A DNA stretch of 53,815 nt from Bacteroidales bacterium (lineage in GTDB: Bacteria > Bacteroidota > Bacteroidia > Bacteroidales > VadinHA17), in assembly GCA_027028505.1 (NCBI GenBank), contig JALVJE010000229.1, forward strand, positions 1 through 53,815. The letters run 5' to 3'. Both the position numbers and the translations under genes were made by a program. Under the pieces are notes generated by a model. The model saw nothing but the letters and a program-made list of their open reading frames with translations. It was not told the DNA's origin and made no database searches. This document shows, one piece after another, positions 1 to 53,815 of this stretch. Each line of letters starts with the position of its first letter. The stretch's first letter is position 1.

Positions 1-1241
1 TCATCCATGAGAAGTACGGCCGGCTCACGGATCAGTTCCAGGGCAATGTTGAGACGTTTTCTCTGTCCTCCGCTGATGTACTTGTTCAGGGCGTTTCCTA
101 CCTGATGGTCTTTGACATAATACAGGTTCAGATCCAGAAGGACTTTCTCCACGCGGCGGACGATCTCCTCTTCAGGCAGATCGGCCAAACTGAGACGGGC
201 ATTGAAAAGAAGGTTCTGATATACGGTCAGCTCTTCGATGAGCAGGTCATCCTGGGGGACATACCCGATGAGTCCTTTGAGGCGATGCTTGTTCTTGTGG
301 ATATCATATCCGTTCAGATAGACTTTCCCGGAATGAGGTGTTCTTTTGCCGCAAAGCAATGTAAGAAGGGTGGATTTTCCGGAGCCGCTGCCCCCGAGGA
401 TGCCTACCAGGGTACCTCCGGTCTCGGAAAAAGTAAAAGGTTTTATGCCCAGATCGTTGGAGCGATACTGATAGCTGACCTCATGACCGTAAAAAAAGAT
501 CTTGTCAACATGAGATGATCGCTGAAACGACCTGACCACGTCGGTCTGATAGAGGGGGGACATATCTCCTTTATCATCCTTGATAACAGATCCGTCACGG
601 AAAAGGTAAACATCTTCGGGAAGAAGTGGTTTTTTGCTGATAGTGAGCTTTCTGTGGCCGGCATATTTTACGAACAACACATCGGCCTCCTGAATATATA
701 TGAAGACCAGACAGTCCCCTTTTTTTGAAATTTGTTGCGGAGGGACCAGTTTTTGTTCCCGGAAATCATACAAAAGAACATGTTCCGATGAACATTCTGA
801 AGGATCCTGCCGGGTCACGAAAAGGCGGATCTGCCGGGAGACCGTGTCGGAGATATAAAAATGGCTTGCCACGTGCTCCAGGAAAAGATCTTCTTCAGGG
901 GTGACGACATTGTCTTCATTGACGAAAACAACCAACCGCAGGAAGATGATCAATCGCTCCTTCCGGGTCAGGTCGTGATTCACTTTGTGGCAAACCTCCC
1001 CGGTGTGTTTTATAATAAATTCCTCCGGGCCGACCTTGTTCCCTGCGGATTCAAGGGTATTCCGGTAACTTCTGTGATATTCTTTCAGCAGGCTCAGGTA
1101 TTTTTTTATCTGATGCTGCATAACCCACCGTTCCAGATAAGAACGGACGATCCCCAGTGCTTTGGGACTGAGCTTGTCATCGTTTACCGCTGCCACTACG
1201 GCAAACAACTGTATCAGTGCATTGAGTACGGACTCTTTCAT
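1..1241 (-). CDS. ABCG-like ABC transporter ATP-binding protein with long N-terminal extension (3' end runs off the window start)
   Basis: Absent from the ORF track because it has no stop in the window. Translated by hand from ATG 1241: MKESVLNALIQLFA..., Walker A GILGGSGSGKST, signature and Walker B ISGGQRKRLNIALELIREPAVLLMD in frame at the window edge. Confidence 0.85.
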   Translation of the reverse strand, partial: MKESVLNALIQLFAVVAAVNDDKLSPKALGIVRSYLERWVMQHQIKKYLSLLKEYHRSYRNTLESAGNKVGPEEFIIKHTGEVCHKVNHDLTRKERLIIFLRLVVFVNEDNVVTPEEDLFLEHVASHFYISDTVSRQIRLFVTRQDPSECSSEHVLLYDFREQKLVPPQQISKKGDCLVFIYIQEADVLFVKYAGHRKLTISKKPLLPEDVYLFRDGSVIKDDKGDMSPLYQTDVVRSFQRSSHVDKIFFYGHEVSYQYRSNDLGIKPFTFSETGGTLVGILGGSGSGKSTLLTLLCGKRTPHSGKVYLNGYDIHKNKHRLKGLIGYVPQDDLLIEELTVYQNLLFNARLSLADLPEEEIVRRVEKVLLDLNLYYVKDHQVGNALNKYISGGQRKRLNIALELIREPAVLLMD

Positions 1242-1303
1242 GAGGCGGGATTATCTTCGGAAAAATACGGAAAATATGGCATAATGCCAGTAAGAGCCGG
1301 CGG

Positions 1304-1336
1304 AAAACAACAAAGCCCGGCAAATACCGGGCTTGT
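1304..1336 (-). terminator. Probable intrinsic terminator after the lipoprotein gene
   Basis: AAGCCCGG/CCGGGCTT hairpin followed on the minus strand by TTTGTTGTTTT. Confidence 0.5.
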
Positions 1337-1354
1337 CAATAAGTTATGGGAAAG

Positions 1355-2185
1355 TCAACTGAGCAGCTTGTTCCTTATCTTTTCCACTTCGGCAGAGATG
1401 GCGTTTAACTGTTTTTCCGTCATGCTGTCCCCGGCCTCATCATAAAGTTTTTTCAGGGGCTGCAGGGTGTTGATGAGGTTGTCCATGGAAGCATCCCCTT
1501 TTCTTTCGTTCAGGACATCCAACAGCTTGTCCAGCGACTTTTTCTGGTCGGCAATGATCTTGACCAGCTCATAGTTGTCGTACGAATTGGCCGATACATG
1601 GGTGGTCAGATAGAGCGCTTCTATCCAACCGCCGGTGACCATCATCAGGGCAATGTCCCCTTTTCCGTTTTGGTTCAGCTTGTTGTAACTCTCAAAAAGA
1701 ACGTTGGTGAGAATATTTACCAGGGAATCCTTGTTGTTAAGGTTGTTGTTGATCCGCTTGATGATCTTTTCATTGTACACATCCTGAAGATAAAGTTCGC
1801 TGGCAAGTTTTTTTATAACATCCAGGTAAGAGATAACATCCTGTTGCATGTTATAGACACTGGCATAGCTCAGGTCAGAACCATAGACACCCAAAGCAAT
1901 GGCCTTGCTGCCGGAGGACATGTACTTGTCCACATTTTCAATGGGATTGCTGATGCCGATGATATAGCTGATGCCTATATCCTGCAGCATCTGGACAACC
2001 TCCATCGAGGTAGGCAGGGGATAAAGGAATTCCTGGACCTGTTTGCGGATCTCCTGTTTGTTCTCGATGGGCAGGTTCCCGGAAGAGACAGCTTCACCGG
2101 CATTTTTTTTGCTCTTGCAACCGGTGGTCACAAGAAGGGCAGAAAGAACCAGAAAAGTCCCGTAATATAACATCTGTTTTTTCAT
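1355..2185 (-). CDS. Uncharacterised helical lipoprotein (paralog 1)
   Basis: Start moved to MKKQML (ATG 2185). Lipobox LVTTGC; motifs ALGVYGSDLSY and GGWIEALY shared with the next gene. Own TATATTTG element at 2240-2247. Confidence 0.75.
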   Translation of the reverse strand: MKKQMLYYGTFLVLSALLVTTGCKSKKNAGEAVSSGNLPIENKQEIRKQVQEFLYPLPTSMEVVQMLQDIGISYIIGISNPIENVDKYMSSGSKAIALGVYGSDLSYASVYNMQQDVISYLDVIKKLASELYLQDVYNEKIIKRINNNLNNKDSLVNILTNVLFESYNKLNQNGKGDIALMMVTGGWIEALYLTTHVSANSYDNYELVKIIADQKKSLDKLLDVLNERKGDASMDNLINTLQPLKKLYDEAGDSMTEKQLNAISAEVEKIRNKLLS

Positions 2186-2264
2186 CTTCGTAGTATTTAT
2201 AATTTCAATATTTTCAGAATTTTGCCGATAAATATTTTCCAAATATAGTGATTCCCTGAATAAA

Positions 2265-3212
2265 TTATTTGTTCAGGATCTTATTTCGTAATTCCAGAAT
2301 GATCTCACGGATCTTATTCAGGGTTTCCGGAGAAAAACGGATGTTCTCCGGAGTGGCCCGGATCTCTTTGTTTTCTCTGTCAATTTTGATCTCTTGTTCG
2401 CGAAACTCTATCTCTGTCTTGTTAAGGTATTTCTTCAAAACATATAACCTGCGGTAAACATAGGCCACGTTGGTATCGTTGTAGTAGTTTTTCATGGAAG
2501 AGAGCAGGTAATTGAGGGAGAATTTCTGTTCAATGACCTTTTTGATCACATCCGGATCATTATCGTTCAGCAGATCATGGGCCGTGATATACATGGCCTC
2601 TATCCAGGCCCCGGCCAGGATGAGGTAAGCCAGGTCTTCTTCATTTTCTCCGAGAAGGAATTTATTGATGTGATTGAAGGCCTCGATGGATATCTGCATG
2701 AGCGAGTCACCGTTGGAGATGTTATCATCCATCCTTTTCACCAGGCCGGAGATATAATCACCGGGGATCCCCAGCTGACCTGTGAGCTTTAGGATCACAT
2801 CCAGGTATTTGGCCGCATCTGCGGAACCGAACAACTGAATGTAGCTGAGATCGGCACCGTAGATACCCAGGTTAAGGGCGATCTGTGTCTTGGTGGAGAA
2901 AATATTGGGGTTTTTCACCGGGCTCAGGATATCCGGATCATAGGTGATGTGCTTTCTCCCGAAGATCCCGGACACCTCGGCAGGCGAATAGATGCCATAA
3001 TAAATACCGCTGCTGCCGGAAGAAGAGGACTCTACAGAAGAGGCGGTCAATGTGTCTGTCTCCGGTGAGGCCTGAAAAGACAGGGTCTCACTGTACAGAT
3101 CAGCATCTCCCTTTTTCTGATCACTGCAGGATTGAGAAAAAAAGGACAGGAGGAGGATCACTGTACCCGCAATAAAGGCGGGGATCAATGCTTTATGATT
3201 TGAGCCTTTCAT
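2265..3212 (-). CDS. Uncharacterised helical lipoprotein (paralog 2)
   Basis: Start moved to MKGSNH (ATG 3212). Hydrophobic segment then SQSC lipobox; motifs LNLGIYGADLSY and GAWIEAMY. TATCTTTG at 3219-3226. Confidence 0.75.
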   Translation of the reverse strand: MKGSNHKALIPAFIAGTVILLLSFFSQSCSDQKKGDADLYSETLSFQASPETDTLTASSVESSSSGSSGIYYGIYSPAEVSGIFGRKHITYDPDILSPVKNPNIFSTKTQIALNLGIYGADLSYIQLFGSADAAKYLDVILKLTGQLGIPGDYISGLVKRMDDNISNGDSLMQISIEAFNHINKFLLGENEEDLAYLILAGAWIEAMYITAHDLLNDNDPDVIKKVIEQKFSLNYLLSSMKNYYNDTNVAYVYRRLYVLKKYLNKTEIEFREQEIKIDRENKEIRATPENIRFSPETLNKIREIILELRNKILNK

Positions 3213-3253
3213 CCAATACAAAGATATAAAAACTTTTTGCGCATGGAAACAGA

Positions 3254-5206
3254 TCAAAGGGGCTGTATGGTTCGTCCTCCCATCTGCAGGGAGATCTCTC
3301 TTTTTATACGGGAGAGTTGCAGGACCTTTTCGAAAAGGTGGTCTTCCAGGTCCTGGTTGCCGGCCTCCTGGGCTTCTTTCAGCTCCTTCGAATACCGGGA
3401 CAAGGCCTCTTCGATCTTTTTGTTCTTAAGGGCCAGGATCGTATTGGGAACGATCTGTTTGATCTTCATCTCCTCGGTCTCCGGATGATTGTCATGTTTG
3501 GACCAGATCTTGCTGATCACATAAGGATTTGAGACCAGGTCGGCCACATAACGGCTGATCTCAGGATCAGCATGATTGACAAAATGCTTAAGGTCTACCT
3601 TTCCCTTGTTTCTGAACACCTCCACATATTCGTCATAAATGATCTTGGTCAGTGAATGACCGGGCTCGAGCCCGTCGGCATTCAGCTCGTTGAGGATATA
3701 TTCAGCTACGGAAATGGTCTTCAGTCTGGGCTTTTTCCCGACGGTCATGGTTTGTGAAGAGCCGTACATCAGCAACAACCGGAGCAGCTCCTTTTCGAAA
3801 TCCTCTGAGGACATTTGTTCCGGCCGGACAGGCTGTGGCCTTTGGGACGGTGGAGCTACAATGTTTTCCTCCATCTTCCGGTAATTCCTCATTTTTTTAT
3901 CTACCTGCTTCCGGCGGATCTTATTGATCTCGTAGTAAAGAGTTTCCTCCTCAACATCCAGCAGACGGCTGCATTCTTTTACGTACACCGAGCGGGTGAT
4001 GCTGTCGGGGATGACGGCAATGGACCCCACGATGTTGCGGATCATGCCGGCCTGTTTGATGGGATCGGCGCTCGCCTCTTCCGAGAGCAGTCGCGTCTTA
4101 AAATGGATGAAATCCTGTTCGTTGGCTGTGATGAACTCTTTCAGTTCGGAAGAGGAGTGTTTTTTGGAAAAAGAGTCGGGGTCTTCCCCGTCAGGGAGGA
4201 GCAGCACGCGTACGTTCATCCCCTCCTCCAGGATCATGTCTATGCCCCGCAGCGAGGCTGCTATGCCGGCAGAATCGCCGTCATAAATAATGGTGATGTT
4301 CTTGGTGAAGCGTTTGATCAGGCGGATCTGCTCCTCTGTCAGGGAAGTTCCTGACGATGCCACCACATTTTCTATGCCGTTCTGATGCAGGGAGAGCACA
4401 TCGGTATAACCCTCCACCAGATAACACCGGTCCTCTTTCAGGATCGCCTTACGGGCCAGGGAAATGCCGTAAACGATCCGGCTTTTATGGTAGATAGGAG
4501 ATTCGGGAGAGTTGACATATTTGGCTGCCTTTTCCGTCTTTTTCAATACGCGGCCACCGAAGCCCAGCACCCTTCCCGAAACACTGTGGATAGGGAAAAT
4601 AACACGCCCGGCAAAACGGTCCCGCAAACGGGGCCCCGACTCAATGGTAAGACCGGATTTTACAAGATACTCCTGCTTATATCCGGCTTTTAAGGCAGCT
4701 TGGGTAAATTCATCGGAACGTCCGGGACAATAACCGATATCAAAAGCTTTGAGGGTCTCCTGGATAAATCCTCTTTCCTTGAAATAGGTAAGAGCCACAG
4801 ACATGCCTTCGAGGTTGTTGTACAGACTCTCGATAAAAAAGTTCTTGGCAAATTCGGTCACGGCAAAAAGGCTCTCACTCTCCTGTTGCTCACGGACCTC
4901 TTCGTCGGTGAGCTCACGCTCTTCGATCTCGATGTGGTATTTTTTGGCCAGATAACGCAGGGCTTCCGGATAGGAGAGGTGCTCATACTCCATGATGAAG
5001 TTGACTACGTTCCCTCCCTTGCCACAACCAAAGCATTTAAAGATCCCTTTTGAAGGAGAGACGGAAAAAGAGGGGGTTTTTTCGTTGTGAAAAGGACAAA
5101 GGCCCAAGTAATTGGCCCCCCGTTTTTTCAAAGAGACAAAATCCCCGATAACATCCACTATATCAGCGGTGTCCAATATACGTTGTATGGTCTGGGGATC
5201 GATCAT
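3254..5206 (-). CDS. dnaG: DNA primase
   Basis: CHC2 zinc finger (CPFHNEKTPSF, CFGC), KYVNSPES, TOPRIM motifs VEGYTDV and YDGDSAG, DPD. Confidence 0.97.
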   Translation of the reverse strand: MIDPQTIQRILDTADIVDVIGDFVSLKKRGANYLGLCPFHNEKTPSFSVSPSKGIFKCFGCGKGGNVVNFIMEYEHLSYPEALRYLAKKYHIEIEERELTDEEVREQQESESLFAVTEFAKNFFIESLYNNLEGMSVALTYFKERGFIQETLKAFDIGYCPGRSDEFTQAALKAGYKQEYLVKSGLTIESGPRLRDRFAGRVIFPIHSVSGRVLGFGGRVLKKTEKAAKYVNSPESPIYHKSRIVYGISLARKAILKEDRCYLVEGYTDVLSLHQNGIENVVASSGTSLTEEQIRLIKRFTKNITIIYDGDSAGIAASLRGIDMILEEGMNVRVLLLPDGEDPDSFSKKHSSSELKEFITANEQDFIHFKTRLLSEEASADPIKQAGMIRNIVGSIAVIPDSITRSVYVKECSRLLDVEEETLYYEINKIRRKQVDKKMRNYRKMEENIVAPPSQRPQPVRPEQMSSEDFEKELLRLLLMYGSSQTMTVGKKPRLKTISVAEYILNELNADGLEPGHSLTKIIYDEYVEVFRNKGKVDLKHFVNHADPEISRYVADLVSNPYVISKIWSKHDNHPETEEMKIKQIVPNTILALKNKKIEEALSRYSKELKEAQEAGNQDLEDHLFEKVLQLSRIKREISLQMGGRTIQPL

Positions 5207-5317
5207 TACCGGAGAAATTTAAGGTATACGAAATTACGGAAATTAGTTGGATAATGGATTGTCCCGGAAGATAAAAAAACAGGGATTTTATTAACTTGGG
5301 GTCGGTAAGTATATGAA

Positions 5318-6025
5318 ATGAAAGAAATGAAGAATCTGGTCGTTCTGTCGGGTGCGGGAATAAGTGCGGAGAGCGGGCTGAAAACTTTCCGGGATATGGG
5401 GGGCTTGTGGGAGCAGTATGATATTACCGAGGTGGCCTCTCCCGAGGGATGGCGGAAGGACCCGGCGCGGGTGCTGCGTTTTTACAATGAGCGCAGAAAA
5501 CAACTGCTGGCAGCCCGGCCCAATGAGGGGCACAGGGTACTGAAAGAACTGGAAAAGTATTTCAGGGTGTATATTATTACACAGAACATTGACGATCTGC
5601 ATGAACGTGCCGGCAGCCGGGAGGTGCTTCACCTGCACGGCGAACTGAGAAAAGCACAAAGCACCGCCGACCCTTCCCTGGTATATGACATCGAAGGAGC
5701 AGAGCTGAACATGGGCGACCTGTGTGAAAAAGGATCGCAGCTGAGGCCTCACGTGGTATGGTTCGGCGAACCGGTGCCGGCCATGGACAAAGCGGTAGAG
5801 ATCGTACGGCAGGCAGATCTGTTCGTGATCACCGGGACATCACTGAACGTGTATCCGGCGGCCGGGCTGGTGCAGTATACCCAGCCTGACTGTCAAGTTT
5901 ATGTGATCGATCCCGCAGACATACGGGTGCCTGTCCGGAGGGAGGTGACCTATATCCGTAAAAAAGCTTCGGCCGGACTGAGAGAATTAAAAGAGCTTCT
6001 CACCGGTCAGGAAGAGGAGGATTAG
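5318..6025 (+). CDS. cobB: NAD-dependent protein deacylase (Sir2 family, class III-like)
   Basis: GAGISAESGLKTFR, FYNERR, TQNIDDLHERAG, HG, RPHVVWFGE, GTSLNVYPAA. Confidence 0.93.
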   Translation: MKEMKNLVVLSGAGISAESGLKTFRDMGGLWEQYDITEVASPEGWRKDPARVLRFYNERRKQLLAARPNEGHRVLKELEKYFRVYIITQNIDDLHERAGSREVLHLHGELRKAQSTADPSLVYDIEGAELNMGDLCEKGSQLRPHVVWFGEPVPAMDKAVEIVRQADLFVITGTSLNVYPAAGLVQYTQPDCQVYVIDPADIRVPVRREVTYIRKKASAGLRELKELLTGQEEED

Positions 6026-6720
6026 CGGGCCAGGGCCAGCGATACAATACTGATCCGGGCAGGGGCCACGGCCAGGATCGCCGAGGCACAGGCCTCCAGC
6101 GTGGCTCCGGTGGTGATCACATCATCCACCAGTAGCAGATGCTTGCCGGCAAAGACGGCAGGATCCCTTACCGCGAAGATCCCTTCTACATTTTCCCAGC
6201 GCTGGTACCTGCCTTTCCGTGTCTGCGTCGGATTGTATACCCTGCGGTAAAGAACATCCGGCACAAGAGGCTTGTGCAGCACCTCTGCCAGACCCCGACC
6301 GATGTATTCACTCTGGTTAAATCCCCGCTGCTTCATCTTTCTCCGGTGCAAAGGTACGGGTACAATAACATCTGTTTCCAAGAAAGGAGCGAGTCCGGAT
6401 AGTTTCCTGCCGAAATACCGGCCTGTATCATACCCCAGCTCTTTATTGCCATGGTATTTTATTTCCCTGATCAGCCGGCTGGCTTTATTGCCCTTCTCGT
6501 AGTTGAGAAAGGAGATCACCCCTTCAAAAGGAATACGGCCCCAGAAGACCCTGGCCACAGGGTTGTCTTCCGGATCCCGGATCCCCGTGACGGGAAGGTC
6601 GTTCAGACATTGCAAACAGATCCTGTTCTCACCTGCCTGCAGAACGTTCCCACACAAAGGGCATACCTGCGGGAACAACTGATCGATCACCATCCGGAAA
6701 CCTGTAAAGATGCGTTTCAA
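6022..6720 (-). CDS. comF: ComF family protein (zinc ribbon plus PRTase)
   Basis: CPLC/CLQC, PVPLH, RGFNQS, LLVDDVITTGAT. Likely start is TTG 6720; start uncertain. Confidence 0.88.
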   Translation of the reverse strand: MKRIFTGFRMVIDQLFPQVCPLCGNVLQAGENRICLQCLNDLPVTGIRDPEDNPVARVFWGRIPFEGVISFLNYEKGNKASRLIREIKYHGNKELGYDTGRYFGRKLSGLAPFLETDVIVPVPLHRRKMKQRGFNQSEYIGRGLAEVLHKPLVPDVLYRRVYNPTQTRKGRYQRWENVEGIFAVRDPAVFAGKHLLLVDDVITTGATLEACASAILAVAPARISIVSLALAR

Positions 6721-6781
6721 AAGGGTGGATTTTTTCCTGTTTTTAATATCTTGCAATAAAATTAAAAAGAAAAACCGATAC

Positions 6782-6808
6782 ATAATGAACACTGGTTCAT
6801 TATATTTG
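6782..6808 (+). promoter_or_regulatory. Palindromic operator overlapping the -7 promoter element of the DUF134 operon
   Basis: ATAATGAAC-ACTG-GTTCATTAT (perfect 9-4-9 inverted repeat, 6782-6803) overlapping TATATTTG (6801-6808). Confidence 0.65.
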
Positions 6809-6821
6809 CAAAAAAGAGATC

Positions 6822-7391
6822 ATGTCCCCCAGACCTAGGAAAAGCAGAAATATGGGTGATCCTCCCAGGATCCAGGGATTTATCCCGGTAGGCAATATTG
6901 TCTCCCGTGACAGGGAGCCCGTGATCATTCTGTATGAGGAGTGGGAGGCTTTCAGGTTAGTGGATTACAACTCGCTTTCTCATCTGGAAGCTGCCAGGCA
7001 AATGGGCGTCTCCCGGCCTACGCTGACACGTATCTATGACCAGGTCAGAAAAAAGCTGGCGCAGGCCATGGTGGAAGGCAGGGAGATCAGGATAGAAGGC
7101 GGATATGTGGGGTTTCACGAAGACTGGTATCGTTGTAAAAATTGTAATGAAGTCTTCTCACTGGAACCGGGGGCTGAAAAAAAATGTCCCCGGTGCGGAT
7201 CGGAGGATCTGATACATCTGAATGAAACGGTCCGGAACTGGCAAAGAAAACGCGGACATGGTCGTTGGAGGGGAATGGCTGCCGGATACTGTGTATGTCC
7301 GGCCTGTGGCACAAAGGTGGACCATGAGCCCGGAAGACCTTGTAACTCGTATGTTTGCCCCAACTGTGGCGAGACCATGGTCCGGCAGTGA
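6822..7391 (+). CDS. DUF134 (UPF0251) HTH protein with C-terminal Cys-rich metal-binding domains
   Basis: MSPRPRKSR start, EEWEAFRLVDY, AARQMGVSRPT HTH, IEGG; then CKNC..CPRC and CVCPAC..C..CPNC. Confidence 0.85.
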   Translation: MSPRPRKSRNMGDPPRIQGFIPVGNIVSRDREPVIILYEEWEAFRLVDYNSLSHLEAARQMGVSRPTLTRIYDQVRKKLAQAMVEGREIRIEGGYVGFHEDWYRCKNCNEVFSLEPGAEKKCPRCGSEDLIHLNETVRNWQRKRGHGRWRGMAAGYCVCPACGTKVDHEPGRPCNSYVCPNCGETMVRQ

Positions 7392-7422
7392 GCAGGAAAA
7401 AGAAATTTCAAAGGGAGAGAAA

Positions 7423-7776
7423 ATGAATAAGGAACGTTTTACCGGAAAGATCGCCATCCCTGTGGAAGACGGAAAATTAAGCGTTCATTTTGGCCAGAGC
7501 CATAATTTTTTTCTCTATGAGATCAGGGAGGGCGTATTGAAAAAAAAGGAAGAGGTTGTACCACCGGAACACGAACCGGAAGTTTATCCACGGTGGCTCG
7601 CCGGCAAGGGAGTGACGGATGTGATCACCGGTGGGATAGGCCGGAAGGCGATCGATGTTTTTCTGGAAAAAAGGATCAATGTGTTTGACGGAGCTCCCGT
7701 AAAAGAGGCCGATGATCTGCTGGCTGATTTTCTGGCAGGCCACCTGGAATCACTGGGAAACTATTGTGATCACTGA
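7423..7776 (+). CDS. NifB/NifX family Fe-Mo cofactor-binding-like protein
   Basis: Start moved to ATG 7423. KIAIPV, HFGQS, VITGGIG, C-terminal CDH. Usual partner of DUF134 genes. Confidence 0.85.
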   Translation: MNKERFTGKIAIPVEDGKLSVHFGQSHNFFLYEIREGVLKKKEEVVPPEHEPEVYPRWLAGKGVTDVITGGIGRKAIDVFLEKRINVFDGAPVKEADDLLADFLAGHLESLGNYCDH

Positions 7777-8870
7777 AAGGTGAATTTCAGAAGGATGAAT
7801 TTTTCTTCCGGGGAGATATCCTGTAATATGATGCGGGGAGGTTTGTCAGGATAACCTGGAAACCGGGAGAGTTTTTCCAGGGTCTCCGGGTCAAAACCAC
7901 TGTTCATCCCCAAAGAGTTTTCATTCAGATTTCCCGAGAAAAGAGCGTTGAAAAAAGAGAGGATCTTGTCCGATGAGGGGAGGGATACAGGCATTGCGGA
8001 AAAAACGGAAAGGCCGGCAGGATCATTTACAAAATAGATCAGACAGGGCTTTTTCCCTGAAGACTGTTGAATGACAGACACCGCAGTGCAAAGCTCCGGA
8101 AAATTATCCAGCAGGGCATGGAACTTGTTTTCGGGGGTGTTTTCGTACCGGAATCCCAGCGCACCGGCCACATGGTTTCTCAGTCCGGCGGGGAACATGG
8201 CAGGATACTCCTCCCGTAATACGAACCATGTGGAAGGACCGGCCAGTAAGCGATGCAGTTCTTTTGCCACGGGAATACCCTCGCCGACGGGGATCTCCTG
8301 CTCTTTACCCCGATCAGCGACCATGATATTGAAAAAAAACCATGAATACTGATCTCCGGCACGCAGGAATTCGTAAGAGATGACATTTTCCGATTTTCTG
8401 GCGATCTCGATCAATCCCAGCCCGGCGCCCCCTTTATCTGAGAGCACTTCATTTTTCAGGATCCTCTTGTAATATTTGTTCAGCTCTTCTTTCCCCAAAG
8501 CATTGAGGGAATCGATCTTTTTCCTGATGTTACGGACATTGTTGTTTTCGACCAGGTTCTTCAGTGTGAAAATAAAATGTCCGTTGATGTATTGGAACAA
8601 AAGGGCTCCCGACGAACGGGGAAGAGGTTTTTCCGGCAGGACCTGGTGCCTCACCACATTCTGCATGGCTTCTACCAGAATATAAAAAGCCCTTTTTTGT
8701 ATCTTGACCGGAGCTCCCTTGCTGTGAAAAAGATATTCGAATATGTTGATCAGGGCATCAGCCGTGGATGAGGATATTTCTCCCTGATAGACCAGTTCAA
8801 TGTTGTGATCCATGAACAGCCTGTAGGCCGGATAAATGATGTTGTTATAGGGGTTATTGTTATTAGTCAT
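7770..8870 (-). CDS. SiaB-family (GHKL-type) protein kinase with extra C-terminal domain
   Basis: LVYQGEI, ILVEAMQNVVRH (N-box), NLV, LSDKGGAGLGLIEIARKS (G-box). Start uncertain. Confidence 0.75.
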   Translation of the reverse strand: MTNNNNPYNNIIYPAYRLFMDHNIELVYQGEISSSTADALINIFEYLFHSKGAPVKIQKRAFYILVEAMQNVVRHQVLPEKPLPRSSGALLFQYINGHFIFTLKNLVENNNVRNIRKKIDSLNALGKEELNKYYKRILKNEVLSDKGGAGLGLIEIARKSENVISYEFLRAGDQYSWFFFNIMVADRGKEQEIPVGEGIPVAKELHRLLAGPSTWFVLREEYPAMFPAGLRNHVAGALGFRYENTPENKFHALLDNFPELCTAVSVIQQSSGKKPCLIYFVNDPAGLSVFSAMPVSLPSSDKILSFFNALFSGNLNENSLGMNSGFDPETLEKLSRFPGYPDKPPRIILQDISPEEKFILLKFTFQ

Positions 8871-9025
8871 GCAATCATTCAACAGCTAATTCCTAGTAAA
8901 TTTAATAATTATTTTTCTATAGTCATGAAAAATCAAATTTACACAGAAAGAAAATACCGGTATTCTCCCGGGAAATACCCTGAGAATACGGTCATTTTCC
9001 ATGGATATTTGCTGTAAGGATACTT

Positions 9026-12000
9026 TTATGCAGACTTCTCCAGTTTTCCGGTCAACTGCATGATCCGTTTCTGGATAAGTATGGTGAGGCGGTACATGAC
9101 CGGTACAATGATCAGGGTCAGGAAAGTGGAAAAGGTCAGGCCGAAGATGACCGTCCACGACATAGGCCCCCAGAAAAGCACATTGTCACCTCCGAAGTAA
9201 AGTTGCGGATCCATTTTGCTCAGCAATGTGCCGAAATTCATGTTCAGTCCTATGGCCAGCGAAATAAGGCCCAGGACAGTGGTGATAGCCGTGAGCAGCA
9301 CGGGCCGCAGACGCGTTTTTCCGGCAAGTATGATGCAGGAGGTAGCCTCTTCCACCGGCAGATAAGCGTGTTCGTCCATGCCCAGTTCTTTTCTGCGGCG
9401 CGCCTTCAGCAGCTCAATGTAATCCAGCAGTACGATCGCATTGTTGACCACGATCCCGGCCAGGGAGATGATCCCGATCCCGGTCATGATCACAACGAAG
9501 TCCATGTGGAAAGTGGCCAGGCCGCCGAAAACGCCAATGGTACTGAACACCACACTGGCCATGATGATCAGAGGCCGGATGATGGAGTTGAACTGGGTCA
9601 CCAGGATGAGCAGGATGAGTGAAAGAGCGATCAGCATGGCCCGCGAGAGAAAAGCCATGGATTCCTGCTGGTCTTCCTGTTCACCGCGGAAAGAATAGGT
9701 GTATCCGGGAGGCATGGTGAACCCTGTCATTACCATTTTCAGCTGGTCGTTGATCTGGTTGCTGTTATATCCAGGCAGGACATTGGAGTAAAGGGTGACC
9801 ACCCTTTTGCGGTCTTTCCGGTTGATCGTGCCATACGTGTTGCTGTAGGAGATGGTCGTAACCGCAGAGATGGGAATGTTGGTGATCTTCCCTTTCTCGT
9901 TGAGAGAAACGGTCTGGTTGAGCAGTGTCGATACATCGTTGCGGTAACGGTCGGCCAGCCTGATCGTAATGGGGTACTCATCTTCTCCCACCTTGAAATC
10001 CGACACTTTTCGTCCGTAGAGGGCCGTACGTATGGTGCCGGCGATCAGCTGTGTGGAGAGACCGTAACGCCTGGCCTTTTCCCTGTTGATATGAACGATC
10101 AGCTCCGGTCGTCCTACTTCCAGGTCCATCTTCAGCCCCTCGATCCCCTCTATGCCCTGACGGGAGATAAAACTCTTGGCAGAATCAGCCAGATCGATAA
10201 GCGTGGTAAAATCTTCTCCTGCGATCTCCAGGTCTATCGGCTTGCCGGTGGGAGGGCCCATTTCATTTTTTTCGACGGAGATGCGTACACCCGGGTACTG
10301 ATTGATAAGATCATGACTGATCCTGGCCATGATCTGTGAGGTACTGATGCCCTGCCGGTACTTATAATCGACAAAGTTGATCGTGATAAGCCCTTTGTTC
10401 GGTTCATCCTTGCCGCCTGTGAACTTGTCGGATAGGCCGCGGCCAACGGTCGTAAGAACATTCTCAACGATGGCGCTGTCCGGTGCAAGAATGACATCTA
10501 TACGTTTCTCCAGGATCTTCATTATTGAGTCGGTGCGTATGATATCTGTCCCTATGGGCAACTCGGCTGCAACATTGATATAGCGGGGCTCATTGTCCGG
10601 AAAAAAGTCGATCTTGGGTTTGCGGGCCTGGTAAAAACCGATGGTGAAGAAGAGCAACAGAATGGTGCCGAAAAAGAACAACCATGGATTTTTCTTACGC
10701 AGTGCGAACCGCAGGGATCTGGAATAGATATTCTCCAGCCAGACAAGGAATCTTTTCTGGAACCATCTTTCGGCCCGGTAAAAGAAGATAGCATGCAGGA
10801 AGACAATGACCACCCCGAAAGCCAGGAGATTGGCGATAACATAATGATGGGTCAGGTAACCCAGTACAGCGATGACTGCCAGCGGAGCCAGGATGGTAAA
10901 GGTCTTTTTCCGGTTGGGGGTATAGTCTTCTGTTCTTTTTTTCTTGATGAATGTGGCTGAAAAAACAGGAACAATGACCAAAGCTACAAACAATGAGGAA
11001 GAGAGGACGATGATGAGCATGATGGGGAGCATCTTCATAAACTCGCCGATGCGACCGGTCCAGAAAGCCATGGGGAAGAAAGCGGCCAGGGTGGTCGCCG
11101 TGGAGGCGATGATGGGTACCGCGATCTCTCCCGTAGCCTGACGGGCGGCCTCCCAGGGATCGTAACCCTTGTCAATGAAACGGTAGATGTTCTCTACTAC
11201 CACGATCGCATTGTCCACCAGCATCCCCAGCGAGAGGATCAGGCTGAAAAGCGTGATCATATTGATGCGGATGCCGGCAATGCTCATCACCACAAAGCTG
11301 ATGAACATCGACATGGGTATGGCCAGTCCTACGATCAGGGCATTGCGTACTCCCATGAAATAGAAAAGGATGAGCACCACCAGGATAACCCCCATGATGA
11401 CATTGTTCTCCAGGTTACTTAGCTGCATGCGGATAAGATCCGACTGGTCATTGGTATAGTCTATCTTCAGACTGGCAGGCAGGGCCCCGTCTTCCTGGGC
11501 ATGGCTGACAATCTCAGAGATCTTCTTCGTGGCTACCAGCAGGTTTTCACCTCCTTTTTTTACCACCTGCAGCGATACCACAGGATGACTGTTCAAGCGG
11601 GCATAATTGGTGGGGTCCTCAAAACCGTCGATCACCGTGGCCACATCGCTGAGGTACTTTACATTTCCCTCTACCTGTTTGACGATGATGTTCTCTATTT
11701 CATTTACATGGTGAAACTCTCCGAGGATGCGGATCGAACGGGTGGTACCATTTACTTTCACCTCACCGCCCGACATGGAAATGTTCTCGCTTTTCACGGC
11801 ATTTTCAATGTCCCGGAAGCTGAGGTTCATGGCCTGCAGCTTGTAGGGGTCCACAATGATCTTGATCTCCCGTTCATTGACCCCTTTGATATCCACCCGG
11901 GAGATCTCCTTGACCGTTTCGATCTCATCCTGCAGAAATTCCGCGTATTTTCTCAGTTCTTCCGTGCTGTAATCTCCCGACATGTTGATGGTGATGATGG

Positions 12001-12451
12001 GGAATTCTGTCATATCGATATCCTTCACTACCGGGTCCTGGAGCAGGTCGTCGGGCAGCTCGCTCTTGGCCCTGTCCACGGCATCCTTGACATCCTGCAA
12101 TGCCTTGTTCAGGTCAATGCCCGTATTGAACTCAACGGTGATAAAAGAAAGATCCTGCAACGACTGAGAACTGATCTCTTTGATGCCACGGATACCATCG
12201 ATCTCTTTCTCGATGGGCCGGGTGATGAGGTTCTCTATGTCCGCAGGGGAGTTGCCCGGATAAACCGTCTGCACGAGCACCGTCGGTACCACAATATCGG
12301 GGAAAAGCTCTTTGGGCAGACGTATATAGGAGACCATCCCGAAGATCGCCAGCACCAGGGTGAGCAGGAAGATCGTATTCTTGTTCTTCAGAGAGAGCGT
12401 GGTGAGCCCGAAATTTCTGATGACCTTATCCTTCAAAGGTTCTTTTTCCAT
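9026..12451 (-). CDS. RND (AcrB/AcrD/AcrF family) efflux permease
   Basis: 1141 aa; YPG motif, GMLVDNAIVVVEN, GIVVNNAIVL, RLRPVLLTAITT. Confidence 0.95.
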   Translation of the reverse strand: MEKEPLKDKVIRNFGLTTLSLKNKNTIFLLTLVLAIFGMVSYIRLPKELFPDIVVPTVLVQTVYPGNSPADIENLITRPIEKEIDGIRGIKEISSQSLQDLSFITVEFNTGIDLNKALQDVKDAVDRAKSELPDDLLQDPVVKDIDMTEFPIITINMSGDYSTEELRKYAEFLQDEIETVKEISRVDIKGVNEREIKIIVDPYKLQAMNLSFRDIENAVKSENISMSGGEVKVNGTTRSIRILGEFHHVNEIENIIVKQVEGNVKYLSDVATVIDGFEDPTNYARLNSHPVVSLQVVKKGGENLLVATKKISEIVSHAQEDGALPASLKIDYTNDQSDLIRMQLSNLENNVIMGVILVVLILFYFMGVRNALIVGLAIPMSMFISFVVMSIAGIRINMITLFSLILSLGMLVDNAIVVVENIYRFIDKGYDPWEAARQATGEIAVPIIASTATTLAAFFPMAFWTGRIGEFMKMLPIMLIIVLSSSLFVALVIVPVFSATFIKKKRTEDYTPNRKKTFTILAPLAVIAVLGYLTHHYVIANLLAFGVVIVFLHAIFFYRAERWFQKRFLVWLENIYSRSLRFALRKKNPWLFFFGTILLLFFTIGFYQARKPKIDFFPDNEPRYINVAAELPIGTDIIRTDSIMKILEKRIDVILAPDSAIVENVLTTVGRGLSDKFTGGKDEPNKGLITINFVDYKYRQGISTSQIMARISHDLINQYPGVRISVEKNEMGPPTGKPIDLEIAGEDFTTLIDLADSAKSFISRQGIEGIEGLKMDLEVGRPELIVHINREKARRYGLSTQLIAGTIRTALYGRKVSDFKVGEDEYPITIRLADRYRNDVSTLLNQTVSLNEKGKITNIPISAVTTISYSNTYGTINRKDRKRVVTLYSNVLPGYNSNQINDQLKMVMTGFTMPPGYTYSFRGEQEDQQESMAFLSRAMLIALSLILLILVTQFNSIIRPLIIMASVVFSTIGVFGGLATFHMDFVVIMTGIGIISLAGIVVNNAIVLLDYIELLKARRRKELGMDEHAYLPVEEATSCIILAGKTRLRPVLLTAITTVLGLISLAIGLNMNFGTLLSKMDPQLYFGGDNVLFWGPMSWTVIFGLTFSTFLTLIIVPVMYRLTILIQKRIMQLTGKLEKSA

Positions 12452-12475
12452 CTTTTATCTGTTAACCTGTTGTGC

Positions 12476-13624
12476 CTATTGCATGAGTTTTACGATCTCG
12501 CCGTTGGTGACCTGGTCGAAACCATCCACGATCACACGGTCACCCGCAGCCAGGCCTTTTAGCACCTGGGTCTTGTCTTTGTAAAATACCCCGGGGGTGA
12601 TGTACACTTTTTCTGCAACGTACTGACCTTCCGACATTTTCAAACGGTAGAGGAAATAACCCCGCATATCTTTTTTGATGATCTCCGAAGGGACCACCAG
12701 GGTGGCAGGATCATGAAAGTCCCGGAAACGTACCAGCGTATAAAGATTGGGTTTCAGTTCCCAGCCGGGGTTGTCCACTTTCACCTCTATCCTGAAAGTC
12801 CGGGTCTTATCATTAATGACATTCGCTTTTCTGAAAATAGGCAGGTGATATTGCCGGTTATCCAGGTCGGGGAAGACTACCTCTACCATATCCCCTTTGT
12901 GTACCCGGGAGAGGTAAACCTCCGAAACATCGACATAGATCTTCATTCGGGAGAGGTTGATCAGCTGGACCAGTTGTCTCCCCGGGGCTGCTAGCTCTCC
13001 TTCTTTGGCGTAGACCTCGTCGATAATGCCGGCAAAAGGGGCTTTGATGTATGCCATATCCAGCTTTGCCTGGAGGGATTTGAGCCGCTCACGGGCAGCT
13101 TCAAGATTGGTCTTGGCCTGCAGGTATTGTACCTCGCTCCCTACTTTCTGCGACCACAGCTCTTTCTGTTTCTCATAAAGTTTTTCGGTGAGTGCCAGTT
13201 GTGCTTTGGCCTCGGCGATGGAGCTCTCGGTGATCTCGGTGTTCAGCTTGAGCAGCAATTCGTCTTTGCTGACCTTTTGTCCTTCCACTACAAAGATCTT
13301 TTTGATCTGGCCGTTGATCTCGGAACTGATAAAAGCCTCTTTTTCCGGGATCACCGTGCCGGAGGCCTCCACGTAATGAGAAAAGGGAACCGGCCTGAGC
13401 GTGAGGGTCCGTACCGGGATGAGGCTGACGCTTACGGAATCGGTCCCGGAGAGTTCCTTTTCCAGTTGGCTGATCTTCATGTTCAACTCGACCACCTTGC
13501 TTTTGTAACGGGTCAGCTCTTTTTTCTTTTTTTCTGTATCCGGGGTCGACTGGCAGGCAACCAGCAGGGCCAGGCCCAGGAGAAGTGCTGTTTTTTTCAC
13601 GGAACTATGTTTTTTATGGATCAT
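12476..13624 (-). CDS. RND periplasmic adaptor (MFP) lipoprotein
   Basis: Lipobox LVAC, lipoyl half-motifs (EGQKV, IKAPFAG), coiled-coil hairpin, GLAAGDRVIVDG. Confidence 0.93.
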   Translation of the reverse strand: MIHKKHSSVKKTALLLGLALLVACQSTPDTEKKKKELTRYKSKVVELNMKISQLEKELSGTDSVSVSLIPVRTLTLRPVPFSHYVEASGTVIPEKEAFISSEINGQIKKIFVVEGQKVSKDELLLKLNTEITESSIAEAKAQLALTEKLYEKQKELWSQKVGSEVQYLQAKTNLEAARERLKSLQAKLDMAYIKAPFAGIIDEVYAKEGELAAPGRQLVQLINLSRMKIYVDVSEVYLSRVHKGDMVEVVFPDLDNRQYHLPIFRKANVINDKTRTFRIEVKVDNPGWELKPNLYTLVRFRDFHDPATLVVPSEIIKKDMRGYFLYRLKMSEGQYVAEKVYITPGVFYKDKTQVLKGLAAGDRVIVDGFDQVTNGEIVKLMQ

Positions 13625-13626
13625 GA

Positions 13627-14991
13627 TTACATCTGATTTAATAAACGGTCCAGGTGGATCTTGGCTTTCAGCAACTCGATCATGGCAGTGAAATACCTTG
13701 TCTCTGTCTGCAGATACTGATTGTTCACCTGCGTCAGATCGAGGCTGGAGGCTGTTCCCGCCGACACCTTCAGGCTGGTCTTATCCACCACCTTTTTGGC
13801 CAGGGTCACATTTTTTTCTTCCGCCAGAAAATTTTCCCAGGCGGTCACCAGATTGTCCCGGGCCTGTTCATATTGCAGTTTCAGGTTTTCCGAGAGAAGC
13901 TCTTTGGTGATAGATGCTTTTTCCAGCTCTATGCGGCGCATGTCTACATTTGATTTGCGAAAACCACTGCTGAAGATGGGAATGGACAGCGTTACTCCCA
14001 AAAAAGATGAGTAGTACCATTTCTCATTCGGATCAAAAAAAGAAAAAGTGTTGCGCATGGCAGCCCACTGATTGCTGTAATTGGCATTGAGACTGGGCAT
14101 ATAGGTGAATTTTTCTTTCTTCAGGTTGATGGCTGCCAGATGCTCCCGGGTGGATGCCACTTTGTATTCGATCTGACTGTCTACCCGGAAAGGTTTTACC
14201 ACGATCGAGGGGACATGGATGCCGGCCAGAAGGTGATCCAGCGAATCGGTTAAAACAATGGGTCTTTCCAGATCGATACCCATCTGGAACTTCAGGAGAC
14301 GCTCCGAAGCTATCACCTGGCGCCGGGCTGACTTTACAGCGTTCTCCAGCGAGGTGACCGACACCTGGAGCTGATCCACAGAGATATCATCCGTGAAACC
14401 GGCCTCATACATCTTACGGGTATCTTCCAGGGTCTTTTTCATGTTTTGGTAGTTCTCCTCAATGATCTGCTCCGTTTTCCGGCCGATGAGCACGAGATAG
14501 TAGGTCTGTGCCACCGTCTCCCGGATGTCGGTCTCCGATTTCCGAACATTTTGCTCATTCAGCAGTCGCAGGATCTTGGTGGCTTCCAGACCTACAAGAA
14601 AGGGTCCGTTGAAGACCATCTGGGATACGGTGATCCCGAAATCGGCCGTATGCTGGCTGCCGAACTGGACAGGGATCTTTTTATCAGGATCCCCATGGAA
14701 AAAATCCGGCAAAAGGGTGGTACGCAGGGCCAGATTGTCCTGGTAGTTGAGATTGGAGTTGACCTGCGGCAAGCCGGTGGAGAGATACTGCTTGATCTGC
14801 TGCTCGGCATGCTCCAGGTCTTTCCGCGTGTTCTTTACCGTCAGATTGTATTTGACGGCATACTCCTGGGCCTCCGCCAGGGAAAAGGATAGCGTTGTAT
14901 CCTGCCCGGACACAGAGAAAACGGAAAGGATCACCCCCAAAAGAGAGGCGAATAAAAGATCAGATCGTTTGTATGGGATCATATCAGACAT
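13627..14991 (-). CDS. TolC family outer membrane factor
   Basis: Signal peptide, LPQV and LSIPIFSSG repeats, position within the RND operon. Confidence 0.92.
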   Translation of the reverse strand: MSDMIPYKRSDLLFASLLGVILSVFSVSGQDTTLSFSLAEAQEYAVKYNLTVKNTRKDLEHAEQQIKQYLSTGLPQVNSNLNYQDNLALRTTLLPDFFHGDPDKKIPVQFGSQHTADFGITVSQMVFNGPFLVGLEATKILRLLNEQNVRKSETDIRETVAQTYYLVLIGRKTEQIIEENYQNMKKTLEDTRKMYEAGFTDDISVDQLQVSVTSLENAVKSARRQVIASERLLKFQMGIDLERPIVLTDSLDHLLAGIHVPSIVVKPFRVDSQIEYKVASTREHLAAINLKKEKFTYMPSLNANYSNQWAAMRNTFSFFDPNEKWYYSSFLGVTLSIPIFSSGFRKSNVDMRRIELEKASITKELLSENLKLQYEQARDNLVTAWENFLAEEKNVTLAKKVVDKTSLKVSAGTASSLDLTQVNNQYLQTETRYFTAMIELLKAKIHLDRLLNQM

Positions 14992-15610
14992 CGTTTTGGC
15001 GTATTTGGTTCATATATGTTTCTACCAGCTTCAGGCCTTTTTCGTTGGCGATGCCATGGATGTGATAGATGAACGACTGGATGATAAAACGGGGGGAGGT
15101 GAACTCTTCCGCCGACAACAGATCGCTTTCCAGAGGATACTCCACACGCGAGATGTACAGCTTCGCTATGACCACCTCATCCAGATCTTCCCGGAAAAGA
15201 CCTTCCTCTTTTCCTTTCCGGAGATTGGCGACCATCGACCGGAACATGTTTTCCCGCTGCTCCTGGCGGATCTGTTTGTATATGTCGGGATAATATTTCT
15301 TCAGATCAAAGAACTTTGTCGGACTGTAGTCTTTTATAAGGTGAAGTACCAGCTTATTGACCTCTATGATCTCTTCCACGGCATTACGGGAGTTCTGCGA
15401 GATCTGCATAAAAGCCTCCCTTTTCTTTTTCAGTTCGTAGTTACACACCTTCCTGACCAGGTCCTTTTTATCGGAAATATGCTGGTACAATGTTTTTTTG
15501 GATATCCCCAGCTCCCGTGCCACATCGTCCATAGAGATGCTTTTGATCCCTACCTTGTTATACAGGGCCGCTGCATTTTCAATGATCCGGTCGTTCAATG
15601 ATTCATCCAT
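14984..15610 (-). CDS. TetR/AcrR family regulator
   Basis: HTH ISMDDVARELGISKKTLYQH; first gene of the efflux operon. Confidence 0.93.
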   Translation of the reverse strand: MDESLNDRIIENAAALYNKVGIKSISMDDVARELGISKKTLYQHISDKKDLVRKVCNYELKKKREAFMQISQNSRNAVEEIIEVNKLVLHLIKDYSPTKFFDLKKYYPDIYKQIRQEQRENMFRSMVANLRKGKEEGLFREDLDEVVIAKLYISRVEYPLESDLLSAEEFTSPRFIIQSFIYHIHGIANEKGLKLVETYMNQIRQNDV

Positions 15611-15629
15611 GATATTAAAGTTGAGAGGG

Positions 15630-15687
15630 CAAATATATAAAAAATATACTACGGAAACTGAAAATGTAGAAAAAGTTTCCGCAGTAT
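15630..15687 (-). promoter_or_regulatory. Promoter and probable TetR operator of the efflux operon
   Basis: -7 element TATATTTG (15630-15637, minus strand). Inverted repeat ATACTACGGAAACT-N14-AGTTTCCGCAGTAT (13/14 match, 15646-15687). Confidence 0.65.
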
Positions 15688-15742
15688 CCGGAAAGATGTG
15701 GCTGGTAACAAGTCTACCTTAAAATGACGCAATGTGTGGCCA

Positions 15743-15887
15743 GCCCGCCCCCCTGACCCCCTAAAGGGGGAACCCTAACACGCGCTGGCTATTGATCTGT
15801 GGGCGGACTTCCCCTTTAGGGGACCGAGGGGGCGCGATGGATAAGAGGGATATTAGATGTGTCAAAATCCAATTGACATGACACCAG
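15743..15887. repeat. GC-rich REP-like doublet element, copy 1
   Basis: CCCCCTAAAGGGGG and CCCCTTTAGGGG hairpins in inverted arrangement. An inverted homolog lies at 52140-52284; 15805-15836 is identical to the reverse complement of 52191-52222. Confidence 0.8.
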
Positions 15888-15923
15888 TGTCTTGTGATGT
15901 ACAGGGATGGGGCAGGAAGAATT

Positions 15924-16586
15924 TTATTGCAGGGATCCGGCGAAGAAATTTTTTATTTCACGGAAATCCCCGGCCACGTGGTCGTGTTCAACCCGCAATC
16001 GTCGAGGGGTCTGGTGGCCGCCGGCAAAAAGGATACATTGCAGCCCCAGGGCGCGGGCCACCTCCAGGTCGTGCAGGGTGTCGCCGACCATCCAGGCAGA
16101 GGAAGGGATGATCTTTTCAGTATTAAGAAGTTCCCTGCCTGCTTCCAGCTTGCCATCGGCATAGATATCCTCCAGGCCCCGGATCCGGTCAAAGAAATGG
16201 TGGATGCCATAATCGGCCAGCATTTTCTCAAGTCTTTTTTGTTCCATGGCCGAGAGGACGTACTGCCGGACCCCTTTTTCTTTCAGGAAAGAGAGGGTTT
16301 CTGTAACCCCTTCATGGAGAGAGGCCAGTTTCAGGTTCCGGAAATAGGTTTCCAGAAAACGGAAAGACATCTCGTCAAAATTATCTTTGCTGAAATTGAT
16401 CCCCAGTTTTTGATAGAAATCTTTTACCGGGAAATCGAAATGGGAACGATAGAATTCTTCGGTGATCTGCGGCAGGTTCCTGGCGGCCAGTTCCTGGTTA
16501 ACACTCAGCAGACTTACCTTTACGTCGTTCAGCAGCGTTCCGTTCCAGTCCCAGATAACGGCAGAGACCTCAGGATCTTTTTTCAT
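15924..16586 (-). CDS. HAD family hydrolase (phosphoglycolate phosphatase-like)
   Basis: Motif I VIWDWNGTL, VLSA, K, MVGDTLHD. ATG 16586 overlaps the upstream gene end. Confidence 0.88.
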   Translation of the reverse strand: MKKDPEVSAVIWDWNGTLLNDVKVSLLSVNQELAARNLPQITEEFYRSHFDFPVKDFYQKLGINFSKDNFDEMSFRFLETYFRNLKLASLHEGVTETLSFLKEKGVRQYVLSAMEQKRLEKMLADYGIHHFFDRIRGLEDIYADGKLEAGRELLNTEKIIPSSAWMVGDTLHDLEVARALGLQCILFAGGHQTPRRLRVEHDHVAGDFREIKNFFAGSLQ

Positions 16587-17784
16587 TTCTGCGTCGTTTA
16601 GTGGTGTTGACCAGGGAGGCCCTTTCAAACTTTATGGTTGGATCGAAGAGATAACGATAGGTAGTGAGGGTCTTGTCCACAGTAGCCCCGATCTGTTCCA
16701 GCACTTTCATCATAGGCGGGTTATAGTCTGCGATCCAGTTCATTTCCAGCTCCTTGTACCGGAAGCTCTCGGAGTAGGCAACCTTGGAGAATTCGTGGAT
16801 CATAGCGGCTTCCACCCCTTTGCCCCGGTGCTCCGGCACCACACCGAACAGGATGCCTGTGGCCTTGTTGATCACTTTTTTTACGTCCTTGTACCAGACA
16901 AAACGCAGTTTGTTGAAAAAATGCATTTTTCCGTTCATGTGTTTCAGGATCTGGTTGATCTCCGGGATCATCAGGTAAAAGGAGATAGGCTCGCCCTTGT
17001 AATAGCCGAACCACAGCAGTTTTACGTCGAGTATAGGTTTTAAGGTTTTGTATAAGACCTTTGCTTGGGCGGCACTCATGGGTGGAACGCCGGGAAAGCG
17101 GGCCCAGGCTTTGTTAAAGACTGTCCGTACCATCTCGGCCAGCTCCGGTAGTTTTTCCCGGGGCAGGTATCCGAACGAATAATCAGGGTTGTTCAGCAGA
17201 CGCATGGCCCTTTCCAGCATGGCCGGCTGCAGGGCTCCTTTTTCAATGGTACGGTGGTAGATCAGTTGATTAAAATAGTTTTTAAAGCCATAGGCTTCGA
17301 ACAATTCTTTATAATAAGGAGGGTTGTAATTGACGCCATACCCAGGCTCGGTGAATCCGTCCACCAGCAGGCCCCAGAAACGGTCCCGCTCACCGAAGTT
17401 GATGGGGCCGTCCATGGCCTTCATCCCGCGGGCTTCCAGCCACTCCCGGCAGAGGTCAAAGAGCCTGAAGGCCACCTCCCGGTCGTTGATGCTCTCGAAG
17501 AACCCCATCCCTCCCACAGGGTATTCATATTTTTTGGCAGTATGTTCGTTGATGAAGGCTGCCACACGGCCCACGGTTTTTCCCTGATCGTTCCGCAAGA
17601 TCCAGCGGATCGCTTCACCATGACGGAAAAACTTGTTCTTCGAGGGATCAAAGACATCCCGTATATCCTGGTCCAGCGGACGTATCCAGTTCGGATCGTT
17701 CCTGTAGATCTTCAGAGGAAGATGAAGGAATTCCTTCTCTGTAGCAGCGTCTTTTACTTCTATCACGGTCAGCGCATCAGACAT
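16570..17784 (-). CDS. GNAT-fold acyltransferase-like protein (YghO-like family)
   Basis: IYRNDPNWIRPL, GRVAAF, GFFE, YNPPYY, FGVVPEHRGKG (acyl-CoA binding motif), WIADYNPPM. Confidence 0.7.
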   Translation of the reverse strand: MSDALTVIEVKDAATEKEFLHLPLKIYRNDPNWIRPLDQDIRDVFDPSKNKFFRHGEAIRWILRNDQGKTVGRVAAFINEHTAKKYEYPVGGMGFFESINDREVAFRLFDLCREWLEARGMKAMDGPINFGERDRFWGLLVDGFTEPGYGVNYNPPYYKELFEAYGFKNYFNQLIYHRTIEKGALQPAMLERAMRLLNNPDYSFGYLPREKLPELAEMVRTVFNKAWARFPGVPPMSAAQAKVLYKTLKPILDVKLLWFGYYKGEPISFYLMIPEINQILKHMNGKMHFFNKLRFVWYKDVKKVINKATGILFGVVPEHRGKGVEAAMIHEFSKVAYSESFRYKELEMNWIADYNPPMMKVLEQIGATVDKTLTTYRYLFDPTIKFERASLVNTTKRRRNEKRS

Positions 17785-17833
17785 GGGATCAGATATTAAG
17801 TAATACTGTTCTGGTCATGCTCCGGCAGGCTCC

Positions 17834-17862
17834 AAAAAAAAGCACCGGTTTCATCCGGTGCT
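17834..17862 (-). terminator. Intrinsic terminator of metK
   Basis: AGCACCGG/CCGGTGCT hairpin followed by a T run on the minus strand. Confidence 0.75.
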
Positions 17863-17916
17863 AAAAATAACGTTTTTGAAAAAGAGACAAAATCTTTTTC
17901 AGGAAATGGTTCTAAA

Positions 17917-19257
17917 TTACAACCCGAAGACCTCTTTCAGTCGATCCACATAGTCCAGCTTTTCCCAGGCAAAGAATTCCACCTTCTTGAAATGTTTCTC
18001 TTTGCCGTCCACCACGCGGGTGACCGTGTCCTGATGGGTGTTGTACTGTACTTCCACCTCTTCGGTATAAGGATCACGCCCGAAATGTCCGTAGGTGGAG
18101 GTAGCCCGGAAGACGGGGTTTTTCAGCCCGAAACGTTTCACGATCGCATAGGGTCGCAGGTCGAAGGCCTCTTTGACCTTCTCGGCGATCTCTCCGTCGG
18201 TGAGGGTTTTCCCGCTGCCATCTTTCACCCGTGCTGTTCCGTATGTGTTCACGAATACTCCTACGGGCTCTGCGATGCCGATGGCATAGGCCAGTTGCAC
18301 CAGTACCTCGTCGGCGATGCCGGCGGCTACCATGTTCTTGGCAATATGCCGTGCGGCATACGCGGCCGAACGGTCCACTTTTGAAGAGTCCTTGCCGGAG
18401 AAGGCCCCGCCGCCGTGGGCCCCTTTGCCTCCGTATGTGTCGACGATGATCTTGCGGCCGGTGAGGCCGGTGTCGCCATGCGGGCCCCCGATGACGAATT
18501 TTCCTGTGGGGTTGACGATCAGCCGGTAGCCGTCTTCAAAAAGATGCCTGATCCTCTCGGGGCATTTTTTTCTCACCCTGGGGATAAGATACGTTTCGAT
18601 ATCTTCTTTGATCTTATCCTGCATGGCTTTCTGGGCGGTCTCTTCCGCTTCACGGGAGCTGTCTTTGGGGATGACGAACTCATCATGCTGGGTGGAGATC
18701 AGCAGCGTGTCGATGCGGATGGGTGTGCCGTTGTCATCATACTCGATGGTCACCTGCGACTTGGAATCGGGACGCAAATAGGTCATGTGTTTACCCTCCT
18801 TGCGGATAGCAGACAGTTCGCGCAACAGCAGATGGGCTACCTCCAGCGCCATGGGCATGTAATTGTCCATGTCGCGGTTGGCATAACCGAACATCATCCC
18901 CTGGTCGCCGGCGCCCTGATCCTCTTCATTCTCACGCTCCACACCCTGATTGATGTCTGGGCTCTGCTCGTGGATGGCAGAGATGATCCCGCAGGAATCG
19001 GCGTCAAAACGGTACTCGGCTTTGGTATAGCCGATGTCGCGGATCACCTCCCTGACCACATTTTGGATATTGACCCACGCCTCGGTCTTTACCTCGCCGC
19101 CACAGACCACAAGCCCCGTGGTCACCAGCGTCTCACATGCCACCTTCGACTCGGGGTCCTGACGCAAAAATTCATCCAGCAAAGCATCGGAGATCTGATC
19201 GGCGATCTTGTCGGGATGTCCTTCCGAAACGGATTCGGATGTAAATAAATAAGGCAT
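17917..19257 (-). CDS. metK: S-adenosylmethionine synthetase
   Basis: [34 protein letters not shown]. Confidence 0.98.
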
Positions 19258-19321
19258 GACTTCTCCTCTTTTAGGGTTAAAATGTTTCGGGAAAGGGTGG
19301 CTGGAGCGACAGGAGGGAATA

Positions 19322-19373
19322 CTGTTTTAGCATTTTTTTCCGTGGTTGCAATCAGCCAAATCTTTCCACAGGG
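19322..19373 (-). ncRNA. SAM-II-type riboswitch upstream of metK
   Basis: Minus strand GTGG-AAA-GATTT-GGCTGA-TTGCAA-CCAC...AAAT-GCTAAAA-CAG matches the SAM-II pseudoknot pattern (P1 GTGG/CCAC, GAUUU, UUGC, GCUAAAA). Located in the metK leader. Confidence 0.75.
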
Positions 19374-19484
19374 TCACAAAGGAAATATAAAATGAGGAGA
19401 TTACAAAATTTTAAAGGAAGTTGATAAGTTAGTGAGACTGTGATTTTATGAGACGGAGTCGAAATGAAATCACAAAGTCGAACT

Positions 19485-19524
19485 CCTGTCTGCCCTGCCT
19501 GCCGGCAGGCAGGCGACAGGCAGG
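19485..19524. repeat. Nested CCTGCC-type REP-like palindromes
   Basis: CCTGCCTGCCGGCAGGCAGG (19494-19513) sits inside CCTGTCTGC|CGACAGGCAGG. Relatives at 25839-25858 and 52341-52356. Confidence 0.8.
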
Positions 19525-19575
19525 AATCCCGGCTTGCCGGGGTTGATAAGTTAACCACAAACCACGAACTACAAA

Positions 19576-19663
19576 TCCCGAAATTGTCGAAATCTTTGAT
19601 TTCGTTACAATTTCGAGGATCCTCGCAGTTCCAACGGGATCGAAGCTCCCGGGAACTGCGGGA
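19576..19663. repeat. Double-hairpin element, copy 1
   Basis: TCCCG-stem-loop-CGAGGATCCTCG-stem-loop-CGGGA inside an AC(C/T)ACNA heptamer array. Confidence 0.8.
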
Positions 19664-19686
19664 CCACTAACCACCTCCCCGGTCGA

Positions 19687-20598
19687 TCATTCAGTAGTAA
19701 GCTCCCGGAACACTTCCTCGAGGCTGCGGCCGGCGAGGGCCAGATTTTTCAGGGTGAGGCCCTGTTCCACGGCCAGGCGGAAGATCTCTTCGCGGATATC
19801 TGTATCGCAGGTGAGGACCCAGGCATGCCCACCGGCGGGGGACACCTCTTTGACATGCTCCAGGTTCCTGAGGAGCTTGTCAGGTACCGCTTCCACAAAC
19901 TCGGTGTGGATGGTACAGAGGCTCTGCTGTTCCCGCAGGTTGACCAGCGACTGCTCGGTCTCGTCGGCGATGATCCTGCCCTTATGGATGATGATCACCC
20001 GGTCGCACACTGCCTCCACCTCCTGCATGATGTGGGTGGAGAGCAGCACCGTCTTTTCGCGGCCCAGCGACCTGATGAGCTCGCGGATCTCTACGATCTG
20101 GTTGGGGTCAAGGCCGGAGGTGGGCTCGTCGAGAATGAGGATGTCGGGATCGTGCAGTAGTGCCTGGGCCAGCCCCACCCGCTGCCGGTATCCTTTCGAG
20201 AGCGAACCGATCTGCTTGTGCTGCTCCGGGCCCAGCCCCGTCAGGCCGATGATCTCTTCCACCCTTTTCTTTTTCTCCCGCCCCAGCTTGTAGATCCCGC
20301 CTACGTAACTCAGGTACTCCCGTACATACATCTCCTGGTACAGGGGGTTGTGTTCGGGAAGGTAGCCGATCATCTTCCGTACCTCCAGCAGGTTGTTGCG
20401 TACCTCCAGACCATTGACCAGCACCTCCCCGGAAGAAGGGGGAAGAAAACCCGTGATGATCTTCATCATGGTAGACTTGCCGGCTCCGTTGGGTCCCAGA
20501 AAACCGGTGACATGCCCCTTCTCCACGGAAAAGGAGACCCGGTCCAGAGCTTTCTGCTCACCGTACCATTTTGTTATGTTCCTTGCGGTTATTGACAT
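19687..20598 (-). CDS. gldA: GldA-like ABC transporter ATP-binding protein
   Basis: GPNGAGKST, LSKGYRQRVGLAQA, LILDEPTSGLDPNQ, STH; N-terminus MSITARNITKWYGEQKAL resembles Bacteroidota GldA. Confidence 0.75.
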   Translation of the reverse strand: MSITARNITKWYGEQKALDRVSFSVEKGHVTGFLGPNGAGKSTMMKIITGFLPPSSGEVLVNGLEVRNNLLEVRKMIGYLPEHNPLYQEMYVREYLSYVGGIYKLGREKKKRVEEIIGLTGLGPEQHKQIGSLSKGYRQRVGLAQALLHDPDILILDEPTSGLDPNQIVEIRELIRSLGREKTVLLSTHIMQEVEAVCDRVIIIHKGRIIADETEQSLVNLREQQSLCTIHTEFVEAVPDKLLRNLEHVKEVSPAGGHAWVLTCDTDIREEIFRLAVEQGLTLKNLALAGRSLEEVFRELTTE

Positions 20599-20957
20599 GG
20601 AAAGGTGCTTGAGATCCTTGATCGTTCAGCAATGAAAAGCGCTTGCGATTTTCAATTGCTGATTTTGGGTTTAAAGTTAATAAATAATTGAAGGAAAAGC
20701 CCTGTTTTTCCCTCTTGCGGATATACCCGGGAATCCATCCACTATGATCAAAAAAACTTGTCCTTTCATGCAACAAAAGGGAGGTTTTTTCGTCATATAA
20801 ATGAAAGCAGTAGGTTTTGCGGGTTTATGAATAGGTTAACACCAAAAGGGAACTGAAAGGTTCCCTTTTCTTTTTTGTATTTTTATGCCGGCGTAGGGGA
20901 AGAGAAGGGTGGATATTTGAAAGGACGGATAACTGTAATCTCATAAAACCGGATGTT

Positions 20958-22403
20958 ATGAGTTTCACTTTACTGGGTTTTCTCATTTATCTGTTGCTGG
21001 TCCTGCTGGTAGGTTTTATAACCTATCATTCCAACAAGTCCCATGAAGATTTTTTCATTGCGGGCCGCAAGCTCAACCCCTGGGTGGTTGCATTTTCCGA
21101 GCGGGCCTCGGGCGAATCGGCCTGGTTGCTGGTAGGGTTGCCGGGAGCGGCCCTGGCGGCCGGATTCCTGCATGTGTGGACGGCCCTGGGGTGTGTGCTC
21201 GGCATTATTTTCTACTGGTTCGTGATCGCCAAAGATCTGCGGGTGCAGTCGGAGAATTTCGGGGCCATCACCCTGCCCAACTTTTTTTCGGAAAAACTGG
21301 GCGAAGGCGGAAATATGATCCGTCTTTTCTCCTCGCTCATCATCGTTTTCTTTTTCACCTTTTATCTGGCGGCCCAGTTCAATGGCGCCGGCAAGGTGTT
21401 ATTCGTCACTTTTGGTATCCCGCAGTTCTGGGGTATCGTCCTGGGGGCCGTTGTGATCATCTTCTACACCATGATGGGCGGATTTTTTGCCGTAGCCTGG
21501 ACCGACTTCATCCAGGGGATCATCATGATCGGCACGCTGGTGATCCTGCCGGTGATCGGGCTGATCGAGATCGGTGAGACGGGTCACTCTCTGCGGGAGG
21601 CTGTTCATCTCGCCGGGCCTCACTATGCCAGCCTCACAGGAGGAGCCACGGGGCTGGCAGCCGTGAGCGTGGTGATCGGAGGTCTCAGCTGGTTCTTCGG
21701 ATATATGGGGCAGCCGCATCTGCTCACCCGGTTCATGGCCATAAAGGACAGTGAAAAGATCAAAGTGAGCCGCCGCATAGCCATCGCCTGGGCCATACCG
21801 GCCTTTACAGGCGCGTTCCTCATCGGACTGGTGGGCCTGGCCATGTTCGGCGAAGGGCATTTCCAGGATGTCGAGCAGGTAATGCCGGCACTGGCCAACG
21901 ACTTCCTGCCGGCCTGGCTGGCAGGGATCTTTATCTCCGGTGCCATCGCCGCCATGATGTCCACTGCCGACAGCCAGCTGCTGGTCATCACCTCGTCGGT
22001 GATAGAGGACTTTTATCACCAGACCCTCAAAAAAGACCTCTCCAACCGGAAAATGCTCTTCCTCAGCCGTGTGATCACGGTGGCCGTGGGACTTCTTGCC
22101 TTTGTCATTGCCGTCACCTCCACCAAGCTGGTGTTCGGACTGGTATCCTATGCCTGGTCAGGCCTGGGGGCATCCTTCGGACCGGCGTTACTGTTGTTGC
22201 TGAAATGGAAGAAAACCAACTGGCAGGGCGTGCTGGCCGGGATGATCACCGGAACGTTCACCACTATCATCTGGTCGGAGATCACCGTACTCGACCAGGC
22301 GGTATCCGTACGCTTCGTCTCTTTTGTCCTGGCCTTCCTGGCCATCATCGTCGTGAGCCTGGCTACCGGAAAGAAAAATAAATCTTTGGTCCGGAACCCA
22401 TGA
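20958..22403 (+). CDS. putP: Sodium/proline symporter (SSS family)
   Basis: About 13 hydrophobic segments; SAWLLVGLPG, WTDFIQG, GYMGQPH, AAMMSTADSQLL, AWSGLGASFGP. Confidence 0.88.
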   Translation: MSFTLLGFLIYLLLVLLVGFITYHSNKSHEDFFIAGRKLNPWVVAFSERASGESAWLLVGLPGAALAAGFLHVWTALGCVLGIIFYWFVIAKDLRVQSENFGAITLPNFFSEKLGEGGNMIRLFSSLIIVFFFTFYLAAQFNGAGKVLFVTFGIPQFWGIVLGAVVIIFYTMMGGFFAVAWTDFIQGIIMIGTLVILPVIGLIEIGETGHSLREAVHLAGPHYASLTGGATGLAAVSVVIGGLSWFFGYMGQPHLLTRFMAIKDSEKIKVSRRIAIAWAIPAFTGAFLIGLVGLAMFGEGHFQDVEQVMPALANDFLPAWLAGIFISGAIAAMMSTADSQLLVITSSVIEDFYHQTLKKDLSNRKMLFLSRVITVAVGLLAFVIAVTSTKLVFGLVSYAWSGLGASFGPALLLLLKWKKTNWQGVLAGMITGTFTTIIWSEITVLDQAVSVRFVSFVLAFLAIIVVSLATGKKNKSLVRNP

Positions 22404-25306
22404 AAAAAGTCGCATACATCTTAACCTTGCTGCTGTTGGTACCTGTCACAGGCCGGGGCCAGAACTGGAAAGCCCTGAAGCAGCAGTTGCTGGACAAGGC
22501 GAAGAAAGAGGCCGTTCACATTGCCAAAAGGAGCGCAAAGGTGCTGGAGGATTCCCTGCGTGCCCGCATTGTCCGGTGGAGTGAGTCGTATGATCCGGCC
22601 GAACTGAACTATGCCGTCTCTTTCAGTGACAATTCCGGTTTCTACGAGGCCGAGGACAAATTTGAGACCTACAAGCGCTCGATCATCGGCTTTGCCGCCC
22701 GGCCGGGGACGGTGGACGAGAAGATCGATGACCGGCTGGAAAAAATGGACCCGGACGACTACAACCGCACGGGCGAGCTGTTGTATGCCACGGGGCATTA
22801 CCAGGGGGCACAGAACGCTTTTCTCACGGCCCTCCTTTTGTTGCAAAAGGAGGGAAAGGAAAATACGGAGAAATATGCCCTGGTACAGAGCAACCTGGGA
22901 TTGCTTTTCCAGACCACCGGCCGGTATTATGAGGCGGAAGAGATGAACAGCCGCGCCCTGGACCTCCGGGAAGAGCTGAAAGATCCCGGCCCCCTGGGAG
23001 CTTCCTGCAATAACATGGGCGTGCTGTACAAGGAGACAGCGCGTTATGCCGCTGCCGACAGCCTGCTGAACAAAGCCCTGACTCTGACTGCCGGCTCCCG
23101 GGGGAAGAACTCGACCGCCTATGCCGTGATCCTGAACAACCTGGCGGTGCTCAACCAGCAACTGGGGAAATATGAGAAAGCGGAAAAACTGATGGACCAG
23201 GCCCTGGCAGTGGCGCAGGAGAACATCGGAAGTAAGTCGCCCAATTTCGTCCGGATGAAGGTCAACCTGGCCATGCTGTACGAGGCTCAGGGGAAAAGGG
23301 AGGAGGCCGAGAAGATCTTCCTGGAGGCCATGGCTGTCAAGAGAAGGCGGCTCGGGGCGAAACATCCCGACTATGCGGTCATGGAACAGAACCTGGCCGG
23401 GCTATACCTGGCCAACGGGCAGTATGACAAGGTGGAGGACCTCCTGAAAAGCGCCCTGAAGATCTTTGACAAAAAATTCGGCACCTCCCATCCCTCTTAT
23501 GCCGGGGCGCTGGCCGACCTGGGACGGTACCATCTGTTTATGGAACAGCCGGAGAAAGCCCGTCCCGAGATCGACAAGGCATACGCTGTTCTGGAGGAGA
23601 GCCTGCCGGAACACCATCCGCGGCTGGCCGCCCTGCAGGAGGCCCGGGCCATCCTGGAATGGGAAGAAGGGAATTACGAAAAGGCTTTTGAAGGGTACCG
23701 AAACGTCCTGGATGAGTACATTGCCCAGATCGACCGGTATTTCCCGGCGCTCAGCGAATACGGACAGGCTGCTTTCTGGCATACGGTCAGCCCCCGTTTC
23801 GAGCGCTTTTTCAACTTCTCCCTCGAAGCCGGGGATAAAGTGCCGGAGATGCCGGTGGCGTTCTACAATTACCGCATTGCCACCAAAGCCTTGCTGCTCA
23901 ATACCTCCAGCCGTATGCGCAACAGCATCCTGCAGGGGACTGACAAAGAACTGAAAGACCTGTACAGCCGGTGGCTGGACATGAAACAGTACCTGGGGAC
24001 GGTCTATTCGATGACCAATGAAGAGATACAAAAGAACGGCATCAACGTAGATTCGCTGGAAAATGTGACCGAAAACCTGGAGAAAAAGCTGGCAGCCCGC
24101 TCCGGACTCTTCGGCAAAGGCGGGGAAAAAGAGAAGGCCGGTTTTTCGCAGGTACGGCAGAGCCTTGGTGCCGGCGAGGCAGTGGTGGAGCTCGTCCGCC
24201 TGACGGGCTATGATCATTACCGCCGCGATACTACGGTCCGTTACCTGGCCCTGGTGGTGACGAAAGACCGGGACAGGCCGCTGATCGTACCCATACCCGG
24301 AGGCAATGACCTGGAAAGGGAGAAGATCGCCGGCTACCGGCAGGCCATGCAGCAGGCGCGGAAGAAAGTGCCTTTTGCGGATGTTTTCTGGACACCGGTG
24401 GAGGACAGGGTGGGGGACAGGCAGGTCCTTTATATTTCGCCTGACGGCATATACAATTTCGTCAATATCAACACCCTGCAGTTCGATGACGGCTCTTTTG
24501 TCATGGACAAACATGAGATCTCCTATCTGACCAATACGCGGGATATCCTGACCCTGAAACAAAAAAATGCGAAAAGCAGCCGGCATACGGCCGTTCTCGC
24601 CGGCAACCCGCAGTATGACCTGGGACTGGACTGGGACCGGATGAAAGAGATGCCTCTGCCGGCGCTGCCCGCTACGGAGACCGAGGTGAAAAAGGTGAAC
24701 GGTATCCTGAAGACTCATGGCTGGAAGACCACCCTTTACCTGCAGAAGGAGGCGACGGAAGAGCACATACGCCACGTGCGCCGGCCGGAGCTGCTGCACC
24801 TGGCCACCCACGGCTATTTCCTGCCCGATATCCCGCCCTCCACGGAAAAGATCTTCGGCATCGAGCCGCAAAGGGCCGTGGCCAACCCCCTGCTGCGCTC
24901 AGGCCTTTTGTTCACCGGTGCCGACAGGACGATACAGAACCTCGACTCCCTCTCCGCGGAGGGACAGGATGACGGCATCCTCAATGCTTACGAAGCTTCG
25001 ATGATGGACCTGTCCGGAACGGACATGGTGGTGCTAAGCGCCTGTGAGACCGGTCTGGGCGAGGTGCGCAACGGCGAAGGTGTGTACGGTCTGCAGCGCT
25101 CCTTCCAGCTGGCCGGCGCCACCTCGGTGATGATCTCCCTGTGGCAGGTGAGCGATGAGGTGACACAGAAGCTGATGAGCCTTTTCTACAACTACTGGCT
25201 GCAGAGCGGCGACAAACAAAAAGCCTTCCTCCAGGCCCAACGCGCCATCAAGAAAGAATACCCCGCTCCTTTTTTTTGGGGTGCGTTTATTCTGGTAAAT
25301 AAGTAA
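22400..25306 (+). CDS. Exported TPR-repeat CHAT-domain (caspase-like) protease
   Basis: Signal peptide, kinesin-light-chain-type TPRs (HPDYA, NNLA), LHLATHG and VVLSACETG dyad, SLWQVSD, PFFWGAF. ATGA overlap with putP. Confidence 0.9.
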   Translation: MKKVAYILTLLLLVPVTGRGQNWKALKQQLLDKAKKEAVHIAKRSAKVLEDSLRARIVRWSESYDPAELNYAVSFSDNSGFYEAEDKFETYKRSIIGFAARPGTVDEKIDDRLEKMDPDDYNRTGELLYATGHYQGAQNAFLTALLLLQKEGKENTEKYALVQSNLGLLFQTTGRYYEAEEMNSRALDLREELKDPGPLGASCNNMGVLYKETARYAAADSLLNKALTLTAGSRGKNSTAYAVILNNLAVLNQQLGKYEKAEKLMDQALAVAQENIGSKSPNFVRMKVNLAMLYEAQGKREEAEKIFLEAMAVKRRRLGAKHPDYAVMEQNLAGLYLANGQYDKVEDLLKSALKIFDKKFGTSHPSYAGALADLGRYHLFMEQPEKARPEIDKAYAVLEESLPEHHPRLAALQEARAILEWEEGNYEKAFEGYRNVLDEYIAQIDRYFPALSEYGQAAFWHTVSPRFERFFNFSLEAGDKVPEMPVAFYNYRIATKALLLNTSSRMRNSILQGTDKELKDLYSRWLDMKQYLGTVYSMTNEEIQKNGINVDSLENVTENLEKKLAARSGLFGKGGEKEKAGFSQVRQSLGAGEAVVELVRLTGYDHYRRDTTVRYLALVVTKDRDRPLIVPIPGGNDLEREKIAGYRQAMQQARKKVPFADVFWTPVEDRVGDRQVLYISPDGIYNFVNINTLQFDDGSFVMDKHEISYLTNTRDILTLKQKNAKSSRHTAVLAGNPQYDLGLDWDRMKEMPLPALPATETEVKKVNGILKTHGWKTTLYLQKEATEEHIRHVRRPELLHLATHGYFLPDIPPSTEKIFGIEPQRAVANPLLRSGLLFTGADRTIQNLDSLSAEGQDDGILNAYEASMMDLSGTDMVVLSACETGLGEVRNGEGVYGLQRSFQLAGATSVMISLWQVSDEVTQKLMSLFYNYWLQSGDKQKAFLQAQRAIKKEYPAPFFWGAFILVNK

Positions 25307-25332
25307 AGACCGGGAGGGTGAAGTACTTGGAG

Positions 25333-25404
25333 TCCCGAAAAATCAAAGATTTTTCGAGGATCCTCGAAAAACTACGCAAATCTTAGATTTGCTGTTTTTC
25401 GGGA
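25333..25404. repeat. Double-hairpin element, copy 2
   Basis: TCCCG-AAAAATC/GATTTTT-CGAGGATCCTCG-stem-loop-CGGGA. Confidence 0.8.
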
Positions 25405-25456
25405 TGCCTAAAGTTAAAAATTGGTAGCTAAGGACTCTTCAATCATTCACTCATTC

Positions 25457-25513
25457 CCCGTCCGAACGGACGTTCGTCCCTGCCCGAATGGCTCGGTCAG
25501 GCGGGCGGGCGGG
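25457..25513. repeat. CCCGTCCG-type REP-like hairpin with nested CCTGCCCG hairpin
   Basis: CCCGTCCGAACGGACGTTCGTC|CCTGCCCGAATGGCTCGGTCAGGCGGG|CGGGCGGG inside a TCATTCAM octamer array. Confidence 0.7.
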
Positions 25514-25656
25514 AATCATTCACGCATTCCTCCCCCAGCACCCCCTCTCATCATCTCATCATCGTCCCTTTACTCTACGCTCTCCGCTCTGCTCATCTCT
25601 CACCTCTCACCTCTCATCACTCTGCGCTCTGTGCCCTGCGCCCCCTGCCTAACACC

Positions 25657-25712
25657 CCCGTCCGACTGGCGTCAGCCCTGCCCGAATGAATTCGTTCAGG
25701 CGGACGGGCGGG
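25657..25712. repeat. Second nested CCCGTCCG/CCTGCCCG hairpin
   Basis: CCCGTCCGACTGGCGTCAGC|CCTGCCCGAATGAATTCGTTCAGGCGGA|CGGGCGGG. Confidence 0.7.
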
Positions 25713-25751
25713 CAGTACCTTCCAGAAGTTTGGAGTACTTAGAGAGTGGAG

Positions 25752-25818
25752 TCCCGCAACTCATGAAATCTTCGATTTCACATGAGTTGCGAGGATGCTC
25801 GCAAATTGATTTGCGGTA
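25752..25818. repeat. Double-hairpin element, copy 3
   Basis: TCCCG-CAACTCATG/CATGAGTTG-CGAGGATGCTCG-CAAAT/ATTTG-CGGTA. Confidence 0.8.
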
Positions 25819-26000
25819 TGTGGAGTTGTTATTCGCATCCTGCCTGCCGGCAGGCGGGTATCGCATCATCTCATCATCGTCCCTTTACTCTACGCTCTCC
25901 GCTCTGCTCATCTCTCACCTCTCACCTCTCACCTCTCACCTCTCATTACTCATTACTCTGCGCTCTGTGCTCTGTGCTCTGCGCTCTGTGCCCTGCGCCC

Positions 26001-27569
26001 TCACTCCGCCCTCTCCAGCCCATCCTCCGTCATCACCCAGCACTTTCCGGCCATATCATAGACAGGGATGTATTTTCCGGTAGGGATGTAGTCGAGCAAG
26101 TAACGCAGTTTTTCGTCCAGGCAGATCACGGTGCCTACCGGCAGGCGAAGACGATAATCCAATTGCTGGCCATACCAGATCTTTCCGGCAGAGAACCAGG
26201 GATGCAGGAGAAGGGTGTGTGAATTGAGGAAACTCAGGTTGGCGGAGATCTTTTCAGCTCTTTTGAGGGCTGCTTCGCGGCTGTTCCCATAGGCTTTTTT
26301 GACGATCACCAGCTCTGATTTTTCTGCTCCCGAAGGAACGATATCTATTTCGGGGCGGGCCAGCAGTATGTCTCTCTCCGTATCCCTGTAAATGCCCTTT
26401 TGCCGGAAAGAGATCACTTCCTCGATAGCATCATTGTAGGTAGTAGGGGTTGTAACGAAAAGGGTGTCTCCGGCTGAAATATCGAGGGAGGTTGTTTCGG
26501 TGAGGCGGGCATGCCTGGAATAATTGGATGCAATGTCAACGATGAAAAGGCCCAGGCTCACGGCGCTGATCAGCCAGATGACAAAAAATACCACCCCGGC
26601 AATGCGGTTGCTGGCACGGATGTTGAAAATGAGCCTTACGCCGGCATATACGAGGGCCAGAAGAGGAATGCCCAGCGTAAGGACCAGACTGCCGAGGATA
26701 TAGGGAACGTTCTCGGGCCGGGTGAAAATGGCCAGGGCTTCCCGTAGATCAAAGAAAGAGGCTACCTGTATAGGAGGGGTGAGATAGCTGAAATGAAAGA
26801 AGAAAGTCCCCAACAGGGCAATCAGAATGATCAGCCCCGCGAGTACGAAAGCTATACCGATCAGGATCCCGAGGATCTTCAATCCGACCAGCAATATCTC
26901 TCCGATCACCCGCACGAACTCCTGCAGGGCGTTGCGCGAACGGCGGTACCCATCGCTCTCCGGAATGGTTTTCAGGTTGTTTTTTACCTTGTGAAATTCC
27001 TGGCTGATGTTCTTGCTGATGTTGCTGAGGTTGACCGGCTGTCCTGTCATCTCCAGGCGTTGCGCAGCCGTCTTTGCTTCGGGGATGATCAGCCACATCA
27101 GGAGATATATCAGGATAGAAGAGCCATACAAGAGGGTCAGCACGATGAAAGCCACCCTGAACCACACGGGGTCGACATTGAAATAAACGCCCAGGCCTCC
27201 GCACACCCCGCCCAGCACAGCATTGTCAGGATCGCGGAAAAGACGTTTGCGTGTTTCCGTACCTGCCGGTGGTCCCTCCGGCGCTGAAGAGAACTCCTCA
27301 CCACCGGCATCAATGATATCCTCCGGCCGGCCCAGCAGGGAGATCACCGCTGTCACATCCTCTCGGGTGACCACCTCGCGTTTTCCGCCCAGGCGGTCGT
27401 TAAAGATCTCAGCGATACGAGTTTCGATGTCCTGGATGATCTCCTCATGCTCCTCCTGTGAGGCCAGGCGGTTGCCAATTTCTTCAAGATAGCGGGAGAG
27501 CTCGGCATAAGCATCTTCATCCATGAAGAAGACGCTGCCCTGCAGACTTATTTTGATCGTTTTTTTCAT
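26001..27569 (-). CDS. Long PspC-domain membrane protein
   Basis: Start moved to MKKTIKI (ATG 27569). DIETRIAEIF, RLFRDPDNAVLGGVCGGLG (PspC), several TM segments and a C-terminal soluble domain. Confidence 0.88.
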   Translation of the reverse strand: MKKTIKISLQGSVFFMDEDAYAELSRYLEEIGNRLASQEEHEEIIQDIETRIAEIFNDRLGGKREVVTREDVTAVISLLGRPEDIIDAGGEEFSSAPEGPPAGTETRKRLFRDPDNAVLGGVCGGLGVYFNVDPVWFRVAFIVLTLLYGSSILIYLLMWLIIPEAKTAAQRLEMTGQPVNLSNISKNISQEFHKVKNNLKTIPESDGYRRSRNALQEFVRVIGEILLVGLKILGILIGIAFVLAGLIILIALLGTFFFHFSYLTPPIQVASFFDLREALAIFTRPENVPYILGSLVLTLGIPLLALVYAGVRLIFNIRASNRIAGVVFFVIWLISAVSLGLFIVDIASNYSRHARLTETTSLDISAGDTLFVTTPTTYNDAIEEVISFRQKGIYRDTERDILLARPEIDIVPSGAEKSELVIVKKAYGNSREAALKRAEKISANLSFLNSHTLLLHPWFSAGKIWYGQQLDYRLRLPVGTVICLDEKLRYLLDYIPTGKYIPVYDMAGKCWVMTEDGLERAE

Positions 27570-27580
27570 CCCGGTAAGTT

Positions 27581-27919
27581 TTATTTTTTCTTGTTGCGTA
27601 TCTTTTCCACAGCATCGATCAGCTCCTTCCATGCCTTATCCAGTTCACGGAGGTACTCCTGTCCGGCCTGGGTCAGTTCGTAATATTTGCGTGGCGGGCC
27701 CTGGGTGGACTCTTCCCAGCGGTAACTGAGCAACCCCGCGTTTTTCTGGCGGGTGAGGATGGGATAAAGCGTTCCCTCCACCACGATGATCCTGGCCTCC
27801 TTCAGCTCTTTCAGGATGTCGGAGGCATAGCAGCTGTTGCGTGAGATGATCGAGAGGATACAGTATTCCAGTACACCCTTGCGCATCTGTGCCTGTGCAT
27901 TTTCAATTTTGATTCCCAT
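27581..27919 (-). CDS. PadR family transcriptional regulator
   Basis: QMRKGVLEYCIL, EGTLYPIL, GPPRKYYELT. Confidence 0.93.
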   Translation of the reverse strand: MGIKIENAQAQMRKGVLEYCILSIISRNSCYASDILKELKEARIIVVEGTLYPILTRQKNAGLLSYRWEESTQGPPRKYYELTQAGQEYLRELDKAWKELIDAVEKIRNKKK

Positions 27920-27948
27920 GATCTTTCTTTTTCATGTTGATACAATGA

Positions 27949-28518
27949 TTAGTTCCCGCTCTCTTCCTTCACCTTTTTACCGATATTGGAGACATTGACC
28001 GGTTCCCCGCGCATCTCCAGCTTCTGGGCAGTGGTCCTGGCTTCCGGGATCACGATCCAGAGGATGAGATACAACAGGATCCCGGCGCCTCCCAGCAGGG
28101 TGATCCCCACAAAAAGCAGCCGGAAGACCAGCGGGTCGATCCTGAAATAAGCCCCCAGGCCTCCGCAGACCCCTCCCAGTATGCGGTTGTCCGGATCGCG
28201 GTAGATACGGCGGTAACGGGTGCGTTTGACATTTTCGTAAACCCCAGAAGGATCTTCCTCCAGAAGATCTTCCGGGTATCCCAGAATACCGATGACCTCT
28301 TCTGCGTTGGTGCGGTTAATGACCTCCTGCCCGGAGGTCATCCGCTCACGGAAAAGGTCGGCCATGCGGGCCTCGATGTCTTCCAGGATCTCGGAAGAAT
28401 CCGGATCGCCGGAATAAAAGTCTCCCAGCCTTTTCAGGTACTCCTCCAGCAAGAGATACGCATCCTCGTCGATGTGGAAGACCAGCCCTCCCAGATTGAT
28501 CGTGATCGTTTTTTTCAT
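27949..28518 (-). CDS. Short PspC-domain protein
   Basis: MKKTITINL, DIEARMADLF, RIYRDPDNRILGGVCGGLG. Collinear with the N-terminal third of the long paralog. Confidence 0.88.
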   Translation of the reverse strand: MKKTITINLGGLVFHIDEDAYLLLEEYLKRLGDFYSGDPDSSEILEDIEARMADLFRERMTSGQEVINRTNAEEVIGILGYPEDLLEEDPSGVYENVKRTRYRRIYRDPDNRILGGVCGGLGAYFRIDPLVFRLLFVGITLLGGAGILLYLILWIVIPEARTTAQKLEMRGEPVNVSNIGKKVKEESGN

Positions 28519-28556
28519 TTTTAAAATATGTGGTTATAGCATTGTAATCTCCATTG

Positions 28557-28597
28557 CAAAGATATGGAAAAAATATAATACTATGTATAACATAATA
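28557..28597 (-). promoter_or_regulatory. Promoter and candidate PadR operator
   Basis: TATCTTTG (28557-28564, minus strand); TACTATGT-ATA-ACATAATA inverted repeat (7/8 match, 28579-28597). Confidence 0.55.
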
Positions 28598-28737
28598 CTA
28601 AAAAATTTAAAATATTTTTGGCGATCTGATGTAAATCACAATGTATCAACGTGTTTAAGTATAACAAAAAAGCAGGTGTCAGGGAGGGAGGAGAGAAATT
28701 ATTTGTAAATTGCGTACCTCAACCAAAATTTACTGCC

Positions 28738-29640
28738 ATGCCTTATCTCTATCAGAAGAAAAGCCGCCGTCATTTTATAAAGACCCTGGCCGGGGGTGCG
28801 GGAGCTGTGATGGTCTTGGGAATGTTGCCTTCCTTTGCAGTACCCGGCAGGAAAAAGGGGGTCCGGCTGAACCTCTTGTCTGACACGCACATCCCGGAAA
28901 ACAAAGAAGAAGTTTACCGGGGATTTTATCCTTACCGGAATTTGTTGAAGGGGGTGGAGCAGATCAGGGAATATCCGGCTGATATGGCGGTCATCACGGG
29001 TGATCTGGCGCGTCTGGAAGGGAAACAGGGGGATTATGAGGCGTTGAAAGGGTTGCTGGAGCCCCTGAATGGGGGAATGCCGGTGGCCATGGCGCTGGGT
29101 AATCATGATGTCCGGGATCATTTTCTGGCGGTCTTTCCTGAGACACCCGGCGAGAGGGCTGCAGTAAGCGGCAGGTTTGTCCAGGTGATCGAATATCCGG
29201 ATCTGCGCCTGATCCTGCTTGATTCACTGATCTTTACCAACGATTCGCCGGCCCTGGGATTGCTCGGTAAAGCACAAAGGGAGTGGCTGGATACCTATCT
29301 GAAAGAACATACGGAAAAACCGGCGTTTCTCTTTCTGCACCACACACTTGATGATAGTGACGGTGCGTTGGCAGATGCCGATCGGCTGTTCCGCATCATC
29401 GCCCCGCAGAAACATGTGAAAGCAATATTCTATGGCCATTCGCATGTATACCGTTATGATGTCCGGGAAGGCATCCACCTGATCAATCTGCCGGCCATGG
29501 GTTACAATTTCCGGGACGAGGATCCGGTGGGCTGGGTGGAGGCACAGTTGACGCCGGAAAAAGGAGAATTCCGCCTGCACACGGTAGCCGGCAACACCTC
29601 CCGCGACAATGAGATCACCCGCCTGAAGTGGAGGGGCTGA
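28738..29640 (+). CDS. Tat-exported metallophosphoesterase (CpdA/Icc-like)
   Basis: ATG 28738. Twin-arginine SRRHFIK; DTH, TGD, GNHD, HH, GHSH motifs. Confidence 0.88.
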   Translation: MPYLYQKKSRRHFIKTLAGGAGAVMVLGMLPSFAVPGRKKGVRLNLLSDTHIPENKEEVYRGFYPYRNLLKGVEQIREYPADMAVITGDLARLEGKQGDYEALKGLLEPLNGGMPVAMALGNHDVRDHFLAVFPETPGERAAVSGRFVQVIEYPDLRLILLDSLIFTNDSPALGLLGKAQREWLDTYLKEHTEKPAFLFLHHTLDDSDGALADADRLFRIIAPQKHVKAIFYGHSHVYRYDVREGIHLINLPAMGYNFRDEDPVGWVEAQLTPEKGEFRLHTVAGNTSRDNEITRLKWRG

Positions 29641-29710
29641 CAAAAACCGTACTGTCACCCATCCGGAAACGAGTCCCCGGAAGTAGTTGATAAACAATAA
29701 GATCCGGACG

Positions 29711-29746
29711 AACTACGTAGACAGCTACGTAGTTGACTACGTAGTT
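29711..29746. repeat. 12-bp tandem repeat with palindromic CTACGTAG core (3 units)
   Basis: AACTACGTAGAC AGCTACGTAGTT GACTACGTAGTT. Confidence 0.7.
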
Positions 29747-29828
29747 AAGACTTGTTAATATGTTGTATATCTGTGTAATACAGGAATGTTGATACAAAAG
29801 TTTATCACAAAGTTTTGAAAAGTATTTT

Positions 29829-30977
29829 TCAATGGGATCTTAAATCCCTGAAAAAGACCTCCTCCCAGGCATCGGTGATCCTGTCCCAGTCATACTCTTC
29901 CCGGATCCTCCGGAGATATTCCTGCGTGATCTCTCTCCTGGCTTTCCTGTAATCCTCCCACTTGGCCAGCAGGCGGCTCAGTGCCTCTGCGGTTCCGAAG
30001 TAGCGGGAACCTTCGCCCAGCACATAACGGTTGAAAGGGTTGTCGTGGGCGGCGATGAGGCTGCCGGCGGCCATGGCCTCGAGGAGGGCCGGGTTGGTGC
30101 CGCCGGCCGAATGACCGTGCAAATACCCCCGGGCATGATGCCGCAACAGGTCCAGGAGATGCTTGTCATAGACGGGGCCGGTGAACAGGATGTTTTGTTC
30201 CGGACCGTATTTCTTTTGGAGCTGCCGGCCGAACCGGTTGCCGGCATTGCCCACAAGGACCAAAGGAAAGGGGATACCGGAACGGACATATCCCTCCAGG
30301 ATCATAGAGAGGTTGTTCTCGGGGACGAAACGGCCGACCGTCAGAAAATAGTTGCCGGCAGTGAGAGAGCCAACAAGGTTTTCACTGAAAGGGACCTGTT
30401 GTTGTTGCAGATGCTCGCGCAACAGATCACCCGGCGTCCTTCCGTCAGGGAGGGTGAGCGCAGCGGGGATCTCTGCCCCGTAAGGGATCACCGGTGTATC
30501 CTTGCCATATCGCTCCCGGTAATGACGTGCAATCTCCGGATGGTCGGAGACGAGGAGACGGCTGCGTTCCGCCGCTTTCCTTTCCATTTTATGCAACCAC
30601 CGGCGTGCCGGGGCGCTCCACCCTGCCCGCTGCCACTCCAGGCCGTCGGTGAGGGTAACTACAGGCACAGGATGCGCCTTGCGGATGAAGGCCGCATTGC
30701 CGTATCCACAGTTGAGGATCACAGCGGGCCGGCGGCGGTAAGCTTCGCGCATACACAGCCGGTCGTACCACAGCACCCCGCCGGGGAATGCCGGCCAGGG
30801 ACGACGGAGGATCTCCACCCCCTCCCAGGAGGCTCCCCGGTAAGGATGGGAGGAGGGGTTGCACACCGTCACAGCATGTCCCCTCTCTGCCAACCGCCGC
30901 GAGAGCTCCTGGGCAAAGGTCTCAAACCCGCCGTACTGGGCCGGGATACCCCGCGTGCCTGTTATGAAAATGTGCAT
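29829..30977 (-). CDS. GT4 glycosyltransferase with DUF1972 N-terminus (WchF/RgpA-like)
   Basis: GTRGIPAQYGGFETF, DGLEWQR, GRFVPENN, HGHSAGGTNPALLEAMA. Confidence 0.88.
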   Translation of the reverse strand: MHIFITGTRGIPAQYGGFETFAQELSRRLAERGHAVTVCNPSSHPYRGASWEGVEILRRPWPAFPGGVLWYDRLCMREAYRRRPAVILNCGYGNAAFIRKAHPVPVVTLTDGLEWQRAGWSAPARRWLHKMERKAAERSRLLVSDHPEIARHYRERYGKDTPVIPYGAEIPAALTLPDGRTPGDLLREHLQQQQVPFSENLVGSLTAGNYFLTVGRFVPENNLSMILEGYVRSGIPFPLVLVGNAGNRFGRQLQKKYGPEQNILFTGPVYDKHLLDLLRHHARGYLHGHSAGGTNPALLEAMAAGSLIAAHDNPFNRYVLGEGSRYFGTAEALSRLLAKWEDYRKARREITQEYLRRIREEYDWDRITDAWEEVFFRDLRSH

Positions 30978-30993
30978 GGTCAGAGTTCAGAGT

Positions 30994-31021
30994 TAGGGAC
31001 AAGGCATTGCCTTGTCCGTAC
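30994..31021. repeat. GTAG-family-like REP hairpin
   Basis: TAGGGACAAGGCA-T-TGCCTTGTCCGTAC palindrome; single copy in the window. Confidence 0.55.
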
Positions 31022-31045
31022 GGTAGGAAAGTTGTATTAGAATCT

Positions 31046-31108
31046 GGTTCACAGTTCATGGTTCATAGTTCATAGTTCATAGTTCACGGTTCACAGTTCT
31101 TAGTTCTT
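31046..31108. repeat. Heptamer tandem repeat (RGTTCWY x9)
   Basis: GGTTCAC AGTTCAT GGTTCAT AGTTCAT AGTTCAT AGTTCAC GGTTCAC AGTTCTT AGTTCTT. Confidence 0.85.
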
Positions 31109-31247
31109 TCGCTCTCGTTGTTCATCCTTCATCCTTCCAAAAATACGTTTTTGATCCGCAGGATGATGAAATATTTTTGGAAATATCGTTTTCCGGGCGT
31201 AGATTTGCAAACTATCTCAAATATTCTTTTGGATAAAAGGGTGTTTG

Positions 31248-31356
31248 ATTTATTAAGAAGAGGGGAGAGATTAGGCTCTGAGAACCTCTAGCAACCCCCC
31301 CGGCAAACGGGGAAAGGTGCTAAAACCTAATCCCGGCAGGCCGGGAGATGATAAAT
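31248..31356 (+). ncRNA. SAM-I (S-box) riboswitch
   Basis: P1 ATTTATT/GATAAAT, AAGA, P2 with TTAGG loop able to pair with CCTAA (pseudoknot), GCAACC...GGTGCTAA in P3, P4 TCCCGG/CCGGGA. Upstream of metX-metH-metF; TAGATTTG promoter element at 31200-31207. Confidence 0.9.
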
Positions 31357-31440
31357 TAAACAGGACGATCATGAAAAAATGTTTTCTTTCCCCTGCATAT
31401 CTTTTTCTTTTTTTGCGTGTTTCTATACGCTGACGTCGGG

Positions 31441-32460
31441 ATGGCTATGGAGAAACTGAAATATGACAAGCCGTTCGCCCTGGAGGCGGGAGGCTCCCTG
31501 CCGGGGGTGGAGATCGCCTATCACACCTACGGACACCTTAACGAGGCACGCGACAACGTGATCTGGGTATGTCATGCCCTCACGGCCAACTCCGACGTGG
31601 CCGACTGGTGGCCCGGTATGGTGGGTCCCGGCCTGCTGCTGGATACCGATAAATATTTTATTGTATGCGCCAACATCCTGGGGTCCTGTTACGGCTCCAC
31701 GGGTCCCATGTCGGTCAATCCGGCTACGGGACGGCCGTGGTTCCGTTCTTTTCCCCTGCTGACCTTCCGGGATGTGGTGGAAGGCCATGAGCTGGTGCGG
31801 CGTCATCTGGGGATAGAGAAGATACGCATGATCATCGGCGGTTCCATCGGGGGCTCGCAGGCGCTGGAGTACAGCATCATGTATCCGGAGCTCATAGAAC
31901 GGTTGGCCTTTCTGGCTTCCAGCGTGCAGTATGCGCCCTGGGCCATCGCCTTTGACCAGTCGATGCGCCTGGCCATAGAGGCCGATCCTACCTTTGAAGA
32001 AGATATCCCCGGAGGGGGAAGCAAAGGCCTCCGGGCCGCCCGTTCCATAGCCCTCCTCAGCTACCGCAACGATACCATCTACAACAAGACACAACAGGAC
32101 AACGACGATGAGAAACTGTCGGATTTCCGGGCTGTCTCCTACCAGAATTACCAGGGGGATAAGCTGGTGAAACGCTTTGATGCCTATTCCTACTATCAGC
32201 TTTTGAACCTTTCCGATACCCACCACGTGGGACGCGGTCGCGGAGGGACAGAAAAGGCTCTGCAAAGGATCAAAGCCCGCGTCCTTTCGGTGGGGATCTC
32301 CAGCGATCTTCTCTTCCCGACCTATGAACAGAAATTCCTGGCCGGAAAAGTGGAGAAGGGGGCCTATAAAGAGATCGATTCGTTGTACGGCCATGATGGC
32401 TTCCTTGTCGAAACGGAAAAACTCACGGAGATCATCCGCCCCTTCCTGGAGGAAGATTAA
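31441..32460 (+). CDS. metX: Homoserine O-acetyltransferase (MetX family)
   Basis: CHALT, GGSIGG nucleophile elbow, SSDLLFP, YGHDGFL. Start ATG 31441 or 31447. Confidence 0.93.
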   Translation: MAMEKLKYDKPFALEAGGSLPGVEIAYHTYGHLNEARDNVIWVCHALTANSDVADWWPGMVGPGLLLDTDKYFIVCANILGSCYGSTGPMSVNPATGRPWFRSFPLLTFRDVVEGHELVRRHLGIEKIRMIIGGSIGGSQALEYSIMYPELIERLAFLASSVQYAPWAIAFDQSMRLAIEADPTFEEDIPGGGSKGLRAARSIALLSYRNDTIYNKTQQDNDDEKLSDFRAVSYQNYQGDKLVKRFDAYSYYQLLNLSDTHHVGRGRGGTEKALQRIKARVLSVGISSDLLFPTYEQKFLAGKVEKGAYKEIDSLYGHDGFLVETEKLTEIIRPFLEED

Positions 32461-32645
32461 CCCTAACATGCATTTTTTACGTAGTGCGAACAGCTCCAGA
32501 TAGAGCGAAATATTAAAGCCTTCGCATACCGGAAAAAAACGATAGGCCGTGGGGGGACCGGAAAAAAACAGTTTCCGGAGAAGGGGAATATGCCGGAACA
32601 AATGTATTTTTGAAAAAATAATTGGGTGTAAGAACCCGGAGAAAA

Positions 32646-35600
32646 ATGGATAAAGAGGCACAGTTGAAACAAATATTACAGGAACGTGTTCTGGTGATGG
32701 ACGGTGCCATGGGGACGATGATCCAGCGGCACGGCCTGAAGGAGGAGGATTACCGGGGCGACCGTTTCCGTGATCATCCCCTGTCGCAGAAAGGCAATAA
32801 CGACCTGCTGGTGCTGACACGGCCGGAGATCATCCGGGAGATCCATGAGCAGTATCTCCTGGCAGGGGCGGATATGATCGAGACAGACACGTTCAACGCC
32901 AACCGCATCTCGCTGGCCGACTACGGCATGGAGGAGCTGGTGTATGAGATCAACCTGACGGCTGCCCGCCTGGCGCGGGAGGTGGCGGACAAGGTCACGG
33001 CACAGGACCCTTCCCGGCCCCGTTTTGTGATCGGAACGATGGGGCCTACCAACAAGACCGCCTCCATCTCGCCGAAGGTGGAGGATCCCGGATACCGGGC
33101 CGTCACCTTCGATGACCTGCGGGAGGTATATGCCGAACAGGCTCGCGGCCTCATCGACGGCGGGGCCGATCTGCTGATGCTGGAGACGGTCTTTGACACC
33201 CTCAATGCCAAAGCGGCGCTCGCCGGCCTTGAAGAGGTTTTTGCAGAGAAAGACCGCCGGCTGCCGGTGATGGTATCGGTGACGGTGGTGGATGCCAGCG
33301 GCCGTACTCTCTCGGGCCAGACCCTGGAGGCCTTCGTCATCTCTGTCTCCCATGCCCGCCTTTTCAGCCTGGGCCTCAATTGCTCGATGGGTGCCAAAGA
33401 GCTGGAGCCTTTTGTCGAGGAGCTCGCCCAACTCACCCCGCTGCCGGTGAGCGTGCATCCCAACGCCGGCTTTCCCAACCAGTTCGGGGAATATGAATCT
33501 ACGCCGGAGCAGATGGGCGAGGTACTGGAACGACTCATGCAGGGAGGCCATGTGAATATCATCGGCGGATGCTGCGGGACCACGCCGGAGCATATAAAAG
33601 AGTTTGCACGTCGTGCGGCGGGGAAGAGACCCCGTGCCCTCCCCTCCCACGACCATGTGCTGAAGCTCAGCGGCCTCGAACCGCTGAAAGTGTTTGAGGG
33701 GAGCAACCTCATCAACATCGGCGAGCGCACCAACGTAGCCGGGTCACGCCGTTTTGCGCGGCTCATCCGCGAAGAGAAATTCGAGGAGGCCCTGGCCGTG
33801 GCACGCGGACAGGTGGAGAACGGTGCCCAGGTGATCGATGTCAGCATGGACGATGCCATGCTCGATGCCAAAAAGTCCATGGTCACCTTCCTCAACCTGG
33901 TGGCGGCCGATCCCGAGATCGCCCGCGTGCCGGTGATGATCGACTCCTCCAAATGGGAGGTGCTGGAGGCCGGGCTCAAATGTCTGCAGGGGAAAGGCAT
34001 CGTCAACTCCATCAGCCTCAAGGAGGGAGAGGAGGATTTCCTGATGAAGGCCAGGAAGATCCGGCTGTACGGAGCGGCTGTGGTGGTGATGGGCTTCGAC
34101 GAGGAGGGCCAGGCCACCACTTTTGACCGGCGGACAGCCATCGCCGAACGGGCTTACAGACTGCTAACGGAAAAAGCAGACTTCCCGCCCGAGGACATCA
34201 TCTTCGACCTGAACGTGCTGGCCATAGGCACGGGGCTGGAGGAGCACAACCGCTATGCCCTGGAGTTCATCGAGGCGGTGCGGTGGGTCAAAGAACACCT
34301 GCCGTATGTGCATACCAGCGGAGGTATCAGCAACCTCTCTTTTTCTTTCCGGGGGCACAACCCCATCCGGGAGGCGATGCATGCCGCTTTCCTGTACCAT
34401 GCCGTAAAGGCGGGACTGGACATGGCCATCGTCAACGCCGGCAAGCTGCCCATGTACGATGAGATCCCGCCCGAGTTGCTGGAAAAGGTGGAGGACCTGA
34501 TCTTTGACCGGCGGCCCGATGCCACAGAGCGGTTGCTGGAGTATGCAGCGTCGGCCACGCAGACCGGCAACGGCGCCGAAGAGAAAAAAGAAGCCTGGCG
34601 GGAGCTGCCGCTGAAAGAAAGGATCATCCACTCGCTGGTGAAAGGCATCCCCGACTATGTGGAGGAGGACATGGCTGAGGCCATCAAAGCATATCCCACG
34701 GCCCTGGACATCATCGAAGGACCCATGATGGAAGGGATGAACAAGGTGGGCGATCTCTTCGGAGCGGGAAAGATGTTCCTGCCGCAGGTGATCAAGAGTG
34801 CGAGGGTGATGAAGAAGGCGGTGGCGGTGCTGGAGCCGGTGCTCGAAGAGGAAAAAGCGGCCGGCGGCGGCCGGCAACAGGCGGCCGGCAGGGTGCTGCT
34901 GGCCACCGTCAAGGGGGATGTGCACGACATTGGGAAGAACATCGTGGGCATCGTCCTGCAGTGCAACAACTATGAGATCATCGACCTGGGGGTGATGGTG
35001 CCGGCAGAGAAGATACTCGAGACCGCACAAAAAGAGAAGACCGACATCATCGGCCTGAGCGGCCTGATCACCCCCTCGCTGGAGGAGATGGTGCATGTCG
35101 CCGGCGAGATGGAGCGCAAAGGCTTCCGGCAGCCGCTCCTCATCGGCGGGGCGACCACATCCGTGCTCCACACCGCCGTGAAAATAGCCCCCCATTACAA
35201 ACACGGCGTGGTACACGTGAAAGATGCCTCCCGCAGCGTGGCGGTGGTGGGCTCCCTCCTCTCCGGTGAGAAAAAGCAATTCCTGGCAGAGACCGCTCAG
35301 CAATATGAGAAGCTGCGTACGATGAACCGCAAAAAGCCGGGCGCATACATCCCGCTGGAGGAGGCGCGGAAAAACAGGTTCCGGCCCGACTGGGACCATT
35401 ACGCCCCGCCGCCGCCGGTAACGCCGGGAACGACCGTCTTTGAGAATATTCCCCTGGAAGAGGTGATGCCTTTTATTGACTGGACCTTCTTTTTCCATGT
35501 GTGGGACCTGAAGGGAAAGTTCCCCGGCATTCTCGACCATCCGGAGCGGGGTGAAGAGGCCCGCCGGGTGTATGAGGAGGGGAAGCATTTCCTGGAGCGG

Positions 35601-36329
35601 CTGGCGGAAGAGAAGGTCCTGAAGGTGCAGGGGGTGGTGAGCCTGTTGCCGGCCGCCGCCGCCGGGGATGATATCATCGTGTATGAAGAAGAGGAACACA
35701 CCCGGGTGAAGGGGGTGCTGTATCACCTGCGGCAGCAGGAAGCCCGCACCGCTACGGGCCATAACCTCTGTCTCAGCGATTTCATCGCACCTGAAGAGAC
35801 AGGCCTGCAGGATCATATTGGCCTCTTTGCCGTGACAGGAGGCCTCGGCCTGGAGCATTACCTGGAGAAATTCCAAAAAGAACATGACGACTACCAGGCG
35901 CTGATGGTGAAAGCCCTGGCCGACCGCCTGGCCGAAGCAGCCACCGAATGGCTGCATATGAAGGTGCGGAAAGAGCTGTGGGGCTTCGTACCGGAGGAGC
36001 AGCTCAGCCTGGAGGATCTCTTCAGGATGAGGTATCAGGGTATTCGTCCGGCCTATGGTTATCCGGCCTGTCCCGATCATTCGGAGAAGAAAAACCTCTT
36101 CGCCCTCCTGGAGGCTGAGAAACATACGGGCATACGTCTCACGGAAGGCTTTGCCATGGATCCTGCCGCCTCGGTGAGCGGTCTCATCTTTTCCCATCCA
36201 GAAGCGGTCTATTTCGATATACGCAGGATCCTGGAGGACCAGGTGGCCGACTATGCCCGGAGGAGGAAGATCTCCCGGGAAGAGGCGGAAAAATATTTGT
36301 CACATCTTATCTACAGGGATCATGACTGA
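32646..36329 (+). CDS. metH: Cobalamin-dependent methionine synthase
   Basis: DGAMGT, GGCCGT, IGERTN, DVHDIGKN B12 motif, GYPACPDH. ATG 32646. Confidence 0.98.
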   Translation: MDKEAQLKQILQERVLVMDGAMGTMIQRHGLKEEDYRGDRFRDHPLSQKGNNDLLVLTRPEIIREIHEQYLLAGADMIETDTFNANRISLADYGMEELVYEINLTAARLAREVADKVTAQDPSRPRFVIGTMGPTNKTASISPKVEDPGYRAVTFDDLREVYAEQARGLIDGGADLLMLETVFDTLNAKAALAGLEEVFAEKDRRLPVMVSVTVVDASGRTLSGQTLEAFVISVSHARLFSLGLNCSMGAKELEPFVEELAQLTPLPVSVHPNAGFPNQFGEYESTPEQMGEVLERLMQGGHVNIIGGCCGTTPEHIKEFARRAAGKRPRALPSHDHVLKLSGLEPLKVFEGSNLINIGERTNVAGSRRFARLIREEKFEEALAVARGQVENGAQVIDVSMDDAMLDAKKSMVTFLNLVAADPEIARVPVMIDSSKWEVLEAGLKCLQGKGIVNSISLKEGEEDFLMKARKIRLYGAAVVVMGFDEEGQATTFDRRTAIAERAYRLLTEKADFPPEDIIFDLNVLAIGTGLEEHNRYALEFIEAVRWVKEHLPYVHTSGGISNLSFSFRGHNPIREAMHAAFLYHAVKAGLDMAIVNAGKLPMYDEIPPELLEKVEDLIFDRRPDATERLLEYAASATQTGNGAEEKKEAWRELPLKERIIHSLVKGIPDYVEEDMAEAIKAYPTALDIIEGPMMEGMNKVGDLFGAGKMFLPQVIKSARVMKKAVAVLEPVLEEEKAAGGGRQQAAGRVLLATVKGDVHDIGKNIVGIVLQCNNYEIIDLGVMVPAEKILETAQKEKTDIIGLSGLITPSLEEMVHVAGEMERKGFRQPLLIGGATTSVLHTAVKIAPHYKHGVVHVKDASRSVAVVGSLLSGEKKQFLAETAQQYEKLRTMNRKKPGAYIPLEEARKNRFRPDWDHYAPPPPVTPGTTVFENIPLEEVMPFIDWTFFFHVWDLKGKFPGILDHPERGEEARRVYEEGKHFLERLAEEKVLKVQGVVSLLPAAAAGDDIIVYEEEEHTRVKGVLYHLRQQEARTATGHNLCLSDFIAPEETGLQDHIGLFAVTGGLGLEHYLEKFQKEHDDYQALMVKALADRLAEAATEWLHMKVRKELWGFVPEEQLSLEDLFRMRYQGIRPAYGYPACPDHSEKKNLFALLEAEKHTGIRLTEGFAMDPAASVSGLIFSHPEAVYFDIRRILEDQVADYARRRKISREEAEKYLSHLIYRDHD

Positions 36330-37293
36330 TATTACGGAACAGAAACTGTCTGAGGCCTTGAAAAAGATCCGGCGGACACGCTTCTCTTTTGAGCTGCTGC
36401 CCCCGCCCAAAGGCAAGGATATCAACTATATCTATGAGCGGATCGACCCGCTGATGCAGTTTGATCCGCTGTACATCAACATTACCTACCACCGGGAGGA
36501 GGTCGTTTATAAGAAGGTAAAGGGTGGCCTGATGGAAAAAAAGACCGTCCGGAAACGTCCGGGAACGGTGGCCATCTCGGCAGCCATACAGCACCGCTAT
36601 GGGGTGATGGTGGTGCCCCACCTGATCTGCGGGGGGTTCACGCGCGAAGAGACGGAGAATGCCCTGATCGACCTGAACTTTATGGGGATCCACAATGTGC
36701 TGGCCGTGCGGGGTGATCCGCCTGCGGGCAGCGGGCACTTCGTACCCGAAGAGGGAGGGCATGCCCATGCCCTCGAGCTGGTGCAGCAGATCATGAATAT
36801 GAACAGGGGGAAATACCTCGATCCCGACCTGCAGGAGCCTTCTCCCACCGACTTTTGCGTAGGGGTGGCCGGCTATCCGGAAAAGCATGTGGAAGCACCC
36901 AATTTCGATTCGGACCTGCATTTCCTGAAAAAGAAGATCGAGGCCGGGGCGGAATTCATTGTGACCCAGATGTTTTTTGACAATGAGAAATTCTTTGCCT
37001 TCGAGAAGAGATGCCGGGAAGCCGGCATTGAGGTGCCCATCATCCCGGGCATCAAACCCCTCTCGACAAAAAAGCAACTGAACCTGCTGCCCGCGACTTT
37101 CAATATCAACTTGCCGGAGGCGCTTGTGAAGGAGGTGTTGAAGTGCAAGAGCAATGACGAAGTGTATGAGGTGGGCGTCGAATGGGGCATACAACAGACC
37201 CGGGAGCTGATCGCCCACTGCGTGCCGGTGGTCCATTTCTTTACCATGGGCAAGGCGGATAATGTGCGGAGGATCGCGGAAGAAAGCTTTTAG
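36322..37293 (+). CDS. metF: Methylenetetrahydrofolate reductase
   Basis: FSFELLPP, PHLIC, RGD, AGYPEKH, TQMFFD. ATG 36322 overlaps the metH end. Confidence 0.95.
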   Translation: MTDITEQKLSEALKKIRRTRFSFELLPPPKGKDINYIYERIDPLMQFDPLYINITYHREEVVYKKVKGGLMEKKTVRKRPGTVAISAAIQHRYGVMVVPHLICGGFTREETENALIDLNFMGIHNVLAVRGDPPAGSGHFVPEEGGHAHALELVQQIMNMNRGKYLDPDLQEPSPTDFCVGVAGYPEKHVEAPNFDSDLHFLKKKIEAGAEFIVTQMFFDNEKFFAFEKRCREAGIEVPIIPGIKPLSTKKQLNLLPATFNINLPEALVKEVLKCKSNDEVYEVGVEWGIQQTRELIAHCVPVVHFFTMGKADNVRRIAEESF

Positions 37294-37300
37294 AAAGGGT

Positions 37301-37432
37301 GAAGCTCGATTGTTGAAGCTCGAAGAGCGAAGGTCGAAAAGTCAAAAGGGTCGAAAAGTACAACTCCAAGTACTCCAACCTCTAGGCACTCCACACTCCA
37401 CACTCCACACTCCAAGTACTCCAAGTACTCCC
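37301..37432. repeat. Mixed 7- to 9-bp tandem repeats between convergent genes
   Basis: GTCGAAAA-like units, then ACTCCAAGT nonamers and ACTCCAC heptamers. Confidence 0.75.
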
Positions 37433-37452
37433 CGCTTCTGACATGGGAAAGA

Positions 37453-38223
37453 TCAGGAGATCTTAGGCAGGCGGGTGTTGAGGACGCGGGTGGCTTCTTC
37501 ATAGCCGATGTCGAACATCTCCCGCGCCCTGGACATCTCAAAGATCCCGAATCCTTTGAGTTTCTTCGGGTCGATACGTATATCACACTGCCGCATGTTG
37601 GTATGCACGCTGGCCAGGATACGGAGGTAGAAGGACCATTCGGCCATTTTGATCACGCCGGAGATATTCTTTTCTTCCCAGCGGGGATTGACGTTCACAC
37701 CTATGATCTTTTCACATTCGCGGCGGATGGGAACAACCGGAAGGACGTCGAAAACCCCCCCGTCGCAGTACTGGTATTTGCCGATGCGGTGGGGCTCAAA
37801 GAGTACGGGAATGCTGGCCGAGGCAATGACCACATCGGCGAGGGGGCCGCTGGTGACATATTCCACCTGTGCTTTGTTAAGATTGCTGATGGTGATCCAC
37901 AAAGGGATCTTCAGATCTTCAAAGGTGCGGGCGCGGAGGGAGGAATGAAGCAGCTCCTGCAGGCCGGAGAGCTTGAGGAAGCCGCTGCGGGGCACGGTGA
38001 AGCGTACCAGCGAGAAGAGCTTCTTCTCGACGAACATATCCATGATCTCCTGCGGGGAGTAACCGTCGGCATAAAAAACCCCCACGATGGCGCCGGCACT
38101 CACCCCCGAGATCACGGCGGGACGTATGTCATGGTCCAGCAGGGCCTGCAACACCCCCAGGTGGGCAAAACCCCGCGCACCCCCGCCGCTCAGGACCAAA
38201 CCGGTATCATATTTCTTTGCCAT
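37453..38223 (-). CDS. Patatin-like phospholipase
   Basis: GGGARG, GVSAG, DGG motifs. Confidence 0.93.
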   Translation of the reverse strand: MAKKYDTGLVLSGGGARGFAHLGVLQALLDHDIRPAVISGVSAGAIVGVFYADGYSPQEIMDMFVEKKLFSLVRFTVPRSGFLKLSGLQELLHSSLRARTFEDLKIPLWITISNLNKAQVEYVTSGPLADVVIASASIPVLFEPHRIGKYQYCDGGVFDVLPVVPIRRECEKIIGVNVNPRWEEKNISGVIKMAEWSFYLRILASVHTNMRQCDIRIDPKKLKGFGIFEMSRAREMFDIGYEEATRVLNTRLPKIS

Positions 38224-38324
38224 GGAAGACCTCCTGAATGAAAAAGAGATGATTAACAGAAGTTAAAGATCAAATATCGCCGGAAATAGTTAATTTCACA
38301 AATTATTTTTTAAAGAAAACAGTT

Positions 38325-40475
38325 ATGCCAAAAAAGAAAAAGAACAAACAATATAAAAAAGAGTTGAAAGACCGGAACACGCTGAAAAACAAGATCACAG
38401 GGATCTTTTCCAACAATCCGACACGGACCCTCAACTATAAGCAGGTAGCCGGGTTACTGAACATGACCCATAAGGATGAGAAGAAAGAGATAGAAAAGAT
38501 CCTGAAAGAACTGAAAAAAGAGAACAAGGTAGAAGAGATCCATCCGGGCAAATACAAGTTCAAGAGTCGGAGCGGTTTCATCACCGGCACGGTGGACATG
38601 ACCGCTTATGGCAATGCCTATGTGGTGAGCGATGATCTGGAGGAGGATGTGTATGTCAGCGAAAATAACCTGCATCATGCCCTCAACGGCGATATCGTGA
38701 AGGTCTATCTCTTTGCCCGCCGCCGCGACCGCCGGCTTGAAGGCGAGGTGGTGGAGATCCTGGAGAGAAAGCGCAAGACCTTCGTGGGCATCGTGGAGAT
38801 CACGGGCCATTATGCTTTCCTGATCCCCGACAACCGGCAAATGCCGTATGATATCTTCATCCCCCGCTCTAAGCTCAACGGGGCGAAAAACGGACAGAAA
38901 GCCATCGCCCGCATCACCAAATGGCCGGAGAAAGTAAAAAATCCTTTTGGTGAGATCGTCGAGGTGCTGGGAGATGCAGGGGATCACGAAACAGAGATCC
39001 ATGCCATCCTGGCCGAATTCGAACTGCCCGCAAAATTCTCCCCGGCGATCGAGGAGGCGGCAAAGCAGATCCCCGATGCGATCCCCCGTAAAGAGCTGGA
39101 GAAAAGGAGGGATTTTCGTAAGGTGACCACCTTCACCATCGACCCGGCTGACGCCAAGGACTTTGACGATGCCCTGTCCATCCGTTTTCTGAAAGACGGC
39201 ATGGTGGAGGTGGGCGTGCACATCGCCGACGTGACCCACTATGTGAAGCCGGGGACGATCCTCGACCAGGAAGCTTACGACCGGGCAACGTCGGTGTATC
39301 TGGTCGACCGGGTGGTGCCGATGTTGCCGGAGCACCTCTCCAACGGGGTCTGTTCCCTTAATCCGCACGAGGACAAGCTCACCTTTTCGGCTGTCTTCAA
39401 AATGACACCCGATGCCAAAGTGACCGAGAGCTGGTTCGGCAAAACGGTGATCAACTCCGACAGGCGTTTTGCCTATGAGGAGGCCCAGGAGATCATTGAG
39501 ACGAAGAAGGGTGATCTGGCGAAAGAGATCCTGACCCTGCACAGGCTGGCACAGATCCTCCGGAAAAGGCGTTTTCAGATGGGATCGCTGGACATCGAAC
39601 GGGTGGAGGTGAAATTCGACATTGATGAGAAAGGCACACCCCTGGGGGTCTTCTTCAAGGTGAGCCAGGAGGCCAACCAGCTCATCGAGGAGTTCATGCT
39701 ACTGGCCAACCGCCATGTGGCGGAAAAGGTAGGTAAGAGGATGAGCAGTGGCGGGAAGAAAAAAGTGTTCGTTTACCGGGTGCATGACAAGCCCAAAGAG
39801 GATAAGCTGGAGAGCTTCACCCGCATTGCCGCCAAGCTGGGATATGAGGTGCATACCGAAAGCCGGAAGGCCCTCTCACAGTCAATGAACAAACTGATCA
39901 AGGAGGTGGTGGGCAAGCCGGAGCAGAACCTCATCGAGACGCTGGCACTGCGGGCCATGGCCAAGGCGGTCTATACCACGAAGAACATAGGACATTACGG
40001 GCTCGCCTTTGATTATTATACCCATTTCACCTCCCCCATACGGCGGTATCCCGACATGATGGTGCATCGCCTGCTGGAGAGGTACCTCGAAGGAGGTAAG
40101 TCGGTGGACCAGGAGGAGTACGAAGGGAAATGCCGGCATGCCTCGGAGATGGAGCGTAAGTCGATCGATGCCGAAAGGGCCTCTATCAAATACAAACAGG
40201 TGGAATATCTGGCCGACAAGGTGGGGCATGTGTATGACGGCATCATCGCCGGCGTCACCGACTGGGGCATCTACGTGGAGATCAACGAAAACAAATGCGA
40301 GGGGATGATCCCCATCCGTGAACTGGAAGGGGATTTCTATGAGCTGGATGAGGAGAACTTCACGATCATAGGCCGCCGGAAAGGCCGCCGTTTTCAGTTG
40401 GGCGATCCCATTCGGGTGCAGATCAACCGGGTGAACCTGGAAAAAAGACAGTTGGACCTGTTGCTGGCGGAATAA
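38325..40475 (+). CDS. rnr: Ribonuclease R
   Basis: TIDPADAKDFDDA, IEEFMLLAN, YTHFTSPIRRYPD, cold-shock and S1 domains. Confidence 0.97.
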   Translation: MPKKKKNKQYKKELKDRNTLKNKITGIFSNNPTRTLNYKQVAGLLNMTHKDEKKEIEKILKELKKENKVEEIHPGKYKFKSRSGFITGTVDMTAYGNAYVVSDDLEEDVYVSENNLHHALNGDIVKVYLFARRRDRRLEGEVVEILERKRKTFVGIVEITGHYAFLIPDNRQMPYDIFIPRSKLNGAKNGQKAIARITKWPEKVKNPFGEIVEVLGDAGDHETEIHAILAEFELPAKFSPAIEEAAKQIPDAIPRKELEKRRDFRKVTTFTIDPADAKDFDDALSIRFLKDGMVEVGVHIADVTHYVKPGTILDQEAYDRATSVYLVDRVVPMLPEHLSNGVCSLNPHEDKLTFSAVFKMTPDAKVTESWFGKTVINSDRRFAYEEAQEIIETKKGDLAKEILTLHRLAQILRKRRFQMGSLDIERVEVKFDIDEKGTPLGVFFKVSQEANQLIEEFMLLANRHVAEKVGKRMSSGGKKKVFVYRVHDKPKEDKLESFTRIAAKLGYEVHTESRKALSQSMNKLIKEVVGKPEQNLIETLALRAMAKAVYTTKNIGHYGLAFDYYTHFTSPIRRYPDMMVHRLLERYLEGGKSVDQEEYEGKCRHASEMERKSIDAERASIKYKQVEYLADKVGHVYDGIIAGVTDWGIYVEINENKCEGMIPIRELEGDFYELDEENFTIIGRRKGRRFQLGDPIRVQINRVNLEKRQLDLLLAE

Positions 40476-40484
40476 ACGAAAGCT

Positions 40485-41093
40485 ATGAGCCTCTCTTCCC
40501 TGCATGATCCCAAAGAGGTGATCCGCCGGAAGATCATCCGGGCGGCCAGCGAGGTCTTCGGACGCTATGGCTACCGCAAGACCACCGTCGAGGATATTGC
40601 CCGCCAGCTGCACATGGTCAAGAGCTCCCTCTATTATTACTTCAGGGGCAAGGAGGATATCTTCAATGCGGTGGTGCATTGTGAGGCCAAGCAGATCCGG
40701 AAACATCTTTCGGCAGTGCTGGAACAGAACGACGATCCGCGGACCCGCCTCCGGAAGTACATCCTGGTGCGGATGAAAGCCCTGAATGCCATCGCCCGGC
40801 GTTATCCCTCGATCTTCGATCCCTCCCTGACCCATTATGATTTTATTGAGCAGATCCGGAGAAAATACGACCGGTCGGAGCAGATGACCATCCGCCGTAT
40901 CCTGCAGGAGGGGATGAGCCGGGACGTCTTTTATGTGCAGGACCCCGGCCTGGCAGCCACCGTGATATGCACAGCCATGAAAGGCCTGGAGATCCCGCTG
41001 TTCTGGCGCAGCAAGGACGGGAAGGAGTTCCACCATGTGGACAATCTCCTGCATTTGCTGTTTTACGGGCTGGTGAAACGCAATATCACCTGA
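40485..41093 (+). CDS. TetR/AcrR family regulator
   Basis: HTH TTVEDIARQLHMVKSSLYYYF. Confidence 0.92.
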   Translation: MSLSSLHDPKEVIRRKIIRAASEVFGRYGYRKTTVEDIARQLHMVKSSLYYYFRGKEDIFNAVVHCEAKQIRKHLSAVLEQNDDPRTRLRKYILVRMKALNAIARRYPSIFDPSLTHYDFIEQIRRKYDRSEQMTIRRILQEGMSRDVFYVQDPGLAATVICTAMKGLEIPLFWRSKDGKEFHHVDNLLHLLFYGLVKRNIT

Positions 41094-41179
41094 TCACCGG
41101 AAAGGAAAAGATAGCGGTGTGGAGGAATGATTTACCGGAAAAAATTATATTTTTAACGTTCAAACCAAATGAAAGACCT

Positions 41180-41611
41180 ATGAAAACACTGTTTGTGATC
41201 TCTTTCCTGTTGTCTGCCTATGCTCTGCAGGCGCAGAACGCCGATGTCATCCTCGGGAAATGGTACAACGAGGAGAAAGATGCGATCATCAACATCTACA
41301 AGGAGAACGGTAAGTATACCGGCAAGATCGTCTGGCTGAAAGAACCTTACGAGAATGGCAAACCCAAAGTGGACGACAAGAACCCCGACCCGAAACTGGC
41401 AACCCGCCCGGTAATGGGCCTGAAACTCTTCTGGGGTTTCCGTTACGATCCCGAGGAGAAGCAGTGGACGGACGGACGCATCTATGATCCCAAAAGCGGC
41501 AAAACGTACGACTGCTACATGTGGATGGAAGGGAAAGACCTCAAGATCAAAGGATATGTCCTGGGGATGAAATTCCTCGGCCGCAAGACCACCTGGACAA
41601 GAGCGGAGTAA
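41180..41611 (+). CDS. DUF2147 family exported protein
   Basis: ATG 41180. Signal peptide, GKW, DDKNPDP, GRIYDPKSGKTY, GRKTTWTR. Confidence 0.88.
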   Translation: MKTLFVISFLLSAYALQAQNADVILGKWYNEEKDAIINIYKENGKYTGKIVWLKEPYENGKPKVDDKNPDPKLATRPVMGLKLFWGFRYDPEEKQWTDGRIYDPKSGKTYDCYMWMEGKDLKIKGYVLGMKFLGRKTTWTRAE

Positions 41612-41757
41612 GTTCATAGTTCACAGTTCACAGTTCACAGTTCATAGTTCATAGTTCACAGTTCATAGTTCAAAGTGGATCAACTCTGAACTGAGAACTG
41701 AGAACTGAGAACTTTGAACTGAGAACTTTGAACTGAGAACTTTGAACCGAGAACTAC
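41611..41757. repeat. Head-to-head heptamer arrays (AGTTCAH x9, then GAACTNN x10)
   Basis: The two arrays are approximate reverse complements and fill the whole gap between two convergent stop codons. Confidence 0.88.
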
Positions 41758-43211
41758 TTCCAGTTCCATTCGTATCCTCCGGGCACATCTTTTACGATGA
41801 TGCCCAGGCCGGCGAGGAGGTCGCGTATCCTGTCAGCCGTTTCGAAATCCTTTTTCTTTTTGGCATCCATGCGGATGTCGAGGATCAGCCGGATGAGATC
41901 GTCGGTGTGGCTTTCCACAGCCGGTTTCTCTTCTTTTTTCAATCCCAGGATATCGAATACAAAGGTGTTGTAAAGGTCTTTCATTTTTGTCAGGGCCTCC
42001 TCCGTGAGGGATCCTTTGCCGGAGGCGATGAGGTGGATGTTCTTCACCCCCTCAAAAAGATGGGCGATCAGCACCGGCGTGTTGAGGTCATCGTCCATGG
42101 CCTCATAGCATTTTTGTTTCAGCACCTCGACATCATAGGTGTTCTCTGTTCCGGGCCGGATCTTTTCGAGGGTCTCCATGCCGTCGAAGAGTCGTTCCAT
42201 GCCTTTCTCTGCGGCCTGTACAGCCCTGTTGGAGAAGTCAAGGGTGCTGCGGTAATGGGCCTGCAGGATGAAGAAGCGGATGGCCATGGGCGAATAGGCC
42301 TTCTCCAGCAGACGGTGGCTGCCGGCAAAGATCTCGTTGAGAGAGATGGCGTTGCCCAGCGACTTGCCCATTTTCTGGCCGTCGATGGTGATCAGGTTGT
42401 TGTGCATCCAGTAACGCACCGACTCTTTGCCGAGAGCGGCCGTCGACTGGGCGATCTCACACTCATGGTGCGGGAAGAGCAGGTCCATGCCGCCGCCGTG
42501 GATATCGAAGGTGTCCCCCAGGTATTTGGTGCTCATGGTGGAGCATTCGATGTGCCAGCCGGGATAACCTTCACCCCACTGGGAGGGCCATTTCATGATG
42601 TGGGAAGGGGAGGCTTTTTTCCAGAGGGCAAAGTCGTAGGGATGACGTTTTTCCTCCTGTCCTTCCAGCTCTCGCGTGTTGCTGATCATATCCTCGAGCT
42701 TACGGCCTGACAGCTTGCCATAGTGGTGGTCGCGGTTGTATTTTTCCACGTCAAAATATATCGAGCCGTTCGACTCATAGGCATAGCCGTTCTCCAGGAT
42801 CTTCTCCGTGAAGATCTGCTGCTCGATGATATGTCCCGAGGCATGGGGCTCTATGCTGGGAGGCAGCGTGTTGAGCTGCTCCATGTTCTTATGATAGCCG
42901 TTGGTATAGCGTTGCACGATCTCCATGGGCTCCAGCTCCTCCAGACGGGCGCGTTTGCCGATCTTGTCCTCGCCGAAATCGGCATCGTTCTCCAGGTGCC
43001 CCACGTCGGTGATGTTGCGTACATAACGCACCTTGTATCCCAGATGCTGCAGGTAGCGGAAAAGCAGGTCAAAGGTGATGGCCGCACGGGCATGCCCGAG
43101 ATGGGCATCACCGTATACGGTGGGACCGCACACATACATCCCCACATGGGGCGGGTTGAGGGGCTTGAACTCTTCCTTTCTGCGCGTAAGCGTGTTGAAT
43201 ACCTTCAGCAT
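41754..43211 (-). CDS. cysS: Cysteinyl-tRNA synthetase
   Basis: CGPTVY, HLGH, PGWHIEC, FPHHECE, KMGKS. ATG 43211; TATTTTTG at 43239-43246. Confidence 0.98.
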
Positions 43212-43324
43212 GATCCTTGTCTCTTTTATTTGGAAGTGCAAAAATACGAAAATGAACGGAGATGTGTCCCAACGAAGCGCATTAGTTCAGCTAATTCTTG
43301 GCTCCGTGATGCGTAAACCGGGAT

Positions 43325-43359
43325 AAAAAAATAAAGCCAGGTGTTTTTGACGCCTGGCT
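43325..43359 (-). terminator. Intrinsic terminator after the lactonase gene
   Basis: AGCCAGGCGT/ACACCTGGCT hairpin followed by TTATTTTTTT on the minus strand. Confidence 0.65.
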
Positions 43360-43428
43360 GCCCTGAGTGACTCAAGTATATGTGGAAGATTGCCTGTACC
43401 ACATAAAGATCAAATACTGTGCCAAAAG

Positions 43429-44571
43429 TCACTTCACGGGCACAAAAACAGCACATACCGGTTTGGGGACGAAGATGTCAACGCCGGTAGGCTGCAGCGA
43501 ACCGTCCTTGTTCCTCCGGAAAAGGGCCATGTTGCTGGTATCCTGGTTGAGGACGAGCAGGAATTTTCCCGAAGGGTCCAGGGTGAAGAAACGGGGCGTC
43601 TTTCCTCCGCAGGGCCAGTTGCCTCGCAGGACGGGCCTGCCGGCTTTCTCGATACGGAAGAGGGAGATACTGTTGTGACCCCGGTTGGAGGCATAAATGT
43701 ACTTCCCGTCGGGGGTCATGACCAGCTCGCCGCCGGTGTTGCCGGTGGCGTCGGCTCCGGCCGGCAGCAGGGAGACCGTCTCACGGAGGGACCAGGGACT
43801 TTTGGGTCCGGGACGGCTGAAATGGACGAGTGCGTATCCCATCTCCAGCAGGACATACAGGTGTTTTTGATCGGGTGAGAAGACCAGGTGACGGGGGCCT
43901 CCCCCCGGGGGGGTAGAGAGGAAAGGCGGATCGGCAGGGACCGGTTTTTCGCTGCCACGGAGAGTGTAGCGGAAGACCTTGTCCAGCCCCAGGTCGGGGA
44001 CATAGAGGAGATCGCCGGAAGGAGCGATCACCACCTCATGGGGATGGGGCCCCCGCTGGCGGGAGGCGTCGGGGCCGTGGCCTTCGTGCTTCAGGATGGC
44101 ACTGTGGGGCTGGATGCGGCTGTCCTCCGTGACGGGAAAGACGGTGACGTTGCCTCCGCTGTAGTTGGCCGTGAAAAGGGTGGTGCCGTCGGGTGAGAGA
44201 CAGAGATGACAGGGGTCATCCCCGTCGGTGGGTTGAGAGGAGATCAGCGTGAGATGACCGTCAGGACGGTTGATGTAAAAGGAAGAGACCCCTCCCTGGC
44301 GGTTGCCCAGCTCATTGACGGCAAAGAGATACCGGGCCCCGGCATCGGTGATGAGGAAAGAAGGGTTTTTAACCCCTTTGGTCACATCCACATAAGTGAT
44401 CCTGCCGGTTTGTGTGTCGAAACGGTAGAGGTAGATCCCTTTCCCGCCCTCCTTCCAGGTGGTGTAGGTGCCGATGTACATTAGATATTCCTGTGCGACG
44501 GCTGTGGAGGCTGCCAGAAAAGATGCTGTTGCAAAGAATGCCATGGTAATGTGCTTAAAGAATTTGTTCAT
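43429..44571 (-). CDS. Exported lactonase, 7-bladed beta-propeller (6-phosphogluconolactonase/YkgB family)
   Basis: Signal peptide; YIGTYT, NPSFL, ANYSGG, PHPH, DLGLD, GPRH, SNRG, PRFF. Confidence 0.9.
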   Translation of the reverse strand: MNKFFKHITMAFFATASFLAASTAVAQEYLMYIGTYTTWKEGGKGIYLYRFDTQTGRITYVDVTKGVKNPSFLITDAGARYLFAVNELGNRQGGVSSFYINRPDGHLTLISSQPTDGDDPCHLCLSPDGTTLFTANYSGGNVTVFPVTEDSRIQPHSAILKHEGHGPDASRQRGPHPHEVVIAPSGDLLYVPDLGLDKVFRYTLRGSEKPVPADPPFLSTPPGGGPRHLVFSPDQKHLYVLLEMGYALVHFSRPGPKSPWSLRETVSLLPAGADATGNTGGELVMTPDGKYIYASNRGHNSISLFRIEKAGRPVLRGNWPCGGKTPRFFTLDPSGKFLLVLNQDTSNMALFRRNKDGSLQPTGVDIFVPKPVCAVFVPVK

Positions 44572-44596
44572 GATGATATGAAAACATTAGGGTTTG

Positions 44597-45274
44597 TCAT
44601 TGAGGGTCATTGTGAAGGATCATTTCCGCCACCTTCAGGTCGAAGGCGGTGGTGATCTTGATATTGCGATCTTCCCCTTCGACCAGATGGATCTTCACTC
44701 CCATACGTTCCGCCACGGTGGCTTCGTCGGTGAAGGCCGGATCGTAGGGTTGCCGGAAGGCCTCTTTCAGCAGGCGGGTGGGGAAGATCTGTGGGGTCTG
44801 TATGCTGCGGTAGCGGTTGCGGTCGACAGGGCGGTTGCCGTCATCCGTCACTTCGCGGAGGGAGTCATGGACAGCTGTCGCCGGTACGGCGTTGCCTTTC
44901 TCGCGGGCAGCCGTGAAGGTCCGTTCCAGCAGCTTGCGGCTGACGAGGGGACGGCTGGTGTCGTGGACCGCCGTAAGGCCACCGTCTTCGGCCAGGAGCA
45001 GCCCGTTGGCTACCGAGTGAAAGCGCGTTTCCCCGCCCGTGGTGATCTGATAGTCGATAGAGGGTTGCAGGGTGCGGGATACTTTCTGCCAGTGACCGGT
45101 CCAGTCGGGATGCAGCACCAGGATGATCTGCAGCGACGGGTCGTAGCGGTGGAAGGCCAGGAGGGTGTGCCACAGCACAGGGACCTCCCCCAGTGGGAGG
45201 AACTGTTTGGGCAGTGGCCCGCCCAGACGGCGCCCTTCGCCGCCGGCCACGATGATCACGGTATCCCTGCTCAT
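44597..45274 (-). CDS. ispD: 2-C-methyl-D-erythritol 4-phosphate cytidylyltransferase
   Basis: VAGGEGRR, PKQF, GGETRFHSV, VHDTSRP, QTPQ, TDEA, NIKITT. Confidence 0.93.
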   Translation of the reverse strand: MSRDTVIIVAGGEGRRLGGPLPKQFLPLGEVPVLWHTLLAFHRYDPSLQIILVLHPDWTGHWQKVSRTLQPSIDYQITTGGETRFHSVANGLLLAEDGGLTAVHDTSRPLVSRKLLERTFTAAREKGNAVPATAVHDSLREVTDDGNRPVDRNRYRSIQTPQIFPTRLLKEAFRQPYDPAFTDEATVAERMGVKIHLVEGEDRNIKITTAFDLKVAEMILHNDPQ

Positions 45275-45281
45275 GGCCGGC

Positions 45282-46931
45282 CTACTGGTATTTGAAACGC
45301 TTGATGTTTTTCTTGGGCGTGCGCTGGAAATCCTCTTTCATGATCTCCACCTTGTGGATCTGCATGAAGGAGGCCAGCTCTTTGTTGACTTCACGCCGTA
45401 CACCGTCCATCACCTGCGGCAGCTCCTCTTCGGAGATGTTCCGGGCTTTGACCACGTCGGCGTCGGGAAGGATCAGCGCCACGATGCGGTTGTCGCGGTT
45501 TACCGCCAGCGAGTCGGCCACCAGCGGGTGGTTGTTGATCACCGCCTCGATCTCCTCAGGGTAGATGTTCTGCCCAGAGGGCCCCAGGATCATGTTCTTG
45601 CTGCGGCCGCGGATGAAGATGTTCTGCTCCTTGTCCATGGTCCCCAGGTCGCCGGTGTGGAGCCAGCCGTCAGCCTCCAGCACCTGGCGTGTGGCCTCCT
45701 CGTTCTTGTAATATCCCTCCATGACATTGTCGCCGCGTACCAGGATCTCACCGGCTTCGTGTTCGGGATCGGAGGAGTCGATGCGTACCTCCAGCGTGTC
45801 CACCGGCCGGCCGCAGGAAAAAAGCTTGCGGTCGTTCCAGGGAGCATAACTGATCAGCGGACCACATTCGGTCATGCCATAGCCCACTGTGAAAGGAAAG
45901 CGGATCTTGTTGAAGAAAATCTCCGCCTCGGGGTTGAATGCCGCCCCGCCGATGACGATCTCGTGGAAGTTGCCACCGAAAGTCTCCACCAGCTTTTTCC
46001 GGATGGTGTTGTGGAGGATACTTTTGAGACCTGGGATCTTCAGCATCGTTTTCATTGAGGGTTTCTCCAGGGTGGGGAGCAGTTTTTTCTTGTAGATCTT
46101 CTCGATGACCAGCGGTACCGAAAGGATGAGACGGGGTCGTATCTCCGCAAAGGCTTTGGTGATGATCTGCGGCGAAGGCGTTTTGGTCAGGAAGGTGATG
46201 TGACATCCCAGCGTGAAGGGGAAGAGGAACTCAAAGGCACAGCCATAGGCGTGGGCCAGGGGCAGGAAGGAGACGATGCGGTCGCCGGCCTCCAGGGGCA
46301 TGTGATGGTGGGCAAAACGCACATTGGCGGCCAGTGAGTTGTGGGAGAGCATCACCCCCTTGGAGTTGCCGGTCGTTCCGGAGGTGTAGCTGATCACAGC
46401 CAGCTTGTCGTTGGTGATCTCCGGCAGGGCAAAGTCCTCCCGCCGGAACCCTTCGGGGTATTTCTTCTGAAAGAGGTCATCCCAGCCTGTAACGATATCG
46501 CCGGCCTTTGGGTCACGGGCCTCCAGGAGGGCAAAGTCCTCCACGCCGATCACTGCCCGGATGGCCGGGAAGGTCGCGGGATCGAGCGGCTCGTAAAGCG
46601 ACTTTTCGGAAAACAGCAGAACAGAATCGGAATGGGCGATGAGGTTCTGTACGTCCGAAGGCCGGAAATCGGGAAGCAGGGGGACGATGACAGCCCCGTA
46701 GGTGACGGTGGCCAGGTAGATCACTCCCCAGTGGACCGAGTTCTTGCCCAGCAGGGCGATCTTGTCCCCTTCGCGGATGCCGGTCTCCCGGTAAAGAAGA
46801 TGGATGCGGGCGATCAGGGTGGCGATCTCACGGTAGGTAAAATCGTCTCCCTGGTAATTGGAAAGGGCTTTGATGTCCCATCCTTTTTCGATGCCGTTGC
46901 GGATAAAACCTGTGAGTGTTTCTTTGATCAT
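45282..46931 (-). CDS. Long-chain fatty acid-CoA ligase (AMP-binding)
   Basis: YTSGTTGNSKG, GYGMTE, WLHTGD, GQNIYPEEIE. Confidence 0.92.
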   Translation of the reverse strand: MIKETLTGFIRNGIEKGWDIKALSNYQGDDFTYREIATLIARIHLLYRETGIREGDKIALLGKNSVHWGVIYLATVTYGAVIVPLLPDFRPSDVQNLIAHSDSVLLFSEKSLYEPLDPATFPAIRAVIGVEDFALLEARDPKAGDIVTGWDDLFQKKYPEGFRREDFALPEITNDKLAVISYTSGTTGNSKGVMLSHNSLAANVRFAHHHMPLEAGDRIVSFLPLAHAYGCAFEFLFPFTLGCHITFLTKTPSPQIITKAFAEIRPRLILSVPLVIEKIYKKKLLPTLEKPSMKTMLKIPGLKSILHNTIRKKLVETFGGNFHEIVIGGAAFNPEAEIFFNKIRFPFTVGYGMTECGPLISYAPWNDRKLFSCGRPVDTLEVRIDSSDPEHEAGEILVRGDNVMEGYYKNEEATRQVLEADGWLHTGDLGTMDKEQNIFIRGRSKNMILGPSGQNIYPEEIEAVINNHPLVADSLAVNRDNRIVALILPDADVVKARNISEEELPQVMDGVRREVNKELASFMQIHKVEIMKEDFQRTPKKNIKRFKYQ

Positions 46932-46958
46932 CTCTTTGGTGTTTTGAGCAGGGCCGGT

Positions 46959-47357
46959 CTATCCGTACAGAGTCCGTATATTGCTCCATAACAGGATATA
47001 AAATCCGGCGGTTAACAGGTGAAAAATAGTAAAAAAATAGTTGTAAACCGACCGTTTCCTGCGGATCTTCCTGCGGGCCAGCATGACCGCCGAGGGCAGC
47101 ACAAGGGTGACGAGCAGGAGCAGGGAAAGGGTGTTGGTGAAAAAGTCCTCCAGGGAATGCGGGTAAAAAGCCAGAAAATAGAGAAAGGCAAAGAGGACGA
47201 GCAGATAAAGCAGGTAGCTTATTTTCAGTAAAAGGTAAGAGGTCTTGTGACGGCGGTGGGGCAGGTAAGGACGCAGCAGCACCCCCGCCAGAAAAAAAAC
47301 AAGGGCCTCGCCCGCGATCATCAGGACCCTCAGGAAGATATGCGTACCGGTAGCCAT
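46959..47357 (-). CDS. Hypothetical membrane protein (4 TM segments)
   Basis: 132 aa with four hydrophobic segments separated by basic loops; co-oriented just upstream of the ligase. Confidence 0.65.
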   Translation of the reverse strand: MATGTHIFLRVLMIAGEALVFFLAGVLLRPYLPHRRHKTSYLLLKISYLLYLLVLFAFLYFLAFYPHSLEDFFTNTLSLLLLVTLVLPSAVMLARRKIRRKRSVYNYFFTIFHLLTAGFYILLWSNIRTLYG

Positions 47358-47431
47358 AAGCCGGAAGGATTGATCACACCAAGATACGAAAAATTAGGAT
47401 TGGGAAATAGTGCTTGAATGCGTGAATGATT

Positions 47432-47459
47432 CCCGTCCGGCCAAGACCGTTCGGACGGG
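47432..47459. repeat. CCCGTCCG-type REP-like hairpin
   Basis: CCCGTCCG...CGGACGGG inside a GAATGATT octamer array. Confidence 0.75.
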
Positions 47460-47510
47460 GAATGATTGAAACGGTGCTCCATTCAATCTTTAAACTTTTC
47501 TTTAAAATCT

Positions 47511-47566
47511 ACCTATTTAAATAGGTATTTTAATAGGTAATTAAATAGGTTTTTAAATACCTATTT
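47511..47566. repeat. 12-bp periodic AT-rich repeat
   Basis: ACCTATTTAAAT AGGTATTTTAAT AGGTAATTAAAT AGGTTTTTAAAT ACCTATTT; includes the perfect palindrome ACCTATTTAAATAGGT. Confidence 0.7.
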
Positions 47567-47775
47567 TTGGAGTTGTTGCTTTTAAGTCTTTTTCCCCTTT
47601 TTGATTTCCTTCTTTGCGTCCGTTGCGGGAAACTTTGCGGCCTCTGCGTGAAGCCTCTCATTCAGAAATCAGCAATCAAAAATCAGAATTCAAAATTCAT
47701 CATTCCCTGCTGTCAGGCATTATACCACTGATCCATATTCCCTTTATAAAATTAGTCTGGAAACCCGATAGGTGA

Positions 47776-48759
47776 TCAGACTCCGTCCTTATGGTTTTCC
47801 TTGTGGTTCCATACCAGGGCGCTGGCGCCCAGCACGGCAGCATTCTGGGTATTGAGTTTGGAGGGGAGGAGCTTGACCTTCCCGCGGTAGATGGACAACA
47901 GGTTCTGCTCCATGTGGCGGCGCGTGGGCTCAAAGATCAGATCGCCGGAGAGGGTGAGTCCCCCGAACAGAAAGATCGCCTCGGGGTTGGTGTGGGCCAC
48001 CACATCGGCCAGCTTGTATCCGAGCATCTTGCCAGTATGTTCAAAAGCGGCCAGTGCCACCTTGTCCCCTTTTTTGGCTGCGGCGCTGATGTCGGCGGCT
48101 GTGAGCTCGTTGAAGCTCATATCGCGCAGTTCGCTCTCGTCGATCATGTCTCCCAGCAGCTTGAAGACGGTCCGCTTGATGCCGGTGGCCGACACATAGG
48201 TCTCCAGACAGCCTTTTCGTCCGCACGCACACTGCCGGTTGCTCTCGCCGGGACGGATGGAGGTGTGACCTATTTCGCCGGCAAAGCCGTCGGCGCCGTA
48301 CAGCAGCTCACCGTTCACAACAAATCCGCTGCCCAGGCCTGTGCCCAGGGTGATGACCACAAAGTTCTTCATCCCTTTGGCGCCGCCGTAGATCATCTCT
48401 CCGATGGCGGCAGCGTTGGCGTCATTGGTGACGATGATCGGCAGATCGGTGTATTCCCTGAAAAGATCTGCAAGGGGAATGATGCCCTTCCACGGCAGAT
48501 CGGCCGCATATTCTATGGTGCCTTTGTTGATGTTGCCCATGGGGGCTCCTATACCGATTCCTTCGACATGGACCTTCTCGTTCAGCGATCGCAGGGCCAG
48601 CCGTACCTTTTCGTTGAGAGCGGCCAGGAAAACCTCTATCTCCCCGTAATCGCGCGTTTTCATCTTCCCTTCGGCCAGAAATTTCCCCTGCTTGTCCACA
48701 ATGCCGAACACAGTATTGGTTCCCCCGATATCTATTCCGATAGCTACATTTTTTTTCAT
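47776..48759 (-). CDS. ROK family sugar kinase
   Basis: GIDIGGT, NDANAAA, TLGTGLG, EIGH, CACGRKGCLE. Own TATCTTTG at 48793-48800. Confidence 0.93.
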   Translation of the reverse strand: MKKNVAIGIDIGGTNTVFGIVDKQGKFLAEGKMKTRDYGEIEVFLAALNEKVRLALRSLNEKVHVEGIGIGAPMGNINKGTIEYAADLPWKGIIPLADLFREYTDLPIIVTNDANAAAIGEMIYGGAKGMKNFVVITLGTGLGSGFVVNGELLYGADGFAGEIGHTSIRPGESNRQCACGRKGCLETYVSATGIKRTVFKLLGDMIDESELRDMSFNELTAADISAAAKKGDKVALAAFEHTGKMLGYKLADVVAHTNPEAIFLFGGLTLSGDLIFEPTRRHMEQNLLSIYRGKVKLLPSKLNTQNAAVLGASALVWNHKENHKDGV

Positions 48760-48847
48760 CGATCGTAAAATTGGTGTCTGCGTTTATGTACGCAAAGATA
48801 GGTATTTTGTTACCCCTGTGTGGTATTCACGACCTTCGTGGGAATAG

Positions 48848-48879
48848 AAAAAAAAACCCGGGATCGTTCCCGGGTTTTT
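48848..48879 (-). terminator. Intrinsic (possibly bidirectional) terminator after the SIS gene
   Basis: AAAAACCCGGGA/TCCCGGGTTTTT hairpin with A and T tails. Confidence 0.8.
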
Positions 48880-48900
48880 CATGGTATAAAAGGCTGGGAA

Positions 48901-49917
48901 TTACTCTCCTGTATATTCATTGCCCACTTTCCGGGCGCGCTCCGGCTTGTCCAGGTTGATGTCCAGGGCGAGGCCTGTCTCCACCAGCACGTTCCAGCCG
49001 GCTGCCAGTTCCACGTAATCCTTGTATTCACCGCCGTCGGGGATGAGGATGGTGGGGAAGCTGGTCTGGCGGTGGGAGATGGCTACGATGGTGAGACCAA
49101 CGCCTTTCTCCAGCACCTCATGGAATTTCTCCTCTTCGCTCTCAAAGGGATCCACCACGATCACCACCTCATCGGGGTTCATCACCTCTTCGATGCCATG
49201 AGCGGCGTAGGTACCTTCGAGGAAGTCGGATTTCTTGCGGGTGATCTCGTTGGTCTTCAGGGTCAGCTCCTCTGCCACTCCGGTGTTGCGGCCGGCGAAG
49301 TAGATCATCCCTGCGTTTTTGATCTTTTCGGTGAGCGAGTCATCCACTTTCAGGGTCATGGCTTCCTCCACCATACCGGCCAGTTCGTCCAGTCCCTGCA
49401 TGCTCTTGCCGGTGAGGTGCCGGTAGAGACTGTCATAGAAAAGGCCCTGCTCGATGACCGACTTGGTCGCTGCCACAGCATCTTCCTTGCCGCAGCCCAG
49501 CACGTGGGTGTCCAGGGCCAGCTCCTGCAGCGGGGTGTCGTGGTTGGCCGTCAGTCCGAAATAGGCGGTATGTCCGGCTTCTTTCAGATGTTTGAAAAGA
49601 CGGACCACCTCCTTGGTCTTGCCCGAGTTGGAGGCGCCGAACACGGCCAGGTCGGTGAGATCATACTCCAAGGCCTGCGTAGCACCTTCGGTGAAAAGAG
49701 GGAAGCGTTTGCTATCCTTCAGTGAATCGTAGATAGCGCGTTTGGCGGGGAAGATACGGCTGCTGCCCTCACCCGTCATGAACAGCCCTTTCTTGCTGCG
49801 AATGGCGTGGGCAAAACGCTCGGCGACGGCAGGATCGAAACGGCGGATCACATCCGCGGTCTCCATCATCTCCCGCACCAAAGCGTACTTTGAGTATTTC
49901 TTGTCATTGAGATCCAT
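48901..49917 (-). CDS. Double-SIS sugar-phosphate isomerase/deaminase (GlmS isomerase-like, no glutaminase domain)
   Basis: GEGSS, SNSGKT, EDAVAATKS, EELTLKTNEI, HG, LDKPERARKV parallel the GlmS C-terminal motifs. Confidence 0.82.
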   Translation of the reverse strand: MDLNDKKYSKYALVREMMETADVIRRFDPAVAERFAHAIRSKKGLFMTGEGSSRIFPAKRAIYDSLKDSKRFPLFTEGATQALEYDLTDLAVFGASNSGKTKEVVRLFKHLKEAGHTAYFGLTANHDTPLQELALDTHVLGCGKEDAVAATKSVIEQGLFYDSLYRHLTGKSMQGLDELAGMVEEAMTLKVDDSLTEKIKNAGMIYFAGRNTGVAEELTLKTNEITRKKSDFLEGTYAAHGIEEVMNPDEVVIVVDPFESEEEKFHEVLEKGVGLTIVAISHRQTSFPTILIPDGGEYKDYVELAAGWNVLVETGLALDINLDKPERARKVGNEYTGE

Positions 49918-49925
49918 GGTCGTAT

Positions 49926-50693
49926 TTATTTAAGTTTGATAAAGTCTTTCAGTTCTTCCTGGATGAGCGGATCTTTCTGGAAGCCGCCTCCCAGATGCTG
50001 CCAGAACACTTCGGCATACGGCACGTTCACCATGCTGCCGTAGTTGACATTGTTCTTCTTCATCTCCCCAAAGAAATCGTCCATCTTGTGCATGTGGCGC
50101 ATCAGGTCCATCTGCGACTGATGGTGGGAGAGCATGTCCATCTTGGTGTCCATCACAGAGGTGATGTCCACGAAGAAATGAGGCGGAGCGATCTGGTTGC
50201 CGAGGGGGTCGGAGAGGGTGAGGGGAGCTGAATGATAAAGCAGGGGAGTGATCTCTACCGGCTCTTCGTCCAGCGGCACGTTGGGCAGTGACGATATCAT
50301 AGCTGCCGACTCCACGATGTTGCAGGTGGTGCGGTGGTCACTGTGGTAATCCATCGGCAGATGGGTGATGACGATGCCGGCCCGCACCTGGCGGATCAGC
50401 GCAATGGTCTTGAGGCGCATCTCGGTGGTATCGAACAGGAAGCCGTCGCGGCCGTCCAGACAGTAGTACTCGGCATCCAGGATGGCAGCGGCCTTGCGGG
50501 CCTCCTCCTTGCGCATGGCGATGGTCTTCTCCTCGGTGGAGTTGATGCCGCCCATGCCGCCGGCGGTCATGGTGGCGATCACGATCTTGTATCCTTTGTC
50601 CTTCAGGAGTTTCAGGGTGCCGGCGCAGAACGCTTCGGTATCATCCGGATGAGCGTGGAGAGAAAGGACGGTTTTGTTGAATGTGTGTTCCAT
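49926..50693 (-). CDS. PIG-L/LmbE family deacetylase
   Basis: AHPDD, RKEEA, YHSDH, HQSQ. Confidence 0.9.
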   Translation of the reverse strand: MEHTFNKTVLSLHAHPDDTEAFCAGTLKLLKDKGYKIVIATMTAGGMGGINSTEEKTIAMRKEEARKAAAILDAEYYCLDGRDGFLFDTTEMRLKTIALIRQVRAGIVITHLPMDYHSDHRTTCNIVESAAMISSLPNVPLDEEPVEITPLLYHSAPLTLSDPLGNQIAPPHFFVDITSVMDTKMDMLSHHQSQMDLMRHMHKMDDFFGEMKKNNVNYGSMVNVPYAEVFWQHLGGGFQKDPLIQEELKDFIKLK

Positions 50694-50751
50694 GGTAATT
50701 CGTTTTTAAAGTTTTAAGTCATTTTGTATTTATTCTCTTCCCTGAAAAGAT

Positions 50752-51954
50752 TCAGGGCTTGACCCGGATGGGTTGCAGCCGCACAAATTCCGGCAACGGG
50801 CCGGAAAGAGGCCTCATGTATTCCAGGAATTTCTCACTGACAAAATTGCCTTCCTTGTTGAAGTAGTCCAGCGGCATCGGTTTGGCTTTCACGGCCACGT
50901 CGTTGAGGGGTACCTGTCCGTATTCGATGGTATAGGGATCGTTGGAGACCCGCTTCATGGCGACCATCATGCCGCTGACACCGTCACGGGCCAGTTCCAC
51001 GGCTTTCACCCCACAGCGGTAAGCCTCTTCGATATCCTGCTCCAGGGCCCGGTCTTCGGCCGACATGATCAGCGATTCGGTGATCTGGAACTCGCCCCGG
51101 AAGCCGAACTTGTCGGAGATCATCCGGTGCAGGTTCATGGCCACGCTGGTGCCACCCATGGCGCCGAACTCTACGTTGGAGAATTTGTCCTTTACGCGTG
51201 AGGCGCTCACCGGCGTACCGTCGGCATACTTGATCCCCTCGCCGCAGACAATAGAGACCCAGCCGTACTTTTTATAAACGGTGTCCACATCGTCGAGGAA
51301 TTTTTCCTTGTCAAAATCGAACTCGGGGGCATAGATCAGATGAGGCGCATCGTCTTCAGCCTTTTTGGCCATGGCAGTGGAGGCGGCCAGCCATCCTGCA
51401 TCCCGGCCGATGGTCTGGTAGATGACGAACTGGTCGACGCGTTGCATGTCACGTGCCAGGAATCCGGACTGCATCACGTTGAGGATATTGGAGTGTGCTG
51501 CCGAAGCGAATCCCGGCGTGTGGTCGGTGCCGAAGAGGTCGTTGTCCACGGTCTTGGGGATCCCCACGCCGATCATCTCATAACCGGCCTTGCGGCAGTA
51601 CTGTTCGACCCGGTTGATCGTGTCCATGGTGTCGTTGCCGCCGATAAGGAAAAAGTACCGGATATCATACTTTTTCAGTACTTCCAGGATGCGGGGGAAA
51701 TCCTCATCCTGTACCTTGTGACGGGACGATCCCAGCGCTGACGAAGGAGTGTGCTTCAGCCCTTCAATGATCTCTTTGGGCTGTTTTCCCAGATCAATGA
51801 TCTCTTCCTGCATGAACCCTTCAATGCCGAAGTTCATGCCGTAAACGTTCTTTATGGAGGAGGTCCGCAATGCCTCTTCTATCACGCCTGCCAGCGAAGC
51901 GTTGATGACGGCTGTGGGGCCTCCCGACTGTCCTATGATCGCATTTCCGCTCAT
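50752..51954 (-). CDS. PfkA-family phosphofructokinase, probably PPi-dependent
   Basis: QSGGPT, GGNDT (Asp at the donor-specificity position), PKTVDND, TIGRDAGWL. TATTTTTG at 52001-52008. Confidence 0.88.
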   Translation of the reverse strand: MSGNAIIGQSGGPTAVINASLAGVIEEALRTSSIKNVYGMNFGIEGFMQEEIIDLGKQPKEIIEGLKHTPSSALGSSRHKVQDEDFPRILEVLKKYDIRYFFLIGGNDTMDTINRVEQYCRKAGYEMIGVGIPKTVDNDLFGTDHTPGFASAAHSNILNVMQSGFLARDMQRVDQFVIYQTIGRDAGWLAASTAMAKKAEDDAPHLIYAPEFDFDKEKFLDDVDTVYKKYGWVSIVCGEGIKYADGTPVSASRVKDKFSNVEFGAMGGTSVAMNLHRMISDKFGFRGEFQITESLIMSAEDRALEQDIEEAYRCGVKAVELARDGVSGMMVAMKRVSNDPYTIEYGQVPLNDVAVKAKPMPLDYFNKEGNFVSEKFLEYMRPLSGPLPEFVRLQPIRVKP

Positions 51955-52041
51955 ATTTTCCTGCTTTTTAAAATAACAATTAGTTCAAAACAAATCGAAC
52001 CAAAAATAGTAAAAAAATATGAGAATACAAAACACTTTGTT

Positions 52042-52124
52042 CAAGAGCCAAGATACAAGATACAAGAGCCATGAACTACCAACTATGAACTGAGAACTAT
52101 GAATCCCCAACTCGTAACTCCACA
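52042..52124. repeat. Degenerate heptamer array
   Basis: CAAGAGC CAAGATA CAAGATA CAAGAGC CATGAAC TACCAAC TATGAAC TGAGAAC and further units. Confidence 0.75.
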
Positions 52125-52356
52125 TGCCGCAAATGCTGCTAGTGATATGTCAACCAGAATATGACGCACCCATTGTACCCTTAACCCCCACGCGCCCCCT
52201 CGGTCCCCTAAAGGGGAAGTCCACCCACAATTCAATAGAAAGTGTGGGCAAGGGTTCCCCCTTCAGGGGGCCAGGGGGGCGGGCAGGACAAGCTTGATAA
52301 TTCCTTGTTTTATGGTTGACATGATATTAGCATTTGCGAGCCTGCCGGCAGGCAGG
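52125..52356. mobile_element. MITE-like composite: expanded hairpin unit enclosing the GC-rich REP doublet (copy 2), abutted by a CCTGCC REP
   Basis: Imperfect inverted ends CGCAAATGCT..ATGTCAACCA (52128-52156) and TGGTTGACAT..AGCATTTGCG (52313-52338). Begins TGCCG and ends CGAG like the double-hairpin units. No coding capacity. Confidence 0.55.
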
Positions 52357-52383
52357 TAGGCACTACGAACTACGAACTACGAA

Positions 52384-52460
52384 TGCCGAAATTGTTGTGC
52401 ACAACAATTTCGAGCATGCTCGCAACTCTAATGAGATCGGAGATCTCAAGAGTTGCGGCA
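52384..52460. repeat. Double-hairpin element, copy 4
   Basis: TGCCG-AAATTGTTGTG/CACAACAATTT-CGAGCATGCTCG-CAACTCT/AGAGTTG-CGGCA inside an ACTACGA array. Confidence 0.8.
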
Positions 52461-52467
52461 CTATGAA

Positions 52468-53118
52468 CTAACAAAATCTTATCTCCCCAAAATACTCCGG
52501 CCGGTGAAAATCCGGCTCCGGGGTGTCGATGGGGTTCCAGGAGAGGTAATGGGGCCGGGAGAGCTCGTCCCCGCATTTGTAAAAATTGGCCCGGAAAGTT
52601 TTTTCCGAAAGTGTTTCAATGTTGTGGTCGACGAATGCTTCCACAGGGATCGCCACCATCAGGTCCCAGGAGAAATCGCCGGTCTTTTCCTCGAAGGGGG
52701 CCACGCCCAGTGAAGGGTACCGCCTGATCTTCTCGATCACGTTCGGTTGCAGCTTCTCACGGGGGGAGCGGGACAGACCTTTTTCTGCCAGGCAGGTGCC
52801 GATGCAGTTGATCTCAAAGTTGTAGTATATCCCGTCGTCCGCAGGCGAGACAAAGAATTCCACGCAGCTGTCCTGCCATACGGGTGCGTTGTCCTCCGTA
52901 AAACGGGCGCGGATCACCTCTTCCCGCACATAATATTTCAGCAGGATGTGTTTTTCATCGTAAGCCACGGCGAACTGTACCTCCGGCTTATAGGAGAACG
53001 ATTCCCAGTTGATGGTGTCAATGCTCTCTTTTGGGAGTGAATCCATGTAAGCGGACATCTTTTCCGGGGAGGCCGTTCCGATATCAAAAGGGACTTTATG
53101 CAGGCAAAGGGATTTCAT
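52468..53118 (-). CDS. Carbohydrate-binding family 9-like (DOMON-like) protein
   Basis: VWQDSCVEFF, YYNFEINCIG, ANFYKCGD, PDFHRPEYFG; no obvious signal peptide. Confidence 0.8.
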   Translation of the reverse strand: MKSLCLHKVPFDIGTASPEKMSAYMDSLPKESIDTINWESFSYKPEVQFAVAYDEKHILLKYYVREEVIRARFTEDNAPVWQDSCVEFFVSPADDGIYYNFEINCIGTCLAEKGLSRSPREKLQPNVIEKIRRYPSLGVAPFEEKTGDFSWDLMVAIPVEAFVDHNIETLSEKTFRANFYKCGDELSRPHYLSWNPIDTPEPDFHRPEYFGEIRFC

Positions 53119-53129
53119 ATCTGTGTATA

Positions 53130-53815
53130 TTATTTTTCGATTTCTTTCCAGGCCAGGGCACTGGCGCCCAGGATAGCAGCATTGTTCTCAGGGATCTCGG
53201 AGGGGAGGATCTGTACCGTTCCTTTGAAGATCCCCTGGATCTTTTCGTCGACATATTTTTTGACAGGCTCAAAAAGAAATTTCCCTGCGTTGGAGAGTCC
53301 GCCGAAAAGAAAAACCGCCTCCGGGCTGGAGAAAGCCGTGGAGTTAACAATGGAGAGGGCGAGCATGTCGGCGGTCTTGTCGAAAGCTTCCAGGGCGATC
53401 CGGTCGCCTTCTTTGGCAGCATCGGTGATCATCTTGGCGGTAAGATCTTCCGGGGGTACTTTCCGCAGCACGCTGTCATCCCTTCTTTTGCCCAGCAGCT
53501 CCTCCACGGTACGTACAATACCGGTGGCCGAAGCGTAGGTCTCCAGGCATCCCTGGCGTCCGCAGCCGCAATCCCTGCCTCCCGGCACCATGATGATGTG
53601 GCCGATCTCGCCGGCAAAACCGGTGGAGCCGTACAGCACCTCTCCGTTGATGACGATGCCGCTGCCCAGACCGGTGCCGAGGGTATAAACGATAAAGTTC
53701 TTCATCTCTTTGGCCCCGCCGTAGATCATCTCGCCCAGGGCGGCCGCATTGGCATCGTTGGTGAGCACCACCGGCACATCGGTGTATTTTGACATCATCT
53801 CACACAGGGGGATGA
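53130..53815 (-). CDS. ROK family sugar kinase (5' end beyond the window)
   Basis: NDANAAA, TLGTGLGSG, EIGH, CGCGRQGCLE. Close paralog of 47776-48759; the frame stays open to the window end. Confidence 0.92.
   Translation of the reverse strand, partial: IPLCEMMSKYTDVPVVLTNDANAAALGEMIYGGAKEMKNFIVYTLGTGLGSGIVINGEVLYGSTGFAGEIGHIIMVPGGRDCGCGRQGCLETYASATGIVRTVEELLGKRRDDSVLRKVPPEDLTAKMITDAAKEGDRIALEAFDKTADMLALSIVNSTAFSSPEAVFLFGGLSNAGKFLFEPVKKYVDEKIQGIFKGTVQILPSEIPENNAAILGASALAWKEIEK

Follow-up and report, generated by a model that had tools for sequence, protein, structure and literature searches.

The window considered here is a 53,815-nucleotide stretch of a Bacteroidales genome, and the question it raises is what the four short, doubly palindromic elements lying within it are and how they came to be there. 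They belong to a real and mobile family of DNA repeats resembling the REP and SDR repeats of other bacteria. It seems probable, if some way from certain, that they are very small non-autonomous mobile elements that are recognised by their fold and moved by an enzyme encoded elsewhere. The elements are found at 19576-19663, 25333-25404, 25752-25818 and 52384-52460, where the initial annotation had placed them and with the anatomy that it had described. Its description of the closing stems is also correct, these being TCC/GGA in elements 1 and 2, TGC/GCA in element 4 and one of each type in element 3, as is its observation that the arms CGAAATTGT, CGCAACTC and CGCAAAT are found again in different slots. 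The core CGAGSATSCTCG occurs four times in the window against a mean of 0.07 in shuffled sequence, and none of 100 shuffles reached four. When folded as single-stranded DNA, elements 1 to 4 give energies of -30.5, -22.4, -21.5 and -29.3 kcal/mol, with z-scores of -8.0, -7.1, -6.2 and -8.1 that none of 200 shuffles equalled, the minimum-energy fold of element 2 being an alternative long hairpin with an ill-defined centroid.

Element 1 is formed of unit A (19576..19619), in which TCCCG is followed by the arm AAATTGT, the inner hairpin CGAAATC-TTT-GATTTCG, a 2-nt bulge TT, the returning arm and CG-A-GGA, and unit B (19620..19663), which runs from TCC-T-CG through the arm CAGTTCC, a 2-nt bulge AA, an inner hairpin and the returning arm to CGGGA. 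To its left, on the plus strand, a heptamer-type array (19553..19575) finishes in a final A (..ACCACGA ACTACAA A^). Element 2 combines a unit A with a short arm (25333..25360; AAAAATC-AAA-GATTTTT) and a unit B (25361..25404) with the arm AAAAAC, a bulge and the inner hairpin CAAATC-TTA-GATTTG. The unit A of element 3 (25752..25795) has the arm CAACTCA and the inner hairpin GAAATC-TTC-GATTTC, and its unit B (25796..25818) consists of CAAAT-TG-ATTTG with a 3' end, CGGTA, that is a mutated form of CGGSA. Element 4 contains a unit A (52384..52416) of TGCCG, the arm AAATTGTTGTGCACAACAATTT and CG-A-GCA, and a unit B (52417..52460) of TGC-T-CG, the arm CAACTCT, a bulge AA, the inner hairpin TGAGATC-GGA-GATCTCA and CGGCA. 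It is preceded by a plus-strand ACTACGA heptamer array (52362..52383), the phase of which resumes at 52461 (CTATGAA). A fifth, disrupted unit A (52125..52341; TGCCG-CAAATGC ... GCATTTG-CGAGC) was absent from the initial annotation, and its loop contains an unrelated MITE-like repeat of about 190 bp with inverted ends at 52140-52155 and 52314-52330. It is adjoined by a GC-rich palindrome, CCTGCCGGCAGGCAGG (52341..52356), of a second repeat family that elsewhere splits the centres of elements. Two other palindromes of this second family are present in the window, one sharing the spacer of element 1 (19495..19513) and the other 22 bases to the right of element 3 (25840..25858).

The genome holds many further copies, with 81 cores against one in a reversed-pattern control. 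A scan for the grammar of the units returned 237 of them, compared with 11 in the reversed genome, and these include 78 A-B doubles, no B-A doubles, 73 'singles' and eight minimal units nested within CAAA^TTTG loops of other copies. Several of the singles are chance matches in genes, and among the rest are doubles whose centre has been split or mutated. Beyond the 78 intact two-unit elements there are 25 more whose centre is split, at TS^CTCG, by the GC-rich palindrome family. The family numbers about a hundred tiny two-hairpin repeats. Units are 23-50 nt and doubles 50-110 nt in length. Every unit stands on a fixed foot of 5 bp (T-S-C then C-G) with a single bulged A, and carries above it palindromic arms that can be exchanged, a bulge of two bases and, innermost, a mini-palindrome of the form xxATC-NNN-GATxx. 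In the standard element a second, inverted unit is joined to the first at the 12-base core CGAGSA|TSCTCG. The foot TSCCG...CGAGSA, including its bulged A, is found in all 125 distinct units, and Watson-Crick pairing is retained at 816 of 846 arm positions as against a proportion of 0.587 with shuffled partners. At arm positions a1 and a3-a7 there are three to four types of pair, whilst a2 is A-T in 124 of the 125. With copies so numerous, and with arms that pair while their letters vary, the proposal of a non-autonomous family defined by shape rather than by sequence is supported; no coding partner was seen inside or beside the element copies.

The two halves of an element form hairpins of their own. 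S1-S2 and S3-S4 are complementary in 77/77 doubles, which was a requirement of the scan, yet 78 of the 81 cores passed it. The outer pair, S1-S4, is complementary in just 30 of the 77, which favours two hairpins over a single outer stem. The halves are an inverted pair, as had been noted, but they are not used symmetrically, since the left and right arm repertoires differ relative to the target: arms of the CAACTC, CAATTC and CAGTTC types are found 52 times on the C side and once on the A side. Left and right units otherwise reassort freely, giving 34 left-by-right arm combinations.

A strongly conserved fold is also what would be seen if the elements acted as a functional RNA or a protein-binding signal, for instance a bidirectional terminator or an mRNA-stabilising hairpin, that is held under selection and moves only incidentally. 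The two-fold symmetry would serve both directions, all four copies in the window are situated about 10-30 bases from a stop codon or between convergent genes, and one orthologous copy is better conserved than its surroundings, being 67/67 identical between flanks of 90-92% identity. An identical copy with diverged flanks, however, fits selection or conversion as well as it fits recent movement. We nevertheless regard this explanation as very unlikely. The hairpins of the window elements lack a T-run on their 3' side, and at gathering thresholds Rfam recognised just two SAM riboswitches in the window and left the elements unmatched; with E values up to 10 it added weak microRNA and snoRNA hairpin look-alikes alone, far below the thresholds. 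By crude ORF calls, 65 of the 78 doubles in the genome lie between ORFs, eight overlap one and five have no flanking ORF on one side, and the spacers are tandem in 37 cases, convergent in 18 and divergent in ten, with a median of 105 bases to the nearest stop. No orientation bias with respect to neighbouring genes was found with these calls (19:19 and 16:16). With all spacer types occupied and orientation unbiased, the elements do not appear to be tied to transcription. Moreover, copies differ between sister species at loci that are otherwise conserved, range in number from 0 to 81 among relatives and are nested in one another.

The junction between element and flank is strongly non-random. 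It had been described as always A^C (G^T on the other strand), and this holds for 70 of the 77 doubles with enough flank; the remainder are GC (4), AT (1), CC (1) and AA (1), so that 'always' is a slight overstatement. The base at -1 is A in 72 of 77, that at +1 is C in 75 and that at +2 is Y in 76. Sites within 14 bases that were left unused include 35 of CACA and 16 of NACG (CACG, TACG). In this genus the elements sit at A^CY, at the boundary between heptamer repeat units and always in heptamer phase. Twelve elements have flanks of period 7 to left and right; removing precisely the element leaves 6.25/7 matches across the junction, against 1.1-1.6 when the cut is shifted by 1-3 bases, and heptamer phase is regained in 12/12 testable cases. 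These values bear out statistically the earlier claim that deletion of an element restores the repeat, which is seen directly for elements 2 and 4 in the empty sites described below. Of 86 distinct elements from outside this genome, 82 are preceded by a G, followed by a C or both (one side 58, both 24). The general rule is a position directly after a G, or put the other way directly before a C, on one strand, and the orientation to this site is fixed. Elements also occur, at six loci in five genomes, in DNA coding for the D-arm of spare fragments of tRNA genes. The orientation of elements relative to GC skew shows only a trend (32:18, p = 0.065). With regard to the heptamers themselves, genes of the 23S-IVS family are bracketed by inverted heptamer arms in this genome and five others.

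Integron integrases cut at an AAC/GTT triplet, with the attC crossover at A^C / G^T, and the core boxes R''/R' of attC read RYYYAAC / GTTRRRY. An A^C / G^T junction in this genus, coupled with recognition by shape and with conserved unpaired bases, brings to mind sites resembling attC, or empty cassettes, that a tyrosine recombinase of the integron type would move by reading folded single-stranded DNA. Like attC, the elements join a variable sequence to a conserved folded shape with extrahelical bases. Unlike attC, they have no R''/L''/L'/R' boxes and instead end in TSCCG/CGGSA, they fold as two separate hairpins rather than as one bulged hairpin, and neither gene cassettes between copies nor a cassette ORF are present. 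Their boundaries are ambiguous by at most one base, not by a shared triplet, and outside the genus the junction becomes N^C. An attC origin is hence extremely improbable.

Comparison of this genome (G000) with that of a sister species (G001) provides evidence for movement. Elements 2 and 4 are filled sites in G000 and exactly empty ones in G001, where the flanks are 92-95% identical and the empty site of element 4 reads ..ACTACGAA^CTATGAACTAAC.. The reverse case is also found, with a site filled in G001 (L046) and empty in G000 (C137) and the same three TGTGGAG units on both alleles. These three exact differences support the precise gain or loss without target duplication that had been proposed from the window, insertion and precise excision being distinguished by parsimony only. 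Other loci have changed more broadly. At locus 1, G001 has a longer heptamer array and no element; the palindrome at 19495..19513 is replaced by heptamers both in G001 and in a contig of run X4, one of the short Logan contigs; and the block of the disrupted unit (52125..52341) is entirely missing from G001. In more distant relatives within the genus, the spacers at loci 1 and 4 are short and hold no element. Logan contigs of runs X2 and X3 skip element 2 (25333->25408), though contigs of this kind are short and are broken at repeats, which makes the evidence weak. A circle junction, or any other intermediate of transposition, was not observed.

Such changes might come about with no dedicated enzyme at all, the elements spreading and being lost as the host replicates and recombines its unstable heptamer arrays, whether by template switching, by gene conversion from one array to another or by slippage that the hairpins promote. 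Heptamer arrays evolve fast, and spacers differ greatly even between sister species; the halves reassort at an identical 12-bp core; and the copy that is identical between species despite diverged flanks is as expected of conversion. The type of arm is associated with the type of flanking heptamer, with 0/2000 permutations reaching the observed value, a figure that overstates the association as the copies are kin; spread together with the flanks, or gene conversion, could yield it. Copies associated with tRNA genes, moreover, are found within tandem partial duplications. On the other side, presence and absence are exact and the number of heptamers is equal on both alleles of the L046/C137 pair, which argues against slippage, as one heptamer would be lost if flanking repeats slipped against each other. 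The scaffold is also found outside heptamer arrays and in other phyla, and follows the one-sided G rule. That insertions fall within loops of other copies, and at a single fixed position in the core, further points to recognition of a site. An origin through host recombination alone is therefore judged unlikely, and the movement of the elements by an enzyme acting in trans is preferred.

The obvious candidate for such an enzyme is a Y1 (HUH) transposase, of which the genome has two clear genes (C165:545-886 and C75:10540-10887). Both are intact, with 151 codons, and carry the motifs NH[VI]H, WQ and Y[IV][EK]NQ..HH, which resemble those of subclass 1.2 as set out in part of Quentin et al. 2018 (PMC6006769). 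Passages of the same source describe subclass 1.2 as occurring mainly in Cyanobacteria and Bacteroidetes and as having no known partner structure, and Bacteroidetes genes of subclass 2.6 as being surrounded by 'atypical secondary structures'. It had been suggested that the transposase genes would be flanked by the same units as the elements, and this was not what was found: REP hairpins of another, GC-rich kind border the Y1 genes, and no two-hairpin units were found on C165 or near the Y1 gene of C75. Across relatives, Y1 genes appear to track the elements poorly. Within the family they occur in 11 of 14 genomes with at least two elements and in six of 11 with none or one, the genomes being incomplete and the Pfam model blind to subclasses. 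None were found in G006, G013 and G017 (5, 2 and 4 cores), nor in G043, G044 and G045 (4, 17 and 24 cores), genomes that may be incomplete. Of 16 further families in the order, which lack the elements, 14 have Y1 genes.

These observations bear on whether the elements are an ordinary REP/REPIN system, in which each unit is a REP and each doublet a REPIN, with one of the genome's Y1 (RAYT-like) transposases cutting and moving them on single-stranded DNA. The resemblance to the REP/BIME/REPIN-RAYT systems of Proteobacteria, so far as these are portrayed in the relevant parts of PMC3116915, PMC3733652 and PMC6006769, is considerable: both consist of short, imperfect palindromes that lie between genes in many copies and form inverted doublets (here always A-B and never B-A), both are non-autonomous with copy numbers that vary between relatives, and bulged stems are known in some REP classes. 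Exact gain and loss without target duplication would also be in keeping with such a system, as would the two intact, subclass 1.2-like Y1 genes. A GTAG or CGTC tag at the foot of the stem defines two REP super-families, according to sections of Di Nocera 2013 (PMC3733652) and of PMC6006769, whereas the TSCCG/CGGSA foot has neither. The units are independent hairpins without mutual pairing, they carry interchangeable arm modules on the fixed 5-bp foot and 12-bp core, their scaffold is common to several phyla, and the Y1 genes are bordered by other repeats and seem not to follow the elements in their distribution. A literature search found no described REP class that matches the elements, and none of the outcomes named in advance as refuting the initial proposal (a lack of further copies or of empty sites, random junctions, a match to a described REP class) came about. 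An ordinary REP/REPIN system is accordingly a doubtful explanation, to which we give some weight but not much.

Members of the IS200/IS605 group have end hairpins with an unpaired base and insert on one strand in a single orientation, immediately 3' of a short target that is not duplicated. The present elements similarly insert at a short specific site, in fixed orientation and with no duplication of the target. In IS200/IS605, though, the end hairpins are direct and a full-length tnpA parent exists, whereas here the hairpins are inverted and abutting and a single G, or A^CY in this genus, serves as the target. No full-length parent was found, and among the 73 singles there was no separated A...B pair enclosing a gene. 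The mechanism of IS608 is discussed in part of Bertels and Rainey 2011 (PMC3116915).

In the preferred reading, that of fold-recognised elements moved by an enzyme from elsewhere, what is recognised would be the hairpin fold of the element, in the simplest case on single-stranded DNA. Cuts would be made after the flanking G and after the element's own terminal A, and the element would then be pasted by a separately encoded enzyme, which may be of HUH type or some other strand-specific nuclease or recombinase. The halves would be shuffled through recombination at the conserved core. Any use to the host, such as that of a bidirectional hairpin downstream of a stop codon, would be a secondary matter.

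A close likeness in form is found in the SDR4-6 elements and STRR heptamers that Elhai and colleagues are said to have described in the Nostocaceae, which are reportedly tiny mobile hairpin repeats that nest and lie inside tandem heptamers. SDR4-6 are said to measure 21-27 nt, and we know of no enzyme for the SDR elements. The elements described here are likewise tiny hairpin repeats that occur within one another and within heptamer arrays; they differ from SDR4-6 in phylum and apparently in sequence and size. Among HIP1-enriched cyanobacterial genomes, part of the account in PMC5861425 places no SDR-like repeats outside the Nostocaceae.

The scaffold is carried by 17 of 24 genomes of the same family as the present genome. 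In a scan of a wider collection, 45 of 119 pattern matches passed the hairpin test, whilst none of 23 chance matches did so in a control made with viral contigs. The 45 that passed comprise 26 from Bacteroidota, 15 from Patescibacteria, three from MAGs labelled Gammaproteobacteria and one from Marinamargulisbacteria, and it is the shape of the element, but not its sequence, that is kept across these distant bacterial phyla.

All four double-hairpin stretches proposed in the initial annotation (19576-19663, 25333-25404, 25752-25818 and 52384-52460, here elements 1-4) are present with the anatomy described there, each made of two abutting units. The count of four copies was short by a disrupted fifth unit, a unit A at 52125-52341, that had been missed. 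The A form of the unit opens with T-S-C-C-G and closes with C-G-A-G-S'-A, and between these two complementary arms flank an inner hairpin; as the B form is its reverse complement the two forms meet in a 12-base core, CGAGSA-TSCTCG. This core occurs four times in the window against an expectation of 0.07, and none of 100 shuffles reaches four. As single-stranded DNA, elements 1-4 have folding energies of -21.5 to -30.5 kcal/mol (z = -6.2 to -8.1); element 2 has a competing long-hairpin fold, and the 3' end of element 3 is CGGTA, a mutated foot.

The foot, or closing stem, is the fixed part of the structure. Its five pairs are invariant in 125 distinct units, apart from the variable pair S/S', which is C-G in 80 and G-C in 45, and the bulged A is found in 125 of 125. 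Pair statistics for the arms, computed by script over the same units, give Watson-Crick pairs at 816 of 846 of the first seven arm positions, against a control of 0.587 (maximum 0.645) for 5' arms matched with 3' arms taken from other units. Three to four pair types are seen at each of the arm positions a1 and a3-a7, and a2 is A-T in 124 of the 125 units. In most units a 2-base bulge follows below the arms, and the innermost part is an xxATC-NNN-GATxx palindrome. The halves reassort, as 34 different pairings of a left with a right arm are found. The same variable letters bear on how the double folds, either as two hairpins or around one outer stem. Numbered S1-S4 along the 77 doubles with flanks, they occur as GC/CG (37), CG/CG (27), CG/GC (10) and GC/GC (3), and because S1 and S4 are complementary in only 30 of the 77, two separate hairpins are favoured over an outer stem.

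The genome under study comprises 3.38 Mb in 275 contigs, and a genome-wide pattern search, of the kind that had been suggested, returns 81 cores, compared with one for the reversed pattern. A grammar scan that demanded S1-S2 and S3-S4 pairing, passed by 78 of the 81 cores, gives 237 units (11 in the reversed genome), namely 78 A-B doubles, no B-A doubles, 73 'singles' and eight minimal units nested in loops. On inspection, several of the 'singles' are chance matches in coding sequence and others prove to be true doubles whose centre is mutated or split. A scan for split centres found 31, of which six are artefacts of neighbouring elements and 25 are real doubles that a GC-rich palindrome interrupts exactly at TS^CTCG; this palindrome is of the CCCGCCCGG...CGGACGGG type in 22 and of the CCTRCCTGC(C)GGCAGGCAGG type in three. 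Taken with the intact doubles, these bring the total to about a hundred elements, which are present in most spacers. The GC-rich palindromes form a second repeat family, with window copies at 19495-19513, 25840-25858, 52341-52356, 25457-25513 and 25657-25712, and also stand alone in heptamer-like spacers.

The elements might be read as oriented RNA signals or as selfish DNA. By crude open reading frame calls, 37 lie in tandem, 18 in convergent and 10 in divergent spacers, and they have no orientation bias toward the gene whose 3' end faces them (19:19 and 16:16). An Rfam search of the elements gave no match, and together with the absence of orientation bias this is better fitted by selfish DNA. 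The window does hold two riboswitches, a SAM-II at 19317-19375 on the minus strand (68.8 bits), upstream of the gene at 17917-19257, and a SAM-I at 31247-31357 on the plus strand (72.1 bits); element 1 has the SAM-II leader on one side and the preceding gene's stop codon on the other.

Insertion is precise with respect to the short tandem repeats, or heptamer arrays, around the elements. The junction is A^C (G^T on the opposite strand) in 70 of 77 elements. When all are turned to A^C, C stands at position -7 in 68 of 77, A at -1 in 72, C at +1 in 75, a pyrimidine at +2 in 76 and C at +8 in 65, and the site is therefore the boundary between heptamer units C-Y-N-N-N-M-A. Hardly any use is made of neighbouring A^CA and A^CG sites, with 35 CACA and 16 NACG (CACG, TACG) on offer and only one element occupying an A^CA site. 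Twelve elements have clear period-7 flanks to the left and to the right, and their exact excision leaves 6.25 of 7 matches across the junction, compared with 1.1-1.6 at shifts of 1-3, and shift 0 is the single best in all 12. Of the arms that start CAACTC, CAATTC or CAGTTC, 52 are on the C side and a single one is on the A side, a lopsided placement indicating that the element is not used symmetrically. The heptamer type of the flank is associated with the arm type (0 of 2000 permutations), a figure that is overstated since the copies are kin, and orientation relative to local GC skew (32:18, p = 0.065) is not significant.

The closest relative compared is a sister species, G001, whose flanking genes are 92-95% identical. 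The empty orthologous sites that the initial annotation had called for are found there, since G001 is exactly empty at loci 2 and 4, and the reverse case is also seen. At locus 4, G001 reads ...ACTACGAA^CTATGAACTAAC... and element 4 stands between the same letters in the genome under study; at locus 2 it reads ...CTTGGAG^TGCCTAAAG..., where the other genome has element 2. In the reverse case, an element lies between TGTGGAG units in G001 and contig C137 of the genome under study is empty. Both the filled and the empty allele carry three TGTGGAG units, and this equal count argues against slippage between flanking repeats. Locus 1 of G001 lacks the element, and its heptamer array is longer. The spacers at loci 1 and 4 are short in more distant relatives of the genus, so that on the parsimonious reading both elements were probably gained in the lineage under study. 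One orthologous element, at C158:1233-1299, is identical to its G001 counterpart (L058) at 67 of 67 positions with 440 flanking bases at 90-92% identity, which could reflect selection, conversion or recent replacement. Contigs of two other sequencing runs skip element 2 (25333 to 25408), one with 11 other letters in its place, a weak result given that these Logan contigs are short and broken at repeats; uncovered parts and most joints are uninformative. The spacer at 25421-26000, between convergent genes, is much longer than its G001 counterpart; it contains a local duplication with CTCTCAC/CATCATC runs of heptamer-like type, two elements and GC palindromes.

Among relatives, copy number ranges from 0 to 81. 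Of 24 other genomes in the same family, 17 carry the core (up to 19 copies), and of 16 further families in the order two have it, as a single copy in each. In a 300-genome sample of the phylum, 12 genomes have at least four cores (maximum 12), against a control-pattern maximum of two. A scan of one genome per species gave at least 119 core loci; among the matches listed, 45 of 119 pass a hairpin test, namely 26 from Bacteroidota, 15 from Patescibacteria, three from metagenome-assembled genomes (MAGs) labelled Gammaproteobacteria and one from Marinamargulisbacteria. Within the same listed matches, the Bacteroidota passes carry the labels Bacteroidales, Rikenellaceae, Lentimicrobiaceae, Flavobacteriales and Lewinellaceae and the Patescibacteria passes are Saccharibacteria, Yanofskybacteria and Parcubacteria, while those that fail are mostly chance matches in GC-rich genomes. 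Core counts reach 17 in a 0.5-Mb Saccharibacteria assembly and 24 in a Bacteroidota MAG. Carriage by phages was considered and rejected, as none of 23 pattern matches in viral contigs forms hairpins by the same test. Foot and core are identical in every genome with the element. The arms differ outside the genome under study, those of CPR genomes starting with AT, and nested TCCCGA...TCGGGA hairpins recur in CPR genomes.

The flank rule is also broader than A^C. A G before and/or a C after the element is found in 82 of 86 distinct elements from outside the genome under study (one side only in 58, both in 24, neither in four). Within the genus the A^C form holds in 70 of 77 elements of the genome under study and in eight of nine of G001, and is thus the form that the general rule takes there. 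The flanking G is part of the target, since it is present in empty sites.

A recurrent target lies in tRNA genes. At six loci in five genomes the element sits in DNA that codes for the D-arm or D-loop of an incomplete 5' tRNA copy, with an intact tRNA (Val, Asn, Arg-TCT twice, Asp) just downstream. These are tRNA-Val at C261:11561-12010 of the genome under study, tRNA-Asn and Arg-TCT in G024 (L070 and L071), Arg-TCT in G042 (L195), tRNA-Asp in a Margulisbacteria genome (G043, L209), and, in G041 (L208), a tandem array of a tRNA-like 5' fragment resembling the G042 Arg-TCT, where no tRNA is called and the stretch is partly N/masked. On C261, tRNA positions 1-40 and a 25-base spacer are present three times in tandem ahead of the gene, and the first of these copies holds the element. 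The insertion points (CAG^TTGG, TTGG^ATAG, TTGG^TTTAG and GTAG^CTCAG) all follow a G, and as they differ at least some insertions are independent. An intron interpretation is rejected because an intact tRNA adjoins the interrupted fragment in all five ARAGORN-scanned loci; removal of the element in silico adds no tRNA call in any of the five. The tRNA-linked elements are instead read as having inserted, at a favoured site, into tRNA copies that are redundant, and they single out the D-arm DNA of tRNA genes as a place where the element lands repeatedly. In the L195 pseudo-copy, a simple TCCCG...CGGGA hairpin replaces the anticodon arm.

The enzyme responsible was sought among HUH transposases, the expectation having been that a RAYT or HUH gene would be flanked by the same units. 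The genome has two intact RAYT-like Y1 genes of 151 codons each (C165:527-979 and C75:10447-10899), with NH[VI]H, WQ and Y[IV][EK]NQ..HH motifs, and one weak match. The expectation did not hold, as both are flanked by different GC-rich hairpin clusters and have no unit nearby; RAYT adjacency is rejected, each gene being surrounded by REP-like hairpins of its own. Their motifs resemble the little-studied subclass 1.2 of Quentin et al. 2018 (PMC6006769). Within the family, Y1 genes occur in 11 of 14 genomes with at least two elements versus six of 11 with none or one; elsewhere in the order 14 of 16 families have them too, and they were not found in three of five further carrier genomes (4, 17 and 24 cores), so that co-occurrence is weak and non-specific as evidence of partnership. 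Genes of the 23S-rRNA-IVS four-helix-bundle family (PF05635) were likewise rejected, for they are present in 22 of 24 family genomes and 13 of 16 other families of the order and, being nearly universal, do not discriminate. Some PF05635 genes are bracketed by inverted heptamer-type arrays (C206:6950-7460, C236:41560-42360, and loci L213-L216 and L218 in other genomes), and at L213 a double-hairpin element lies inside the upstream heptamer arm.

We infer that the element is moved by a single-strand, HUH-like logic, marked by insertion after a short target on one strand, in a fixed orientation and without duplication, by hairpins with an unpaired base and by landing in loops. A wider reading, tentative and on balance rather unlikely, would have a shape-defined hairpin transposon family common to Bacteroidota, Patescibacteria and Margulisbacteria, in which a trans-acting, non-RAYT enzyme reads the 5-bp foot and bulged base and pastes the element after a G where DNA is exposed (in heptamer arrays, in the loops of other copies and in the tRNA D-arm). 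If so, the interchangeable arms would be cargo-free 'slots', and the heptamer arrays, GC-rich palindromes and 23S-IVS-family cassettes with heptamer arms would form one intergenic mobile system.

Few parts of bacterial genomes are as poorly understood as small palindromic repeats such as REP, BIME and SDR, and to our knowledge what moves them outside Proteobacteria is mostly unknown. The closest known kinds are REP/REPIN elements and the cyanobacterial SDR repeats, which sit in heptamer arrays. With these, and with integron attC sites and IS200/IS605 derivatives, the family shares the character of a shape-defined, precisely inserted, non-autonomous hairpin. Unlike REP/REPIN elements, it has no tag at the stem foot, its two units do not pair with each other and it has no cognate RAYT flanked by the same repeats, and it fails the tests both for attC and for an IS200/IS605 parent. 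A literature search found no description of the two-unit scaffold, and the family may overlap with the SDR repeats of Elhai et al. 2008. The family offers an unusually clean grammar of fixed foot, fixed core and swappable arms. Its target rule is sharp, sister species differ by exact empty sites, and its spread crosses phyla, tiny CPR genomes included. The copy range among relatives makes a phylogenetic-profile hunt for the enzyme practical, as is a direct biochemical test of shape recognition, and the elements account for assembly breaks and rapid spacer turnover in these metagenome-assembled genomes.

Other repeats lie nearby. The loop of the fifth unit holds a ~190-bp MITE-like repeat at 52137-52333 (inverted ends 52140-52155 and 52314-52330), which BLAST finds at 19 more places in the genome, among them window 15737-15836, and of which G001 has many copies. 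It was rejected as a parent element because its other 19 hits lie in unrelated contexts, and it is therefore an independent MITE-like repeat. A palindromic motif rich in AT (AATAGGTATTTAAATACCTATT-like) turns up repeatedly in the vicinity of elements, at C98:29531 onward, C75:6480, C184:2170 and C236:26290, and on C98 it interrupts unit B of one element.
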